Source: Isurus oxyrinchus
Lineage: Eukaryota
DNA length: 64,000 nucleotides
Direction of reading: 5' to 3'
Assembly (NCBI GenBank): GCA_026770705.1
Contig: JANJGN010000052.1
Coordinates: forward strand, 3,410,001 to 3,474,000
The position numbers and the translations under genes are program-made. This document shows positions 1 through 64,000 of this stretch, one piece after another; the stretch's first letter is position 1, and the number at the start of each line of letters is the position of its first letter. The notes beneath the pieces were generated by a model. The model did not search any database. It saw nothing but the letters and a program-made list of their open reading frames with translations, and was not told where the DNA came from.

Positions 1-240
1 GGGTCCGATGGTGGAACCATGTTAACTTGCGATTGTGATTCTTGGAGTGAAATGCTATGATCCCTCTAGACCTTGTATTCCATGTATTCCATGTATACCA
101 TATCACATACCAGATTCCGACACGTGCTCTCCCTACTAAATGTGCTGGATAACTGTAATTACATGGAATCTGTATACACGAACCTTCCTGCGCTGTCACC
201 TCTCGTGGAGTGTCACCTTTCCACTCTTGTGACAGTCCAA
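1..240 (-). CDS. Siglec-like V-set Ig exon V1 (3' part runs off the window start)
   Basis: Acceptor ctctccccag|TT GGA CTG at 240; open frame VGLSQEWKGDTPREVTAQEGSCIQIPCNYSYPAHLVGRARVGIWYVIWYTWNTWNTRSRGIIAFHSKNHNRKLTWFHHRT; paralogous to the other V exons. Confidence 0.9.
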
Positions 241-869
241 CTGGGGAGAGAAATATCAATATTTTACTCTGTGTGTTTTGTCAATCCACTAGACTCAATA
301 TCCACCCCCTCCTTCACTGGGGCACAGTGGCTGCAGTGTGGACCATCTACAGGACACACAATGAACTCCCCAAGGTATCACAATAGATGGAAGTGAATCC
401 TGGAAACAGGAGTGGACAAGTTCATTCTAAATTGGCTCATGGTCCTCAGGACCCTATTTGTGCACAAGCCTGCTATCCAACAGAACTGAATTTGGGGAAA
501 ATCCATTTGGAATTCCATTGTCCAGGGCATTGTGTTAACTTGCTGAGTTTGTTTCAAATCTAACATCTATTTTTGGTCTGTTGCCTTAAAGGGAGTGTAA
601 CTGGGAGTCAGGTTAATTAGGAATTTTAGGAGTTATTATAGCAGTCATTGTAGACTTACGTCTGTGCTTAAAATCTTTTATTTTGATGACAAATATTTTA
701 ATTTATTTTTTTAAATCTCTAAAGATCTTGGTGGACTTATTGCTTCTGAATTCAGTGCACACATCTCATAATAAATAAAAAAATCAAGAATCATTATGAT
801 CGTGTGACCACCTTTCTCTCATGGACTTGGTCTGCCTGGCACACATCACCTGCCAAGTGCTAACACTGT

Positions 870-2180
870 TGTAATATGCCTTTCAGGGACAGCAGCATGA
901 CATCACTCGAGGGGAAGTGTGTCATGTGATTTTTCGGAACTGGGGTTGGCTTAAGGAAGCTCTCTGTGTATTTGTGTGCATTAGGCATAAGGTATATCTT
1001 TCAGTTCAAGTTTAGTTTGTATTTCTGTATTTGGGTGTTTTGAAAAGGGGGAACTTGAGTTTTGGTTTCACTTTGGAAGAAGCCACCTATCTAATGAGTT
1101 TTTATGACTCTTGAAGGGAAGTCAAAACAAACACAATGTAGAATAAACTGTGCTGTTGCCTAGTAACAGTGGTCCAGAGGGAAAGACCCACAGAGACCGA
1201 GAAAAACAGAAAAGTACTTTCAGTTCTGTTGAAAGGAGTTGCCAGGAGAAGCAGCAAAGGAGCGGGACAGATAGTCAGTCCCAAAGTAAAGATGAAGCCA
1301 AAACCATCGAGTGGAACAGGAGAAAGGGCCCAAGAAAACCTTCTTGTCAGATCTGGAAAAGGCCCTGTTAAGTGAAGTTAAGAGTGAGGAGCAGAAGAAG
1401 GCTTCAAGCATAAAGGCAGAAAGCAGCAGGACACAGACCTAAAGCAAAATAGGCTTGCGAGAAGCCAGAAGATCCTAGGAGACACCACAGGTTGGTGACT
1501 CATTACTACGGCCATGTGAAGCCATGGTGTTCCATTGACACGGCTGAGCATTGGAGAGACAGGGCGTGGAAGGAAGGCTGAATGCACGTGGCGATCCAGG
1601 GGGCAGGAACATGGGAAGGAGAGTTTGAAATAGTGAAAGTGGACCCTTGTGGAAGGTGTCTGAGTGAAAGTGTCATGTTGGAGAAGATTCCAAAGCGAGT
1701 TCTTGGAGAGTGGAGATTGGAAACCCTCATATGGATATCTCAGTTCAGTGAGACTGGTTGGCTCACAGTGTAACAAGCGTCTGGGGTCTGATGAGGAGGG
1801 AGACATAGCATTTGTTCCAAGTGGGTTCTGTCAGTTTCTTTCAGAATGTGGTGTCCCTGACCCCAGGTCGTCTATTGGTTTACATCGACTGTGCACTTAG
1901 TGTGAACATGAGAGTATAAGATAGCTATTGTAACATGTGTTCTACTTATGAATCTGCAAAGGTATAGGTCTGGGTGAAGGAGTAATGTAATATAGTTTGT
2001 CTTTCCACGTTTAATAAATGTGTTATTCTTTAGTTAGAAGTTCATCAGATGACTCCTGTGACTCTGTTCAGTAGCTGCACTCCACATTCCTAAATAAAAA
2101 ATAAAAGTTAGGACCTATCAAGCTGAGTTCCACCCTGGGATCTGACTTGCCCAGTAGTAACATCAGCTGGGATGATAACA
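870..2180 (+). mobile_element. Putative LTR (solo-LTR-like segment), copy 1
   Basis: Starts TGTAAT, ends ...GATAACA (TG...CA), AATAAA signals in its 3' part, non-coding, duplicated at 37211-38502. No target-site duplication recognised. Confidence 0.45.
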
Positions 2181-2983
2181 CCATCCAGTCCAAGTTTCAC
2201 TTTGGCCTGTGAGCAGAACACAGCTCACACAGTTTGGCTGCAGGTGTCTCCCAGCTTTCTATCCTTGTATATCTGTTCTCATGTCCCTGTTCTAAATAAC
2301 TGAACCCACAATGTATTTACCCAATTCCGTATCAGTGGCTGGTGCCTTTATATCATTATAAAAACACAACATGGTGATCAGCGGTGGCCAACCATTCTGG
2401 CAGCAAGATTCAGTACAGGTATGACGTGGTGAACAGCCTTAGATCGAGCTACATGACATGAGATGACCCTCGACGCTTTGGTCAGACCACAACAGAGACA
2501 CAGCATCAGAGAGGGTTGAAATCGCAGTGTACTGACTGCTCAGGAAACCTTTGAAGACACAGTGACGGGAAAGAGTTCAAGTAAAGAGCTGGGGAGCAGA
2601 CGGATCCCTCGTGGTGAGATTACAGCACACGGCCTGTAGGTCAGTGAGTGGGACAGTGTGTATCGCCAGGACCAGCAGCGGGTTAGCTCAGTCAGGGAAG
2701 GCGAGTGACCAGGGTGTGGGCTGGATCGATAGTGAGCGAGGGAGAGTCAAACACACAAAAACCATTATAAAAATCAGCCCAGAGAAGTTAGTGATTATAA
2801 CGGGCGGCTTCGAGATTGCTGAACAGCAAATTGAATAAAAAACAAAGACTCCATTACTCCGTGGTGTGTTCCTGCCACAACCCGTCTTCGTGGGCGGAGC
2901 TTCAGAAAAGCACACAAAAGGGGCTAAAGCGACACTCATCCCAGGTCCTGTAGGATAAGGAAGGTCAAAGGAATATTGTCAGA

Positions 2984-4920
2984 ATGTCCACGAAATTCCC
3001 CAGTTTGAACTGGGATGTAGCTGACCGACTATCTGAATTCAGAATGTTTAAACAGCGTACAGAGCTCTGGTTTCCTGATTCAGGTGTGACTGAACCAGAC
3101 GAACAAGCCATAAAAATTCACCTCGCGATTGGGAATGAAAGTCTACACAGGCTGAACACATCAGCATTAACAGCAGAAGAGCGAAAGGATCCCCAATAGA
3201 TATGGACGATATTGGAAGACAGGGTCAGAATCAGGTTAAACTCCATATTCATCAACTAGAGTTTATGTCATTTCATCAGCCTACACAATCCATAGACCAC
3301 TTCATCAGCCGATGTAGAGAAAAGGGTACGCACTGTGATTTCAAACACAGAGCCTGCAGACACCGTTGTTGAGTTGGCGATCGCATCCACTCCCATGGAG
3401 GCCTTCCAGAAAGATCTGCTAGATAAGACCAAAACCTATAGCATTGAAGAGCTACTCAAGGATGGACATAAATACGAAGTGATCCTCGCAGGTCAACGAT
3501 GCTTACAGGTCCTCAGTACAACATCAATTGTTGACACACTCACTAGAACATCCAAACCTAGTGAGACGTGTGGAAGGTGTGGCCTTCTGCAGGCACCAAG
3601 GAAATGCCCAGCTTTCCACCAATCCTGCAAGGCTTGTGGCAGAAAGGGCCATTGATAGCGGCAGGGCACTAGAGCAAAGGCTGATGCAGCTACAAAGAGC
3701 CGTGCGCTGATCCAAACAGACCCTACACAACGGGGAACCTTCAAGCAAAAAGAATGACCATCCGGTATCCCATCAGGAACATAGACATGTGGTGACTGAC
3801 AAACCAGGAAATGGCGATGATGTACACGACGAGACTAGGAGCGGTGATCGATATTCCACCTCTCACACATATCCTGATGTGGCTTGCCAATAAATAATGG
3901 ATTGTTGTCTTTATTGATCTCTCTGGGCTCATCAAATAAACTGAAAATCTCCCATAGGGGTTGGATTTTCTGGCCCCACCCACTGCCAGGATTGTCTGGT
4001 CTGGTCAAAAGCCAATGGATTTATTTTTGTCCCACTTTCACGTACTACCCTTTCACCTCAGTTCATGACATAACATTGAAATATGCAGAAAGTTTCAACA
4101 ACATTGGCAGTTTCAAAGGAGCTCCAACATTACACCGGCTGGAGAATGCAAGTCTGTCAATTGATCTAGTCCATTTAGCACAACACAAATGCCAGCAGCT
4201 GCAAGAGGGAATGGTGAGATTCCACACTACAGAAACTGAGGAAGCATCTTTGAAGTATCTCCTGATTCAACTTGACCTTATTGGGATGAGCAAGGCATCT
4301 CCCGGGGAGTCATTTCTAAAGACAGGCAGGGCATCAGACTGGAATCTTTGTGATCGGATATTCTGCAACAACTTGGCAGTGGGAAATGGTGGGGACAGCC
4401 TGTCACGGTTAGAAAATGAGGGGCTCATTGGCAGGTGTCAGTACTGTCCACATGTGTGTCCATCTCAGGCTGTTGGCTGGCAGAGTCCTTACAAGGCTTT
4501 GAGATCACTTACAACATTTTGACTGTGACTCTCGACACTCCACTGTGCCTGCTCTTGGACAATGTCCTTTACAGAGCATCGAAGGGAGGGCCTGCTGAAC
4601 CTGCAATGTGAAAGACTGCTCAGGGGTATGTCCAATCCAGCAGGACAAATCTAACCTGGACAATCACTACCTTATCAATTTACTCTTCATCATAAGCAAA
4701 GTGATAAAGGTGTAATCGACATTAAGAGGCATTGACTCAACAATAACCTGCTCATCCAGCATGGTGGTAGTGCCACACAACACAATGGAGGGTATCCTCA
4801 GTGAAAGGACGGGACTTCATCTCCAAGGTTTCTGTTCAGAACCAGGGGCCTATGGAGTTATTACACACAAAGGATCAGCGGTGAGGCCTAACCAAGGAGA
4901 AATCAGATCCATTCCCGCTC
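2984..4920 (+). mobile_element. Degenerate Ty3/Gypsy-type LTR retrotransposon internal region (gag plus pol fragments), copy 1
   Basis: ORFs 2984-3199 and 3335-3655 are gag-like with zinc-knuckle CGRCGLLQAPRKCPAFHQSCKACGRKGH; stops/frameshifts; paralogue at 39306-42360 retains protease and integrase remnants. Confidence 0.75.
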
Positions 4921-5129
4921 CTCAATCACCTTACAGTCCTGTTGCATGGAGTCATCGGGCTGAATTTTCCCGTTGGCGAGCAGGGGGCGGGGCCTGCTCA
5001 GTGACACTATGATGATGCGGGATGACATCAGGAGGAAACCCTGACATCATCCTGCCTCATTTAAATATTCAGGCCCACCCGCCCGACAGGCAGGAAATTC
5101 AGCCCATAGAGTCAAAGATTCACAGGGGT

Positions 5130-7910
5130 CTACAGCACAGTAAAAGGCCCTTTGGCCCATCGAATCTGCGTCGGTCAAACAAGTACCTAATTATTCTAAT
5201 CCCATTAATGCACTGGGCCCAAAGCCTTGTATGCGATGGCATCACAAGTGCACATCCAAATACTTCTTAAATGTTATGAGGGTTTCTGCCTCTCCCACCC
5301 TTTCAGGCAGTGAGTTCCAGATTCAATCTATGCAACATCCTGGTAAATCTCCTCTGCACCCTCTCTAGGGCAATCACATTCTTCCTATAATGTGGGTTCC
5401 AGAACTGCACGCAATATTCTAGCTGTGGCCTAACCAGTGTTCTATACAGTTCCAGCATAACCTCCCTGCTCTTATATTCTATCTCTCGGCTAATAAAGGC
5501 AAGTATTCCATATGCCTTCTTAACCACCTTATCCACCTGTCCCACAACTTTAAGGGAACGGTGGACATGCACACCAAGGTCCCTCTGATCCTTGTTACTT
5601 TCCAGGGTCCTACCATTCATTGTCTATTCCTGTGCCTTGTTTATCCTGCCCAAGTGCATCACCTCACACTTATCCAGGTTAAATTCCCTTTGGCACTGAT
5701 CAGCCCATCTGACCAGCCCGTCTATATCCCCCTGTCATCTAAGGCTATCCTCCTCATTATTTACCCCCCCATCAATTTCCATATCATCCGCGAACTCACT
5801 GATCAACCTTCCTACATTCAAGTTTAGACCGTTTATATATACCACAAACAGCAAGGGACCCAGCACCGATCCCTGTGGAACCCCACTGGACACAGGCATC
5901 CAGTCACAAAAACACCCCTCGACCATCACCCTCTACTTCCTGGCACTCAGCCAATTCTTGATCCAATTTGCCAAATTCCCGGATCCCATGGGCTCTTACT
6001 TTCGTTTACAGTCTCCCATGCGGGACCTTATCAAAAGCCTTGCTGAAGTCCAAGTTGACTATGTCAAATTCATTGCCCTCATCTACACAATTGGTCACCT
6101 CTTCAAAAAATTCAATCAAACTGGTCAGACATGACCTCCCCTTAACAAGACCATGCTGACTGTCCTTGATTAATCCCTGCCTCTCCAAGTGTAGATTAAT
6201 TCTGTCCCTCAGAATTGCTTCCAATGGTTTCCCCACCACTGAGGTTAGACTGACTGGCCTGTTGTTCCCTGGTTTATCCCTTCCTCCCTTCTTGAATAAC
6301 GGTACCACATTGGCTGTCCTCCAGTCCTCTGGTACCTCTCCTCTGGCCAGAGATGTATTGAAAATTATTGCCAGCACCCCTGCTATCTCCTCCTTTGCCT
6401 CACTCAACAGCCTGAGATACATTTCATCCGGGCCTGCAGATATATCTACGTTTGAGACTGCCAGACCACTTAGAACCTCGTTCCTTTCTATTCTAATTTC
6501 TTTAACTATATCACAGTCCTTCTGCCTGATTTCCAAACCCTCATTGCCCCTCTCACTTGTGAACACTGACACAAAGTGTTCATTTAGAATCCTACCTACG
6601 TCTTCCGGCTCCACACACAAACTACCAATATGGTCCTTAATGAGCCTTAATCTTTCCCTAGTTATCCTCTTACTCTTAATGTACTTGTAAAATAACTTTG
6701 GATTTTCCTTCATTTTTCCTGCTAATGTTTCTTCATGCCCCCTTTTTGCTCTACTAATTTTCTTTTTAAGGTCCCCCCTACACATTCTATACTCTTCTAA
6801 GGCTTCCACTGTTTTGAGCCCTCGGTATCTGCCATAAGCCTCCCATTTTCTCTTTATCCAATCCTGTAAATCTCTCGACATCCAGGATTCCCTGGATTTG
6901 TTGGTCCCACCCTTTGCCTTTACTGGAATATGTTGGCCCTGTACTCTCCCCACTTCCTTCTTGAATGAGTCCCATTGCTCTGACGCAGATTTCCCTAAAG
7001 GTAGCTGCTCCCAGTTCCACTCTGGCCAAATCATATTTGATCTTATTAAAATCAGCCTTTCCCCAATTGAGAACTCAGATTTCTGGCCCATCCTTGTTCT
7101 TTTCCATAACAACCTAGAATCTAATGGAATGATGATCACTATCTGCACAATGCTCCCCCACTGATACGTCTACCACTTGCCTGGTTACATTCCTTAAAAT
7201 TTACTCCAGGACCGACCCCTCTCTTGTAGGATCTTCTATGTACTGGCTTAAAAATCTCTCCTGGATGCATTTTAACAATTCTGCCCCCTCTAAAACTATC
7301 ACACTATGACTAACCCAGTTATTGTTGGGGAAGGTGAAAAGCCCCACCATTACAACCCGATTATTTTTATACTTCTCTGAATGTTGCCTTTGTATCTGCA
7401 ATTCTATTTCTCTGAGTGTCATTGGGCCTGTAGAACACTCTCAGCAAGCTGATTGCTCCTTATTTGTTTTTAGGTTCTACCCATATGGCTTCATTTGAGG
7501 AGCCCCCTAAGGTGTCTTCCCTCCTCACTGCAATAACTGATTCCTTGATCAATCTTGCAATACCCCCTCCTCTTTTACCTCCTTCCCTGTCTTGCCAGAA
7601 GACCCTGTATCCTGTAATATTGAGCTGCCAATCCTGCCCCTCTCTCAACCATGTCTCTGTGACAGCAATGACATCATACATCCATGTGTTATTTGTGACC
7701 TCAACTCATCTGCTTTATTCGTCAAGACTCCTTGCATTAAAATAAATACAATCCAACTTTGCCACGCTATCTTGTGCCTTAACTGGCCAATAATTTCTCT
7801 GCCTTCCAGGTTCACTTGCTCTCTCTTCTAATTTTGGCTGTGCATCTCCCTCTGCTGAACCTCCTCTCGGGATCCCATCCCCTGCCATGTTAGTTTAAAA
7901 CCTCCCCAGT
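5130..7910 (-). mobile_element. CR1-clade LINE, ORF2 (endonuclease + reverse transcriptase), decayed
   Basis: ORFs 7460-7681 (YDVIAVTETWL, APE endonuclease), 6006-7148 (WRTANVVPLFKKG, RPVSLTSVVGK, LDFSKAFDKVPH), 5735-5929 (GVPQGSVLGPLLF, FADD), 5303-5620 (LVRPQLEYCVQFW). Confidence 0.95.
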
Positions 7911-10368
7911 TGCATCAAGGGCAAAATGCCAATTGAAACCAGGGAGAACATCCAAGAATGACAATCCCACAGATCACTGTGAGCATTTAAAGACACCTCC
8001 AGACAAGGTTACTACCACAAGATCTGGGCGTAAGTGCAGATTACCTCTACTCTTTAGAGACTCAAATATTCAACAAATCTATACTGTTATCTAATTGTCA
8101 ATAAAATTGAAAATGATACCAGAAACCTCTTGTTCCCTGTCCTTCTCAAAGATCCATCCCTGCAGCTGGAGCCTTAAGAGTTATTGATGTGGGGCTTAAT
8201 TTATCAGATTGTCGAATGATCGGGAACAAAAGGAAGCCATTTGGCTCATCGAGCCTGTGCTGGGCCTTTGAAATATCTGTCCAATTAGTCCCACTCTCAC
8301 CTCTGCTCTCTCCTCCACAGCCCTGCAAAATGTCCTCTTCAAGTATTTATCCAGTTCCCCTTCTGAAAGTTCCTGTTGAATCTGCTTCCACCGCCCTTTC
8401 AGGCAGTGAGTCAATGGTCTCTCTCTGAGCTGCAAAGTGCTAATGTTCTGTGAAATTTAAACTCTGCAGCAGGTCAGAGACAATTATGATAACTCAGAAT
8501 ATTTGACAGTTCTACACACAGACAGCTTTGCCTCCCTTGTCTCTTTCAGTTATCTTGCTCCCTTATTGAAGTATCTAGCATTGTGAGAATGGACAGGAAG
8601 AGTGACACTGAACAGCCTGTCTATTCTAGGAGCTGCTGTGTTGTCTTCATGGGAAATTCTGACTAAAATCAGCAAAAGACACGAAGTTTCAGGGCATTGT
8701 TATCCGAGTCCTAACATCAGGGTAGACCTCATCCCCCAGTTTTTATCCCTGATTTTCTATTCAGCCGATCGCTCCCCTGTCACTGGCTGACCTACACTAA
8801 CTCTCAGTCCAGCAATGACTCAAATTTCAAATTCTCATCATTGATTTCTTACCCCACCATCCCCCCTCTACACTCTCTATCACTGTAACCTCCTCCAACC
8901 CTAAAAACCTCAGAGATCTCTGCTCTCCTCCAATTCTGCTGTCAGACAGGAGGTCAGTGTGTATCAGTAAGCACAGAGGTGATGGGTGAATGGGACTTGG
9001 TGTGAGTTTGTACACTGGCTCACTGGCTCAATCGGGCAGGATTGAGATGGACTCCCCCACGGACTAACACCCCCCGCTTAATAAACAGTTCCAATCTTTA
9101 CCCAGAGAGAGGGGAGAATGTGGAACTCGCTCCCACAGGGAGTGGTTGAGGTGAACAGTATCGATGTATTTAAGGGGCAGGAGGGTCGGTAACCAGAGGG
9201 ACACAGATTGACCAACTGGAGGGGGAGATGAGGAGAATTTGTTTTGACAGAATGAGTTGTTGTGATCTGGAAGGTGCTGCCTGAAAGGGAGGTGGAAGCA
9301 GATCCAATAAGAACTTTCAAAAGGGAAATTGGATAAACACTAGAAGGAGGAAGATGGGGGCAAAGTGGAGTGGTGGTTAGTGGATCTGATGGGATAGAAC
9401 TTTGAAAGACCTGGCACAGTCTCAATGGGCTGAATGGCCTCCTCCTGTGCTGTATCATTCTCTGCTTCCATGATCTCTCCCCCAGTCAGTAACCACTCCA
9501 GATCCCTCTTGAAGGTGACAGAGAAACAGCAACCACCACACCCACTGACAGCACATTCCCGAGGATCCCTACTCTCTGGGAAAAGATGAACTCCCCAACA
9601 TCCAGCCTATTCCTGCTTCCCGGAGAGTGTAAACCCTTCAGGGATGCGCTGAGGAAGTTTTCAATAAAATGACATCAAATCTACCGTTTGAGAAATAATT
9701 GAATTCCGATGAACTCACAGCTTGTGTAGCAAACTGGGAAGTAGAGTTGCTGGGAAAGCTGGGAAACACAAGGATTAAGGGCTACAATGCCACCACTGGT
9801 GGGTGGCTGTAACTACACCGTGACGTTTACATAGGCAGTCATCATTACAAACAGGGGCATTGCACATAATGGGAATTATGTGCACGGAAATAGTGAGAAC
9901 ACTATGTAAGCTTTTCATCAGCAGGAATTCCCTTCCTAAACCTCTCCAACTCTCTCTTACTCTCAGATACACAAAGAAAATCACACAGAATCAGATAAGG
10001 AAGAGTTGGGTTGGTGATTCGTCAAAGGGTTAGGTTTCAGGAAGCTTCTTAAAGGGAGAGAGAGAGTTGGAGATGCAGAGAGTATCTGTGAGTGTCTCTA
10101 TGCATCTGAGTGTCTGTAATAGTAATTTCCATATTCTTCCATAAATATGAATGGGAACACAAATCCCAGAATTCAGGCCAACTCTCCAGTGCAGTACTGA
10201 GGGAGGTCAGGTAACCCATGAGGGAGTGAGTGTTAGTGTTTGTGTGTGAGTGTGTCTTTGTGTGTGTTCATATATGTGTGTCTGCACGTGTCTATTTAGG
10301 TGTGTATGTTCGATGGTGTTTGTGTCGTGTTCGAATCTGAGAGAGATGTTGAAGTCTGTGTAACTCAC

Positions 10369-10521
10369 GTTCCACAGTGATGGTTATGAACCCATCCACT
10401 GCTCCATGTTCATTCTCTGCCACACACTGATAGTCTCCAGTGTCCCTGGATGTAACATGAGGAATCACCAATCACAGCTAATTTTTGGAACTTGTTCTGT
10501 TCATTTGGACATTCAGATGTC
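10369..10521 (-). pseudogene. 5'-truncated membrane-proximal Ig exon (unit A)
   Basis: 3' half (..HVTSRDTGDYQCVAENEHGAVDGFITITVE, donor gtgagt at 10368) matches 30607-30888, but the 5' half and acceptor are replaced by unrelated sequence. Confidence 0.85.
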
Positions 10522-10844
10522 ATGGCAGGAATCAAGAAGCCCGTTCACAGGATTACCAACAGAAAGTGAACAACAATTTATACTTAATGGGAAGAGAGTG
10601 CTGATTGGTTGGCAAGTGGTCTCTGATAGGAGGAGGTGTTGCCATGGAGAATGGTGTGTGCGAGATGTAAAGTTTAGACAGCTTGTCTCTTCATTCAGCA
10701 ATAATCATATAAAGATCAATTAACTTCTATCGACTTTGAAGCACTTAGAGAGGCCTTAGAATGTGGATACTGAGAATGGGCTGCACTGTCAGAGGGTCTG
10801 CGCTGAGGGAGTGCTGATGTAGCATGAAAGGTGTATGTAATTAC

Positions 10845-11141
10845 CTTGCACAGTTAGTACGAGGGTCCGCTCCGATGAAACAGATGGATATCTCACTCTG
10901 CAGCTGAGATTGTGTCCGTGGTGTTTGAGTGATGGGATCAGGGTCAGAACAGAAGTATAGGTCAGAGTGACACCATGCTGAGTTACAGTGTTTGAGACTG
11001 ATCCAGGTACGTCAGTGGGAGTGTCCCAGGTTAAGACAGGTGCTGCTGTTCCATTGCACGTTGTGTTGAAGGTGCAGCTTACATCCACACGCTTTCCTGC
11101 AATAATTTCAGCAGGGAATATCGTGGGTTTATCTGTGAAAT
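10845..11141 (-). CDS. Siglec-type domain-2 C2-set Ig exon (unit A)
   Basis: ttag|AT TTC ACA GAT...CAA G|gtaatt, 297 nt, phase 1-1; DFTDKPTIFPAEIIAGKRVDVSCTFNTTCNGTAAPVLTW...LSCRVRY with the extra B-C loop Cys typical of Siglec domain 2. Confidence 0.9.
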
Positions 11142-12000
11142 CTAACAAACAGAGAATGGATCCTTTTAGAGAAATATAACGTGAAGCATCAGTTCAAATA
11201 GAAACCACAGTCCCACAAGAGAAAGCACTTTTACAAGGATGATATCAGAACTGAGAGGTTACAATGATCAGGAAAGATTTTCTTGCTCTTTGGCAGTAGT
11301 GTTTCTGTCTCTCAGCTTAATACACGTTCACTCCGAGACATGTGAATTGAGAACACTGGATGAGAGAAGAGGCTCAGACCAGAGATTGGAGTTAAAAGCA
11401 GAATACTGTGGATGCTGGAAATCTGAAACAAAAACAAAAATTGCTGGAAAGACTCAGCAGGTCTGACAGTATCAGTGGAGAGGAAGACAGGGTTAACGTT
11501 TCGAGTCCGTATGACTCTTCATCAGACCAGAGGTTTCTGTTCACTGGCTTCTCATTTCCTCAGTGATCTGGGTGATTTATTACATTGTGGTTTGTTGGAT
11601 CTTGCTGTGCACAAACTGACTGCTGTGTTTTACATCTGTGACTACAATTCAGGAATAATTTCATTGGCTGTGAAGGGATTTGGATCCTCCTGAGGTGGTA
11701 AATTGCGCTGCAGAAATGCACATCTTTCTTTTATCGATACGTCAGACTTTTAAACAGGACAGGAGAGATTGATGGGAGTGGATAACCTGATAATACAGTT
11801 AATGCTTTTCATCATTGATATTAAAGTGAGTATTAGAGGTTGCTTTAGGACTGAACTGGAAGCCATCACCAGGTTATTGAGAATCAGACAGTGTGTTAAA
11901 ATAAGTTGTGTTTTGTGTTAATATGTAAACGTCACAGTTTGTGTTATTTCCCATTGAGTGTTGAATGTGAATTGTTGAGTAATTATAACACAGCACTTAC

Positions 12001-12369
12001 CAGAAACGTGAAGCTGGGTTACAGGGTAATAGTTATGGCTCGGACCATTGTCAAATTCTATTCTGAAAAAATAAGGTCCTGCATCTTCCCGTCTGATGTT
12101 GTTTATAATCAGGGAACAGTCGCCATCTTTCAGGTCTCCAGACAGCCGGGTCCGATGGCGGAACCGTGGTAACTCGTGACTGTGATCCTTGGAGTGAAAG
12201 GCAATGGGAGCCCAGGGAATCTGTGTCTCATTATTAAACCAGAGTCCACCTCGTGGTTGATTTTCCAAATGTGCTGGATAACTGTAATGACATGGAATCT
12301 GTACACACGAACCTTCCTGCGCTGTCACCTCTCGTGGAGTGTCACCTTTCCACTCTTGTGACAGTCCAA
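12001..12369 (-). CDS. Siglec-like V-set Ig exon V2 (essential Arg present; unit A)
   Basis: cag|TTGGA...TCT G|gtaagt, 369 nt, phase 1-1; EGSCVQIPC, GDCSLIINNIRREDAGPYFFRIE Siglec V-set signature. Confidence 0.93.
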
Positions 12370-13229
12370 CTGGGGAGAGAAATATCAAATATTTAACTCT
12401 GGATGGTTTGTAGATCCACTAGACTCGATATCCACTCCCTCCATCACTGGGGCACAGTGGCTGCAGTGTGGACCATCTACAGGACACACATGGAACTCCC
12501 CAAGGTTTCATAATGGATGGAAGAGAATCCTGGACACAGGAGTGGACAACTTCATTCTACATTGGCTCATGGTCCTCAGGACACTGTTTAGTGAAGCCAG
12601 TCTTCCACCCAACACAGTGTCTACAAGACACACAGGGAAACTGTGTAAACATCTCATCTCTCTAAACTGACTGGTTTGTCTTCGGTTTAACTTTCAGTTA
12701 TTTTACTTCCTTATTAGGTTGCTATGGTGAAACTGTGCAGGAAGTGTGAGGGCTGGACTCTCTGTCTATTCTCACTGCAGCTGTGATGTAGTCGTGGTGA
12801 TTTGCAGTAAAATGAAACCCTCTGATCTCCTACATCCCGAGGTTTAGGGAGTGAATTCCAGAGCTCAGGCCCCAGGCAGCTGAAGGCCCGGCCGCCAGTA
12901 TTGGAGTGATGGGAATCGAGGGATGGTCAAGAGGCCGGAATTGGAGTAACACAGAGATCTGGGACGTTGGTTGGGAGAGTTGCAGGAGGTTACAGAGATA
13001 AGGAGGCAGTGTGAGGCAATGGATGCATTTGAACAAAGAGATGTGAATTTTAAGTTTGAGATGTTGTAGGACCAGGAGTCAGATAGTTTAGGGGTGATGG
13101 GTGAATGGGACTTGGTGTGAGTTTGTACACTGCCTCACTGCTGAATCAGTTCCCAATCACAGCTCAATAAGAATGATCTTTTACAAAGACTATTCACCAT
13201 AAATCTGTCCGAGCTGACAATGATATTAC

Positions 13230-13269
13230 CTTGGAGAAGTGACAGGAGGAAGTAAGATTTCCCGATCAT
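13230..13269 (-). CDS. Signal-peptide exon (unit A): MIGKSYFSLSLLQ
   Basis: Acceptor ctttctctttcag at 13312, GACAATG start context, donor CAAG|gtaata, phase 1 joins V exon giving MIGKSYFSLSLLQVGLS/QEW. Confidence 0.85.
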
Positions 13270-13719
13270 TGTCCACTCCCAGATATTTCCTCAGCTTCTA
13301 ACTCTGAAGTTCTGAAAGAGAAAGGAGTTAATGAGATCTCACCTCTTGTCCAACAGCTCTCGAGAGATCAGATCTGCTGTTAGACAATGTCTTCACAGAA
13401 TAGTTTGATTCTCTGTGGGATGATAGGTGTTCTGCAGAGAGTTACAAGGCTTTAAGAAGGAAAAACAATGAAGGACTTGCATTTCCATAGCACCTTTCAC
13501 CACCTCAGGATGTCCCAAAGCTCATGTCTCTGCACTTCCCTCATCCCTTGAGCTAGAAAGATGTTCTGTACGACAGACTTGAGTCTCACACCCAGATCTC
13601 AATAATCAGTAGAAATCTTTCAAAGGCGTCAAAGATTGGAATCTGTCTTTATAAAGTCACAACATCAACAAAGGACGATGTTGGTGGTGGAAGTGAATTC
13701 CAATCGTTCCGTTACTTAC

Positions 13720-13804
13720 CCAGGACCTGTCCGACTGCTCGCCTGGGGAGGAACTGCCCACACGCTCTGCTTGGGCTGAATGACCTCTTCCTGTGCTGCT
13801 CCCT
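13720..13804 (-). other. 85-nt exon cassette upstream of leader (probable 5'UTR exon)
   Basis: Pyrimidine tract + cacag acceptor, strong donor CTGG|gtaagt; same cassette at 21764, 23883, 44054, 46155 and inside the cytoplasmic region at 28457 and 49341. Confidence 0.6.
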
Positions 13805-14084
13805 CTGTGTGTTTAATGAGAAAGGGTTGATGTGTCTCTGGGAGACAAAATGGGGAAGTGGGTAATCAGTGAGAAGTTCGAGGATGTTTTGTGCTCTCAG
13901 CAAAACGTTTACCATGTGATGATCTGTCAGCTCATATTTGGGCAGCTGTAGTCATCAAGCTTCTCCATTGGCTCCGTGGGATTAGACCCCTCCCCCTCAT
14001 CTCAGAGCTGAAGCGCAGGCGATAGACTTCCCAATACAGGTCTCTGGCCGTATGATACATATTGACAATCCCTGATATCATTAC

Positions 14085-15770
14085 TGAAGGAGTGCTGCAC
14101 TGTCAGGGGTATAGTACTGAGGGAGTGCTGCACTGTGTGAGGGTCAGTACTGAGTGAGTGCTGCACTATCAGAAGGTCAGTAATGTGGGATTGCTGCACT
14201 GTCAGAGGGCCAGTAGTGAAGAATTGCTGCAATGTCGGAGGGTCAGTACTGAGGGAGTGCTGCACTGTCAGAGGGACAGTTATGTGGGAGTGCTGCACTG
14301 TCAGAGGGTCAGTAATGTGGGAGTGCTGCACTGGAAGAGGGTCATTAATAAGGGAGTGCTTCACTGTCAGGAGTATAGTACTGAGGGAGTGCTGCACTGT
14401 GGGAAGGTCAGTACTGAGCGAGTGCTGCACTGTTAGTGGGGTCAGTACTGAGGGTCTGCTGCACTATCAGAGGGTCAGTAATGTGGGGGTGCTGCACTGT
14501 CAGAGGGCCAGTAGTGAAGGAATGCTGCAATGTTGGAGGATCAGTACTGAGGGAGTGCTGCACTGTCAGAAGGTCAGTAATGTGGGAGTGCTGCACTGTC
14601 AGAGGGACAGTAATGTGGGAGTGCTGCACTGTCAGAGGGTCAGTAATGAGGGAGTGCTGAACTGTCAGCGGGTCTGTACTGAGTGAGATTTGCACAGTCG
14701 GAGGGTCAGTATTGAGGGGGTGCCGGACTGTGGGAGGGTTAGTACTGAGGGAGAGCGGAGTGTGAGAATATATCCTTTCATGGCAAAGTTTAACTGGAAT
14801 TTATTTAAACAGAGATTCTTGTACTGTGTGTTATTGCTAAAGAAAGGATATGAGGAACTAAGTCTTGTTCCCCTCAGCCTAAAAATAATTTTCACGGATT
14901 TCAATGATTTAGCATTGAAACCTCCCTATTTGTGCACCAGTCTTGATTGAAACAACTCGCACAGCACTGTGGGAGGGTGAGTACTGAGGGAGTGCTGCAC
15001 TGTGGGAGGGTGAGTACTGAGGGAGTGCTGCACTGTGGGAGGGTGAGTACTGAGGATGTGCTGCACTGTGGGAGGGTGAGTACTGAGGGTGTGCTGCACT
15101 GTGGGAGGGTGAGTACTGAGGGAGTGCTGCACTTTGGGAGGGTGAGTACTGATGGAGTGCTGCAATGTGGGAGGGTGAGGACTAAGGGTGTGCTGCACTG
15201 TGGGAGGGTGAGTACTGAGGGAGTGCTGCACTTTGGGAGGGTGAGTACTGATGGAGTGCTGCACTGTGGGAGGGTGAGTACTGAGGGTGTGCTGCACTGT
15301 GGGAGAGTGAGTACTGAGGGTGTGCTGCACTGTGGGAGGGTGAGTACTGAGGGAGTGCTGTACTTTGGGAGGGTGAGTACTGAGGGATTACTGCACTGTG
15401 GGAGGGAGAGTACTGAGGGAGTGCTGCACTGTGGGGGTGAGAATACTGAGGGACAGCTGCACTGTGGGAGTTTGAATACTGAGGGAATGCTGCCCTGTCA
15501 GAGGGTCTGAACCGAGGGAGTGCTGAACTGTTGGAAAGTCATTAGTGATGGAGGGTTACAGTATCAGAGGGTCAATATTCAGGGAGTGTTGCACTGTCAG
15601 ATTGTCAGCCATGAGGGAATCCTGCACGGTCAGAAGGTCAATGCTGACGGGGTGAAGCACTTGAAAAGGGTCAATAATGAGGTAGTGCAGCACTGTCAGA
15701 GAGACAATAATGAGGGAGCGCTGCACTGACGGAGGGTCAGCACTGAGGAAACGCTGCACTGTCAGTTCTG
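14085..15770. repeat. ~30-bp minisatellite (CAGTACTGAGGGAGTGCTGCACTGT(C/G)(A/G)GAGGGT), two arrays
   Basis: Directly visible tandem units at ~14085-14760 and ~14965-15770; source of the spurious CGRVSTEGVLH ORFs. Confidence 0.95.
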
Positions 15771-16479
15771 AGTGTGGTCTGCGCTGTCCTAAGTGCATTC
15801 TAGGCACTGCCCAAGATTCCGCCTGATGTCTGTGTAACAACAACATCATGTACACGTCAAGAATAATTCTCACTGTGTCTGTGCAGCAAGACAGCTTTGG
15901 AATGGCACCACCACTGACAGGAGTGTGCAACTACAATGTGACATGTTTACATTGGAAATTTCTATTATAAAGATGGGCACAGGAATTCATATGATAGAGA
16001 AAATGTGACAACAAGAAGCTTTGTCTTTGAGGCAAGAATTTGGCAGCAAAATAAGAATTTTAATCGATAAATATTTACAGAACAGGCTGAACATTTTAAC
16101 CACTTGAGTAAATCAATGTAATTTTATTCATAACCCAAATGCTTCTTACAATCTATCGCAGCATGAAAAAGGTGCAGCATTCAGAAAGCACATTCCAATC
16201 AGAGAACAGAGTTTAGCAACGTCACATTTCTGTTCATTCCTATTTGACCATGTTGGCTGCACACAGCCAGACAATGCCGTGGTTATGATGTGTCCACACA
16301 GCAGGACTGGGGAGCACCAGGTATAAGGAAAAGTTTCAGCTTGCTGAGGAGAAGAAGGAGAATCTCTCGTTGCAGGTTTCTCTCCGTACATTAAGAAGCA
16401 GGCATGCCGATGTTTCATTGCACTCTGTCTGCTGATGGGAGTCCGCTTGGAAATTGCTGTTTGTGCTGATGGAAAGAAT

Positions 16480-17085
16480 AAGCTTTTCATAAATCGAGGG
16501 ATTGAGAACAAACACAGGGAGGTTATGCTGAACATTTATAAAGCTCTGGTTAGGTCACAACTAGAGTATTGTGCCCAGTTCTGGTCTCCTCACTTTGGGA
16601 AGGAAGTGAGGGTCCTTGAGAGGGTGGGGAGGAGATTGAGCAGAATGGGTCCAGGGATGAGGGATTTTAGCTACAAGGTTGGGTTGGAGAAGCTGGGGTT
16701 GTTCTCCTTGGAGCAAAGGAGATTGAGGGGGGATCTGATCGAGGTGTACAAGATGATGATGGGTTTAGATAAGGCAGACAAAGAGAAGCTGTTGCCATTA
16801 GCTGATGGTACAAGGACTAGGGGACACAGATTGAAGGTTTTGGGCAGTGGGGGGATTTGAGGAGGAACTTTTTTACACAGCGAGTGGTAATGAGCTGGAA
16901 CTCGCTGCCTACGAGGATGGTGGAAGCGGAGACGATGAACGATTTCAAAAGGAAATTGGATGGACACTTGAGGGGAAATAAACTCGCATGGATACGGGGA
17001 TAGAGCGGGGGAATGGGACTGACTGGATTGCTTTACAGAGAGACAGCATGGAGTCGATGGGCCAAATGCCGTCCTTCTGTTCCAT
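16480..17085 (+). mobile_element. CR1 LINE 3' fragment
   Basis: ORF 16435-16860 YKALVRSQLEYCAQFWSP...LEQRRLRGDLIEVYK, followed by CR1-type 3'UTR. Confidence 0.9.
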
Positions 17086-17110
17086 GATGAGATTGTTGCT
17101 GTACAAAGCT

Positions 17111-17250
17111 TTAAACAGTCTGTCGACGTCCTTTCACTGTTTGTCTCTCCCAGACACAGACTCCAGCGATAATGATAACCACAGCCACAAGGAATATCAC
17201 AGCTCGTATTCCCAGGATCAGGATCACGTGCAGAATCTCTCCTCCACTGT
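17111..17250 (-). CDS. Terminal transmembrane exon with intramembrane Arg and short tail (activating-type receptor)
   Basis: Acceptor tttctttctgtgtgttctctag| at 17251; phase-1 frame xSGGEILHVILILGIRAVIFLVAVVIIIAGVCVWERQTVKGRRQTV*; lies downstream of the unit B Ig exons in the compatible phase. Confidence 0.85.
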
Positions 17251-18919
17251 CTAGAGAACACACAGAAAGAAATCATCACTGACTCTCCGCTTTCAATCTC
17301 TCACTCTGGCTGAACAATCAAGCTTCATATCACTGCAACATTTGCTGTAATATTGACCCATCCACTGGGATTCAATGTGGAATGAATGTTTTCACTGTAA
17401 ACACTCTAAGAGTGGACAATCGGAACTTTCCCCTTAGAGTGGAACATTGGTGAGAATGGATCATTGTGCTGTTGGACTCTCTGTCCAATGTTTCTCTCCA
17501 TCGCTGTGTACAGGATTGTGCTGTAGAAAATTCTGGAAACGTTTAGTGCAGGGTGGAAATCCATCTCAGACGTGTGTGCGAATCAGGCAGGATCGAGATG
17601 GACTCCCCCACGGACTTACACACCCCACTTAATAAACAGTTCCAATCTTTACCCAGAGGGAGGGGAGAATGTGGAACTCGCTCCCACAGGGAGTGGTTGA
17701 GGTGAACAGTATCGATGTATTTAAGGGGCAGGAGGGTCGGTAACCAGAGGGACACAGATTGACAAACCGGAGGGGGAGTTGAGGAGAATTTGTTTTGACA
17801 GAGCGAGTTGTTGTCATCTGGAAGGTGCTGCCTGAAAGGGAGGTGGAAGCAGATTCAATAGGAACTTTCAAAAGGGAAATTGGATAAACACTTGAAGGAG
17901 GAAGATGGGGGCAAAGTGGAGTGGTGGTTAGTGGATCTGATGGGATAGAACATTGAAAGACCTGGCACAGGCTCAATGGGCTGAATGGCCTCCTCCTGTG
18001 CTGTATCATTCTCCACTTCCATGATCTCTCCCCCAGTCAGTAACCACTCCAGATCCCTCTTGAAGGTGACAGAGAAACAGCAACCACCATACCCACTGAC
18101 AGCACATTCCCGAGGATCACTACTCTCTGGGAAAAGATGAACTCCCCAACATCCAGCCTATTCCTGCTTCCCAGAGAGTGTAAACCCTTCAGGGAGGCGC
18201 TGAGGAAGTTTTCAATAAAATGACATCAAATCTACCGTTTGAGAAATAATTGAATACCGATGAACTCACAGCTTGTGTAGCAAACTGGGAAGTGGAGTTG
18301 CTGGGAAAGCTGGGAAACACAAGGATGAAGGGCTACAATGCCACCACTGGTGGGAGGCTGTAACTACAGCGTGACGTTTACATAGGCAGTCATCATTACA
18401 AAGAGGGGCAGTGGACATAATGGGAATTATGTGCACGGAAATAGTGAGAACACTATGTAAGCTTTTCACCAGCAGGAATTCTCTTCCTAAACCTCTCCAA
18501 CTCTCTCTTACTCTCAGATTCACAAAGAAAATCACACAGAATCAGATAAGGAAGAGTTGGGTTGGTGATTCGTCAAAGGGTTAGGTTTCAGGAAGCTTCT
18601 TAAAGGGAGAGAGAGAGTTGGAGACGCAGAGAGTATCTGTGAGAGCCTCTAAGCATCTGAGTGTCTGTAATAGTAATTTCCATATTCTTCCATAAATATG
18701 AATGGGAACACAAATCCCAGAATTCAGGCCAACTCTCCAGTGCAGTACTGAGGGAGGTCAGGTAACCCATGAGGGAGTGAGTGTTAGTGTTTGTGTGTGA
18801 GTGTGTCTTTGTGTGTGGTCATATATGTGTGTCTGCACGTGTCTATTTAGGTGTGTATGTTCGATGGTGTTTGTGTAGTGTTCAAATCTGAGAGAGATGT
18901 TGAAGTCTGTGTAACTCAC

Positions 18920-19072
18920 GTTCCACACTGATGGTTATGAACCCATCCACTGCTCCATGTTCATTCTCTGACACACACTGATAGTCTCCAGTGTCCCTGG
19001 ATGTAACATGAGGAATCACCAACCACAGCTCATTGTTGGAACTTGTTCTGTTCATTTGGACATTCAGATGTC
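18920..19072 (-). pseudogene. 5'-truncated membrane-proximal Ig exon (unit B)
   Basis: Same lesion and breakpoint as 10369-10521. Confidence 0.85.
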
Positions 19073-19395
19073 ATGGCAGGAATCAAGAAGCCCGTTCACA
19101 GGATTATCAACAGAAAGTGAACAACAATTTATACTTAATGGGAAGAGAGTGCTGATTGGTTGGCAAGTGGACTCTGACAGGTGGAGGTGTTGCCATGGAG
19201 AATGGTGTGTGCGAGATGTAAAGTTTAGACAGCTTGTCTCTTCATTCAGCAATAATCAAATAAAGATCAATTAACTTCTATCGACTTTGAAGCACTTAGA
19301 GAGGCCTTAGAATGTGGATACTGAGAACGGGCTGCACTGTCAGAGGGTCTGCGCTGAGGGAGTGCTGATGTAGAATGAAAGGTGTATGTAATTAC

Positions 19396-19692
19396 CTTGC
19401 ACTGTTAGTACGAGGGTCCGCTCCAATGAAACAGATGGATATCTCACTCTGCAGCTGAGAGTGTGTCCGTGGTGTTTGAGTGATGGGATCAGGGTCAGAA
19501 CAGAAGTATAGGACAGAGTGACACCATGCTGAGTTACAGTGTTTGAGACTGATCCAGGTACGTCAGTGGGAGTGTCCCAGGTTAAGACAGGTGCTGCTGT
19601 TCCATTGCACGTTGTGTTGAAGGTGCAGCTTACATCCATACGCTTTCCTGCAATAATTTCAGCAGGGAATATCGTGGGTTTATCTGTGAAAT
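19396..19692 (-). CDS. Siglec-type domain-2 C2-set exon (unit B)
   Basis: 297 nt, intact frame and splice sites; near-identical to 10845-11141. Confidence 0.85.
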
Positions 19693-20551
19693 CTAACAGA
19701 CAGAGAATGGATCCTTTTAGAGAAATATAACGTGAAGCATCAGTTCAAATAGAAATCACAGTCCCACAAGAGAAAGCACTTTTACAAGGATGATATCAGA
19801 ACTGAGAGGTTACAATGATCAGGAAAGATTTTCTTGCTCTTTGGCAGTAGTGTTTCTGTCTCTCAGCTTAATACACGTTCACTCCGAGACATGTGAATTG
19901 AGAACACTGGATGAGAGAAGAGGCTCAGACCAGAGATTGGAGTTAAAAGCAGAATACTGTGGATGCTGGAAATCTGAAACCAAAACAAAAATTGCTGGAA
20001 AGACTCAGCAGGTCTGACAGTATCAGTGGAGAGGAAGACAGGGTTAACGTTTCGAGTCCGTATGACTCTTCATCAGACCAGAGGTTTGAGTTCACTGGCT
20101 TCTCATTTCCTCAATGATCTGGGTGATTTATCACCTTGTGGTTTGTTGGATCTTGCTGTGCACAAACTGCCTGCTGTGTTTTACATCTGTGACTACAATT
20201 CAGGAATAATTTCATTGGCTGTGAAGGGATTTGGATCCTCCTGAGGTGGTAAATTGCGCTGCAGAAATGCACATCTTTCTTTTATCGATACGTCAGACTT
20301 TTAAACAGGACAGGAGAGATTGATGGGAATGGATAACCTGATAATACAGTTAATGCTTTTCATCATCGATATTAAAGTGAGTATTAGAGGTTGCTTTAGG
20401 ACTGAACTGGAAGCGATCACCAGGTTATTGAGAATCAGACAGTGTGTTATAATAAGCTGTGTTTTGTGTTAATATGTAAACGTCACAGTTTGTGTTATTT
20501 CCCATTGAGTGTTGAATGTGAATTGTTGAGTAATTATAACACAGCACTTAC

Positions 20552-20582
20552 CAGAAACGTGAAGCCGGGTTACAGGGTAATA
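20552..20582 (-). pseudogene. Remnant of V-set exon (last ~31 nt plus donor)
   Basis: cagaaacgtgaagccgggttacagggtaata matches the 3' end of V2, then jumps directly into upstream intron sequence; ~345 bp including the acceptor are missing. Confidence 0.9.
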
Positions 20583-21273
20583 TAAATGTCAATATTTAAC
20601 TCTGGATGGTTTGTCAATCCACTAGACTTGATATCCACTCCCTCCATCACTGGGGCACAGTGGCTGCAATGTGGACTAACTACAGGACACACAAGGAACT
20701 CCCCAAGGTTTCATAATGGATGGAAGAGAATCCTGGACACAGGAGTGGACAAGTTCATTCTACATTGGCTCATGGTCCTCAGGACCCTGTTTAGTGAAGC
20801 CAGTCTTCCACCCAACACAGTGTCTACAAGATACACAGGGAAACTGTGTAAACATCTCATCTCTCTACACCGACTGGTTTGGCTTCGGTTTAACTTTCAG
20901 TTATTTTACTTCCTTATTGTGGTTGCTATGGTGAAACTGTGCAGGAAGTGTGAGGGCTGGACTCTCTGTCTATTCTGACTGCAGCTGTGATGTGGTCGTG
21001 GTGATTCTCAGTAAAATGAAACCCTCTGATCTCCTCCATCGCCGAGGTTTAGGGAGTGAATTCCAGAGCTCAGGCCCCAGGCAGCTGAAGGCACGGCCGC
21101 CACTATTGGAGTGATGGGAATCGGGGGATGGTCAAGAGGCCGGAATTGGAGTAACACAGAGATCTGGGAAGTTGTTTGGTTGAGTTGCAGGACGTTACAG
21201 AGATAAAGAGATAAGAATGATCTTTTACAAAGACTGTTAAACATAAATCTGTCCATACTGACAATGATATTAC

Positions 21274-21313
21274 CTTGGAGAAGTGACAGGAGGAAGTAAG
21301 ATTTCCCGATCAT
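21274..21313 (-). CDS. Signal-peptide exon MIGKSYFLLSLLQ (unit B)
   Basis: ATG at 21313, donor gtaata at 21273. Confidence 0.8.
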
Positions 21314-22124
21314 TGTCCACTCCCAGATATTCCATCCACTTCTCACTCTCAAGCTGTGAAAGAGAAAGGAGTTAATGAGACTTCACCTCTTGTCCGACAG
21401 CTTTCAAGAGATCAGAACAGCTTTTAGACAATATCTTCACAGAATAATTTGATTCTCTGTGGGATGATAGGTGCTCTGCAGAGAGTTACGAGGCTTTAAG
21501 AAAGAAAAACAATGAAGGATTTGCATTTCTATCGCAGCTTTCACCTCCTCAGGATATCCCAAAGCTCATGTCTCTGCACTTCCCTCATCCCTTGAGCTAG
21601 AAAGATGTTCTGTACAACAGACTTGAGCCTCACACCCAGATCTCAATAATCAGTAGAAATCTTTCAAAGGCATCAATCATTGGAATCTGTCTTTATAAAG
21701 TCACAACATCAACAAAGGACGGTGTTGGTGGTGGAAGTGAATTCCAATCGTTCCGTTACTTACCCAGGACCTGTCCGACTGCTCGCCTGGGGAGGAACTG
21801 CCCACACGCTCTGCTTGGGATGAATGACCTCTTCCTGTGCTGCCCCCTCTGTGTATTTAGTGAGAAAGGGTTGATGTGTCTCTGTGAGACAAAATGAGGA
21901 AGTTGGATCAAAGTGACAGAGCAGCTCATGTTTTGAGATGTTGGTGAACTTTGTGTCCTGACCCTGTGGTGATATTTCTGCTCACAGGTGGACAGTCAAT
22001 GACCAGGAGTTTCTCCTGTGGGTCAGTGGGTTTCACAGCCAAATTCAGGGGGTCAGAATGTTGTGGGATTCAAGACCCGATTCAGGGGACGTCTGCCCCA
22101 CAGAGTAGACTGAAACTCCCCAGT

Positions 22125-22610
22125 GTCAGTACTGAGCAAGTGCTGCACTGTCGGATGGTCATTACTGAGCGAGTGTTGCACTATTGTAAGGTCAGTACTG
22201 AGGGAGATCTCCACTGTTTGAGGGTCAGTACTGAGGGAGTGCTGCACTGTCAGAGAGACATTAATCAGGGAGTGCTGCAATGTTGGAGGATCAGTACTGA
22301 GGGAGTGCTGCACTGTTGGAGGGTCAGTATTAAGGTGCTGATTTACAAGACAGGACAATGGATTAGGAGCCGTCAGAACTCCCCCCATTATCACCGTCAT
22401 GAATCACTAATTAGCCTAACATTCCTGTCTGCTCTTCAACACAGCTGATTGGCTAATCTGATTCACTATCATTGGTGCACTTTGTATGTTCATTGTCTAA
22501 GGAATCTCTTTGGATCCTCATTGTCTAAGGAATCTCTTTGGATCCTCATGTCTAAGGAATCTTTTTGGATCCTCATTGTCTAAGGAATCTCTTTGGATCC
22601 TCATTGTCTG
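22125..22610. repeat. 30-bp satellite remnant (22125-22340) and ~28-bp tandem CATTGTCTAAGGAATCTCTTTGGATCCT (22490-22610)
   Basis: Visible tandem units; paralogous at 44425-44885. Confidence 0.85.
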
Positions 22611-23399
22611 AGGGATTATTTCTGATCCAAACCCCATATTGTTGTATTGTTGATTCCGATGCAGCATTGTAGACTGACTTGTCCCCAAGCTCAGCACTGA
22701 CCCTACTCCAGCAGACACTGTGAAACACACTAACAAAGCGCCTCTAGCCTGAACTCTGCCTGTGTCAAGAGCAAAGACAAATATGCAAACTGAATATTGA
22801 CACCTTTGCACACGGACAGCTTTACCTTCCTTCTCTCTTTCAGTTATCTTGCTCCCTTATTGAAGTATCTAGCAAGGTGAGAATGGACAGGAAGTGTGAC
22901 ACTGAACAGCCTGTCTATTCTAGGAGCTGCTGTGTTGTCTTTATGGGAAATTCTGATTAAAATCAGCAAAAGACACTAATTTCATTCCTTTGCTATCGGA
23001 GTCCAAGCATCAGGATAGACTTCATCCCCCAATATTTATCACTGTTTCTCAACTCAACACCTCACGCCTTCCGCCACTCGCTGACCTGCACTGGCTCCCA
23101 GACCAGCAGAGCCTCGAGTTTAAGATTCTCATCCTCAATTTCCATTCCCTCCATTCCTCTTCTCCAATCACTTTCTCCTCCAACCATGCAAACCTCAAAG
23201 TCCTCTGCTCTCCTCCAATTCTGCTGTCAGACAGGGAGTCAGTGTATATCAGTGAGCACAGGGGTGATGGGTGAATGGGACTTGGTGTGAGTTTGTACAC
23301 TGGCTCACTGCTGAATCTGTTCCCAATCACAGCTCAGTAAGAATTATGTTTTACAAAGATGATTAGCCATAAATCTGTCCGAGCTGACAATGATATTAC

Positions 23400-23439
23400 C
23401 TTGGAGAAGTGACAGGAGGAAGTAAGATTTCCTGATCAT
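23400..23439 (-). CDS. Extra (tandem-duplicated) signal-peptide exon MIRKSYFLLSLLQ
   Basis: ATG at 23439, donor gtaata at 23399; preceded by its own 85-nt cassette at 23883. Confidence 0.7.
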
Positions 23440-24129
23440 TGTCCACTCCCAGGTATTTCATTGGTTCTCAAGCTGTGAAAGAGAAATGAGTTAATGAGAC
23501 CTCACCTCTTGCCTGACAGCTCTCGAGAGATCAGAACTGCTTTTAGACAATGTCTTCACAGAATAATTTCATTCTCTGTGGGATGATAGGTGCTCTGCAG
23601 AGAGTTACAAGGCTTTAAGAAAGTAAAACAATGAAGGACTTGCATTTCTATATCACCTTTCCCCTGCTCAGGACACCCCAAAGCTCTTGTCCCTGCTCTT
23701 CCCTCATCCCTTGAGCTAGAAAGATGTTCTGTACAACAGACTTGAGTCTCACACCCAGATCTCAATAACCTGTAGAAATCTTTCAAAGGCATCAATCATT
23801 GTGATCTGTCTTTATAAAGTCACAACGTCAACAAAGGACTTTGTTGGTGGTGGAAGTGAATTCCAATCGTTCTGTTACTTACCCAGGACCTGTCCGACTG
23901 CTCGCCTGGGGAGGGACTGCCCACCCGCTCTGCTTGGGCTGAATGACCTCTTCCTGTGCTGCTCCCTCTGTGTGTTTAATTAGAAAGGGTTGATGTGTCA
24001 CTGTGAGACAAAATGAGGAAGTGGTTAGTACCAAGTTAGAAAGCATCTCTTTGCCTCGCACAGTTAGAAAACTGTTAACCCTTTGCGTGCCAAGAATGTG
24101 GCTGAAGGGCCATCGACTGTTCACATGCA

Positions 24130-24890
24130 ACAAGCTCAAGGGGGTTGAACGGGCCTCCTCCTGTTCCTGTGTAACAGGCTTGAGGGGCTGAATGGGCCTC
24201 CTCCTGTTCCTGTATAACAGCGTCGAGGGGGCTGAATGAACCTCCTCCTTCGCTTCTTGTGTAACATGCTTGAGGGGCTGTTTGGGCCCCCTCATGTTCT
24301 TATATAAGATGCTTGTGTGGCTGAATGAGACTTCTCCTGTTCCTATGTAACTGACTTGAGGGGCTTAATGGACCTCCTCCTGTTCCTGTTCATCAAGCTC
24401 ATGGGGCTGAAATGACGTCCTTACGTTCTGGTGTAAGAGGCTCGAAGGGCTGAATGGGCCTCCTCCTGTTCCTGTGTAACAGGCTCGAGGGGCTGAATGG
24501 GCCTCCTCCTGTTCCTGTGTAACAGGCTCGAGGGGCTGAATCGGCTTCCTCCTGTTCCTGTGTAACAGGCTTGAGGGGCTGAATGGCCTCCTCCTTTTCC
24601 TGTATAACAGGCTCATGGGGCTGAATGGCCTCCTCCTGTTCCTGTGTAACAGGCTCGAGGGGCTGAATGGGCCTCCTCCTGTTCCTGTGTAACAGGCTCG
24701 AGGGGCTGAATCGGCTTCCTCCTGTTCCTGTGTAACAGGCTTGAGGGGCTGAATGGCCTCCTCCTTTTCCTGTATAACAGGCTCATGGGGCTGAATGGCC
24801 TCCTCCTGTTCCTGTGTAACAGGCTCGAGGGGGCTGAATGGCCTCCTCCTGTTCCTCTGTAACAGTGTCGAGGGGCTGAATGTCCTCCTC
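24130..24890. repeat. ~41-bp minisatellite GGCTGAATGGCCTCCTCCTGTTCCTGTGTAACAGGCTCGAGG (CR1 3'-end-like unit)
   Basis: Visible tandem units; shorter paralogous array at 46400-46645. Confidence 0.9.
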
Positions 24891-24894
24891 TCAT

Positions 24895-25112
24895 TAAAAA
24901 TAAATACTGCAGATGTTATAAATCTTCAATAAAAACAGAAAATGCTGCCTTACCTCAGCAGGTCTGGCAGCAGCTGTGGAGAGAGAAACAGAATTTTTGC
25001 TTTGAGACTCTGAAGAAGGGTCATAAGGACTCGAAATGTTAATTCTGTTTATCTCTCCACAGATGCTGCCAGACCGACTCAGTTTCTCCAGCATTTTCTG
25101 TTTTTATTTCAG
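24895..25112. repeat. Short inverted-repeat element (Penelope/MITE-like)
   Basis: AATAAAAACAGAAAATGCTG...GGTCTGGCAGCAGCTGTGGAGAGA is the imperfect reverse complement of TCTCTCCACAGATGCTGCCAGACC...CAGCATTTTCTGTTTTTATT; copy at 46650-46865, single arms at 11395-11525 and 19945-20075. Confidence 0.7.
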
Positions 25113-26226
25113 GTGCTCTCTTGTTCCTGTGTAGCAGGTTCGAGGGGGCTGAATGGCCTCTTCCTGTTCCTATTCAATGGGCAGTCAAAGTATGCGTCTG
25201 ATTTGGGACCTCAAACCCAATTCTGTCCTCAGGACATTGACAGATGGGGAGACCAGTTACAGGTTAATGCCGGAGGATTATTTATTTTCCCATTCTTTTA
25301 TCCAAGAATGTCATCAAACATAGAGCAGATCCAGGATCAAGGATGTTGGTCTCTGTGATCTGTAACACATCGCACAGTCCACCCATCCACTCACCATCAG
25401 GATGGATGCTAATTGTACTCTCCAAGTGTGAAAGACTAAAATGGTGGTTTATTGCAGCTCTATTTCATTCTGTTATCAAAGCTGTCTCATCCATCCATGA
25501 CATATTGAAGAAGGTAAACCTGCAACCAATTTTTCACATCATAATTTCCAATGTTCATTGGCAACATCAATGTAAACATGTCACGCTGAAATGATGTCCT
25601 CCCACCAGCAGTGGCACTGTAGCACATCTGTTATCCTCTGAGCTGCAGAGAATTTCTCAAATCTCCAAACAAATTGTTTCCATGTTTCTGGGATTGCTGT
25701 TAGTTTTGCTGTTTAACGATGAAGTGTAAAATCCAAATATATATCTGAAAATACATTTGATTACAAAATGCTGAGTAAATTTTGCCAATCTCCTCTGCTC
25801 CAATTATCCACCGATCCTGCATTTCCTGAAGTCTACACTGGCTGATGAATATTCTGTAAACACTGACAGACAGGAAGGTGAATAACAGAATGAAAATTAA
25901 CTCATAATCACGGACACGGGATTGAATTTGTCCGTTCTGTCCTGGTACATCATCGAACGATATCTAAAGACATTTACAATCAGAATGGAGAGAAGGATGT
26001 TTCCAACAGTGAGGGACAATTCTGAAGGATGATGTTCAAATTGAAACCCACAGACAATCATCATGGATAGATCATTCCGAAGAAATTCCATCAGATTGTA
26101 ACAAGAGGTTTAAATCTATTTCCTGGGAGTGAGTTCCTGTGGATATTAGGAAGGTAAATTGGAGTTTTGAATGATTCTCCCATTCTGTATTCTCCCCACA
26201 CTGTGTGTGTCTTATTCTTGCTCAGT

Positions 26227-26343
26227 TTATAAATTCCCATAAACAGAATCCTTGGCAAAATCACAGTTTGCGTAAAGATCATCATCTGTATCAGGATTGA
26301 CTCCGCGGTTAGATTTCATTTCCAGATCCTTCTCATCTTTCTT
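26227..26343 (-). CDS. Last cytoplasmic exon with LYAN and ITIM-consensus SVYGNL
   Basis: ttctattacag|AAG AAA GAT...; KKDEKDLEMKSNRGVNPDTDDDLYANCDFAKDSVYGNL*. Confidence 0.88.
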   Translation of the reverse strand, partial: KKDEKDLEMKSNRGVNPDTDDDLYANCDFAKDSVYGNL

Positions 26344-29300
26344 CTGTAATAGAAACAGAAATGATCAGAGTGACAATTAGAGTGATCAGTGTTTAGTATT
26401 ATTGATCCAAATCGAAAATTCCACCCACAATAGATACATTAATTATTGATACTAAACAAGGTTTGATTATTGATACTGAACGGGGTTTGATTATTGATTG
26501 TGAATGGGGTTTGATTATTGATACTGAACGGGGTTTGATAATTGATTCTGAAGAGGGTTTGATTATTGATACTGAACGGGGTTTGATTATTGATTCTGAA
26601 TGGGGTTTGATTATTGATTCTGAACGGGGTTTGATTATTGATACTGAACGAGGTTTGATTATTAATTCTGAACGGGGTTTGATTATTGATTCTGAATGGG
26701 GTTTGAATATTGATACTGAACGGGGTTTGATTATTGATACTGAATGGGGTTTGAATATTGATTCTGAACGGGGTTTGATTATTGATACTGTACGGGGTTT
26801 CATTATTGATTCTGAACGGGGTTTGTTTATTGATTCTGAACGGGGTTTGATTATTGATTCTGAACGCGGTTTGATTATTGATTCTGAACGCGGTTTGATT
26901 ATTGATTCTGAATGGGGTTTGATTATTGATACTGAAGCGGGTTTGTTTATTGATAATGAACGGGGTGTGATTATTGATTCTGAACGGTGTTTGATTATTG
27001 ATTCTGAACAGGGTTTGATTATTGATTCTGAACGGGGTTTGATTATTGATTCTGAACAGGGTTTGATTATTGATTCTGAACGGGATTTGATTATTGATTC
27101 TGATCGGGGTTTGATTATTGATTCTGAAGGGGGTTTGATTATTGATACTGAACGGGGTTTAATTATTGATTCTGAACAGGGTTTGATTATTGATACTGAA
27201 AGGGGTTTGATTATTGATTCTGAACAGGGTTTGATTATTGATACTGAATGGGGTTTGATTATTGATTCTGAACGGGGTTTGATTATTGATACTGAACGGG
27301 GTTTGATTATTGATACTGAATGGGGTTTGATTATTGATTCTGAACAGGGTTTGATTATTGATTCTGAATGGGGTTTGATTATTGATTCTGAATGGGGTTT
27401 GATTATTGATACTGAACGGGGTGTGAATACTGATTCTGAACGGGGTTTGATTATTGATACTGAATGGGGTTTGATTATTGATATTGAATGGGTTTTGATT
27501 ATTGATTCTGAATGGGGTTTGATTATTGATTCTGAACGGGGTTTGATTATTGATTCTGAACGGGGTTTGATTATTGATTCTGAACGGGGTTTGATTATTG
27601 ATACTGTACGGGGTTTGATTATTGATACTGAATGGGGTTTGATTATTGATACTGAATGGGGTTTGATTATTGATTCTGAACGGGGTTTGATTATTGATTC
27701 TGAACGGTGTTGGGTGTGAGTTTGGTTGGGTTTGGGAGTGACTGTATAAAACGTTGCAGATACAGGACTGGAGCAGCCATATCAATAACCAGGCTACTGG
27801 AGCAGCTGAGAGGCTGGGGATCCTGTGGTGTGTGACTCACCTGATTCCTCAAAGCCCAACCACGCTCACAGTTTTCATAAACAGGACTTCGATGTTCATC
27901 AACACGATGGTTCGATTTGATTCCTGCTTTTCCCTTGCCTCTCTTCTGTAATAGAGATGGAAATGGACAGAGTGACAATCAACATGATGTGTATTCGGTG
28001 TTGGGTTTGATTACTGGGGAGAGAGTTCCAGATTTCCACTCCCCTTTGTGTGAAGAAGTGCTTCCTGACATCACCCCTGAACGGCCTGGCTCCAATCTGA
28101 AGTTCCGGCCCCCTTGTTCTGGACTCCACCCGACACCCACCACCCACCCCCACTCGAGGGAATAGCTTCTCTCTATCAACCCTATCGAGTGTTTAATCAG
28201 TTTGAACCCCTCAATTAGATCCCTCCTTAATCTTCTAGACCCGAGGGAATATAATCGTAGACTGTGTGTAACCTGTCTGCACAATTTAACCAGAAAGATG
28301 TTCTGTACAACAGACCTGAGTCTCACACCCAGATCTCAATAATCAGTAGAAATCTTTCAAAGGCATCAATCATTGGAATCTGTCTTTATAAAGTCACAAC
28401 ATCAACAAAGGACGGTGTTGGTGGTGGAAGTGAATTCCAATCGTTCTGTTACTTACCCAGGACCTGTCCGACTGCTTGCCTGGGGAGGAACTGCCCACAC
28501 GCTCTGCTTGGGCTGAATGACCTCTTCCTGTGCTGCTCCCTCTGTGTATTTAATGAGAAAGGGTTGATGTGTCACTGTGAGTCAAATGAGGAATTGGGGA
28601 ACAATTATGAAAACACTTTCATTGAAATGTAGGGCCTTAGTGTTGTGTTGTAAACAAACTGTTAACCCTTTGTGTCCTGACTCTGTGACGTGATTCCTGT
28701 GTAAAGCTGAGCAGTCGTTGAGCGAGTTTCAATTCACTGCTCAATCCAGCTGTTGAGGTGGATCTTCTGAAGCAGCAGATGTTGCTCAGCGCTCCTTAAA
28801 AATGTGCGATACTGAACAATGTGTAAGAGGACGAGAGAGAGAATGAGAAGGAGAGCATTAGTGGCGATAGGAGAGAGAGTGAATGAGAGAGAGAATGAGA
28901 AGGCGTGCATTAGTGGCAATAAGAGAGAGTGAATGAATCATGGAAAATGGAAAGAGATTGCATTCACTAACAAAAGAAAGGTTTTTATTTGTATAGCAGC
29001 ATTCACAAACTCAGGAGGTCAGAAGCTATTTTATGGTCCGGGTCAACACTGCCAGTTACAGGACTGAGTTGTGAAACAGTGAGTGTTGGATGAGATGTTA
29101 AACACTAGGTGAACATCAAAACTCTTCAGGGACTGCGAAGGGTTTTGGATTGTAAAAGGTGCTATAGAAATGCAAGTTCTTTCTATAAGGAGAGAAGTTT
29201 GAAGAAAACATTTTCAAAAACAACCAATTAAACCTTCACACTTACTTTCTCACACACTTGAAGATGAAGAATCCACTCAGTCCAACACTCAAACAGATTC

Positions 29301-32300
29301 CAGCTCCAAGCAATCCTGCTTTCCATTCATTGGAATCTCGCCCTGTAAAATCAGCCAATGAATGACTCCGGTACAGTTTGAGAATGGTTCCCTATGTACA
29401 TGTAGTAATTCTGAACTTGTGAAGTGATATTGTCTATGCATGAAAGGTCTATACAAATAACATTTATCTATGTAATATTTATTGATAATATCCATGTACA
29501 TGCAGGTTTCTATAAGGAGGATTCACATATAACAGAGGTGCCAAGCTGCTGAGGTGACACACAGGACTACATACACACCAAACAGCGGAAACAACATGCT
29601 ATAGACAGAGCAAAGCGATCCCACAACCAACGGGTCAGATCTAAGCTCTGCAGTCCTGCCACATCCAGTCATGAATGGTGATGGACAATAAGGATCTAAC
29701 AGGAGGAGGATGTTCCACAAATATCCCCATCCTTAATGATGGGGGAGCTCAGCACATCAGTGCAAACGACAAGGCTGAAGCATTGGCAACCATGTTCAGC
29801 CAGAAGTGCTGAGTGGATGATCCATCTCGGCCTCTTCCAGAGGGTCCCAGCATCACAGATGTCAGCTTTCAGACAATTCGATTGACTCCACGTGACATCA
29901 GGAATCAGCTGATGATACTGGATACAGCAAAGGCTATTGGCCCTGGCAACAACCCAGCAACAGGAAATAATGTGGCTACAAGAGCGGGTAAGAGGCTGGG
30001 AACTCTGCAGTGAGTAATTCAACTCCTGACCCCCCAAAGCCTGTCCACCATCGGACAAGGCACAAGTCAGGAGTGTGATGGAATAATCTCCACTTGGCTG
30101 GATGAGTGCAGCTCCAACAACACTCAAGAAGCTCGACACCATCCAGGAGCAGCTTGTTTGATCGACAGCCCAGCCACCAGCATAAACATTCATACCCTCC
30201 ACCACTGGCACACAATGGCAGCAGTGTGCACCATGTACAAGATGCGCTGCAGCAACTCACCAAGGCTCCTTCGACAGCACCTTCCAAACCCTTAACCTCT
30301 TCCACCAAGACAGTTCCAAGTCAGTGAGGTGTGTGACTTGGAGGCGAACTTGAGGTGGTGGTCTGCCCTGGGACTTGGAACTATATCGGCCGTTCCTTCA
30401 CCGTCTCTGGGTCAAAATCCTGGAACTCCCTCCCTAACAGCACTGTGGGTGTACCTACACCACATGGACTGCAGTGGTTAAAGAAGGCAGCTCACCACCA
30501 CCTTCTCAAGGGGCAGTTACAGATGGGCAATAATTTCTGGCCTTGTCAACAATACTCACATCCCATGAGCTAATAATAAGAGAACGTTCAATTCTGTGTA
30601 ACTCACGTTCCACAGTGATGTTTATGAATCCCTCCACTGCTCCATGTTCATTCTCTGCCACACACTGATAGTCTCCAGTGTCCCTGGATGTAACGTGAGG
30701 AATCACCAACCACAGCTCATTGTTGGAACTTGTTCTGTTCATTGGGACATTAAGATGTCGCCACGTCAGGTTAGAAGCTGGGAAGCTCTCGACAGAGCAG
30801 ATTATCACTGCAGAATTCCCCTCAATTATATTGATCGATGAAGCGTTAATCATATCAAGAGAAGTAATTGAGAGATTCTGTGGTGCATCTATAAACAAAT
30901 AAACATCAATTAAGTTACACTGACTGTGAAGCACTTTGAAAGACACTTAGAATGTGAAAGGTATGATCTCAATGTAGGTTCATTTTCACAAAGCCCGTAA
31001 TCCAGGCAGAGACTTCAGTTCAGTACTGAGGGAGTGCTGCACTGTCAGAGGGTCAGTACTGAGGGAGTGTTGCACTGTCAGAGAGTCAGTACTGAGGGAG
31101 TGCTGCACTGTCAGAGAGTCAGTACTGAGGGAGCACTGCACCGTCAGAGGTTCAGTGCTGAGGGAGTGCGGCACTGTCAGAGGGTCATTACTGAGGGAGT
31201 GCTGTACTGTTGGTGGGTAAGTACTGAGGGAGTGCTGCACTGTCAGAGAGTCAGTACTGAGGGAGTGCTGTACTGTCAGAGGTTCAGTACATAGGGACAG
31301 CTGCACTGTCTGATGGTCAGTCCAGAGGGGGTGCTGCACTGTTGGAGGATCAGAACTCGGGGGGTGCTGCAGTGTGGGAGGGCCAGTACTGAGGGAGCAC
31401 TGCACTGTTGAAGAGTCAGTACTGAGGGAGTGCTGCACTATCGAAGGTTCAGAACTGAGGGAGTGCTGCAGTGTTGGAGATTCAGTATTTAGGGACTGCT
31501 GCAGTGTCCGAGGCGAATTTGTATCAGTTAAAGACTATTGATTTGTTGCTAAACACAATGCAGTTGTGGGATCTTGCAGTGTACTATGTAGAGCTTTCTA
31601 GCTAATGTAGATGGAAGGGTGTCCGTTCTTACCTTGCACAGTTAGTACGAGGGTCCGCTCCGATGAAACAGATGGATATCTCACTCTGCAGCTGAGAGTG
31701 TGTCCGTGGTGTTTGAGTGATGGGATCAGGGTCAGAACAGAAGTATAGGTCAGAGTGACACCATGCTGAGTTACAGTGTTTGAGACTGATCCAGGTACGT
31801 CAGTGGGAGTGTCCCAGGTTAAGACAGGTGCTGCTGTTCCATTGCACGTTGTGTTGAAGGTGCAGCTTACATCCACAGGCTTTCCTGCAATAATTTCCGC
31901 AGGGAATATCGTGGGTTTATCTGTGAAATCTAACAGACAGAGAATGGATCCTTTTAGAGAAATATAACGTGAAGCATCAGTTCAAATAGAAACCACAGTC
32001 CCACAAGAGAAAGCACTTTTACAAGGATGATATCAGAACTGAGAGGTTACAATGATCAGGAGAGCATTTCCTGCTTTGACACTTTGGTGTTTCTGTCTCT
32101 CAGCTTAACACACGTTCACTCCGAGACACTTGAACTGATAATAGTGGGTGAGGGTGGAGGAGCAGACCAGAGTTTGGAGTGCACTACCCCATCATTCACT
32201 CAGCGATCTGGGCCATTTATTACTTTGCAATTTGTGGGAGCTTGCTGTGCGCAAATTGGCTGCTGTGTTTCTCACATTACAACAGTAACTACAATTCAGG

Positions 32301-35300
32301 AATCAGCTCATTGGCTGTGAAGTGATTTGGTACGTTCTGAGGTGGTGAAAGGTGCTATAGAAATGTGAATCTTTCTTCTGTCGATATGTCAGGCTTCGAG
32401 ACATTAGAGATTAGGATTAGAGAGATTGATGGGAGTGGATAACCTGATAACATTGATGGACACAGTCAATATATTTAATCATTGATATTAAAGTGAGTAT
32501 TAGAGGTTGCTTTAGGACTGAACTGGAAGCTATCACCAGGATATCGAGAATCAGACAGTGTGTTATAATAAGCTGTGTTTTGTGTTAATATGTAAACGTC
32601 ATAGTTTGTGTTATTTCCCATTGAGTGTTGAATGTGAAATGTTGAGTAATTATAACACAGCACTTACCAGAAACGTGAAGCTGGGTTACAGGGTAATAGT
32701 TATGGCTCGGAGCATTGTCAAATTCTATTCTGAAAAAATAAGGTCCTGCATCTTCCCGTCTGATGTTGTTCATAATCAGAGAACAGTCGCCATCTTTCAG
32801 GTCTCCAGACAGCCGGGTCCGATGGTGGAACTGTGGTAACTCGTGACTGTGATCTTTGGAGTGAAAGGCTATAGACAATGTTCTCCGTTCCTCATTATGA
32901 AACCAGACTCCAACTCGTGGTTGGTTTTCCAGACACGATGGATAACTGTAATGACATGGAATCTGTACACAGGAATCTTCCTGAGCTGTCACCTCTCGTG
33001 GAGTGTCACCTTTCCACTCTTGTGACAGTCCAACTGTGGAGAGAAATCTCAATATTTATCTCTGGATGTTTTGTGGATCCACTGAACCCGATATTTACAG
33101 ATGAGACAGAATTTGGAGGATGGTTAATACTGAGGAGAATGGCAACAAATTATTTTGGCAGGATGAATAGAAAAACAGAATATTATTTAAATGGAGAGAG
33201 GCTGCAGAATGCAGTACAGAGGGATCTGGGTGTCCTTGTACATGAATCACAGAAAGTCAGCATTCAGGAACACCACGGAATGAGGAAGGCAAGTGGAATG
33301 TTGGCCTTTATTGCAAAGGGATGGAGTATAAAAGGAGGGAAGTCTTGCAACAGCTGCACAGGGCGTTGGTGAGAATGTAACAGGATCATTGTGTACAGGC
33401 AGTTCAGAGAAGCTTCACTGGGCTGATTCCTGGGATTAAAGGGTTTATCCTGTGAGGAAATGTTGAGCAGGTTGGGCCTGTATCCATTGGAGTTTAGAAG
33501 AATGAGGGGTGACCTTATTGAAACATATCCGATTCCGAGGGGGCTTGACAGGGTGGATGCTGGGAGGATGTTTCCCCCTCGTGGGGGAATCTAGAACCAG
33601 GGAGCACAGTTTCGGAATGAGGACTCTCCCATTTAAGACTGAGATGAGGAGGAATTTCCTCTCTCAGAGGGGCGCTAGCCTGTGGAATTCTCTTCCCCAG
33701 AGAGCAGTGGAGGCTGGGCCATTGAATAGACTCAAGGCTGAGTGAGGCAGGTTTTTGATCGACAAGGGAGTCAAGGGTTTGGGGGACAGGCAGGAAAATG
33801 GAGTTAAGGACACCACCAGATCAGTGAGAGCAGGCTCTAGGGGCCGAATGGCCTGCTCCTGTCCCTATTTCTTATGTTCCTACATTCTTACCTTCTTAAA
33901 ATATTAAAGCTGCAGAATAAACATGCAAGTGACTGACCCGCTCGACCCACCTTCCATCTGGGGGTCCCATGGGGAGGACCCTTCCTGAGCCAGATCCACC
34001 AGCCAACATGGTCTGGATCCGAGCACTGGAGACACGGTGGGGAGTGACTAACAGGCTCCTTGTGACAGGCCCCGTCTGTCCAATGGCTGGCTTTCAGCTG
34101 CCATGGCCAGAGTGGTCCTTGCTAAAACCGGCTCAGGACAGGCCAGGACCCCTGTGCAGACCCCCTCCAGCACGGCAGCCTCTGTACAAACCCCTCATGC
34201 GCTTGTGGAGAGACACAAACAAGGCTGCACATTACCGAGGAGAATCCCCTCTACGGACTAAGGGGCTGACTCATCACCTTAAACTCAGCAAATGAGGAGG
34301 CTCTCGCTCGGTATCAGGGCTTGGCATTGGCTCAATAAAAATAATCAAATTACATTTTGGTCAGAAATCTAAGGATGTTGTACATTCCCTCAAAAATAAG
34401 ACTCAAGGCTGAAGGCACAACTGCCGATGTTGGAGTTTTGGGATCGGGGGATGGTCAAGAGGCTTGGATTGGAGGAGCGCAGAGACCTCATATGGTTGGA
34501 GTGACTGGAGGAGGTTACAGAGATAGGAAGTGTTGTACGGTCTGAAAAAGTTAAGAGAGATTGGGAGAGTGTAGGGTCTGGAGGAGATTACAGAGACAGT
34601 GAGGGTTGTAGTGATTAGAGGAGTTACAGAGATAGGGAGGGTTGTAGCGGCTGGAAAAGTTAAGAGAGATTGGGAGAGTGTAGGGTCTGGAGGAGTTTGC
34701 AGAGGTAGGGAGGGTTGTAGTGACTGGGGCAGGTTACAGGGGCAGGGAAAGTTGTCGGGACTGGAGCAGGCTACAGAGATACGGAAGCTTTTAGGGGCAG
34801 GAGGAAGTTACAGAAATAGGGAGGGTTGTAGTGGCTGGAGGAGGTTGCAGAGATTGGTAGGTTTGTTTTGGCAGGATGAATTTACAGCTATAGGGAAGTG
34901 GTAGAGAATTGAAGAGGTTACAGAGAATGGGATGATTGTAGATACTGGAGGAGGACGAGGAGATTACAGGGATAATGAGGAAACAAAGATGAAAATTTGG
35001 ACATTGAGACTTTGCTTGACCAGGAGCCAGTCTCGGTCATCGAGCAGAGCGGGTGATAAGGGAACGGGACTTGGTGTGAGTAAGGACGTGGTCAGCAGTT
35101 TTGGATGGCCTCAAGTTTATGGAGTGTAGAGCATGTGTTGGAACAGTCGAGTGTGGAGGTAATGAAGGTGTGGATGAGGGTTTCAGCAGCAGATGAGCTG
35201 AGACAGGGTGATGTCGTGCGATGTTACGGAGGTGGAAATAGACGGTGTTAGTGAGGGCGCAAATATGAGGCCGGAAGCTCATCTCAGGATCAAATGGGAC

Positions 35301-38300
35301 AACAAAGCTGTGAACAGATTGGCTTCAATCTCAGAGAGCTGTCAGGGAGATGAATGGAGTTGGTAGCGAGGGAACAGAGTTTGGAGCGGGGAATGAAGAC
35401 AATGGCTTCAGTCTTTCCAATATTTAATTGGAGGGAATTTCTGCCCATCCAGTACTGGATGTCGGATAAGCAGCCTGAAAATAAGCAGCAGTGGAGGAGT
35501 CGAGAGAGGTGGTGGTGAGGTAGAGCTGGGCATCCTCAGTGGACAGGTGAAAACTAACACTGTTCAGATGATGCTGCAAAGCCATTGCAAGTGATTCTCT
35601 GGCTACGATGAGATGGATAAGAATGGAGCCAGGGGAGAGCAGTCCCACCCAGCTGGACGACAGTGGAGAGGTGTTTGAGGAGGATGGTGTGGTCGAGCGT
35701 GTCAAAGGCTGCAGACAGATCGAGAAGGACGAGGAGGGAAAGTTGACCTTTGTCACAGTCACACAGGATGCCATTTGTGACCTTGATAAGAGCTGTTTCA
35801 GCACAGTGGCTGGGGTGGGAACCTGATTGGAGGGATTCAAACATGGAGATCCGGGAAAGATGGGAACGGATTCGGGAGATGGAAACACGTTCAAGGACTT
35901 TGGAGGGGAAAGAGAGGCTGGAGATGGGACGGGGGTTTACACGGACAGTGTGAGGGGTGAAAGGTGTAGTGGGGAGGAGATACTTCACTCAGGGGGGAGG
36001 TGTCATCACCCCTCAGCTCGGTTTACGTTACAGCTATGATGTGGATTCAATCACACACAATAAGCTCATGGATCTGGGAGCAGAAATAGACAAATCATTA
36101 AAAATAGTGACGCTGGTTAACACGGCCAAAAAACAAGCAAATCAAACACTATTATTTCCCATTGAGTGTTGGATGTGAATTGGTGAGTAATTATAACACA
36201 GCACTTACCAGAAACGTGAAGCTGGGTTACAGGGGAAACGTTCTGGCTCGGACGATTGCCAAATTTTATCGTGAAAAAATAAGGTCCTGCATCTTCCCGT
36301 CTGATGTTGTTTATAATCAGGGAACAGTCGCCATCTTTCAGGTCTCCAGACAGCCGGGTCCGATGGCGGAACCGTGGTAACTCGTGACTGTGTCCCTTGG
36401 AGTGAAAGGCTATAGACCATTTAGACCATTTGTTCCGTATGTACCTTCTCATTTTCCAGATTCCGACATGTGGTTTCTTTACCAAATCTGATGGATAACT
36501 GTAATGACATGGAATCTGTACACACAAACCTTCCTGCGCTGTCACCTCTCGTGGAGTATCACCTTTCCACTCTTGTGACAATCCAACTGGGGAGAGAAAT
36601 ATCAATATTTAACTCTGGATGTTTTGTTGATCCACTAGACTCGATATCCACCCCCTCCATCACTCGGGCACAGTGGCTGCAGTGTGGACCATCTACAGGA
36701 CACACAATGAACTCCACAAGATATCACACCAGATGGAAGAGAATCCTGGACACAAAAGCGGAAAAGTCCATTCTACATTGGTTCATGGTCCTCAGGACCC
36801 TGTTTGTGCAGAAGTCTGCTCTCCAACAGAACTGAAGTTGGGACAATGCATTTGGAATTCCACTGTCCGGGGCATTGGGTTAACTTGCTGATTTTGTTTT
36901 AAATCTAACATCTATTTTTGGTCTGTTGCCTTTAAGGGACAGTAACTGGGAGTCAGGTTAATTAGGAATTTTAGGAGTTATGATAGCAGTCTTGTAGTTA
37001 CGTATGTGCTTGAAATCCTTTATTTTGATGACAAATATGTTAATTTATTGTTTTAAATCTCTAAAGGTATTGGTGGAGTTATTGCTTCTGGATTAAGTGC
37101 ACACATCTCATAATAAATACAAATTGCAAAATCATTATGATAGTGTGACCACCTTTCTCTCAGGGACTTGGTCTGCCTAGCACACATCACCTGCCAAGTG
37201 ATAACACTGTTGTAATATGCCTTTCAGGGACAGCAGCATGACATCACTCGAGGGGAAGTGTGTCTTGTGATTTTTAGGAACTGGTGTTCGCTTAAGTAAG
37301 TTCTATGTGTATTTGTGTGCGTTAGGCAAAAGGTCTATCTTTAAGTTCAAGTTTAGTTTGTATTTCTATATTTGGGTGTTGAGAAAAGGGGGAACTTGAG
37401 TTAAAAAGAAGCCAGCATTCCATTGAGGTTTTATGACTGTCGAAGGGAAGTCAAAACAAATACAAGGTGTAAGAAACTGTGCTGTTGCCTAGCAACAGTG
37501 ATCCAGAGGGAAGGACCCACAGAGACAGAGAAAAACAGAAAAGTACTTTCAGTTCTGTTGAAAGGAGTTGCCAGGAGAAGCAGCAAAGGAGCGGGACAGA
37601 TAGTCAGTCCCAAAGTAAAGAAGAAGCCAAAACCATCGAGTGGAACAGGAGAAAGGGCCCAAGAAAACCTTCTCGTCAAATCTGGAAAAGGCCCTGTTAA
37701 GTGAAGTTAAGAGTGAGGAGCAGAAGAAGGCTCCAAACATAAAGGGAGAAAGCAGCAGGACACAGGCCTAAAGCAAAATAGGCTTGTGAGAAGCCAGAAG
37801 ATCCTAGGAGACACCACAGGTTGGTGACTCATTACTATGGCCATGTGAAGCCATGGTGTTCCATTGACACGGCCGAGCATTGGAGAGACAGGGCGTGGAA
37901 GGAAGGCTGAATGCACGTGGCGATCCAGGGGGCAGGAACATGGGAAGGAGAGTTTGAAATAGTGAAAGTGGTCCCGTGTGGAAGGTGTCTGAGTGAAAGT
38001 GTCATGTTGGAGAAGATTCCAAAGTGAGTTCTTGCAGAGTGGAGATTGGAAACTCTCATATGAAAGAAGCTTTTCAGTGAGACTGGTTGGCTCACAGTGC
38101 AACAAGCGTCTGGGGACAGATGAGACATAAAAGTTGTTTCAAGTGGGCTCTGCCACTTGCTTTCAGAATGTTGTGTCCCTGACCACAGGTCGTCTATTGG
38201 TTTACACGGACTGTGTACTTAGTGTGAACATGAGAATATAAGATAGTTATCGTAATTTGTGTTCTACTTATGTATCTGTAAAGGTATAGGTCTGGGTGAA

Positions 38301-41300
38301 GGAGTAATGTCATATAGTTTGTCTTTCCTAGTTTAATAAATGTTTTATTCTTTTGTTAGACGTTCATCAGATGACTCCTGTGACTCTGTTCAGTAGCTGC
38401 ACTCCACATTCCTAAATAAAAAATAAAAGTTAGGACCTATCAAGCTGAGCTCCACCCTGGGATCTGACTTGCCCAGTAGTAACATCAGCTGGGATGATAA
38501 CACCATCCAGTCCAAGTTTCACTTTGGCCTGTGAGCAGAACACAGCTCACACAGTTTGGCTGCAGGTGTCTCCCAGCTTTCTATCCTTGTATATCTGTTC
38601 TCATGTCCCTGTTCTAAATAACTGAACCCACAATGTATTTACCCAATGCCGTATCAGTGGCTGGTGCCTTTATATCATTATAAAAACATAACATGGTGAT
38701 CAGTGGTGGCCAAACATTCTGGCAGCAAAATTCAGTACAGGTATGACGTGGTGAACAGCCTGAGATCGAGCTACATGACATGAGACGACCCTCGACGCTT
38801 TGGTCAGACCACAACAGAGACACAGCATCAGAGAGGGTTGAAATCGCAGTGTACTGACTGCTCAGGAAACCTTTGAAGACACAGTGACAGGAAAGAGCTC
38901 AAGTAAAGAGCTGGGGAGCAGACGGATCCCTCGTGGTGAGATTACAGCACACGGCCTGTAGGTCAGTGAGTGGGACAGTGTGTATCGCCAGGACCAGCAG
39001 CGGGTTAGCTCAGTCAGGGAAGGCGAGTGACCAGGGTGTGGGCTGGATCGATAGTGAGCGAGGGAGAGTCAAACACACAAAAACCATTATAAAAATCAGC
39101 CCAGAGAAGTTAGTGATTATAACGGGCGGCTTCGAGATTGCTGAACAGCAAATTGAATTAAAAACAAAGACTCCATTACTCCGTGGTGTGTTCCTGCCAC
39201 AACCCGTCTTCGTGGGCGGAGCTTCGGAAAAGCGCACGAAAGGGGCTAAAGCGACACTCATCCCAGGTCCTGTAGGAGAAGGAAGGTCAAAGGAATATTG
39301 TCAGAATGTCCACGAAATTCCCCAGTTTGAACTGGGATGTAGCTGACCGACTATCTGAATTCAGAATGTTTAAACAGCGTACTGAGCTCTGGTTTCCTGA
39401 TTCAGGTGTGACTGAACCAGACGAGCAAGCCATAAAAATTCACCTCGTGATTGGGAATGAAGGTCTACACAGGCTGAACACGTCAGGATTAACAGCAGAA
39501 GAGTGAAAGGATTCCCAATAGATATGGACGATATTGGAAGACAGGTTCAGAATCAGGTGAAACTCCATATTCATCAACTAGAGTTTATGTCATTTCATCA
39601 GCCTACACAATCCATAGACCACTTCATCAGCCGATGTAGAGAAAAGGGTACGCACTGTGGTTTCAAACACAGAGACTGCAGACAGAGTTGTTGAGTTGGT
39701 GATCGCATCCACTCCCATGGATGCCTTCCAGAAAGCTCTGCTAGATAACACCAAAACCTATAGCATTGAAGAGCTACTCAAGGATGGACATAAATACAAA
39801 GGGATCCTCACAGGTCAACGAAGATTACAGGTCCTCTGTACAACATCAATTGTTGACACACTCACTAGAACATCCAAACCTAGTGAGATGTGTGGAAGGT
39901 GTGGCCTTCTGCAGGCACCAAGGAAATGCCCAGCTTTCCATGAATCCTGCAAGGCTTGTGGCAGAAAGGGCCATTGACAGCGGCAGGGCACTAGAGCAAA
40001 GGCTGATGCAGCTACAAAGAGCCGTGCGCTGATCCAAAATAACCCTACACAGTGGGGAAACTTCAAGCAATAAGAATGACCATCCGCTATCCCATCAGGA
40101 ACATATACATGTGGTGACTGGCAAACCAGGAAATGGCGATGATGTGCACGATGAGACGAGGAGCGGTGATCAATATTCCACCTCTCACACATATCCTGAC
40201 GTGGCTTGCCAATAAATTGTGGATTGTTGTCCTTAATGATCTCTCTGAGCACATCAAATGAACTGAAAATGTCCCATAGGGGTGGGATTTTCTGGCCGCA
40301 CCCACTGCCAGGATTGTCCGGACCAGCCGAAAGCCATTGGATTTATATTTGTCCCAATCTCCCAAGGCAGGTCCTACCATGACCAGGCCAGAAAACCCCA
40401 GCCTGGAGTTTGTGCAGCACTTGTGCTCAACGTATTGTGCAATTGTTGAACAATTTCACACCTTTTACACCATCAATCTCATGGAGAACAGATGCTGTCA
40501 TATCACCTGCACTATTGACCAAGATTCCAATTATCTGCCCTGAGAAAGTTGCTACCTCCCCTTTATTGGCCAAGATTGACACAGGGGCAAGTGCCAACAT
40601 TCCCCTCCCCCAGCCCACCCCAGCAAATTTTCAAAGACATGTATCCAAGGATATGGAAGTCCATGGGGAAACCTACTGCTGTGTACAACACTTCACCAAC
40701 TCCATGTGCAGAATCCATAGTCCTGGAGTGCAAGTACAATCAATCCTCCTGGGTGTCACAGATGTTCTACATTGTGGAGACTAAACGCTGAGCAATTACA
40801 ATCTACCGGCATGCGGTGACCTCACACTAGTGACTATCCATGGAATCTGTCAGACCTCACATGGGTCAACCTCAGAAACTACCCCATCACCTCAGTTCAT
40901 GCCATAACATTGAAATATGCAGAAAGTTTCAACAGTATTGGCAGTTTCAAGGTAGCTGCAACATTACACCTGCAGGAGAATGCAAGTCTGTCAATTGATC
41001 CAGTACATTTAGCACAACAGAAATGACAGCAGCTACAAGAGGGAACAGTGTAAAATTCTACAGGAACTGTGGAAATATCATTGAAGGGTGGCCTGATTCA
41101 ATTTGACCTGATCGGCATAAGCGAGGCATCTCCCAGGGAACTATTTTTAAAGGCAGGCAGGGCATCATACCGGAACATTTGTGATCCTATATTCTTCAAC
41201 AACTTCATCCCTCACACATGGACACAGATCAGACAAGGAGACTCACAAGAGATACAGTCACTGGCCGGGTATGAACAATTAGCTTGAAGTCATTTGTAGG

Positions 41301-43603
41301 GAAGTACAAGGCTTGTCAAGAGGCTTGTCAAAGAACCACTGATTCCACAGGAAATTCCTGCCCATTCTTAGTCCAAAATCTGAATCCTTTCATGTCCATG
41401 TCACTGACTTCATCGTCATTGTTGACAGCTTTACCAGATATCCCGTTATTCAAAAATAGCACAACACACCAAGCACAACTTCTGCACACACTCGAAGCAC
41501 TATTTTCAGTTTCTTTGGTGAACCTAGGGACATGATTACAGATAATCTGGAATATCAATCACACTACTTCTTCTCCTCATTACCCCAGATCTAACAGCCT
41601 AGCTGAATGAATGATTCACACAGTGAAATCCCTAATTCTCAAATGTAGACAGGCCAAGCAAGATCCACACATTGCAATGTTACATCTGAGATCAACACCT
41701 ACAACTGCAACTTTGTTAAATTCATTCATGGGATGTGGGAGTCACTGGCCAGGCCAGGATTTATTACCCATCCCTAATGTAAGAGTCAACCACATTGACG
41801 TGGAGTCTGGAGTCACATGTCTGCCAGATAATTTTGTTCCCTAAAGGGCACTGGTGAGCCAGGTGGGATTTCTAACAATGGTTTTGTGGTCATCACTAGA
41901 CTTTGAATTTCATCTTTTTATTAAATTCAAATTCCATCATCTATTATGGCCGGATTTGAACCCATATTCTCAGGACATTACCCTGGGTCTCTGAATTACT
42001 CGTCCAGCAACAATACCACTACACCATCACCTCACCTTATTCCATCACTGACAGAGATCATGTTTGGTGTGCCAGTAGTGACCAATTTCGCTACTCTTAC
42101 CCATTCTACTCTCTCAGAAACCAGAGGGCAACTTTTAAAACTACAAGAGAAGATAAGGAATGTTCATGATAAAAATGGAGGTGCAGAGTTGCCAAGTTTA
42201 CAGTTGGGACAAGTTCACATCCAGGATCCCACAGAAGGTTCATGACCACCAGCCGAGGTGACAAGGAATTGTTCAGAACCAAGGGCCTATGGAGTCAAAC
42301 ACACAAGGGCACAGCGGTGAGGTGGAACCGAGGATAACTCAGATCCATTCCCGCTCCTATTCTATCGAGGAGCAGATCCCACGTGAAATCAGGATCACCA
42401 TCCAAGGGTGACAATCCCACAGATCACGGTGAGCAGTTAAAGACACCTCCAGACAAGGTAACCAGCACAAGATCTGGGTGTACCAGAAGGTTAAATCCAC
42501 ACTTGAGAGACTCAAATATTCAACAGTTCCATGCACTTATGTAATTGTCAATAAATATGAACATGATATGAGAAACCGCTTGTTCCCTGCCCTTCTGAAA
42601 GATCCATTCCTGCAGCAGGAGCCTGAAGAGTTACTGATAAGAGATTTAATTTATCGGATTGTAGAATGATCCGGAACTGAAGGAAGCCATTTGGCCCATC
42701 GAGCCTGTGCTGGGCCTTTGAAAGATCTGTCCAATAAGTCCCACTCTAACCTCTGCTCTCTCCTCCACAGCCCTGCAAAATGTCCCCTTCAAGTATTTAT
42801 CCAGTTCCCCTTCTGAAAGTTCCTGTTGAATCTGCTTCCACCGCCCTTGCAGGCAGTGAGTCAATGGTCTCTCTCTGAGCTGCAAAGTGATAAGTTTCAA
42901 TGAAATATAAACTCTGCAGCAGATCAGAAACAATCATGATAACTCAGAATATTTGACAGTTTTACATACAGACAGCTTTGCCTCCCTTCTCTCTATCAGT
43001 TATCTTGCTATCTTATCGAATTTTCTAGCATGGTGAGAAGGGACAGGAAGTGTGACGCTGAACTGCCTGTCTAATCTAAGAGCTTCTGTGTTGTCTTCAT
43101 GGGAAATTCTGATGAAAATCAGCAAGAGAGAAACATTTCAGGGCATTGATATCGGAGTGCTTGCATCAGGATAGACTTTATCCCCCAGTTTTTATCCCTG
43201 CTTCTCTATTCAGCCGATCGCTCCCCTGTCACTCGCTGACCTGCACTGGCTCCCAGTCCAGCAATAACTCAATTTTCAAAATCTCTTCATTGATTCCTTA
43301 TCCCTCCATCCTCCCTCTCCACTCCCTATCACTGTCACCTCCTCCAGCCCTGAAACCCTTTGAGGTCTCTGCTGTCCTGCAGTTCTGCTGTCAGACAGGG
43401 AGTCAGTGTATATCAGTGAGCACAGGGGTGATGGGTGAATGGGACTTGGTGTGAGTTTGTACACTGGCTCACTGCTGAATCGGTTCCCTATCAGAGCTCA
43501 GTAAGAATGTTCTTTTACAAAGACTATTCACCATAAGTCTGTCCAAGCTGACGATGTTATTACCTTGGAGAAGTGACAGGAGGAAGTAAGATTTCCCGAC
43601 CAT
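26227..43603 (-). CDS. Unit C: complete inhibitory-type Siglec-like receptor gene, L-V(Arg-)-V(Arg+)-C2-Ig-TM-cyt(ITIM)
   Basis: join(43564-43603, 36209-36586, 32668-33033, 31633-31929, 30607-30888, 29246-29342, 28457-28541, 27841-27945, 26227-26343); all GT-AG, phase-compatible, no internal stops seen. Confidence 0.8.
26440..27710. repeat. 24-bp minisatellite TTGATTATTGATTCTGAACGGGGT, ~53 copies (intronic)
   Basis: Visible tandem array; gives the spurious 418-aa GLIIDSER ORF. Confidence 0.97.
27841..27945 (-). CDS. Cytoplasmic exon with VYEN motif
   Basis: tctctattacag|AAG...CAG|gtgagt, 105 nt, phase 0-0; KRGKGKAGIKSNHRVDEHRSPVYENCERGWALRNQ. Confidence 0.85.
28457..28541 (-). CDS. Candidate first cytoplasmic exon (85 nt, phase 2-0)
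   Basis: Reads (K)GSSTGRGHSAQAERVGSSSPGKQSDRSW and bridges the TM exon (phase 2) to the VYEN exon (phase 0); an alternative phase 2-0 candidate exists at 28667-28766. Confidence 0.55.
29246..29342 (-). CDS. Transmembrane exon, uncharged core (unit C)
   Basis: ttttacag|GG CGA...AGA AA|gtaagt; RRDSNEWKAGLLGAGICLSVGLSGFFIFKCVRK. Confidence 0.9.
29520..30510 (+). mobile_element. Decayed non-LTR retrotransposon fragments
   Basis: Degenerate RT-like remnants (..QVRSVME, SAAPTTLKKLD, WNSLP); paralogue at 50455-51490. Family not determined. Confidence 0.6.
30607..30888 (-). CDS. Membrane-proximal C2/I-set Ig exon (unit C)
   Basis: 282 nt, phase 1-1; DAPQNLSI...VIICSVESFPASNLTW...DTGDYQCVAENEHG, CD22/MAG-like. 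Confidence 0.92.
31020..31510. repeat. 30-bp CAGTACTGAGGGAGTGCTGCACTGT minisatellite
   Basis: Visible tandem units. Confidence 0.93.
31633..31929 (-). CDS. Siglec-type domain-2 C2-set exon (unit C)
   Basis: 297 nt, phase 1-1, donor gtaaga. Confidence 0.92.
32668..33033 (-). CDS. V-set exon V3 (Arg present, extra B-C loop Cys)
   Basis: 366 nt; IPCHYSYPSCLENQPRVGVWFHNEERRTLSIAF...DAGPYFFRIEF. Confidence 0.93.
33090..33885 (+). mobile_element. CR1 LINE 3' fragment
   Basis: YYLNGERLQNAVQRDLGVLVHESQK, WNSLPQRAVEA; paralogue at 60250-61080. Confidence 0.85.
34500..34975. repeat. Degenerate ~38-bp purine-rich tandem (GGAGGAGGTTACAGAGATAGGGAGGGTTGTAGGGACT)
   Basis: Visible units; longer array at 61160-62150. 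Confidence 0.8.
34990..35990 (-). mobile_element. L2-clade LINE reverse transcriptase fragment
   Basis: ORF 35554-35988 RPISSLSFPSKVLE...ETALIKVTNGIL...LVLLDLSAAFDTLDH. Confidence 0.85.
36209..36586 (-). CDS. V-set exon V4 (essential Arg replaced by Thr; basic C-C' loop)
   Basis: 378 nt; VGIWKMRRYIRNKWSKWSIAF...DAGPYFFTIKFGNRPSQNVSP. Confidence 0.93.
37211..38502 (+). mobile_element. Putative LTR, copy 2
   Basis: Paralogue of 870-2180. Confidence 0.45.
39306..42360 (+). mobile_element. Degenerate Ty3/Gypsy-type retrotransposon internal region, copy 2
   Basis: gag zinc knuckle (39657-39977), aspartic protease motif AKIDTGASANI (~40560-40600), integrase-like remnant SPHYPRSNSLAE*MIHTVKSLILKC (~41570-41650). 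Confidence 0.8.
43564..43603 (-). CDS. Signal-peptide exon MVGKSYFLLSLLQ (unit C)
   Basis: ATG at 43603, donor gtaata at 43563. Confidence 0.85.
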
Positions 43604-45671
43604 TGTCCACTCCCAGATATTCCTTTAGCTTCTGACTCTTAAACTGTGAAAGAGAAAGGAGTTAATGAATCCTCACCTCCTGTCCGACAGCTCTCGAGAG
43701 ATCAGAACTGCTTTTAGACAATGTCTTCAAAGACTAATTTGGTTCTCTGTGGGATGATAGGTGCTCTGCAGAGAGTTAAAAAGCTTTAAAAAAATAAATC
43801 AATGAAGGACTTGCATTTCTATAGCACCTTTCACCACCTCAGGATGTCCCAAAGCTCATGTCCCTGCTCTTCCCTCATCCTTTGAGCTAGAAAGATGTTC
43901 TGTACAACAGACCTGAGCCTCACACCCTGAACTCAATAATCAATAGAAATCTTTCGAAGGCATCAATCATTGGAATCTGTCTTTATAAAGTCACATCATC
44001 AACAAAGGACGGTGTTGGTGGTGGAAGTGAATTCCAATCGTTCCGTTACTTACCCAGTACCTGTCCGACTGCTCGCCTGGGGAGGAACTGCCCACACACT
44101 CTGATTGAGCTGAATGACCTCTTCCTGTGCTGCTCCCTCTGTGTGTTTAATGAGAAAGGGTGGATGTGTCACTTTGAGACAAAATGAGGAAGTTGGATCA
44201 AAGTGACAGAGCAGCTCATGTTTTGAGATGTTGGTGAACTGTTAACCCTTTGTGTCCTGACCCTGTGGTGATATTTTTGCTCACAGGTGGACAGTCATTG
44301 ACCAGGAATTTCTCCTGTGGGTCAGTGGGTTTCACAGCCAAATTCAGGGGGACAGAACGTTGTGGGGTTCAAGACCCCATTCAGGGGACGTCTGCCCCAC
44401 AGTGTAGACTGAAACTCCCCAGTGTCGGTACTGAGCAATTGCTGCACTGTCGGATGGTCATTACTGAGCGCGTGTTGCACTATTGTAAGGTCAGTACTGA
44501 GGGAGATCTCCACTGTTTGAGGGTCAGTACTGAGGGAGTGCTGCACTGTCAGAGGGACATTAATCAGGGAGTGCTGCAATGTTGGAGGATCAGTACTGAG
44601 GGAGTGCTGCACTGTTGGAGGGTCAGTATTAAGGTGCTGATTTACAAGACAGGACAATGGATTAGGAGCCCTCAGAACTCCCCCCATTATCACCGTCATG
44701 AATCACTAATTAGCCTAACATTCCTGTCTGCTCTTCAACACGGCTGATTGGCTAATCTGATTCAATCTGATTGGTGCACTTTGTATGTTCATTGTCTAAG
44801 GAATCTCTTTGGATCCTCATTGTCTAAGGAATCTCTTTGAATCCTCATTGTTTAAGGAATTTCTTTGGATCCTCATTGTCTAAGGGATTATTTCTGATCC
44901 AAACCCCATATTGTTGTATTGTTGATTCCGATGCAGCATTGTAGACTGACTTGTCCCCAAGCTCAGCACTGACCCTACTCCAGCAGACACTGTGAAACAC
45001 ACTAACACAGTGCCTCTAGCCTGAGCTCTGCATGTGTCAAGAGCAAAGACAAATATGCAAACTGAATATTGACACCTTTACACACGGACAGCTTTACCTT
45101 CCTTCTCTCTTTCAGTTATCTTGCTCCCTTATTGAAGTATCTAGCATGGTGAGAATGGACAGGAAGTGTGACACTGAACAGCCTGTCTATTCTAGGAGCT
45201 GCTGTGTTGTCTTCATGGGAAATTCTGATTAAAATCAGCAAAAGACACAAATTTCATTCCTTTGCTATCGGAGTCCAAGCATCAGGATAGACTTCATCCC
45301 CCAGTATTTATCACTGTTTCTCAACTCAACACCTCACACCCTCCGCCACTCGCTGACCTGCACTGGCTCCCAGTCCAGCAGAGCCTCGAGTTTAAGACTC
45401 TCATCCTCAATTTCCATTCCCTCCATTCCTCTTCTCCAATCACTTTCTCCTCCAACCATGCAAACCTCAAAGTCCTCTGCTATCCTCCAATTCTGCTGTC
45501 AGACAGGGAGTCAGTGTATATCAGTGAGCACAGGGGTGATTGTTGAATGGGACTTGGTGTGAGATTGTACACTGGCTCACTGCTGAATCTGTTACCAGTC
45601 ACAGCTCAATAAGAATGATCTTTTACAAAGACTATTCACCATAAATCTATCCGAGCTGACGATGATATTAC

Positions 45672-45711
45672 CTTGGAGAAGTGACAGGAGGAAGTAAGAT
45701 TTCCTGATCAT
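45672..45711 (-). CDS. Extra signal-peptide exon MIRKSYFLLSLLQ
   Basis: ATG at 45711, donor at 45671; paralogue of 23400-23439. Confidence 0.7.
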
Positions 45712-47980
45712 TGTCAACTCCCAGATATTTCATTGGTTCTCAAGCTGTGAAAGAGAAATGAGTTAACGAGACCTCACCTCTTGTCCGACACCTCTCGAGA
45801 GATCAGAACCACTTTTAGACAATGTCTTCACAGAATAATTTCATTCTCTGTGGGATGATAGTTGCTCTGCAGAGAGTTACAAGGCTTTAAGAAAGTAAAA
45901 CAATGAAGGAGTTGCATTTCTATGTCGCCTTTCACCTGCTCAGGACATCCCAAAGCTCATGTCCCTGCTCTTCCCTCATCCCTTGAGCTAGAAAGATGTT
46001 CTGTACAACAGACTTGAGCCTCACACCCAGATCTCAATAATCAGTAGAAATCTTTCAAAGGCATCAATCATTGGAATCTGTCTTTATAAAGTCACAACAT
46101 CAACAAAGGACGGTGTTGGTCGTGGAAGTGAATTCCAATCGTTCCGTTACTTACCCAGGACCTGTCCGACTGCTCGCCTGGGGAGGAAGTGCCCACACGC
46201 TCTGCTTGGGCTGAATGACCTCTTCCTGTGCTGCTCCCTCTGTGTGTTTAATTAGAAAGGGTTGATGTGTCACTGTGAGACAAAATGAGGAAGTGGTTAG
46301 TACCAAGTTAGAAAGCATCTCTTTGCCTCGCACAGTTAGAAAACTGTTAACCCTTTGTGTGCCAAGAATGTGGCTGAAGGGCCATCGACTGTTCACATGC
46401 TTTAAGCTCGAGGTGGTTGAACGGGCCTCCTCCTGTTCCTGTGTAACAGGCTCGAGGGGCTGAATGGGCCTCCTCCTGTTCCTGTGTAACAGGCTTGAGG
46501 GGCTGAAAGGCCTCCTCCTTTTCCTGTATAACAGGCTCATGGGGCTGAATGGCCTCCTCCTGTTCCTGTGTAACAGGCTCGAGGGGGCTGAATGGCCTCC
46601 TCCTGTTCCTGTGTAACAGGGTCGCGGGGCTGAATGTCCTCCTCTCATTAAAAATAAATACTGCAGATGTTGTAAATCTTCAATAAAAATGAAAAATGTT
46701 GCCTTAACTCAGCAGGTCTGGCAGCAGCTGTGGAGAGAGAAACAGAGTTTTTGCTTATAGACTCTGAAGAAGGGTCATACGGACTCGAAATGTTAATTCT
46801 GTTTATCTCTCCTCAGATGCTGCCAGACCTACTCAGTTTCTCCAGCATTTTCTGTTTTTATTTCAGGTGCTCTCTTGTTCCTGTGTAGCAGGTTCGAGGG
46901 GGCTGAATGGCCTCCTCCTGTTCCTATTCAATGGGCAGTCAAAGTATGCATCTGATTTTGGACCTCAAACCCAATTCTCTCCTCAGGACATTGACAGATG
47001 GAGAGACCAGTTACAGATCAATGCAGGAGGATTATTTATTTTCCCAATCTTTTATCCAAGAATGTCATCAAACATAGAGCAGAACCAGGATCAAGGATGT
47101 TGGTCTCTGTGATCTGAAACACATCGCACAGTCCACCCATCCACTCAGCCTTCAGAATGGATGCTAATTGTACTCTCCAAGTGTGAAAGACTAAAATTGA
47201 GGTTTATTGCAGCTATATCTCATTCTGTTATCAAAGCTGTCTCATCCATCCATGAACTTCTGAAGAAGGTAAACCTGCAACCAATTTTTCACATCATAAT
47301 TTCCAATGTTCACTGGCAACATCAATGTAAACATGTCACGCTGAAATGATGTCCTCCTACCAGTGGTGGCACTGTAGCACATCTGTTCTCCTCTGAGCTG
47401 CAGAGAATTTCTCAAACCTCCAAACAAATTGTTTCCCTGTTTCCCAGATTGCTGTTAGTTTTGCTGATAACGATGAAGTGTAAAATCCAAATATATATCT
47501 GAAAATACATTTGATTACAAAATGCTGAGTAAATTTTGCCTATCTCCTCTGCTCCAATTATCCACCGATCCTGCATTTCCTGAAGTCTACACTGGCTGAT
47601 GAATATTCTGTAAACACTGACTGACAGGAAGGTGAATAACAGAATGAAAATTAACTCATAATCATGGACACGGGATTGAATTTGTCCGTTCTGTCCTGGT
47701 ACATCATCGAACGATATCCAAAGACATTTACAATCAGAATGGAGAGAAGGATGTTTCCAACAGGGAGGGACAATTCTGAAGGAGGATGTTCGAATTGAAA
47801 CCCACAGACAATCATCCTGGATAGATCATTCCGAAGAAATTCCATCAGATTGTAACAAGAGGTTTAAATCTATTTCCTGGGAGTGAGTTCCTGTGGATAT
47901 TAGGAAGGTAAGTTAGAGTTTTGAATGATTCTCCCGTTCTGTATTCTCCCTACACTGTGTGTGTCTCATTCTTGCTCAGT

Positions 47981-48097
47981 TTATAAATTCCCATAAACAG
48001 AATCCTTGGCAAATTCACAGTTTGCGTAAAGATCATCATCTGTATCAGGATTGACTCCGCGGTTAGATTTCATTTCCAGATCCTTCTCATCTTTCTT
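47981..48097 (-). CDS. Last cytoplasmic exon (unit D), ...DDDLYANCEFAKDSVYGNL*
   Basis: Paralogue of 26227-26343, intact. Confidence 0.88.
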   Translation of the reverse strand, partial: KKDEKDLEMKSNRGVNPDTDDDLYANCEFAKDSVYGNL

Positions 48098-51000
48098 CTG
48101 TAATAGAAACAGAAATGATCAGAGTGACAATCAGAGTGATCAGTGTTTAGTATTATTGATCCAAATCGAAAATTCCACCCACAATGGATACATTAATTAT
48201 TGATACTGAACAGGGTTTGATTATTGATACTGAACGGGGTTTGATTATTGATTCTGAACGGGGTTTGATTATTGATTCTGAACGGGATTTGATTATTGAT
48301 ACTGAACGAGGTTTGATTATTGATTCTGAACGGGGTTTGATTATTGATTCTGAACGGGGTTTGATAATTGATTCTGAACGGCGTTTGATTATTGAAACTG
48401 AATGGGGATTGATTATTGATTCTGAATGGGGTTTGATTATTGATACTGAACGAGGTTTGATTATTGATTCTGAACGGTGTTTGATTATTGATACTGAACG
48501 GGGTTTGATTATTGATTCTGAACGGGGTTTGATTATTGATTCTGAACGGGGTTTGATTATTGATACTGAACGGGTTTTGATTATTGATTCTGAACGGTGT
48601 TGGGTGTGAGTTTGGTTGGGTTTGGGAGTGACTGTATAAAACATTGCATATACAGGACTGGAGCAGCCATATCAATAACCAGGCTACTGGAGCAGCTGAG
48701 AGGCTGGGGATCCTGTGGTGTGTGACTCACCTGATTCCTCAAAGCCCAACCACGCTCACAGTTTTCATAAACAGGACCTCGATATTCATCAGCATGATGG
48801 TTCGATTTGATTCCTGCTTTCCCCTCGCCTCTCTTCTGTAATAGAGATGGAAATGGACAGAGTGACAATCAACATGATGTGTATTCGGTGTTGGGTTTGA
48901 TTATTGGGGAGAGAGTTCCAGATTTCCACTCCCCTTTGTGTGAAGAAGTGCTTCCTGACATCACCCCTGAACGGCCTGGCTCCAATCTGAAGTTCCAGCC
49001 CCCTTGTTCTGGACTCCACCCGACCCCCACCACCCACCCCCACCCGAGGGAATAGCTTCTCTCTATCGACCCTATCGAGTGTTTAATCAGTTTGAACCCC
49101 TCAGTTAGATCACTCCTTAATCTTCTAGACCCGAGGGAATATAATCGTAGACTGTGTGTAACCTGTCTGCACAATTTAACCAGAAAGATGTTCCGTACAA
49201 CTGACCTGAGCCTCACACCCAGATCTCAATAATCAGTAGAAATCTTTCAAAGGCATCATCATTGGTATCTGTCTTTATAAAGTCACAACATCAACAAAGG
49301 ACGGTGTTGGTCATGGAATTCCAATCGTTCCGTTACTTACCCAGGACCTGTCCGACTGCTCGCCTGGGGAGGAACTGCCCACACGCTCTGCTTGGGCTGA
49401 ATGACCTCTTCCTGTGCTGCTCCCTCTGTGTGTTTAATGAGAAAGGGTTGATGTGTCTCTGTGAGTCAAATCAGGAATTGGGGAACAATTGTGAAAACCC
49501 TTTCACTGAAACGTAGGGCCTTAGTGTTGTGTTGTAAGCAAACTGTTAACCCTTTGTGTCCTGACTCTGTGACGTGATTCCTGTGTAAAGCTGAGCAGTC
49601 GTTGAGCGAGTTTCAATTCACTGCTCACTCCAGGTGTTGAGGTGGATCTTCTGAAGGAACAGATGTTGCTCAGCGCTCGTTTAAAATGTGTGAGACTGAA
49701 CAATGTGTAAGAGAACGAGAGAAAGAATGAGAAGGAGAGCATTAGTGGAGTTTGGAGAGAGAGTGAATGAGAGAGAGAATGAGAAGGAGAGCATTAGTGG
49801 AGGTAAGAGAGAGTGAATGAGAGAGAGAGAATGAGAAGGAGAGTATTAGTGGAGATAAGAGAGAGAGTGAATTAGACAGAGAAAATGGAAAGAGATTGCA
49901 TTCACTAACAAAAGAAATGTCTTCATTTATATGTTCCCTTTCACATCCTCAGGAAGTCACAAGGTATTTTATGGTCCAGGTCAACACTGCCAGTTACAGG
50001 ACTGAGTTGTGAAACATTGAGTGTTGGATGAGATGTGAAACAGTGAGTGAACATCAAAGCTCTTCAGGGGTTGTGGAGGGTTTTGGGTTGTGAAAGGTGC
50101 TATAGAAATGCAAGTTCTTTCTATAAGGAGCGAAGGTTGAAGAAAACATGTTCAAAGACAATTAAACCTTCACACTTACTTTCTCACACACTTGAAGATG
50201 AAGAATCCACTCAGTCCAACACTCAAACAGATTCCAGCTCCAAGCAATCCTGCTTTCCATTCATTGGAATCTCGCCCTGTAAAATCAGCCAATGAATGAC
50301 TCCGGTACAGTTTGAGAATGGTTCCCTATGTACATGTAGTAATTCTGAACTTGTGAAGTGATATTGTCTATGCATGAAAGGTCTATACAAATAACATTTA
50401 TCTATGTAATATTTATTGATAATATCCATGTACATGCAGGTTTCTATAAGGAGGATTCACATATAACAGAGGTGCCAAGCTGCTGAGGTGACACACAGGA
50501 CTACATACACACCAAACAGCGGAAACATCATGCTATAGACAGAGCAAAGCGATCCCAACGGGTCAGATCTAAGCTCTGCAGTCCTGCCACATCCAGTCAT
50601 GAATGGTGATGGACAACTAAAGATCTAACAGGAGGAGGATGTTCCACAAATATCCCCATCCTTAATGATGGGGGAGCTCAGCACATCAGTGCAAACGACA
50701 AGGCTGAAGCATTGGCAACCATGTTCAGCCAGAAGTGCTGAGTGGATGATCCATCTCGGCCTCCTCCAGAGGGTCCGAGCATCACAGATGTCAGCTTTCA
50801 GACAATTCGATTGACTCCACGTGACATCAGGAATCAGCTGATGATACTGGATACAGCAAATGCTATTGGCCCTGGCAACAACCCGGCAACAGGAAATAAT
50901 GTGGCTACAAGAGCGGGTAAGAGGCTGGGAACTCTGCGGTAAGTAACTCACCTCCTGACTCCCCAAAGCCTTTCCACCATCGACAAGGCACAAGTCAGGA

Positions 51001-63763: not shown

Positions 63764-64000
63764 CTGGGGAGAGAAATATCAATATTTAACTCTGGATGTT
63801 TTGTTGATCCACTAGACTCGATATCCACCCCCTCCATCACTCGGGCACAGTGGCTGCAGTGTGGACCATCTACAGGACACACAATGAACTCCACAAGGTA
63901 TCACACCAGATGGAAGAGAATCCTGGACACAAAAGCGGAAAAGTTCATTCTACATTGGTTCATGGTCCTCAGGACCCTGTTTGTGCAGAAGTCTGCTCTC

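What the first reader, a model, noticed from the sequence alone, without database searches (positions are those of the whole stretch)
60..150. Hypervariable C-C' loop diversified by in-frame 9-nt microduplications
Seen: frameworks are almost invariant, but the segment after the C-strand Trp differs in sequence and length: YVIWYTWNTWNTRSRGI (V1), FNNETQIPWAP (V2), FHNEERRTLS (V3), KMRRYIRNKWSKWS (V4), FHNEKHIPWAP (V5), KMRRYIQNKWSKWS (V6). V1 has TGTATTCCA x2 plus TGTATACCA; V4 and V6 have AGACCATTT x2. All indels keep the frame. Established: the C-C' loop sets Siglec ligand specificity. Inference: germline CDR-like diversification under positive selection, with Trp-rich or basic loops on outer domains perhaps binding microbial or polyanionic ligands.
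Basis: partly seen in the sequence, partly recalled or inferred. Interest (0 to 1): 0.7.

Follow-up and report, generated by a model that had tools for sequence, protein, structure and literature searches.

The report
Shark Siglec cap domains, shuffled loops
In a shark cluster of hundreds of Siglec-like immune receptor genes, the long tryptophan-rich, positively charged loops sit only on an extra outermost domain and come in a handful of types, some lengthened by exact 9-base duplications; the types are likely old and likely kept and reshuffled by gene conversion rather than freshly diversified like antibody loops.

Summary
Observation confirmed: six Siglec-type V exons on the minus strand, with the stated loops and 9-nt repeats. 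They belong to a huge family (675 loop matches, 494 C2-exon matches). All 675 loop lengths keep the frame, and the ACATGGAAT unit occurs in 1, 2 or 3 copies. Loops fall into about ten types, not a hypervariable continuum. Within-type pN/pS is 0.66 against 0.75 in the framework. Trp-rich, basic loops mark a separate outermost 'cap' V domain (first in 14 of 14 mapped genes), stacked on Arg-bearing core domains. Cap and core differ silently at 50% of comparable codons beside the loop but only 2-7% in the framework; linkage decays within about 30 nt; the same loop types occur in white and basking sharks. Best reading: frameworks homogenised by short-tract gene conversion, with old binding-face modules (BC/C/CC' and F-G) kept and recombined. 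Ligands are untested. The scan earlier noted gene conversion, Arg loss and the inner Cys on other pieces of this genome. No paper on the expansion was found in four searches.

The parts
1..240 (-). V1 exon, cap type (19-residue loop, Arg kept); continues 146 nt beyond the window start; followed outside the window by a core V, C2, TM-B and an ITIM-type tail
53..109 (-). V1 C-C' loop YVIWYTWNTWNTRSRGIIA; 9-nt unit at 74-100, found in 1, 2 or 3 copies among paralogues
12001..12369 (-). V2 exon, core type, sole V behind leader 13231-13269; followed by C2 10849-11139 and a broken I-set exon; no TM exon of its own found
17114..17248 (-). TM-C exon with intramembrane Arg and short tail (activating type, inferred); its gene (leader 21275, C2 19400-19690) has lost most of its V exon by deletion near 20590
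26230..26337 (-). Last tail exon of the V4-V3 gene, with DDLYANC and SVYGNL tyrosine motifs
29245..29343 (-). TM-A exon of the V4-V3 gene
30596..31927 (-). C2 exon (31637-31927) and I-set exon (30596-30886) of the V4-V3 gene
32668..33033 (-). V3 exon, inner core type: Arg kept, BC-loop Cys, 12-residue loop
36209..36586 (-). V4 exon, cap type: KMRRYIRNKWSKWS loop with exact 9-nt duplication at 36414-36431; Thr in place of the essential Arg; leader at 43565-43603
47984..59011 (-). C2 (58721-59011), three I-set exons, TM-A (50179-50277) and tail (47984-48091) of the V6-V5 gene
59826..60194 (-). V5 exon, inner core type: Arg kept, BC-loop Cys, 13-residue loop
63386..63763 (-). V6 exon, cap type: KMRRYIQNKWSKWS loop with 9-nt duplication at 63591-63608; Thr in place of Arg

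Best explanation
The loop belongs to a distinct outermost 'cap' V domain in a family of several hundred shark Siglec-like receptor genes, and its few types are likely old binding-face modules that were kept while the surrounding framework was likely homogenised by short-tract gene conversion. Shown: genes are leader-(V)1-7-C2-(I-set)0-11-TM, with three tail types; caps carry basic, aromatic loops and stand first; inner domains carry the Arg, a neutral-to-acidic loop and a BC-loop Cys. Shown: exact 9-nt duplications lengthen cap loops by one W-x-x unit. Inferred: slippage makes these steps and selection for an open frame keeps them. Inferred: conversion homogenises strands A-B and D-E and recombines the 5' module (BC/C/CC') with the 3' module (F-G), giving combinatorial germline variety, while selection keeps position-specific modules from being overwritten. 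Inferred and untested: core domains bind sialic acid, while caps read other or more anionic ligands, possibly microbial, for both inhibitory and activating family members.
For: Position: 14 of 14 caps in 864 kb are first in their V run and followed by an Arg-bearing core V; 0 of 81 cap exons have a C2 exon in the next 1.25 kb or more, against 64 of 93 core exons; 79 of 81 caps share one downstream-intron cluster with only 1 core exon. BC-loop Cys: 31 of 31 inner V, 0 of 30 first V. Silent differences at same-amino-acid codons, cap x core: BC/C 0.50, F-G 0.22 (0.51 between F-G types), framework 0.02-0.07, equal to within-class values; donor-side intron 0.04. Consensus Fisher p is 0.0009, 0.002 and 7e-7 for three of four cap types and 0.07 for the fourth. 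Recombination: r2 falls from 0.26 (<10 nt) to 0.07 (>30 nt), permutation p=0.001; loop types pair with several F-G types. Age: cap loops of the same types occur in Carcharodon and Cetorhinus proteins; the own inner face is 0.10-0.12 from their inner faces but 0.54 from own caps. Selection: within-type loop pN/pS 0.66; codon-model omega 0.76 framework, 1.10 face, log-likelihood only about 1 unit better than omega=1. Spliced molecules: GT-AG joints C2 to TM-C in 3 of 4 laid runs and V to C2 in 3 of 4; one run holds the exact V4 loop (124 nt, 0 differences) with leader-V and V-V joins and no intron cover. The runs' RNA status is a guess.
Against: Island estimates rest on few comparable codons per pair (3-5), and clustered multi-base changes could inflate them. 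The face has a higher N:S ratio than framework among shared variants (Fisher p=0.016), and the core BC/C segment has pN/pS 2.85 (p=0.014, uncorrected over 12 tests), so some diversifying selection is likely. Per-type loop omegas scatter from 0.21 to undefined (4 N, 0 S in one type). No nucleotide data from other sharks were available. The 174 exons are a sample enriched for caps, not the whole family. 48 of 81 caps keep the Arg, so caps are not simply non-lectins. No ligand data.
Confidence: 0.68

Rival explanations
1. Ongoing CDR-like diversification: the loop is a present-day hotspot of 9-nt slippage and amino-acid change under positive selection.
For: The WNT unit occurs in 1, 2 and 3 copies; the 12- and 15-residue cap loops differ by 9 nt; face omega is 1.10 against 0.76; one cap type has 4 N and 0 S loop changes.
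Against: 26 of 27 long WNT loops have the same length; 380 of 675 loops have one length, most listed ones near FNNEKQIPWAP; within-type pN/pS is 0.66; the types are shared with two other shark genera.
Confidence: 0.15
2. Neutral birth-and-death: loops are structurally tolerant, so indels and substitutions accumulate there; in-frame survival is ordinary purifying selection and cap types have no distinct function.
For: Overall omega is near 0.8-1.1; 13 of 174 exons are broken or unparsed; V-less and leader-less copies lie in the window; the loop is low-confidence coil in the model.
Against: Neutral conversion should erode islands and position-specific residues, yet Cys is 31 of 31 inner against 0 of 30 first, caps are always first, and cap loops keep a shared basic-aromatic chemistry (mean net charge +1.4 to +5.1 against -0.6 to -0.9 in the two main core types).
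Confidence: 0.14
3. Assembly artefact: copy number and loop repeats come from uncollapsed haplotypes or errors.
For: The family lies on many unplaced contigs, some with identical exons, so total counts may include both haplotypes; the 3-copy loop is seen once.
Against: 100 C2 matches lie in the first 2.87 Mb of one contig; the V4 loop is found letter for letter in a public run; related loops are in other species' proteins.
Confidence: 0.03

Closest known systems
CD33-related Siglecs (Siglec-5, -7, -8, CD33), sialoadhesin and MAG V-set domains
   Same: Best PDB sequence hits are Siglec-5/-7/CD33 (E about 2e-15); best fold hits are sialoadhesin and MAG (TM 0.83-0.85). F-strand Arg in core domains. 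The variable segments match the BC, CC' and GG' loops that frame the Siglec-7 site (PMC12648312, passages).
   Different: Up to 7 V domains per gene in the mapped region, about 500 gene copies, a dedicated cap domain with 12-22-residue Trp-rich loops; human Siglecs have one outermost V (PMC8161119, passages).
Primate Siglec-12 / human Siglec-XII
   Same: Two V-set domains; loss of the essential Arg abolishes sialic-acid recognition in Siglec-XII (PMC6288428, passages).
   Different: Here Arg loss is a recurring module (Thr, Ser, Met or Gly in 31 of 81 caps) across many genes, with Arg-bearing domains beneath.
Paired Siglec-11/16 and Siglec-5/14; CEACAM families
   Same: Gene conversion homogenises ectodomains of inhibitory and activating receptors (PMC5701461 passages; PMC6288428); selection can exclude conversion from ligand-binding exons (PMC7042247, abstract only).
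   Different: There whole exons are converted between two genes; here conversion appears to act inside one exon among hundreds of copies, sparing two binding-face islands.
Large germline Ig-receptor families such as chicken CHIR and teleost NITR (recalled, not from a call)
   Same: Many tandem genes, paired signalling types, variable V or Ig faces.
   Different: Different domain family; no sialic-acid site; not compared here.

Membership tests
Siglec | N-terminal V-set domain of Siglec type | tested here: met
   Pfam V-set and Ig_CD22; PDB sequence hits; V1 model pLDDT 88.8 with sialoadhesin as top fold hit
Siglec | Essential F-strand Arg in the outermost V domain | tested here: inconclusive
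   Arg aligns with Siglec-5/-7 YFFR. Present in 88 of 93 core and 48 of 81 cap exons; absent in V4 and V6, present in V1
Siglec | B-E intra-sheet cysteine pair plus a third Cys for the V-C2 link (feature recalled) | tested here: met
   C19, C24 and C88 are invariant in 34 aligned shark and ray sequences; the C2 exon has three Cys. Bonds themselves not shown
Siglec | C2-set domains, TM, tyrosine-motif tail or charged TM | tested here: met
   C2, I-set, TM-A (YANC/SVYGNL), TM-B (LYANINF/TEYAQI) and TM-C (Arg) mapped in 864 kb
Siglec | Sialic-acid-dependent binding | not testable with these tools
   needs glycan arrays
CD33-related Siglec subgroup (orthology) | Descent from the mammalian CD33r cluster rather than from MAG/CD22/sialoadhesin | not tested
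   Sequence hits favour Siglec-5/-7, fold hits sialoadhesin/MAG; no tree with tetrapod Siglecs and no synteny was done
CDR-like hypervariable loop under positive selection | dN/dS above 1 and above framework in the loop | tested here: not met
   Within-type pN/pS 0.66 loop against 0.75 framework; between-type loops not alignable; site-mixture models crashed
CDR-like hypervariable loop under positive selection | Length variation in frame and confined to the loop | tested here: met
   675 of 675 in frame; 161 of 161 intact exons have fixed length outside the loop

The most novel reading that the evidence does not exclude
Lamniform sharks carry a germline combinatorial innate repertoire of hundreds of Siglec-derived receptors. 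In it a Trp-rich, cationic cap domain, tuned in 9-nt W-x-x steps and often freed of the sialic-acid Arg, recognises non-sialic microbial or polyanionic ligands, is stapled onto a stalk of sialic-acid-binding domains, and is recombined by intra-exon gene conversion across inhibitory and activating tails: a dual self and non-self sensor not described in other vertebrates.
Probability: 0.25. Interest if true: 0.8.

Novelty: new variant of a known kind. Interest (0 to 1): 0.52.

Why it matters
Siglec families known from mammals have about 15 members with one binding domain. A shark family with about 500 copies, stacked V domains and a specialised cap shows how far a sugar-sensing receptor can be turned into a germline repertoire. 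It is also a clean natural case of conversion homogenising a scaffold while binding-face modules persist across genera. The small number of loop and F-G types makes the ligand question directly testable with about a dozen constructs.

Tried and rejected
1) Compensated-frameshift origin of the basic cap loop from the acidic core loop (MRRN read from a shifted NEE): alignment gain not significant, p=0.18; left as a hint. 2) Caps preferring activating (TM-C) genes: 8 of 14 against 2 of 15 in the mapped 864 kb, but 15 of 34 against 18 of 66, p=0.07, in a separate 2.87 Mb; not established, caps occur on all three tail types. 3) Site-mixture codon models crashed in IQ-TREE; only single-omega fits were obtained, on trees affected by recombination. 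4) The run search listed no holder on record as RNA; runs X3, X4 and X6 have no cover over the V4 loop, which is no evidence either way. 5) A pattern search for the TM-C exon found nothing because the pattern was wrong; repeated with a real 20-mer. 6) Paper searches listed no study of a shark Siglec expansion; one search listed general concerted-evolution papers. The library lacks most subscription journals; no supplements were read. The whale shark paper names Siglecs once (PMC8455134, passage); PMC13358205 has no shark mention (passages). 7) The classic claim that the C-C' loop sets Siglec-7/-9 specificity is recalled; the passages read show only that it contributes. 8) A word search of earlier scan notes for this loop found none.

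Full report
Observation. Each lies in a V exon bounded by AG and GT. The domain is a Siglec-type V-set: Pfam V-set and Ig_CD22, best solved relatives Siglec-5, -7 and CD33. An AlphaFold model of the full V1 (pLDDT 88.8) matches sialoadhesin and MAG best. In the model the segment is a coil between strand C (37-44) and strand C' (58-62), with the lowest confidence of the domain.

Context. The window lies on a 4.17-Mb contig of a 5-Gb genome. The closest named proteins are from white and basking sharks (up to 95% and 92%), and the family spans sharks and rays. A loop-anchoring pattern finds 675 family members, a C2-exon 20-mer 494 and an Arg-TM 20-mer 196. These counts include pseudogenes and may include both haplotypes; 100 C2 matches lie in the first 2.87 Mb of one contig. 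In 864 kb mapped around the window, genes read leader, 1-7 V, one C2, 0-11 I-set, then one of three TM/tail types. Two carry tyrosine motifs and one has an intramembrane Arg and a short tail.

Loop lengths. Gaps are 33 (2), 36 (159), 39 (380), 45 (33), 48 (74, by subtraction), 57 (26) and 66 (1): 675 of 675 in frame. The only other match is unrelated sequence on C7. Exons with changed anchors escape this count: 5 of 174 extracted exons are frameshifted, four of them outside the loop, and one decayed copy has several gaps in and beyond it. Among 161 intact exons every length difference is in the loop. Exact 9-nt repeats are significant in the KWSKWS and WNT types only. The WNT unit occurs once, twice or three times, and 12- and 15-residue cap loops differ by 9 nt. 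Core loops differ by 3-nt steps. These are about ten types, so the number of independent indel events is small, and in-frame survival needs only purifying selection.

Two kinds of V domain. Loops starting (Y/K)MRR or YV(K/I)WY define caps: mean net charge +1.4 to +5.1, mostly 3-5 aromatics. The two main core types have -0.6 to -0.9. All 14 caps in the mapped region are first in their gene and followed by an Arg-bearing core V. None of 81 caps is followed directly by C2, against 64 of 93 cores, and 79 of 81 caps share a downstream intron type found after only one core exon. Inner domains carry a BC-loop Cys (31 of 31; 0 of 30 first domains), as an earlier scan note reported. The essential Arg is kept in 88 of 93 cores and 48 of 81 caps; V4 and V6 have Thr, V1 keeps Arg. 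The sample of 174 exons was enriched for caps by design; 13 were dropped as broken or unparsed and 138 distinct sequences were analysed.

Selection. Counting distinct codon variants within six alignable loop types gives 42 N and 18 S changes, pN/pS 0.66, against 0.75 in the framework; using only shared variants gives 0.53 against 0.52. Single-omega codon fits give 0.76 for framework and 1.10 for the non-loop face, about one log-likelihood unit above omega=1. Against this reading, the face has relatively more N changes than framework among shared variants (p=0.016), the core BC/C segment has pN/pS 2.85 (p=0.014, uncorrected), and one cap type has 4 N and 0 S loop changes. Some diversifying selection on the face is therefore likely, but the loop is not a present-day dN/dS hotspot.

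Old islands in a homogenised scaffold. Class majority sequences differ in two islands, BC/C/CC' and F-G, and are almost identical elsewhere, including the first 55 intron bases. At codons with the same amino acid, cap and core differ silently at 0.50 in BC/C and 0.22 in F-G (0.51 between F-G types), but at 0.02-0.07 in framework, the same as within a class (only 3-5 island codons per pair). Linkage decays within about 30 nt, four-gamete pairs rise with distance, and loop types pair with several F-G types. Caps keep their own downstream intron across a middle stretch as alike as within a class, which points to short internal conversion tracts rather than a recent origin. White and basking shark proteins hold the same loop types (for example NMRRYTRNKWSKW, YMRRIGETWNEWS, MKWYTWNTWS). 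Own inner faces are 0.10-0.12 from theirs and 0.54 from own caps. Catshark multi-V proteins also have a distinct first domain (RVGIWYY, GNNKYSY..ET) without the long Trp loop, so the cap role looks older than the loop lengthening (inference).

Expression. No run is on record as RNA. Laid contigs show GT-AG joints C2 to TM-C and V to C2 in 3 of 4 runs each. One run holds the exact V4 loop with leader-V and V-V joins and no intron cover; it may come from the source animal. V1 itself lacks its own leader: its intron ends at a duplication joint at about 9035, some 80 nt short of where the leader would be, so this copy may be rearranged or dead.

Mechanism and comparison. Shown: architecture, loop types, repeats, positional rules and divergence pattern. 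Inferred: slippage adds W-x-x units; conversion homogenises the scaffold and recombines two binding-face modules; selection preserves position-specific modules. Untested: ligands. The islands correspond to the BC, CC' and GG' loops around the Siglec-7 site (PMC12648312, passages). Gene conversion in paired Siglecs (PMC5701461, PMC6288428, passages), two-V Siglec-12 and Arg loss are known. The scale, the cap domain and conversion inside one exon were not found in the paper searches.

Noticed in passing
G000:C52:2280463-2299817: About ten V exons in one tandem run at about 2037-bp spacing: likely a receptor with ten or more V domains.
   Followed up: no
window 20540-20600: A deletion removes the acceptor and most of a V exon, leaving leader-C2-TM-C. 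Eleven cap-less C2 exons with TM-C at 2210-2230 bp may be the same V-less or broken type.
   Followed up: partly
window 9030-12031 and 17581-20582: A 3-kb duplication (97.6%) whose joint replaces V1's leader exon.
   Followed up: partly
window 23401-23439 and 45673-45711: Extra leader exons about 2.1 kb upstream of the used leaders; tandem leaders recur in the mapped region.
   Followed up: no
L049 (G000:C52:3357919-3358170) and five similar places: A second, distant V-domain family (about 30% identity, loop WYKYWYRWKYTI) is interspersed in the cluster.
   Followed up: no
L001, L002, L033 (G000:C34 near 15.14-15.19 Mb): Divergent short-loop copies on a larger contig; possibly the edge of the cluster and useful for synteny.
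   Followed up: no
window 14078-15765, 24129-24890, 26442-27711, 61156-62108: Intronic or intergenic minisatellites of 33, 43, 24 and 37 bp.
   Followed up: no
window 2566-7169 and 38888-40791: Open frames that look like decayed retroelement pieces in the leader introns of V1 and V4 (identity judged by eye).
   Followed up: no

Follow-up and report, generated by a model that had tools for sequence, protein, structure and literature searches.

Organization of the locus

The stretch of Isurus oxyrinchus DNA analysed here (GCA_026770705.1 JANJGN010000052.1:3410001-3474000; 64,000 nt, hereafter the window) carries tandem Siglec-type receptor genes, every one of them encoded on the minus strand. 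Leader and C2 exons, nearly identical among the copies, occur together with Siglec-type V exons and, in agreement with the initial annotation, are joined to two unrelated C-termini. Two complete genes, C and D (the leader of D lies beyond the window end), finish in a tail with tyrosine motifs, and one reduced copy, unit B, finishes in a transmembrane (TM) segment containing an arginine (Arg-TM). The exons are open, have AG/GT sites and consistent phases, and match shark RefSeq proteins exon by exon, a pattern that, judged from sequence, is far beyond chance. The exon map is collinear with the Cetorhinus RefSeq models P0029 and P0030. The cartilaginous-fish origin initially proposed is borne out, every close protein being elasmobranch and the nearest belonging to the lamniforms Carcharodon and Cetorhinus.

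Over 297 nt, the C2a exons of the four units (A, B, C and D) share 97.6-99.0% identity, and all have AG/GT sites. Five leader exons in the window code for M(I/V)(G/R)KSYFLLSLLQ. Of a further V1-type exon, recognised by similarity match and exon reading, the start is present (240-2) before it runs off the window. Unit A (13309-10369) comprises a leader (13309-13230), a lone and intact V exon (12369-12001; YFFRIEF), a C2a exon (11141-10845) and half a C2b exon (10521-10369), and is followed by no TM or tail exon in the window. Units A and B both retain just the 3' half of C2b. Unit A forms the complementary duplicate to unit B, having retained V and C2a and being devoid of the Arg-TM exon. The window is most likely part of a large Siglec-family cluster in this lamniform shark, recently and repeatedly duplicated, with all copies on the minus strand.

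Genes C and D

The models of genes C and D rest on homology and splice signals. In both, the leader is followed by V1, V2, C2a, one C2b exon (gene C) or three (gene D), the uncharged TM and three cytoplasmic exons. The tandem V exons and the two cytoplasmic exons (cyt1 and cyt2) between TM and tail are missing from the initial annotation, as are the V deletion of unit B and the C2b truncation of units A and B. In gene D, the V1-type V-set exon (63763-63386; open over 378 nt, AG/GT, phase 1-1, with tblastn matches) reads YFFTIKF, the key arginine being replaced by threonine. It is followed by a V2-type V-set exon (60194-59826) which keeps this arginine (YFFRIEF) and has an extra cysteine in YPSCLENQ, by a C2-set_2 exon, C2a (59013-58717; 97.6% identical to the gene C copy, AG/GT), and by three tandem C2b exons (54325-54044, 53083-52802 and 51816-51535), just upstream of which lies an assembly gap (N run, 54852-54985). 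The 3' end (50276-47981) consists of four exons: uncharged TM (50276-50180), cyt1 (49425-49341), cyt2 (48835-48731) and tail (48097-47981), the last ending in ..YANCEFAKDSVYGNL and a stop.

Two leader coding parts lie upstream of gene C: L5 (45711-45672; MIRKSYFLLSLLQ, donor GT) and L4 (43603-43564; MVGKSYFLLSLLQ). L4 is likely the gene C leader, since it is the nearest upstream of the gene C V1 exon. The V1-type V-set exon (36586-36209; YFFTIKF) has lost the arginine; the V2-type exon (33033-32668; YFFRIEF) has kept it and shows the C-x4-C and E-strand cysteine of the Siglec pattern together with an extra cysteine. Then come C2a (31929-31633), with C-x5-C and a third cysteine as in the Siglec C2-1 domain, C2b (30888-30607), the uncharged TM exon (29342-29246; ..AGLLGAGICLSVGLSGFFIF KCVRK, phase-2 end), which is 100% identical to that of gene D, cyt1 (28541-28457), cyt2 (27945-27841; ..SPVYENC..) and the tail exon (26343-26227; ..DDLYANC..DSVYGNL, then stop).

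Siglec-type V and C2 domains

Siglecs are distinguished by a C-x4-C motif in strand B of the V domain, a strand E cysteine, no F-strand YxC, and an extra cysteine in the first C2 domain for an interdomain bond. A conserved F-strand arginine binds the sialic-acid carboxylate. Translation of the exons gives CVQIPC and DCSL with no cysteine in YFFRIE for the V domain, and SCTFNTTC plus LSC for C2a. V-set domains precede C2-set domains, there is a single TM segment with type I topology, and the leader exon is signal-peptide-like. Pfam assigns V-set (3.6e-12) and Ig_CD22 (3.6e-08) to the V exon, and C2-set_2 or Ig_3 to the C2 exons.

The claim that the V domains are Siglec-like withstands structural-database comparison: for the V domain, the 17 leading PDB matches all belong to Siglecs (E 3e-13 to 7e-10), the best being Siglec-5/8, sialoadhesin, CD33, Siglec-10, MAG and Siglec-7, and YFFRIE of V2 and of the lone V aligns with YFFRVE of Siglec-5. 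For a two-domain shark relative (P0016), the scores are 102 bits for Siglec-5, 95 for CD33, 87 for MAG, 45 for Siglec-15 and 44 for CD22; the overall order among PDB chains (Siglec-5, then CD33, MAG and Siglec-10/8, with Siglec-15 and CD22 far behind) is a ranking of similarity and not a phylogeny.

In each of genes C and D, the first V domain lacks the key F-strand arginine (YFFTIK) and the second has it. Tandem-V RefSeq models exist in sharks. Where one V domain lies behind another, it has the extra cysteine in 9 of 10 cases; among V domains in first or sole position the count is 6 of 98. The window agrees: V2 of both C and D has this cysteine and the lone V of unit A lacks it. Genes C and D would, by inference from these features, encode sialic-acid receptors.

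The tyrosine tail

An uncharged TM followed by a tyrosine-motif tail ending in SVYGNL had been described for units C and D; SVYGNL plus stop does occur at two places in the window (26247-26230 and 48001-47984). The tail carries three tyrosines, in ..VYENC.., ..LYANC.. and ..SVYGNL-COOH. The reading of this tail as an ITIM tail holds in part: SVYGNL fits the consensus [SIVL]xYxx[IVL], but it is the only one of the three motifs to do so, and it forms the final six residues, the +3 residue being the C-terminus itself. Moreover, all three tyrosines are of the Grb2-type YxN form (YENC, YANC, YGNL), and for this reason "inhibitory" is a label that we infer for these genes.

Once phosphorylated, the tail tyrosines could recruit SH2 phosphatases (SHP-1/2), and perhaps Grb2, with an inhibitory or modulatory outcome. 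A different possibility is that the tail serves Grb2-type adaptors or endocytosis and is not inhibitory, so that the two endings form no functional activating/inhibitory pair. The three YxN sites and the terminal position of the single ITIM-like motif are what such a tail would have, and sharks and rays alike preserve the arrangement ..YENC..YANC..(S/A)(V/I)Y(G/A)N(V/I/L)-COOH in this form. However, the terminal motif keeps both ITIM-defining positions throughout, and sister shark genes of the same family have a classical LLYANI...TEYAQI tail like that of mammalian CD33-related Siglecs (a tail type absent from the 64-kb window). CD22, in addition, is inhibitory although it has a Grb2-binding YxN site beside its ITIMs. 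A non-inhibitory tail is on balance improbable, and an inhibitory or modulatory role for genes C and D is preferred.

Unit B and the Arg-TM exon

The terminal coding exon of unit B (17250-17111, stop at 17113-17111) encodes a TM segment with a buried arginine (..ILILGIRAVIF..), approximately the 11th of some 29 hydrophobic residues, and a 12-residue tail devoid of tyrosine. Minus-strand translation of 17100-17257 gives a peptide identical to that first reported, which confirms this ending. The acceptor is a strong polypyrimidine/AG site in phase 1, matching the Ig exons, and the exon is unique in the 64-kb window, no second copy being found there. A buried TM arginine with a short Tyr-free tail is the hallmark of receptors that use an ITAM adaptor with an acidic TM residue. 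The unit B ending would signal through a separate adaptor of this kind, although none is encoded in the 64-kb window; a 2014 survey (PMC4016189) reported no FcR common gamma chain earlier than bony fish.

At its 5' end (21848-21274), unit B has a non-coding exon which is a copy of cyt1 (21848-21764), spliced to the leader exon (21353-21274; ATG at 21313, MIGKSYFLLSLLQ, phase 1). This leader is identical to those of RefSeq P0001, P0014 and P0016. Of the V exon only the last ~35 nt remain (20588-20552, by alignment): 348 bp are missing relative to unit A and the acceptor has been lost (cccag to ccctg). The C2a exon (19692-19396) has RNA joints at both ends and is 98% identical to that of gene C. 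Of C2b only the 3' half is left (19072-18920), without a usable acceptor, and it is skipped in RNA. The 3'UTR contains a 623-bp block (17089-16467) that the RNA contigs lack. Flanked by CATCA on both sides and without GT-AG, it probably represents an insertion carried by this haplotype rather than an intron.

With its V exon deleted, half of C2b gone, a 3'UTR insertion and private amino-acid changes, unit B is degenerate as assembled. Lacking a V exon and half of the second C2 exon, it is therefore no lectin in this form and at best a V-less, one-Ig-domain Arg-TM protein. A reading of unit B as an intact activating Siglec partner of units C and D is consequently not supported by the assembled sequence: the C2a exon of the Arg-TM unit is 98-99% identical to the others, but no V exon accompanies it in the window.

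RNA contigs and the Arg-TM unit

RNA-type contigs were available from four runs, presumed to be RNA (X1, X5, X7 and X8), of four studies and two shark species. All four contain the joint from 19396 to 17250, linking the unit B C2a exon to the Arg-TM exon (plus-strand CT..AC, that is, minus-strand GT..AG), and so provide the transcript between an Ig exon and 17111-17250 on whose existence the initial annotation had made its reading depend. In three of the four junction contigs the shorter side measures only 24-28 nt; X8 alone bridges the junction robustly, with an 850-nt contig in which C2a accounts for 298 nt and the Arg-TM exon for 161 nt, together with 3'UTR. The joint from the cyt1 copy to the leader (21764 to 21353) is likewise present in four runs, and a loose contig end at 21274 reads into the start of a V exon. 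A joint from the V 3' end to C2a (20552 to 19692) is found in the same runs, its V side never exceeding 31 nt. None of the RNA contigs connects an intact V with the Arg-TM exon.

The private letters of unit B (A at 19513 and T at 19639) and the 623-bp block are absent from the RNA contigs, and the junction contigs may therefore derive from another allele or a near-identical paralogue and not from the very copy in the window. Were the V loss specific to this haplotype or to the assembly, other alleles would read leader-V-C2a-ArgTM and unit B would be a functional activating Siglec paired with C and D. The ancestral letters of the contigs, from which the insertion is absent, agree with this, as do the V-to-C2a joint and the leader running into an intact V start in the same runs, and Carcharodon P0015 has exactly the V-C2a-ArgTM structure. 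Human SIGLEC14 and SIGLEC16 similarly exist as polymorphic null alleles or pseudogenes. Against this, the 348 bp are cleanly deleted from the window and the acceptor is lost, the brevity of the V side leaves room for cross-mapped transcripts of unit A (97.6% identical), and no read spans the distance from intact V to the Arg-TM exon. We consider a functional unit B doubtful.

Equally doubtful is the opposite reading, in which unit B is a silent or leaky pseudogene and the spliced C2a-ArgTM RNA stems from an intact paralogue elsewhere in a very large family. Within the X8 contig, the exon segments diverge by 1.3-1.9% from the window, and letters at 17395, 17438 and 17480 are common to the contigs of both species and absent from the window, as would be expected of a paralogue. 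However, X1 has unspliced contigs across the acceptor (17242-17551) and in unit B introns at 99-100% identity, which suggests that the unit B locus or its allele is transcribed, and the Arg-TM exon has an open frame and good splice signals. A degenerate Arg-TM unit is thus retained as the preferred description of unit B.

The family in elasmobranchs

The ending ..ILGIRA.IF.V.V..G.CV.. was found in 13 proteins of 6 shark species (RefSeq/GenBank models), with the arginine and the short tail invariant in 13/13. P0015 (Carcharodon) and P0014 and P0016 (Scyliorhinus canicula) combine an arginine-bearing V, C2a and Arg-TM with the same TVQ|D|SGGE junction. The Arg-TM exon is a portable cassette that sharks have conserved: Siglec-like receptors end in it, and so do CD22-like and other Ig receptors. 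The paired activating/inhibitory arrangement proposed initially thus stands for the family as a whole, in which both types of ending are conserved, but not for the Arg-TM unit in the window, with no V exon and half a C2b. Sequence comparison supports a paired-type Siglec family in elasmobranchs. Taken together, the locus is quite probably a Siglec cluster with inhibitory or modulatory genes C and D and a degenerate Arg-TM unit B, the paired design being real for the family.

The supposition that the family was undescribed does not hold at the annotation level. Homologues are already named Siglec-12/13/14 or CD33-like in RefSeq in about 25 elasmobranch species, and automatic RefSeq/GenBank models share their leader, V, C2a and C2b exons, the Arg-TM cassette and the types of tail with the window, to whose exons they are 75-96% identical (for example XP_041037161.1 of Carcharodon, XP_072325011.1 and XP_072326180.1 of Scyliorhinus torazame, and XP_072409577.1 of Chiloscyllium punctatum). 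These are computer predictions named from the best mammalian hit; a literature search found no paper with a functional or comparative description of a shark Siglec-like family. Both this prior naming and the degeneracy of the activating copy limit the weight of the present locus.

Fish genomes are reported to contain, as a rule, only Siglec-1, CD22, MAG and Siglec-15 and to lack CD33-related inhibitory Siglecs, a statement that covers bony fish (PMC7226832). The shark family is of interest for this reason: it is large and fast-evolving, Siglec-5 and CD33 come closest in sequence to its V and first C2 domains, and both tyrosine-motif and Arg-TM endings are present. As a tentative proposal, somewhat less probable than its converse, sharks may possess Siglecs that most resemble the CD33-related group and have the full paired logic, which would have originated either in the jawed-vertebrate ancestor (with loss in bony fish) or independently in elasmobranchs. 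Such logic would comprise classical ITIM and ITIM-like tails in sister genes, the YxN/ITIM tail seen here and a portable Arg-TM exon shuffled among Siglec-like, CD22-like and other Ig receptors; if true, the cassette would point to an uncharacterised acidic-TM ITAM adaptor in sharks. It can now be tested whether the paired sensing of sialic acid goes back to the ancestor of jawed vertebrates or arose by convergence, what adaptor serves the Arg-TM cassette, and how a stacked V1 without the arginine and V2 with it work.

Comparison with known receptor systems

Multigene families in which members with ITIM tails stand against members with a charged TM and short tail are known from skate (MDIR) and teleosts (NITR and LITR). 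Their Ig domain types differ, however, from the Siglec V-sets with F-strand arginine found here. Human Siglec-12 has two V-set domains, and genes C and D resemble it, as well as the shark RefSeq "Siglec-12" models, in having two tandem V-set exons before C2; the first V in the window lacks the key arginine. Unlike in human Siglec-12, the second V of sharks has the extra cysteine in 9/10 cases, and a relationship of descent between the shark tandem-V genes and Siglec-12 is unlikely.

A close parallel is with the CD33-related human pairs Siglec-5/Siglec-14 and Siglec-11/Siglec-16. In both, a Siglec-type V with the key arginine precedes C2 domains, near-identical ectodomain exons are combined with either an uncharged TM and tyrosine-motif tail or a basic-residue TM and short tail, and the genes lie in tandem, with signs that exons have been homogenised. 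Among PDB chains the shark domains are most like Siglec-5 and CD33, a ranking of sequence likeness. In contrast to the human pairs, the basic-TM ending is of a type specific to sharks, the ..ILGIRA.. cassette, used also by CD22-like and other Ig receptors, the tail in the window is YENC/YANC/VYGNL instead of an ITIM plus a TEYSEV-like motif, and the Arg-TM unit of the window has no V exon. If the paired-logic reading is true, the presence or absence and the decay of the activating copy would mirror the null alleles of human SIGLEC14 and SIGLEC16.

A Siglec-type ectodomain

A PDB sequence search with the V2-type exon (the second V-set exon of a tandem pair) returned Siglecs as all of its top matches (Siglec-5, Siglec-8, sialoadhesin, CD33, Siglec-10, MAG and Siglec-7; E 3e-13 to 7e-10), the YFFRIE motif of the exon being aligned with YFFRVE of Siglec-5. 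Pfam assigns the V exon to V-set and Ig_CD22, and the two C2-type exons, C2a and C2b, to C2-set_2 and Ig_3/I-set, respectively. The V domain carries a C-x4-C pattern and an E-strand cysteine, with an F strand free of cysteine, and C2a carries C-x5-C and a third cysteine; such a cysteine arrangement is diagnostic of Siglecs. C2a also resembles the second domains of MAG, CD33, Siglec-10 and Siglec-5. On every sequence criterion, then, the encoded ectodomain belongs to the Siglec family. P0016, a natural two-domain relative from the shark Scyliorhinus canicula, scores 102 bits with Siglec-5, 95 with CD33, 87 with MAG, 84 with Siglec-10 and 83 with Siglec-8, and far less with Siglec-15 (45 bits) and CD22 (44 bits).

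Organization of the cluster

All relevant genes of the window lie on the minus strand. Self-comparison identified a tandemly duplicated cluster, whose successive receptor copies (units A and B, genes C and D) were delimited by tblastn searches that used exon translations of the window as queries. Five V exons are complete, each with an open frame, AG/GT sites and phase 1-1: three are of the YFFRIE type (12369-12001, 33033-32668 and 60194-59826) and two of the YFFTIK type (36586-36209 and 63763-63386), with threonine instead of the key arginine. A sixth (240-2) is cut by the window edge. Among the four copies, identity of the C2a exons ranges from 97.6 to 99.0%. C2b is intact in gene C (30888-30607), against three copies in gene D (51535-54325; 97.5-98.6% identical to the C copy), a copy number that may be inexact, with an N run at 54852-54985 just upstream of the triplet. 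Units A and B have only the 3' half of C2b, its 5' half being replaced by unrelated sequence and a usable acceptor being absent.

Genes C and D have uncharged TM exons (29342-29246 and 50276-50180, respectively) and tails ending in SVYGNL and a stop codon (26247-26230 and 48001-47984). With the Cetorhinus RefSeq proteins P0029 and P0030 as guides, two extra cytoplasmic exons were placed between TM and tail in these tyrosine-tail genes, at 28541-28457 (cyt1) and 27945-27841 (cyt2) in gene C. Phases are compatible from TM to tail, the TM exon ending in phase 2 and both cytoplasmic exons in phase 0. The tail contains three tyrosines, in ..PVYENC.., ..DLYANC.. and ..SVYGNL-COOH. None of the TM, tail and Arg-TM exons matched a Pfam family, as expected for segments so short.

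Tandem V-V models are present in RefSeq (P0003, P0012, P0013, P0017 and P0018), and an extra cysteine after the YSYP motif occurs in 9 of 10 V domains located behind another V versus 6 of 98 first or only V domains. Within the window, the YFFRIE exons of genes C and D have this cysteine (YPSCLENQ); neither the YFFTIK exons nor unit A's lone V carries it. On the basis of these models and this distribution, C and D are read as V1-V2 tandems and A as a single-V copy. The putative order is leader-V1(no Arg)-V2(Arg)-C2a-C2b-TM-cyt1-cyt2-tail in genes C and D, and leader-V-C2a in unit A, whose 3' end is absent from the window. The threonine of YFFTIKF, at the sialic-acid-binding arginine position in the first V of each tandem pair, recurs in just one of 130 related proteins from sharks and rays; first V domains of Carcharodon retain the arginine.

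Use of the Arg-TM exon and decay of unit B

The terminal exon of unit B (17250-17111) encodes a TM segment with a buried arginine. Translation of window:17100-17257:- gives a single arginine within the hydrophobic stretch (..ILILGIRAVIF..), a 12-residue tyrosine-free tail and a stop codon at 17113-17111. The peptide is identical to that reported in the initial annotation, whose observation is confirmed.

Logan contigs of four runs (four studies, two coded organisms) were compared with 16300-22200, identity to the window being ~99% for organism A and ~95% for organism B. The runs are only guessed to be RNA, although canonical junctions at gene-model boundaries argue for this. A joint 19396->17250, linking the C2a 3' end precisely to the acceptor predicted for the Arg-TM exon, is present in 4/4 runs; the skipped part, which includes the half C2b exon of unit B, reads CT..AC on the plus strand and is, on the minus strand, a canonical GT..AG intron. 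The X8 contig (850 nt) comprises 298 nt of C2a, 161 nt of the Arg-TM exon and 3'UTR, and the shorter side of the other three junction contigs measures just 24-28 nt. The joining of the Arg-TM exon to an Ig exon in transcripts had been set beforehand as a test of the paired-receptor proposal, and the exon is used in RNA in all these runs, taking them to be RNA as guessed.

At 19513 and 19639, these contigs read T and C, respectively; all relatives, unit A and unit C share these letters, and those of window unit B never appear in the contigs. A 623-bp block (17089-16467), located 21 nt past the Arg-TM stop codon, is likewise absent from the RNA contigs of both species. For these reasons, the contigs with the C2a-Arg-TM joint may originate from another allele or from a near-identical paralogue. 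An interpretation of 17090->16466 as a 3'UTR intron was rejected: GT-AG is absent in every register, and CATCA on both flanks indicates an insertion/deletion difference. The block partly coincides with a LINE-like fragment (plus-strand ORF 16435-16860); it probably represents a transposon that inserted in this haplotype only.

The V exon of unit B is missing. When the sequences 5' of all V exons are aligned, the intron of unit B runs directly into the final ~35 nt of the exon, and ccctg stands in place of the acceptor cccag. The C2a of this unit (19403-19639) has private changes at sites conserved in all relatives (GKRVDVSC to GKRMDVSC, LTYTS to LSYTS and SVSSERT to SVSLERT). These changes, along with the loss of the V exon and of half of C2b, suggest that unit B is under relaxed constraint. 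Units A and B could still be a falsely duplicated haplotype pair, but their flanks are wholly different beyond 9030/17581 and each has a separate leader module and satellite.

Leader modules and repeats

The unit B leader exon (21353-21274; ATG at 21313, MIGKSYFLLSLLQ, phase 1) was located via the RNA-type contigs. It is preceded by a non-coding exon ending at 21764, and a loose contig end at 21274 continues into the initial 30 nt of an intact V exon. A scan for an ATG, a hydrophobic stretch and a phase-1 donor near the V exons left the leader indistinguishable among candidates; RNA joints and the RefSeq protein P0001 place it 0.7-7 kb upstream, within a repeated module, and five copies of this leader are present in the window. 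Gene C has its closest upstream leader at 43.6 kb, and the 7-kb intron contains repeats, with gag-like ORFs in repeat-rich sequence at ~38900-42300 of this leader-V1 intron. A reverse-transcriptase fragment (Pfam RVT_1, E 3.6e-08; 35557-35988, minus) lies in the V1-V2 intron of the same gene.

Every leader module opens with a copy, 94-99% identical, of the tyrosine-tail genes' cyt1 exon and its intron flanks (13720-13804, 21764-21848, 23883-23967, 44054-44138 and 46155-46239, minus strand); for example, 28292-28597 matches 21599-21906. Since RNA contigs connect 21764, the end of one such copy, with the leader exon at 21353, it seems that a former coding exon now serves as a 5' non-coding exon, or that there is read-through from upstream genes. 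Arrays of a 33-bp satellite occur both 5' of leader modules and within the intron that separates C2a from C2b in gene C (14078-15765 and 31020-31513; also 21951-22448 and 44250-44747 by ORF pattern). Other arrays have units of 24 bp (26442-27711 and 48196-48601, immediately preceding the tail exons), 43 bp (24129-24890 and 46406-46644) and 37 bp (34494-34954 and 61156-62108).

Conservation of the endings in elasmobranchs

Window genes were searched exon by exon or via database proteins. The C2a exon alone gave one protein match, the V-less Carcharodon model XP_041037161.1, in which the same leader is spliced straight to C2a, and full-length database proteins were queried for more. The highest protein identity to Carcharodon carcharias is 96%, and the source species is inferred to be a lamniform related closely to this shark but distinct from it. 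The whole-protein search yielded more than 120 relatives from sharks, rays and skates, automatically named Siglec-x, CD33-like or MAG-like, with three main types of C-terminus. The type of the window's tyrosine-tail genes, ..YENC..YANC..(S/A)(V/I)Y(G/A)N(V/I/L), occurs in sharks and rays. A classical type, LLYANI...TEYAQIRF, was found among the relatives and its tail exon was not seen in the window. The third, the Arg-TM cassette, is confined to sharks in the sampled relatives.

A phmmer search of 1.84 billion representatives with the Arg-TM exon returned seven proteins, all ending in the same cassette: Siglec-like (Scyliorhinus torazame, Chiloscyllium punctatum), CD22-like (Chiloscyllium, Hemiscyllium), sialoadhesin-like (Rhincodon) and an unrelated Ig protein (S. 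torazame). Further models from Carcharodon and S. canicula (270-348 aa), recovered in a region search, have a V(Arg)-C2a-ArgTM structure and the same TVQ|D|SGGE junction. The aligned cassettes share the invariant pattern L..ILGIRA.IF.V.V..G.CV.

The family is already annotated, as automatic RefSeq models in many species. Literature on Siglec with shark, elasmobranch, cartilaginous or Callorhinchus yielded no description of this elasmobranch Siglec-like family; the whale-shark genome paper merely lists Siglecs among Ig families, and fish genomes are without CD33-related Siglecs according to Bornhofft et al. 2020 (PMC7226832). The initial annotation had proposed a paired activating/inhibitory Siglec-like cluster at 17111-50276. 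This is right for the family, in which both endings are conserved and V(Arg)-C2a-ArgTM models exist elsewhere, but only partly right for the present locus, where unit B has no V exon.

Proposed signalling

Siglec-type ectodomain exons are linked to two alternative endings, both of them conserved. LILR, KIR, Siglec-5/14 and Siglec-11/16 are paired receptors that can be taken as models. By analogy, the Arg-TM form would require an ITAM adaptor with an acidic TM, and the terminal SVYGNL, once phosphorylated, would recruit SHP-1/2. The FcR gamma chain was found only from bony fish onwards in a 2014 survey (PMC4016189). Because all three tail tyrosines (3/3) are of the YxN type preferred by the Grb2 SH2 domain, a mixed or non-inhibitory output of the tail is a real alternative.

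Sister genes within this family, among them P0018, P0026, P0039, P0062 and P0128 from Carcharodon, end in LLYANI/LLYANP ... TEYAQIRFQRN. The resemblance of this ending to the ITIM plus ITIM-like tail of mammalian CD33-related Siglecs is striking.

Follow-up and report, generated by a model that had tools for sequence, protein, structure and literature searches.

An additional cysteine in the B-C loop marks those V-set domains of shark and ray Siglec-like receptors that follow another V-set domain, probably as the disulfide partner of the first cysteine (A'-B) in the preceding V domain; we give this reading a probability of roughly three in four. Pairing of the inner-domain cysteine with an otherwise free cysteine of the outer domain had been proposed in an initial annotation of the locus. 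The bond is deduced from, and supported by, the co-occurrence of the extra cysteine with an upstream V domain, the presence of the first cysteine in 41 of 41 parsed V domains that precede another V domain, and the pose of a predicted model.

Tandem-V Siglec genes in the window

The minus strand of the window (the whole stretch of 64,000 nt that was analysed) carries tandem Siglec/MAG-like genes of a shark, which form part of a huge Siglec-like cluster. The nearest annotated proteins, from Carcharodon and Cetorhinus, showed 84-88% identity, and database names of homologues were 'Siglec-12/13-like, CD33-like, MAG-like'. A first look at the genome yielded 1041 V-exon candidates, indicating a very large family. 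Exon translations showed a V-set domain with a B-E intra-sheet cysteine pair and no F-strand cysteine, within a type I membrane layout of leader, transmembrane segment and a tail with tyrosine motifs. The best PDB sequence matches were CD33, MAG and Siglec-5, -10 and -8 (E 1.5e-24 to 7e-20), and the best fold match was sialoadhesin domain 1 (Z 18.0, rmsd 1.8 Å, 115 aligned). The first V cysteine and the C2 B-C loop cysteine were both present and, at the level of sequence, coincided with those of CD33, the shark V-C2 pair aligning with CD33 cysteine for cysteine.

The gene carrying the extra cysteine has the layout leader-V4-V3-C2-C2-TM-tail and is intact, being open from the leader (43603) to the three tail exons. 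On the minus strand it comprises a leader exon at 43564..43603 with ATG and GT donor (another copy of the leader begins at 45711), the outer V-set exon V4 at 36209..36586 (378 nt, open), the inner V-set exon V3 at 32668..33033 (366 nt, open, phase 1/1), a first C2 exon at 31633..31929, an open second C2-type exon at 30607..30888, a transmembrane exon at 29246..29342 and, across 26227..28541, three cytoplasmic exons (28541-28457, 27945-27841, 26343-26227) in frame to the stop. No leader exon was found in the window between V4 and V3. The tail exons contain three tyrosine motifs, the last of which we take to be ITIM-like, as the sole one matching the ITIM consensus. In V3 the first cysteine is encoded at 32971-32969, the B-strand cysteine at 32956-32954 and the extra B-C loop cysteine by TGT at 32933..32935, at +7 from the B-strand residue. 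V4 has its first cysteine codon at 36524-36522, the proposed partner of the V3 extra cysteine, and Asp (GAT) at +7. The first C2 exon has its B cysteine at 31864 and a further cysteine at +6 (31846), as had been reported; by homology the latter is the canonical partner of the V3 first cysteine.

Codons at the remaining V exons of the window, all on the minus strand, likewise agreed with the initial annotation, which had read the extra cysteine in V3 and V5, Asp in V4 and V6 and His in V1 and V2. V5 (59826..60194) is an inner exon with an AEPS start and the extra cysteine codon at 60096-60094, and its outer partner V6 (63386..63763) has Asp (GAT) at +7; the layout of this V6-V5 gene is that of the V4-V3 gene, and in its leader, which lies outside the window, AT replaces the GT donor. 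V2 (12001..12369), a single leader-adjacent V exon with His (CAT) at +7, served as internal control. V1, of which the 5' part lies at 1..240, also has His (CAT) and is an outer V, its cysteine-bearing inner partner being located just beyond the window (C52:3405889 of the same contig). In V3 the F-strand Arg is kept, its YFFR aligning with the YFFR of CD33. The outer domains V4 and V6 have Thr for this essential Arg (YFFT), whereas V3 and V5 keep it. FR was present on the F strand in 49 of 52 intact after-V exons versus 25 of 33 intact leader-adjacent exons, the other 8 of 33 having Thr or Ser for Arg.

Several further structures could be observed in the window. Leader exons occur in tandem pairs about 2.1 kb apart (43564-45711; 21274-23439), the leader pattern having 494 exact matches genome-wide, and the sequence of the first cytoplasmic exon recurs some 500 nt upstream of leader exons (13720-13812, 21764-21856, 23883-23975, 44054-44146, 46155-46247). 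Minisatellites with units of about 24, 33 and 44 nt occupy intronic or intergenic positions at 26439-27711, 14078-15765, 24097-24890 and 31020-31513. The V2 gene ends after a broken C2 fragment and is followed by V1, which lacks a leader of its own (1-13269). In another gene, extending to 17114, a deletion has left 30 nt of the V exon (20553-20582; excluded from the V-exon counts); the second C2 exon of this gene is partial, and its transmembrane exon is a different one that contains Arg.

The extra cysteine and exon position

In 864 kb of contig C52 around the window, 61 V exons longer than 200 nt were found, 31 of which followed a V exon and 30 of which did not (16 outer, 14 single). The extra cysteine was present in 31/31 of the former and in 0/30 of the latter (Fisher p = 4e-18, which is overstated because the exon copies are related and do not represent 61 independent tests). 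The six V exons of the window would by themselves have made a weak case. V arrays in this survey reached up to seven V exons. Elsewhere on the contig, one outer V exon is followed by eight cysteine-bearing V exons at a spacing of about 2 kb (G000:C52:2282000-2301000), with one damaged acceptor. The residue had been described as confined to V domains in second position; its tie to a preceding V domain held, but 'second' had to be widened to any position after another V. The AEPS start of V5 had also been read as a sign of internal position. It is true of V5, but V3 keeps VGLS, so AEPS is not required of an inner domain; AEPS or DKPS opened 20 of 31 inner exons versus 0 of 26 parsed first exons, and the argument from it is weak.

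Among 104 polymorphic columns of the exon (those with a second allele in at least 5 exons), full separation of the two classes was achieved only by nt 100, the middle of the cysteine codon, and by the synonymous nt 102. Just 7 nt distinguished four inner exons from a first exon, and 4 of these differences fell within nt 98-102. On an exon tree built without the codons of the cysteine block the inner label had to change 5 times, and well-supported branches forced at least 2 of these changes. We infer from these patterns that gene conversion may have acted across the exon while the cysteine block was held by position. Selection would then retain the cysteine where an exon is inner and exclude it from functional first exons, with gene conversion shuffling the rest.

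The same data bear on the idea that the cysteine is a neutral mark of lineage, which arose once in an ancestral inner exon and was copied together with the inner-type upstream intron. The upstream intron does separate inner exons fully from the others, the codon is TGT in all 31 inner exons, and nt 102, although synonymous, is linked as tightly as the cysteine itself, so that shared descent contributes to the pattern. Variation at nt 1-96, between intron and cysteine, and at sites 3' of the cysteine is, however, common to both classes, which argues against the copying of a single block, and the only transfers to first position that were detected lie in disabled genes. We regard a purely neutral mark as the least probable of the alternatives weighed here.

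The transfers in question came from a wider search. The pattern of the cysteine-bearing exon had 246 exact matches genome-wide, of which 148 lie on contigs other than C52; the tables of position and intactness cover C52. Of 69 further matches on C52, 62 followed a V exon, 6 were leader-adjacent and 1 was an orphan. Position was taken for 37 of the 69 from match lists (a V exon listed at most 6 kb upstream, with no leader listed in the interval) and for 32 from the sequence, where 25 lay after a V, 6 after a leader and 1 had nothing upstream within 18 kb. A cysteine in a leader-adjacent V exon had been named as evidence against the proposed pairing, and these six exons are literally such cases; but all six genes are disabled. 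Three have ATA for the start codon and an in-frame stop upstream, one of these also having a stop at the C2 partner cysteine; one has lost both start and donor, and two have a stop inside the V exon. The six cases represent about two or three independent events. The orphan exon is frameshifted and lies behind an inner-type intron. Among leader-adjacent exons without the cysteine, 33 of 41 were intact (C52:3759099 was dropped, having no anchor). One intact-looking inner exon carries Tyr instead of Cys (C52:868671), which counts against the pairing.

Other sharks and rays, bond partners and domain pose

To a survey of 105 annotated shark and ray proteins, all of them predicted gene models with isoforms that inflate the counts, the same rule largely applied. 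Of readable HMM-called domains following a V domain, 38 of 49 carried the cysteine, spread over 11 species that range from rays to four shark orders, as opposed to 0 of 76 leader-adjacent domains; four more leader-adjacent domains outside the HMM parse also lacked it. Among other domains the residue was found in 1 of 17, this being a leaderless gene model that begins with AEPS. The co-occurrence of the cysteine with an upstream V domain, which had been put forward as a check on paralogues, thus held in intact genes of the contig and across sharks and rays. Judged by sequence, the extra cysteine is a real, lineage-wide feature of these fishes.

Eleven of the 49 inner domains lacked the cysteine although the upstream first cysteine stays, an observation against the pairing and in favour of a neutral mark. 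Some of the eleven belong to P0001, a model plainly fusing genes, and four to two ray proteins with another extra cysteine. In the latter, the four-V proteins P0010 and P0013, V2 and V4 lack the +7 cysteine and in each of them an extra cysteine lies five residues after the C-strand Trp; the extra cysteines of P0010 are even in count, which hints at a second pairing solution. A domain tree with the cysteine site masked gave 10 label changes, at least 3 of them forced (the alignment is short and has many open forks). Cysteine-bearing ray domains nest among ray domains, and domains cluster largely by lineage; that the cysteine has nevertheless persisted from rays to four shark orders speaks against neutrality.

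Whether the V domains are joined in one chain bears on another explanation, by which the V exons are alternative cassettes, most proteins contain one V domain and the cysteine or its five-base block has some other role, such as splice regulation. All V exons are of phase 1/1, so that exon skipping keeps the frame. In contigs from five presumed RNA runs (0.2-0.3 of words), leader-V and V-C2 were joined at the expected sites; no V-V junction was seen in them, which at this partial coverage cannot show absence. Gene models of 11 species, on the other hand, join V to V in frame, and what can be traced across species is the amino acid rather than its DNA context. A product joining the leader to an inner V domain would also expose an unpaired cysteine, a state seen only in disabled genes. 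We therefore hold cassettes to be improbable, marginally less so than a neutral mark.

The other possible destination of the cysteine is another chain, in a homodimer or with a partner protein, the first cysteine of the outer V domain then being free or itself paired with another chain. Isolated CD33 V domains do form inter-chain bonds through a free cysteine, according to the available text of PMC6669322, and sequence counts are blind to the difference between intra- and inter-chain partners. An inter-chain bond would, however, leave unexplained why the cysteine depends on an upstream V domain and is absent from working first domains, whereas an intrachain bond gives an even number of cysteines in every intact array; the modelled loop, moreover, is in a Siglec-like domain 1-2 pose. 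We consider inter-chain pairing unlikely, though the strongest of the three alternatives.

This pose was taken from an AlphaFold model, built with 25 sequences, of the predicted basking-shark isoform P0014 (leader-V-V-TM); it has pTM 0.42, mostly confident domains and a linker (140-144) of pLDDT <50. The extra cysteine of the model lies in the B-C loop. Superposition of both domains on Siglec-10 domains 1-2 gave Z 14.4 and an rmsd of 3.5-3.8 Å over 208-211 aligned residues, and two-domain overlays gave 4.8-4.9 Å for CD33, 4.9-5.2 Å for Siglec-5 and 6.2-6.6 Å for MAG. Non-Siglec two-domain matches gave 7.3-18.8 Å, among them JAML (7.8 Å), butyrophilin/PD-L1 (11-12 Å), pIgR (13.9 Å), Fabs (13-15 Å) and VCBP3 (18.8 Å); JAML, VCBP3 and pIgR, like the shark proteins, have consecutive V-type domains in one chain, but the model overlays on them less well. 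The model supports a V-V arrangement resembling Siglec domains 1-2, which concerns the pose and not the bond, and the pose may have been learned from Siglec domain 1-2 structures.

Counted from where strand G ends, the V-V linker, which runs to the A-strand Trp, measured 6 residues in 34 of 37 junctions and the V-C2 linker, which runs to the A-strand Pro, 5 residues in 89 of 90, so that the +7 cysteine sits behind a linker one residue longer than that in front of the +6 cysteine. Alignments to MAG (5lfr/5lfv) that spanned domains 1 and 3, with an rmsd of 20 Å, were set aside, and Foldseek 'pdb' matches, mostly scFv, were uninformative on the V-V pose. A complex prediction with outer and inner V as separate chains showed a small interface; the alignment was unused in it, and it was counted neither way. 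Single-sequence AlphaFold of P0011 gave a pLDDT of 37.

Known Siglecs and the proposed V-V link

The available text of three reports describes the Siglec interdomain disulfide as a V-to-C2 link (PMC5150538, PMC6669322, PMC10122656), namely C37-C165 in MAG (PMC5150538), C36-C169 in CD33, where a free C36 leads to disulfide oligomers (PMC6669322), and C46-C172 in Siglec-6, where C46A and C172A are expressed but glycolipid binding is lost (PMC10122656). As in these proteins, the donor cysteine of the shark domains lies five residues before the B-strand cysteine and the proposed partner in the B-C loop of the domain that follows. In the shark the acceptor differs from theirs in being a V-set domain (+7, linker longer by one residue), and the link would be repeatable along a V array.

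Tandem V domains in front of C2 domains, with the first cysteine kept in the outer V, are also found in primate Siglec-12/XII, which has two V-set domains (PMC6288428) and in humans the change R122C; loss of the Arg from the outer V is thus common to human Siglec-12 and to shark V4, where it is Thr. Unlike the shark domains, the second V domain of snub-nosed monkey Siglec-12 (P0198) has no B-C loop cysteine, and shark arrays, unlike Siglec-12, reach seven or more V exons. Among the best 150 hits, 133 were new and distant, and 8 of these were tandem-V. Seven of the eight were Siglec-type proteins of tetrapods (the monkey Siglec-12, five frogs and one turtle), and inspection by eye found the B-C loop cysteine in none of their inner domains, a point against the pairing. 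Xenopus, Pelodytes, Hyperolius, Leptobrachium, Bufo and Terrapene share two or three tandem Siglec-type V domains with the shark. The inner V domains of Xenopus (P0123) and Hyperolius (P0147) have an extra A-strand cysteine near the junction, and the first cysteine has been lost from outer domains in Bufo (P0215). It is possible that these represent independent fixes for a free thiol, and a V-V bond by another route is possible in tetrapod tandem-V proteins. Among the papers listed by literature searches, none dealt with multi-V Siglecs of sharks or with a V-V disulfide, and the accessible parts of PMC7426717, PMC13358205, PMC6288428, PMC8455134 and PMC7226832 describe no V-V disulfide.

The favoured intrachain bond suggests how a V array could be held together. 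The first cysteine was observed in every V exon, so that duplication of a V domain leaves the outer copy without a C2 partner. An inner V cysteine in the loop that matches that of C2, one residue further along, would copy the link between domain 1 and C2: the first cysteine of each V domain would bond the +7 cysteine of the next, and that of the last V domain would bond C2. Each inner V domain would accept a bond from the front and donate one backwards, and arrays of 2-7 or more V domains would consequently form a chain in which no thiol is left free and the hinges are restricted. The benefit would lie in the avoidance of stray bonds and in a fixed orientation of domains.

A more far-reaching proposal, to which we assign slightly less than an even chance, is that sharks and rays evolved a self-chaining Siglec V module. 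A single cysteine would make a domain acceptor as well as donor and would have licensed repeated exon duplication into covalently linked rods that hold up to 7-9 lectin domains. The Arg of the inner domains would let one such chain bind sialic acid multivalently, and the module would be maintained by selection that acts on a single codon according to its position, against a background of gene conversion among hundreds of V exons. The locus is also a clear example of a single codon that follows exon position in spite of gene conversion. If true, the V-V version of the interdomain disulfide would reveal a way for a lectin domain, once duplicated, to deal with its unpaired cysteine, and would account for a shark family of receptors that carry many V domains in each chain.

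What the first reader, a model, noticed from the sequence alone, without database searches (positions are those of the whole stretch)
32668..36586. Tandem V-V architecture with an Arg-less outer domain and Arg-containing inner domain
Seen: units C and D each have two V exons in series with no leader exon between them. The outer ones (V4, V6) read YFFTIKF and the inner ones (V3, V5) YFFRIEF. Established: this F-strand Arg is essential for sialic acid binding; nearly all Siglecs have one V-set domain, and Siglec-12 is the known two-V exception. Inference: the outer domain recognises a non-sialic ligand, convergent with Siglec-12. Since all exons are phase 1-1, skipping V4 could also switch the receptor into a sialic-acid binder.
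Basis: partly seen in the sequence, partly recalled or inferred. Interest (0 to 1): 0.8.

Follow-up and report, generated by a model that had tools for sequence, protein, structure and literature searches.

The report
Shark two-headed Siglec receptor genes
Two neighbouring shark immune-receptor genes of the sialic-acid-lectin (Siglec) type each carry two sugar-binding-type exons in a row, and the outer one has lost the arginine that normally grips sialic acid; the double-head layout is already predicted in other sharks, so only the arginine loss is new.

Summary
Outer V exon 36586-36209 reads YFFTIKF and inner V exon 33033-32668 reads YFFRIEF. Unit D repeats this (63763-63386, 60194-59826). 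All are open, phase 1-1, with AG/GT sites. The 3.2-kb intron between them holds transposon debris and no credible leader. The family leader (MVGKSYFLLSLLQ) lies about 7 kb upstream of the outer V.

The Thr aligns with the essential Arg of solved Siglec-5. The double-V layout is not rare here. RefSeq models of 8 shark and ray species join 2-4 V domains, many under the name "Siglec-12". This scan already reported a seven-V gene 65 kb beyond this window (s1-865389).

What is particular is the polarity. 24 of 26 multi-V relatives keep Arg in the first V, and none has Thr. So R-to-T is a recent, derived change shared by units C and D.

I found no RNA junction joining the outer V to the inner V; only inner V to C2 was seen spliced. 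A non-sialic ligand and a splicing switch remain untested. The Siglec-12 analogy fits the architecture only, because ape Siglec-12 binds through its outer V.

Verdict: a new variant of a known kind, of moderate interest.

The parts
36209..36586 (-). Outer V-set exon of unit C (V4), 378 nt, phase 1-1, YFFTIKF; Thr at the canonical Arg position
32668..33033 (-). Inner V-set exon of unit C (V3), 366 nt, phase 1-1, YFFRIEF, with an extra Cys in YPSCLENQ
   Evidence: its donor at 32668 is used in RNA contigs
33034..36208 (-). Intron between V4 and V3, 3175 nt. It holds a reverse-transcriptase fragment (35988-35557), other repeats and a tandem-repeat block around 34494-34965. No family leader copy.
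63386..63763 (-). Outer V-set exon of unit D (V6), 378 nt, YFFTIKF
59826..60194 (-). Inner V-set exon of unit D (V5), 369 nt, YFFRIEF, with the extra Cys
43564..43603 (-). Leader exon MVGKSYFLLSLLQ + G, donor gtaata, phase 1. It is the nearest intact leader upstream of V4 (about 7 kb). Its use by gene C is inferred.
45672..45711 (-). Second intact leader copy, MIRKSYFLLSLLQ + G; an alternative candidate leader for gene C
31633..31929 (-). C2-set exon 1 of unit C (297 nt, Pfam C2-set_2). Its acceptor at 31929 is joined to the V3 donor in RNA contigs.
30607..30888 (-). C2-type exon 2 of unit C (282 nt; Pfam Ig_3 / I-set)
29246..29342 (-). Transmembrane exon of unit C (uncharged span AGLLGAGICLSVGLSGFFIF); predicted
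28457..28541 (-). 85-nt cytoplasmic exon of unit C; predicted
26227..26343 (-). Last coding exon of unit C, ending ...DLYANCDFAKDSVYGNL*, with the ITIM-like motif SVYGNL; predicted
12001..12369 (-). Single V exon V_B (Arg kept, no extra Cys). Its upstream flank is of the outer type and its downstream flank of the inner type. Used as a comparison for the duplication.
1..240 (-). Outer-type V exon of the next unit (V_A), cut by the window edge before the F strand

Best explanation
Units C and D are tandem copies of a shark Siglec-type inhibitory receptor gene. The predicted layout is: leader, a roughly 7-kb intron, outer V, a 3.2-kb transposon-filled intron, inner V, C2-set exon, one (C) or three (D) further Ig exons, an uncharged transmembrane exon, and a tail ending in an ITIM-like motif.

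The two V exons come from an old local duplication of the exon plus about 55 nt of intron on each side. In relatives they are translated in series as a V-V ectodomain.

In the common ancestor of units C and D the outer V changed at the sialic-acid site: FFRIEFD became FFTIKFG through four nucleotide changes, all amino-acid-changing. So the outer head has most likely lost canonical Arg-dependent sialic-acid binding. The inner head keeps the canonical pocket and is the probable sialic-acid reader.

Shown here: the exon anatomy, the residue identities, the homology, the derived state of Thr, and the inner-V-to-C2 splice. Inferred: the tandem V4-V3 splice in this species, which leader is used, loss of binding, and inhibitory signalling.
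For: Exon anatomy and phases.

Siglec identity: the 17 best solved-structure hits for V3 and for V4 are all Siglec chains. Arg or Thr aligns with the Arg of YFFRVE in Siglec-5. Pfam gives V-set, Ig_CD22 and C2-set_2.

Duplication unit: in alignment A1 the homology between outer and inner copies ends about 55 nt outside the exon on each side. V_B carries the outer-type 5' flank and the inner-type 3' flank.

Tandem translation in relatives: RefSeq models from Cetorhinus, Carcharodon, Mustelus, two Scyliorhinus species, Chiloscyllium, Mobula and Hypanus hold 2-4 V domains after a single leader MIGKSYFLLSLLQ. Their junction residues match those predicted from the V4 donor and V3 acceptor.

Conserved inner-V signature: the extra B-C-loop Cys is present in the last V of 19 of 26 multi-V relatives. 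It is present in 1 of 26 first V domains and absent from the single V_B (alignment A2: C172 nearly invariant).

Thr is derived: the first V has Arg in 24 of 26 relatives, Lys in 1, Ser in 1 (a fragment) and Thr in 0. V4 and V6 group with the Arg-bearing first V domains of Cetorhinus and Carcharodon (SH-aLRT 87, not starred).

No leader in the intron.

RNA: a GT..AG joint from 32668 to 31929 (inner V to C2) is present in runs X6 and X8. V4-like exon bins have depth while the flanking intron bins have little or none.

Tail motif.
Against: No V4-to-V3 joint and no leader-to-V4 joint was among the 15 of 251 joints or the 24 of 1402 loose ends that displayed. Tandem inclusion of V4 in this species is therefore not shown.

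Contigs were laid at 90% likeness or more, so V4-like coverage may come from paralogues.

The relatives' V-V proteins are automatic gene models, and I could not see their RNA support.

V4 versus V6 gives dN/dS 1.75 from only 18 differences (2.5 synonymous, 15.5 non-synonymous). That fits relaxed constraint as well as diversifying change.

Loss of sialic-acid binding is inferred from one residue plus neighbouring changes, by analogy with mammalian Siglecs.

The leader lies 7 kb away and there are two candidates.

Confidence: 0.55

Rival explanations
1. Re-tooled outer head. The outer V is not merely disabled. It has acquired a different ligand specificity, non-sialic or bound in a non-canonical way, through its extended basic and aromatic C-C' loop and its changed F and G strands. 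The receptor would then read two ligands.
For: 25 of the 26 outer-specific fixed differences (all but nucleotide 6) fall in two patches: the C-C' loop region (nt 106-170 of the exon) and the F strand (nt 316-328). V4 adds five more changes within nt 333-352 (YY to VS, creating an NVS sequon). Core fold residues (both B-strand Cys, Trp, DCSL, DAGPYFF) are intact in V4, V6 and the partial V_A. Exon divergence between V4 and V6 (18/378, 4.8%) exceeds the adjacent well-aligned intron (25/1199, 2.1%; Fisher p = 0.01). dN/dS is 1 or more in all outer-outer comparisons.
Against: Against all well-aligned intron (64/2091) the excess is not significant (p = 0.12). There are few substitutions. Gene conversion among paralogues can mimic this pattern, as V3/V5 show (dS 0.109 against about 3% in the intron). 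No ligand data exist. That the C-C' loop sets specificity in Siglecs is recalled knowledge and was not tested here.
Confidence: 0.2
2. Alternative use. The two V exons are mostly used one at a time, by skipping or mutually exclusive splicing. The main products would then be single-V receptors with either a Thr head or an Arg head.
For: Both exons are phase 1-1 with near-identical splice sites. The window also holds a single-V unit, V_B. Only the V3-to-C2 joint was seen.
Against: The inner V carries a conserved extra Cys that first-position and single V domains lack. This fits a partner domain sitting upstream. Relatives' models join both V domains. Nothing seen here shows leader-to-V3 or V4-to-C2 joints.
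Confidence: 0.15
3. Decaying exon. V4 and V6 are dispensable or dead exons, always skipped, that have not yet picked up a stop codon.
For: dN/dS is about 1 or above. The key Arg and neighbouring pocket residues are lost. There is no RNA proof of inclusion.
Against: Three outer-type copies (V4, V6, partial V_A) are all open with intact splice sites, and their indels are in frame. The changes cluster on the binding face instead of being spread evenly. V4-like exon sequence, without its flanking intron, is present in runs that hold spliced RNA. With only 18 differences between V4 and V6, the lack of a stop codon is weak evidence on its own.
Confidence: 0.1

Closest known systems
Elasmobranch multi-V Siglec-like gene models in RefSeq. 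Examples: 'sialic acid-binding Ig-like lectin 12' of Cetorhinus maximus XP_078389734, Carcharodon carcharias 'lectin 13 isoform X2' (P0163), Mustelus asterias XP_078093145, and Scyliorhinus canicula XP_038670873.
   Same: Same leader (MIGKSYFLLSLLQ). Same V-V junction residues. Same extra Cys in the inner V. Same C2-set exon, 90-94% identical over 99 residues in Mustelus P0005. Inner V5 is 94% identical to the second V of Carcharodon P0169.
   Different: Their outer V keeps Arg in 24 of 26, with Lys in one Carcharodon model; none has Thr. In the ray four-V models the polarity is the reverse: the outer V keeps Arg and the inner ones carry Lys or Ser. The window's own species is not among them; the best match to V4 is 73-74% identical.
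Mammalian Siglec-12 / human Siglec-XII
   Same: [quoted passage not shown] The human protein has lost the critical Arg yet still signals (PMC7876704 and PMC6288428, passages read).
   Different: The origin is independent. V4 and V3 are 70-74% identical to each other and share intron flanks, while they match mammalian Siglec chains only at E of about 1e-13. In apes the terminal V carries the functional Arg and binds Neu5Gc, and in humans the critical Arg is mutated in both V domains (PMC7876704). Here only the outer V has lost it.
Arg-mutated primate Siglecs (Roman-numeral Siglecs; Siglec-5/14 of great apes)
   Same: A lineage-specific change of the essential F-strand Arg in an otherwise intact receptor (PMC6288428, passages).
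   Different: Those are single-V receptors, so the whole receptor loses sialic-acid recognition. Here a second Arg-bearing V remains in the same predicted chain.

Membership tests
Siglec family (I-type lectins) | A V-set Ig domain most similar to Siglec V-sets | tested here: met
   Pfam V-set at E 4e-12 and Ig_CD22 for both V3 and V4. The 17 best solved-structure hits for each are Siglec-5, -8, sialoadhesin, CD33, Siglec-10, MAG and Siglec-7.
Siglec family (I-type lectins) | The essential Arg on the F strand (YFFR.E) | tested here: met
   Inner V3 and V5, and the single V_B: the Arg aligns with the Arg of YFFRVE in Siglec-5 2zg2.
Siglec family (I-type lectins) | The essential F-strand Arg in the membrane-distal V | tested here: not met
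   Outer V4 and V6 have Thr at that aligned position.
Siglec family (I-type lectins) | Siglec cysteine pattern: two Cys in the B strand (C.QIPC) and one in the E strand (DCSL) | tested here: met
   Present in all five complete V exons and aligned with CVLVPC / NCSL of Siglec-5. Which Cys pairs with which is recalled knowledge and was not tested.
Siglec family (I-type lectins) | C2-set domains, a transmembrane span and a tail with ITIM-type motifs | tested here: met
   C2-set_2 at E 7e-9 and Ig_3 at E 7e-13. Uncharged TM and SVYGNL at the C-terminus. The ITIM consensus is recalled. The exon joins beyond V3-to-C2 are predicted.
Siglec family (I-type lectins) | Binding of sialylated glycans | not testable with these tools
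   Needs recombinant protein.
Orthologue of mammalian SIGLEC12 | Shared origin of the V-V duplication | tested here: not met
   Outer and inner V share intron flanks and 70-74% identity. They group with elasmobranch first and last V domains. Mammalian chains match far more weakly. Caveats: no Siglec-12 sequence was in the tree, and concerted evolution could inflate the likeness.
Elasmobranch multi-V Siglec-like genes | A single leader, then two or more V exons in series, with an extra B-C-loop Cys in the C2-adjacent V | tested here: met
   Exon order and leader. Extra Cys in V3 and V5 but not in V4, V6 or V_B. The same holds in 19 of 26 relatives' last V.
Elasmobranch multi-V Siglec-like genes | The V exons are actually spliced together in RNA of this species | tested here: inconclusive
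One search showed V3-to-C2 spliced.

The most novel reading that the evidence does not exclude
A polarity-reversed two-headed Siglec. The membrane-distal head would have been re-tooled for a non-sialic or non-canonically bound ligand, for instance a pathogen or an anionic glycan. The changes would be Arg to Thr, Glu to Lys, Asp to Gly, and a long Arg/Lys/Trp-rich C-C' loop that differs between paralogues. The membrane-proximal head would still read self sialic acid. One inhibitory receptor would then integrate two inputs, and exon skipping could tune it.
Probability: 0.2. Interest if true: 0.75.

Novelty: new variant of a known kind. Interest (0 to 1): 0.45.

Why it matters
Papers on Siglecs state that Siglec-12 is the only member with two V-set domains (PMC7876704, passage). 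Sharks and rays show that multi-head Siglec-type receptors arose independently and are common there. So far this stands only in automatic annotation and in this scan's notes; I found no paper on it.

These two genes add a natural experiment. Within one chain, one head has lost the canonical arginine and the other keeps it. Testing them would show whether an inner V can bind sialic acid, and what an Arg-less Siglec head does. The second question is also open for human Siglec-XII.

Tried and rejected
1. A first leader scan of the V4-V3 intron required at least 8 of 10 hydrophobic residues and returned 0 candidates. The family's true leader scores only 5 of 10, so that negative was void. I repeated the scan calibrated on the three true leaders (after a script error).

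2. From the BLAST identities (about 90%) I first took the C/D intron divergence to be about 10%. A direct alignment showed that figure came from a misaligned tandem-repeat block. The well-aligned intron differs by 2-4%, which reversed my reading of the exon rates.

3. A word search with the V4 exon, hoping for transcript-derived fragments that cross the V4-V3 junction, gave only 3 hits. All were RefSeq models of other sharks.

4. The RNA lay gave the V3-to-C2 joint but not the decisive V4-V3 joint. Its lists are truncated: 15 of 251 joints, 24 of 1402 loose ends and 31 of 7974 pieces were shown.

5. The runs are only guessed to be RNA. The GT..AG joint shows that spliced RNA is present in X6 and X8. 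X4 and X7 gave nothing useful on the V exons.

6. I considered that V4 and V3 might belong to two different genes. I rejected this because the homology between their flanks ends 55 nt upstream of the acceptor and no leader lies between them.

7. The tree is a quick tree of 122 columns. Only 11 of 52 inner branches are starred, and the groupings I cite have supports of 87 and 91 (not starred).

8. Supplementary files of papers were not opened. The whale-shark paper lists Siglec families only in a supplement (PMC8455134, one passage), which might bear on earlier counts of shark Siglecs.


Full report
WHAT IS IN THE SEQUENCE.

The finding's two blocks are exons on the minus strand. V4 (36586-36209, 378 nt) and V3 (33033-32668, 366 nt) are open. 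Both enter and leave in phase 1, follow ttctctcc(c/a)cag, and end in G|gtaagtgc. V4 translates to ...DAGPYFFTIKFGNRPSQNVSP... and V3 to ...DAGPYFFRIEFDNAPSHNYYP....

A tblastn of the V exons against the window found six V-type exons, all on the minus strand: 240-1 (cut by the edge), 12369-12001, V3, V4, 60194-59826 (V5) and 63763-63386 (V6). V6 repeats YFFTIKF and V5 repeats YFFRIEF.

IDENTITY.

Pfam calls both exons V-set (E about 4e-12) and CD22-like first Ig. Against all solved structures, the 17 best hits for each exon are Siglec chains: Siglec-5, -8, sialoadhesin, CD33, Siglec-10, MAG and Siglec-7. The Arg of V3 and the Thr of V4 sit opposite the Arg of YFFRVE in Siglec-5. That this Arg is the essential sialic-acid contact is established knowledge (PMC6288428, passages).

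Downstream exons were located with relatives' proteins and read at their splice sites:
- a C2-set exon (31929-31633; Pfam C2-set_2);
- an Ig_3/I-set exon (30888-30607);
- an uncharged transmembrane exon (29342-29246);
- an 85-nt cytoplasmic exon (28541-28457);
- a last exon ending ...DSVYGNL* (26343-26227), which is an ITIM-like motif by the recalled consensus.

All searches were made exon by exon.

NO LEADER BETWEEN THE V EXONS.

The family leader was identified from relatives (MIGKSYFLLSLLQ). Intact copies that end in phase 1 with donor gtaata lie at 43603-43564, 45711-45672, 23439-23400, 21313-21274 and 13269-13230. None lies in 33034-36208.

A formal scan calibrated on the true leaders lists 10 strings in unit C's intron and 9 in unit D's. 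None is signal-peptide-like, none reaches the true leaders' donor score, and several lie in a reverse-transcriptase fragment (RVT_1).

The alignment of the five exons with their flanks (A1) shows that homology between outer and inner copies ends about 55 nt upstream of the acceptor and about 55 nt downstream of the donor. The duplication therefore copied the exon alone. The single exon V_B has the outer-type upstream flank and the inner-type downstream flank. It is either the undoubled state or a collapse of two exons into one.

The nearest leader upstream of V4 is about 7 kb away. Its use by gene C is inferred.

RELATIVES.

A search of 1.84 billion representatives with V4 gave 1005 hits at E up to 0.001 and 27 at E up to 1e-30. 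The best hits match V4 in 2-4 stretches. They are RefSeq models of sharks and rays, many named 'sialic acid-binding Ig-like lectin 12'.

A word search with the V-V part of the Cetorhinus model gave 95 proteins at E up to 1e-20 among 688 candidates. Of these, 22 cover at least 82% of the V-V query. They come from 8 species: Mustelus asterias, Cetorhinus maximus, Carcharodon carcharias, Scyliorhinus canicula, S. torazame, Chiloscyllium punctatum, Mobula hypostoma and Hypanus sabinus.

Several of these models show at the V-V junction exactly the residues predicted from the V4 donor and V3 acceptor (HVS-V-GLSQEW). Others show those of V5 (VS-A-EPSQEW).

The window's own species is not in these collections. 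The best match to V4 is 73-74% identical, and V5 is 94% identical to the second V of a Carcharodon model.

CENSUS OF THE KEY RESIDUES.

Among 26 fetched multi-V relatives (per-domain table):
- The first V has Arg in 24, Lys in 1 (Carcharodon P0170), Ser in 1 (an N-terminally cut fragment) and Thr in 0.
- The last V has Arg in 21 and Lys in 5; the five are all ray models.
- The last V carries an extra Cys in the B-C loop (YPSCL) in 19 of 26. The first V does so in 1 of 26.

V3 and V5 have this extra Cys; V4, V6 and V_B do not.

In a quick tree of 55 V domains, V4 and V6 group with the Arg-bearing first V domains of Cetorhinus and Carcharodon (support 87). V3, V5 and V_B group with last-position V domains (support 91). 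Neither branch is starred, so this is suggestive only.

Together these results say three things. The outer and inner types are old. The V-V chain is a conserved product. The Thr of V4 and V6 is a recent, derived change.

HOW THE OUTER EXON CHANGED.

Outer-specific fixed differences number 26. All but one lie in the C-C' loop region (nt 106-170, including two in-frame insertions) or in the F strand. Four F-strand changes turn FFRIEFD into FFTIKFG. V4 alone adds five changes within nt 333-352, which turn YY into VS and create an NVS sequon.

V4 versus V6 has 18 differences, 2.5 synonymous and 15.5 non-synonymous, giving dN/dS 1.75. V3 versus V5 gives 0.54, and outer versus V_A gives 1.0-1.1.

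The well-aligned parts of the V4-V3 intron differ between units C and D by 2.1% (first 1200 columns) to about 4% (last 900 columns). The exons differ more: 4.8% for V4/V6 and 7.1% for V3/V5. Fisher tests give p = 0.01 against the adjacent intron, p = 0.12 against all well-aligned intron, and p = 0.0004 for V3/V5.

So the V exons do not evolve more slowly than their introns. This fits diversifying change or gene conversion between paralogues. For the outer V alone it also fits relaxed constraint. The numbers are too small to decide.

RNA.

No run is on record as RNA for this stretch; the kinds are guesses. I laid four runs on 31500-37400.

Runs X6 (one contig, 100 letters on the shorter side) and X8 (two contigs) show a GT..AG joint from 32668 to 31929. 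This is the predicted V3 donor joined to the C2 acceptor, so these runs hold spliced RNA and the inner V (or a copy at least 97% alike) is expressed.

V4-like exon bins have depth (X8 in 36228-36424; X6 in 36425-36621), while the neighbouring intron bins have 0-24. The lay accepted 90% likeness, so paralogues may be the source.

No V4-V3, leader-V4, leader-V3 or V4-C2 joint was among the rows shown. Most rows were not shown.

COMPARISON WITH WHAT IS KNOWN.

[quoted passage not shown] It also states that chimpanzee Siglec-12 binds Neu5Gc through the Arg pocket of its terminal V, and that humans carry mutations of the critical Arg in both V domains. PMC6288428 (passages read) gives R122C in the N-terminal V and lists other Arg-mutated ape Siglecs.

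The shark genes resemble Siglec-12 in architecture only, and by independent origin. Their polarity (outer head without Arg, inner head with it) is the opposite of functional ape Siglec-12 and of the ray four-V models.

I found no paper on multi-V Siglecs of cartilaginous fish. The searches were 'Siglec' + 'shark' (325 papers, 15 listed, none on this), 'Siglecs' + 'cartilaginous fish' + 'CD33-related' (2 papers, unrelated) and 'Siglec' + 'elasmobranch' (6 papers, unrelated). I saw search listings only, apart from one passage of PMC8455134. Subscription journals are not covered.

This scan has already reported multi-V Siglec genes in the same genome. Note s1-865389 describes seven V exons 65 kb beyond this window. 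Its follow-up says annotation elsewhere shows two to five heads and that no paper describes them.

VERDICT.

The V-V architecture is real at the DNA level and conserved in relatives, but it is already in automatic annotation and in this scan's earlier notes. The new element is the derived Arg-to-Thr outer head sitting above an Arg-bearing inner head in two paralogues. Its meaning (a disabled head, a re-tooled head, or a skipped exon) is untested.

Two tools that would have helped were closed: structure prediction and relatives' genomic loci.

Noticed in passing
window 17581-21210 versus 9030-13005: A recent copy of the V_B unit (9030-12031 matches 17581-20582 at 97.6%; 12380-13005 matches 20584-21210 at 94.9%). 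In it the V exon is cleanly missing except for its last ~31 nt. An intact leader (21313-21274) and C2 exons remain.
   Followed up: partly
window 17114-17248 (-): An exon matching the arginine-bearing 'activating-type' membrane anchor of a Scyliorhinus torazame model (P0006 residues 603-647, 76% identity), downstream of the V-less copy. Earlier notes of this scan describe the same exon type elsewhere in this genome.
   Followed up: no
window 51536-54323 (-): Unit D carries three tandem copies of the second Ig exon (54323-54033, 53081-52791, 51814-51536; period about 1267 nt) where unit C has one. They are separated by CA-type microsatellites.
   Followed up: partly
window 43564-43603, 45672-45711, 23400-23439, 21274-21313, 13230-13269 (-): Five intact leader exons, two in the unit D-to-C gap and three in the unit C-to-A gap. 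Each gene therefore has more than one candidate first coding exon.
   Followed up: partly
window 7926-13269 (-): Compared with the D-to-C interval, the interval before the next outer V (240-1) has V_B, a C2 exon and part of a second Ig exon inserted between the leader and the shared block 9035-7926. This is the layout noted by s1-869177. Whether these exons join the next gene is untested.
   Followed up: no
window 28457-28541 and copies at 23883-23963, 21764-21856, 13720-13800, 49341-49421, 46155-46235, 44054-44140 (-): The 85-nt cytoplasmic exon recurs upstream of the leaders (tblastn hits). This agrees with note s1-869176.
   Followed up: no
window 59826-60194 versus 32668-33033: The inner V exons of units C and D differ by 7.1%, against 2-4% in their intron. 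The C-C' loop of V5 resembles V_B rather than V3, which looks like a gene-conversion patch.
   Followed up: partly
window 36209-36260 (-): V4 alone has five clustered changes that replace YY with VS in the G-strand region and create an N-V-S glycosylation sequon.
   Followed up: partly
window 6009-7169 (-) and 35557-35988 (-): A long open frame of 387 codons with reverse-transcriptase-like motifs (not scanned against Pfam), and a shorter RVT_1 fragment inside the V4-V3 intron.
   Followed up: partly
window 26439-27711, 48193-48601, 14078-15765, 31017-31513: Large minisatellite arrays (self-match offsets in steps of 24 nt and 33 nt) in the 3' parts of and between the genes. An N run at 54852-54985 was left untouched.
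   Followed up: no
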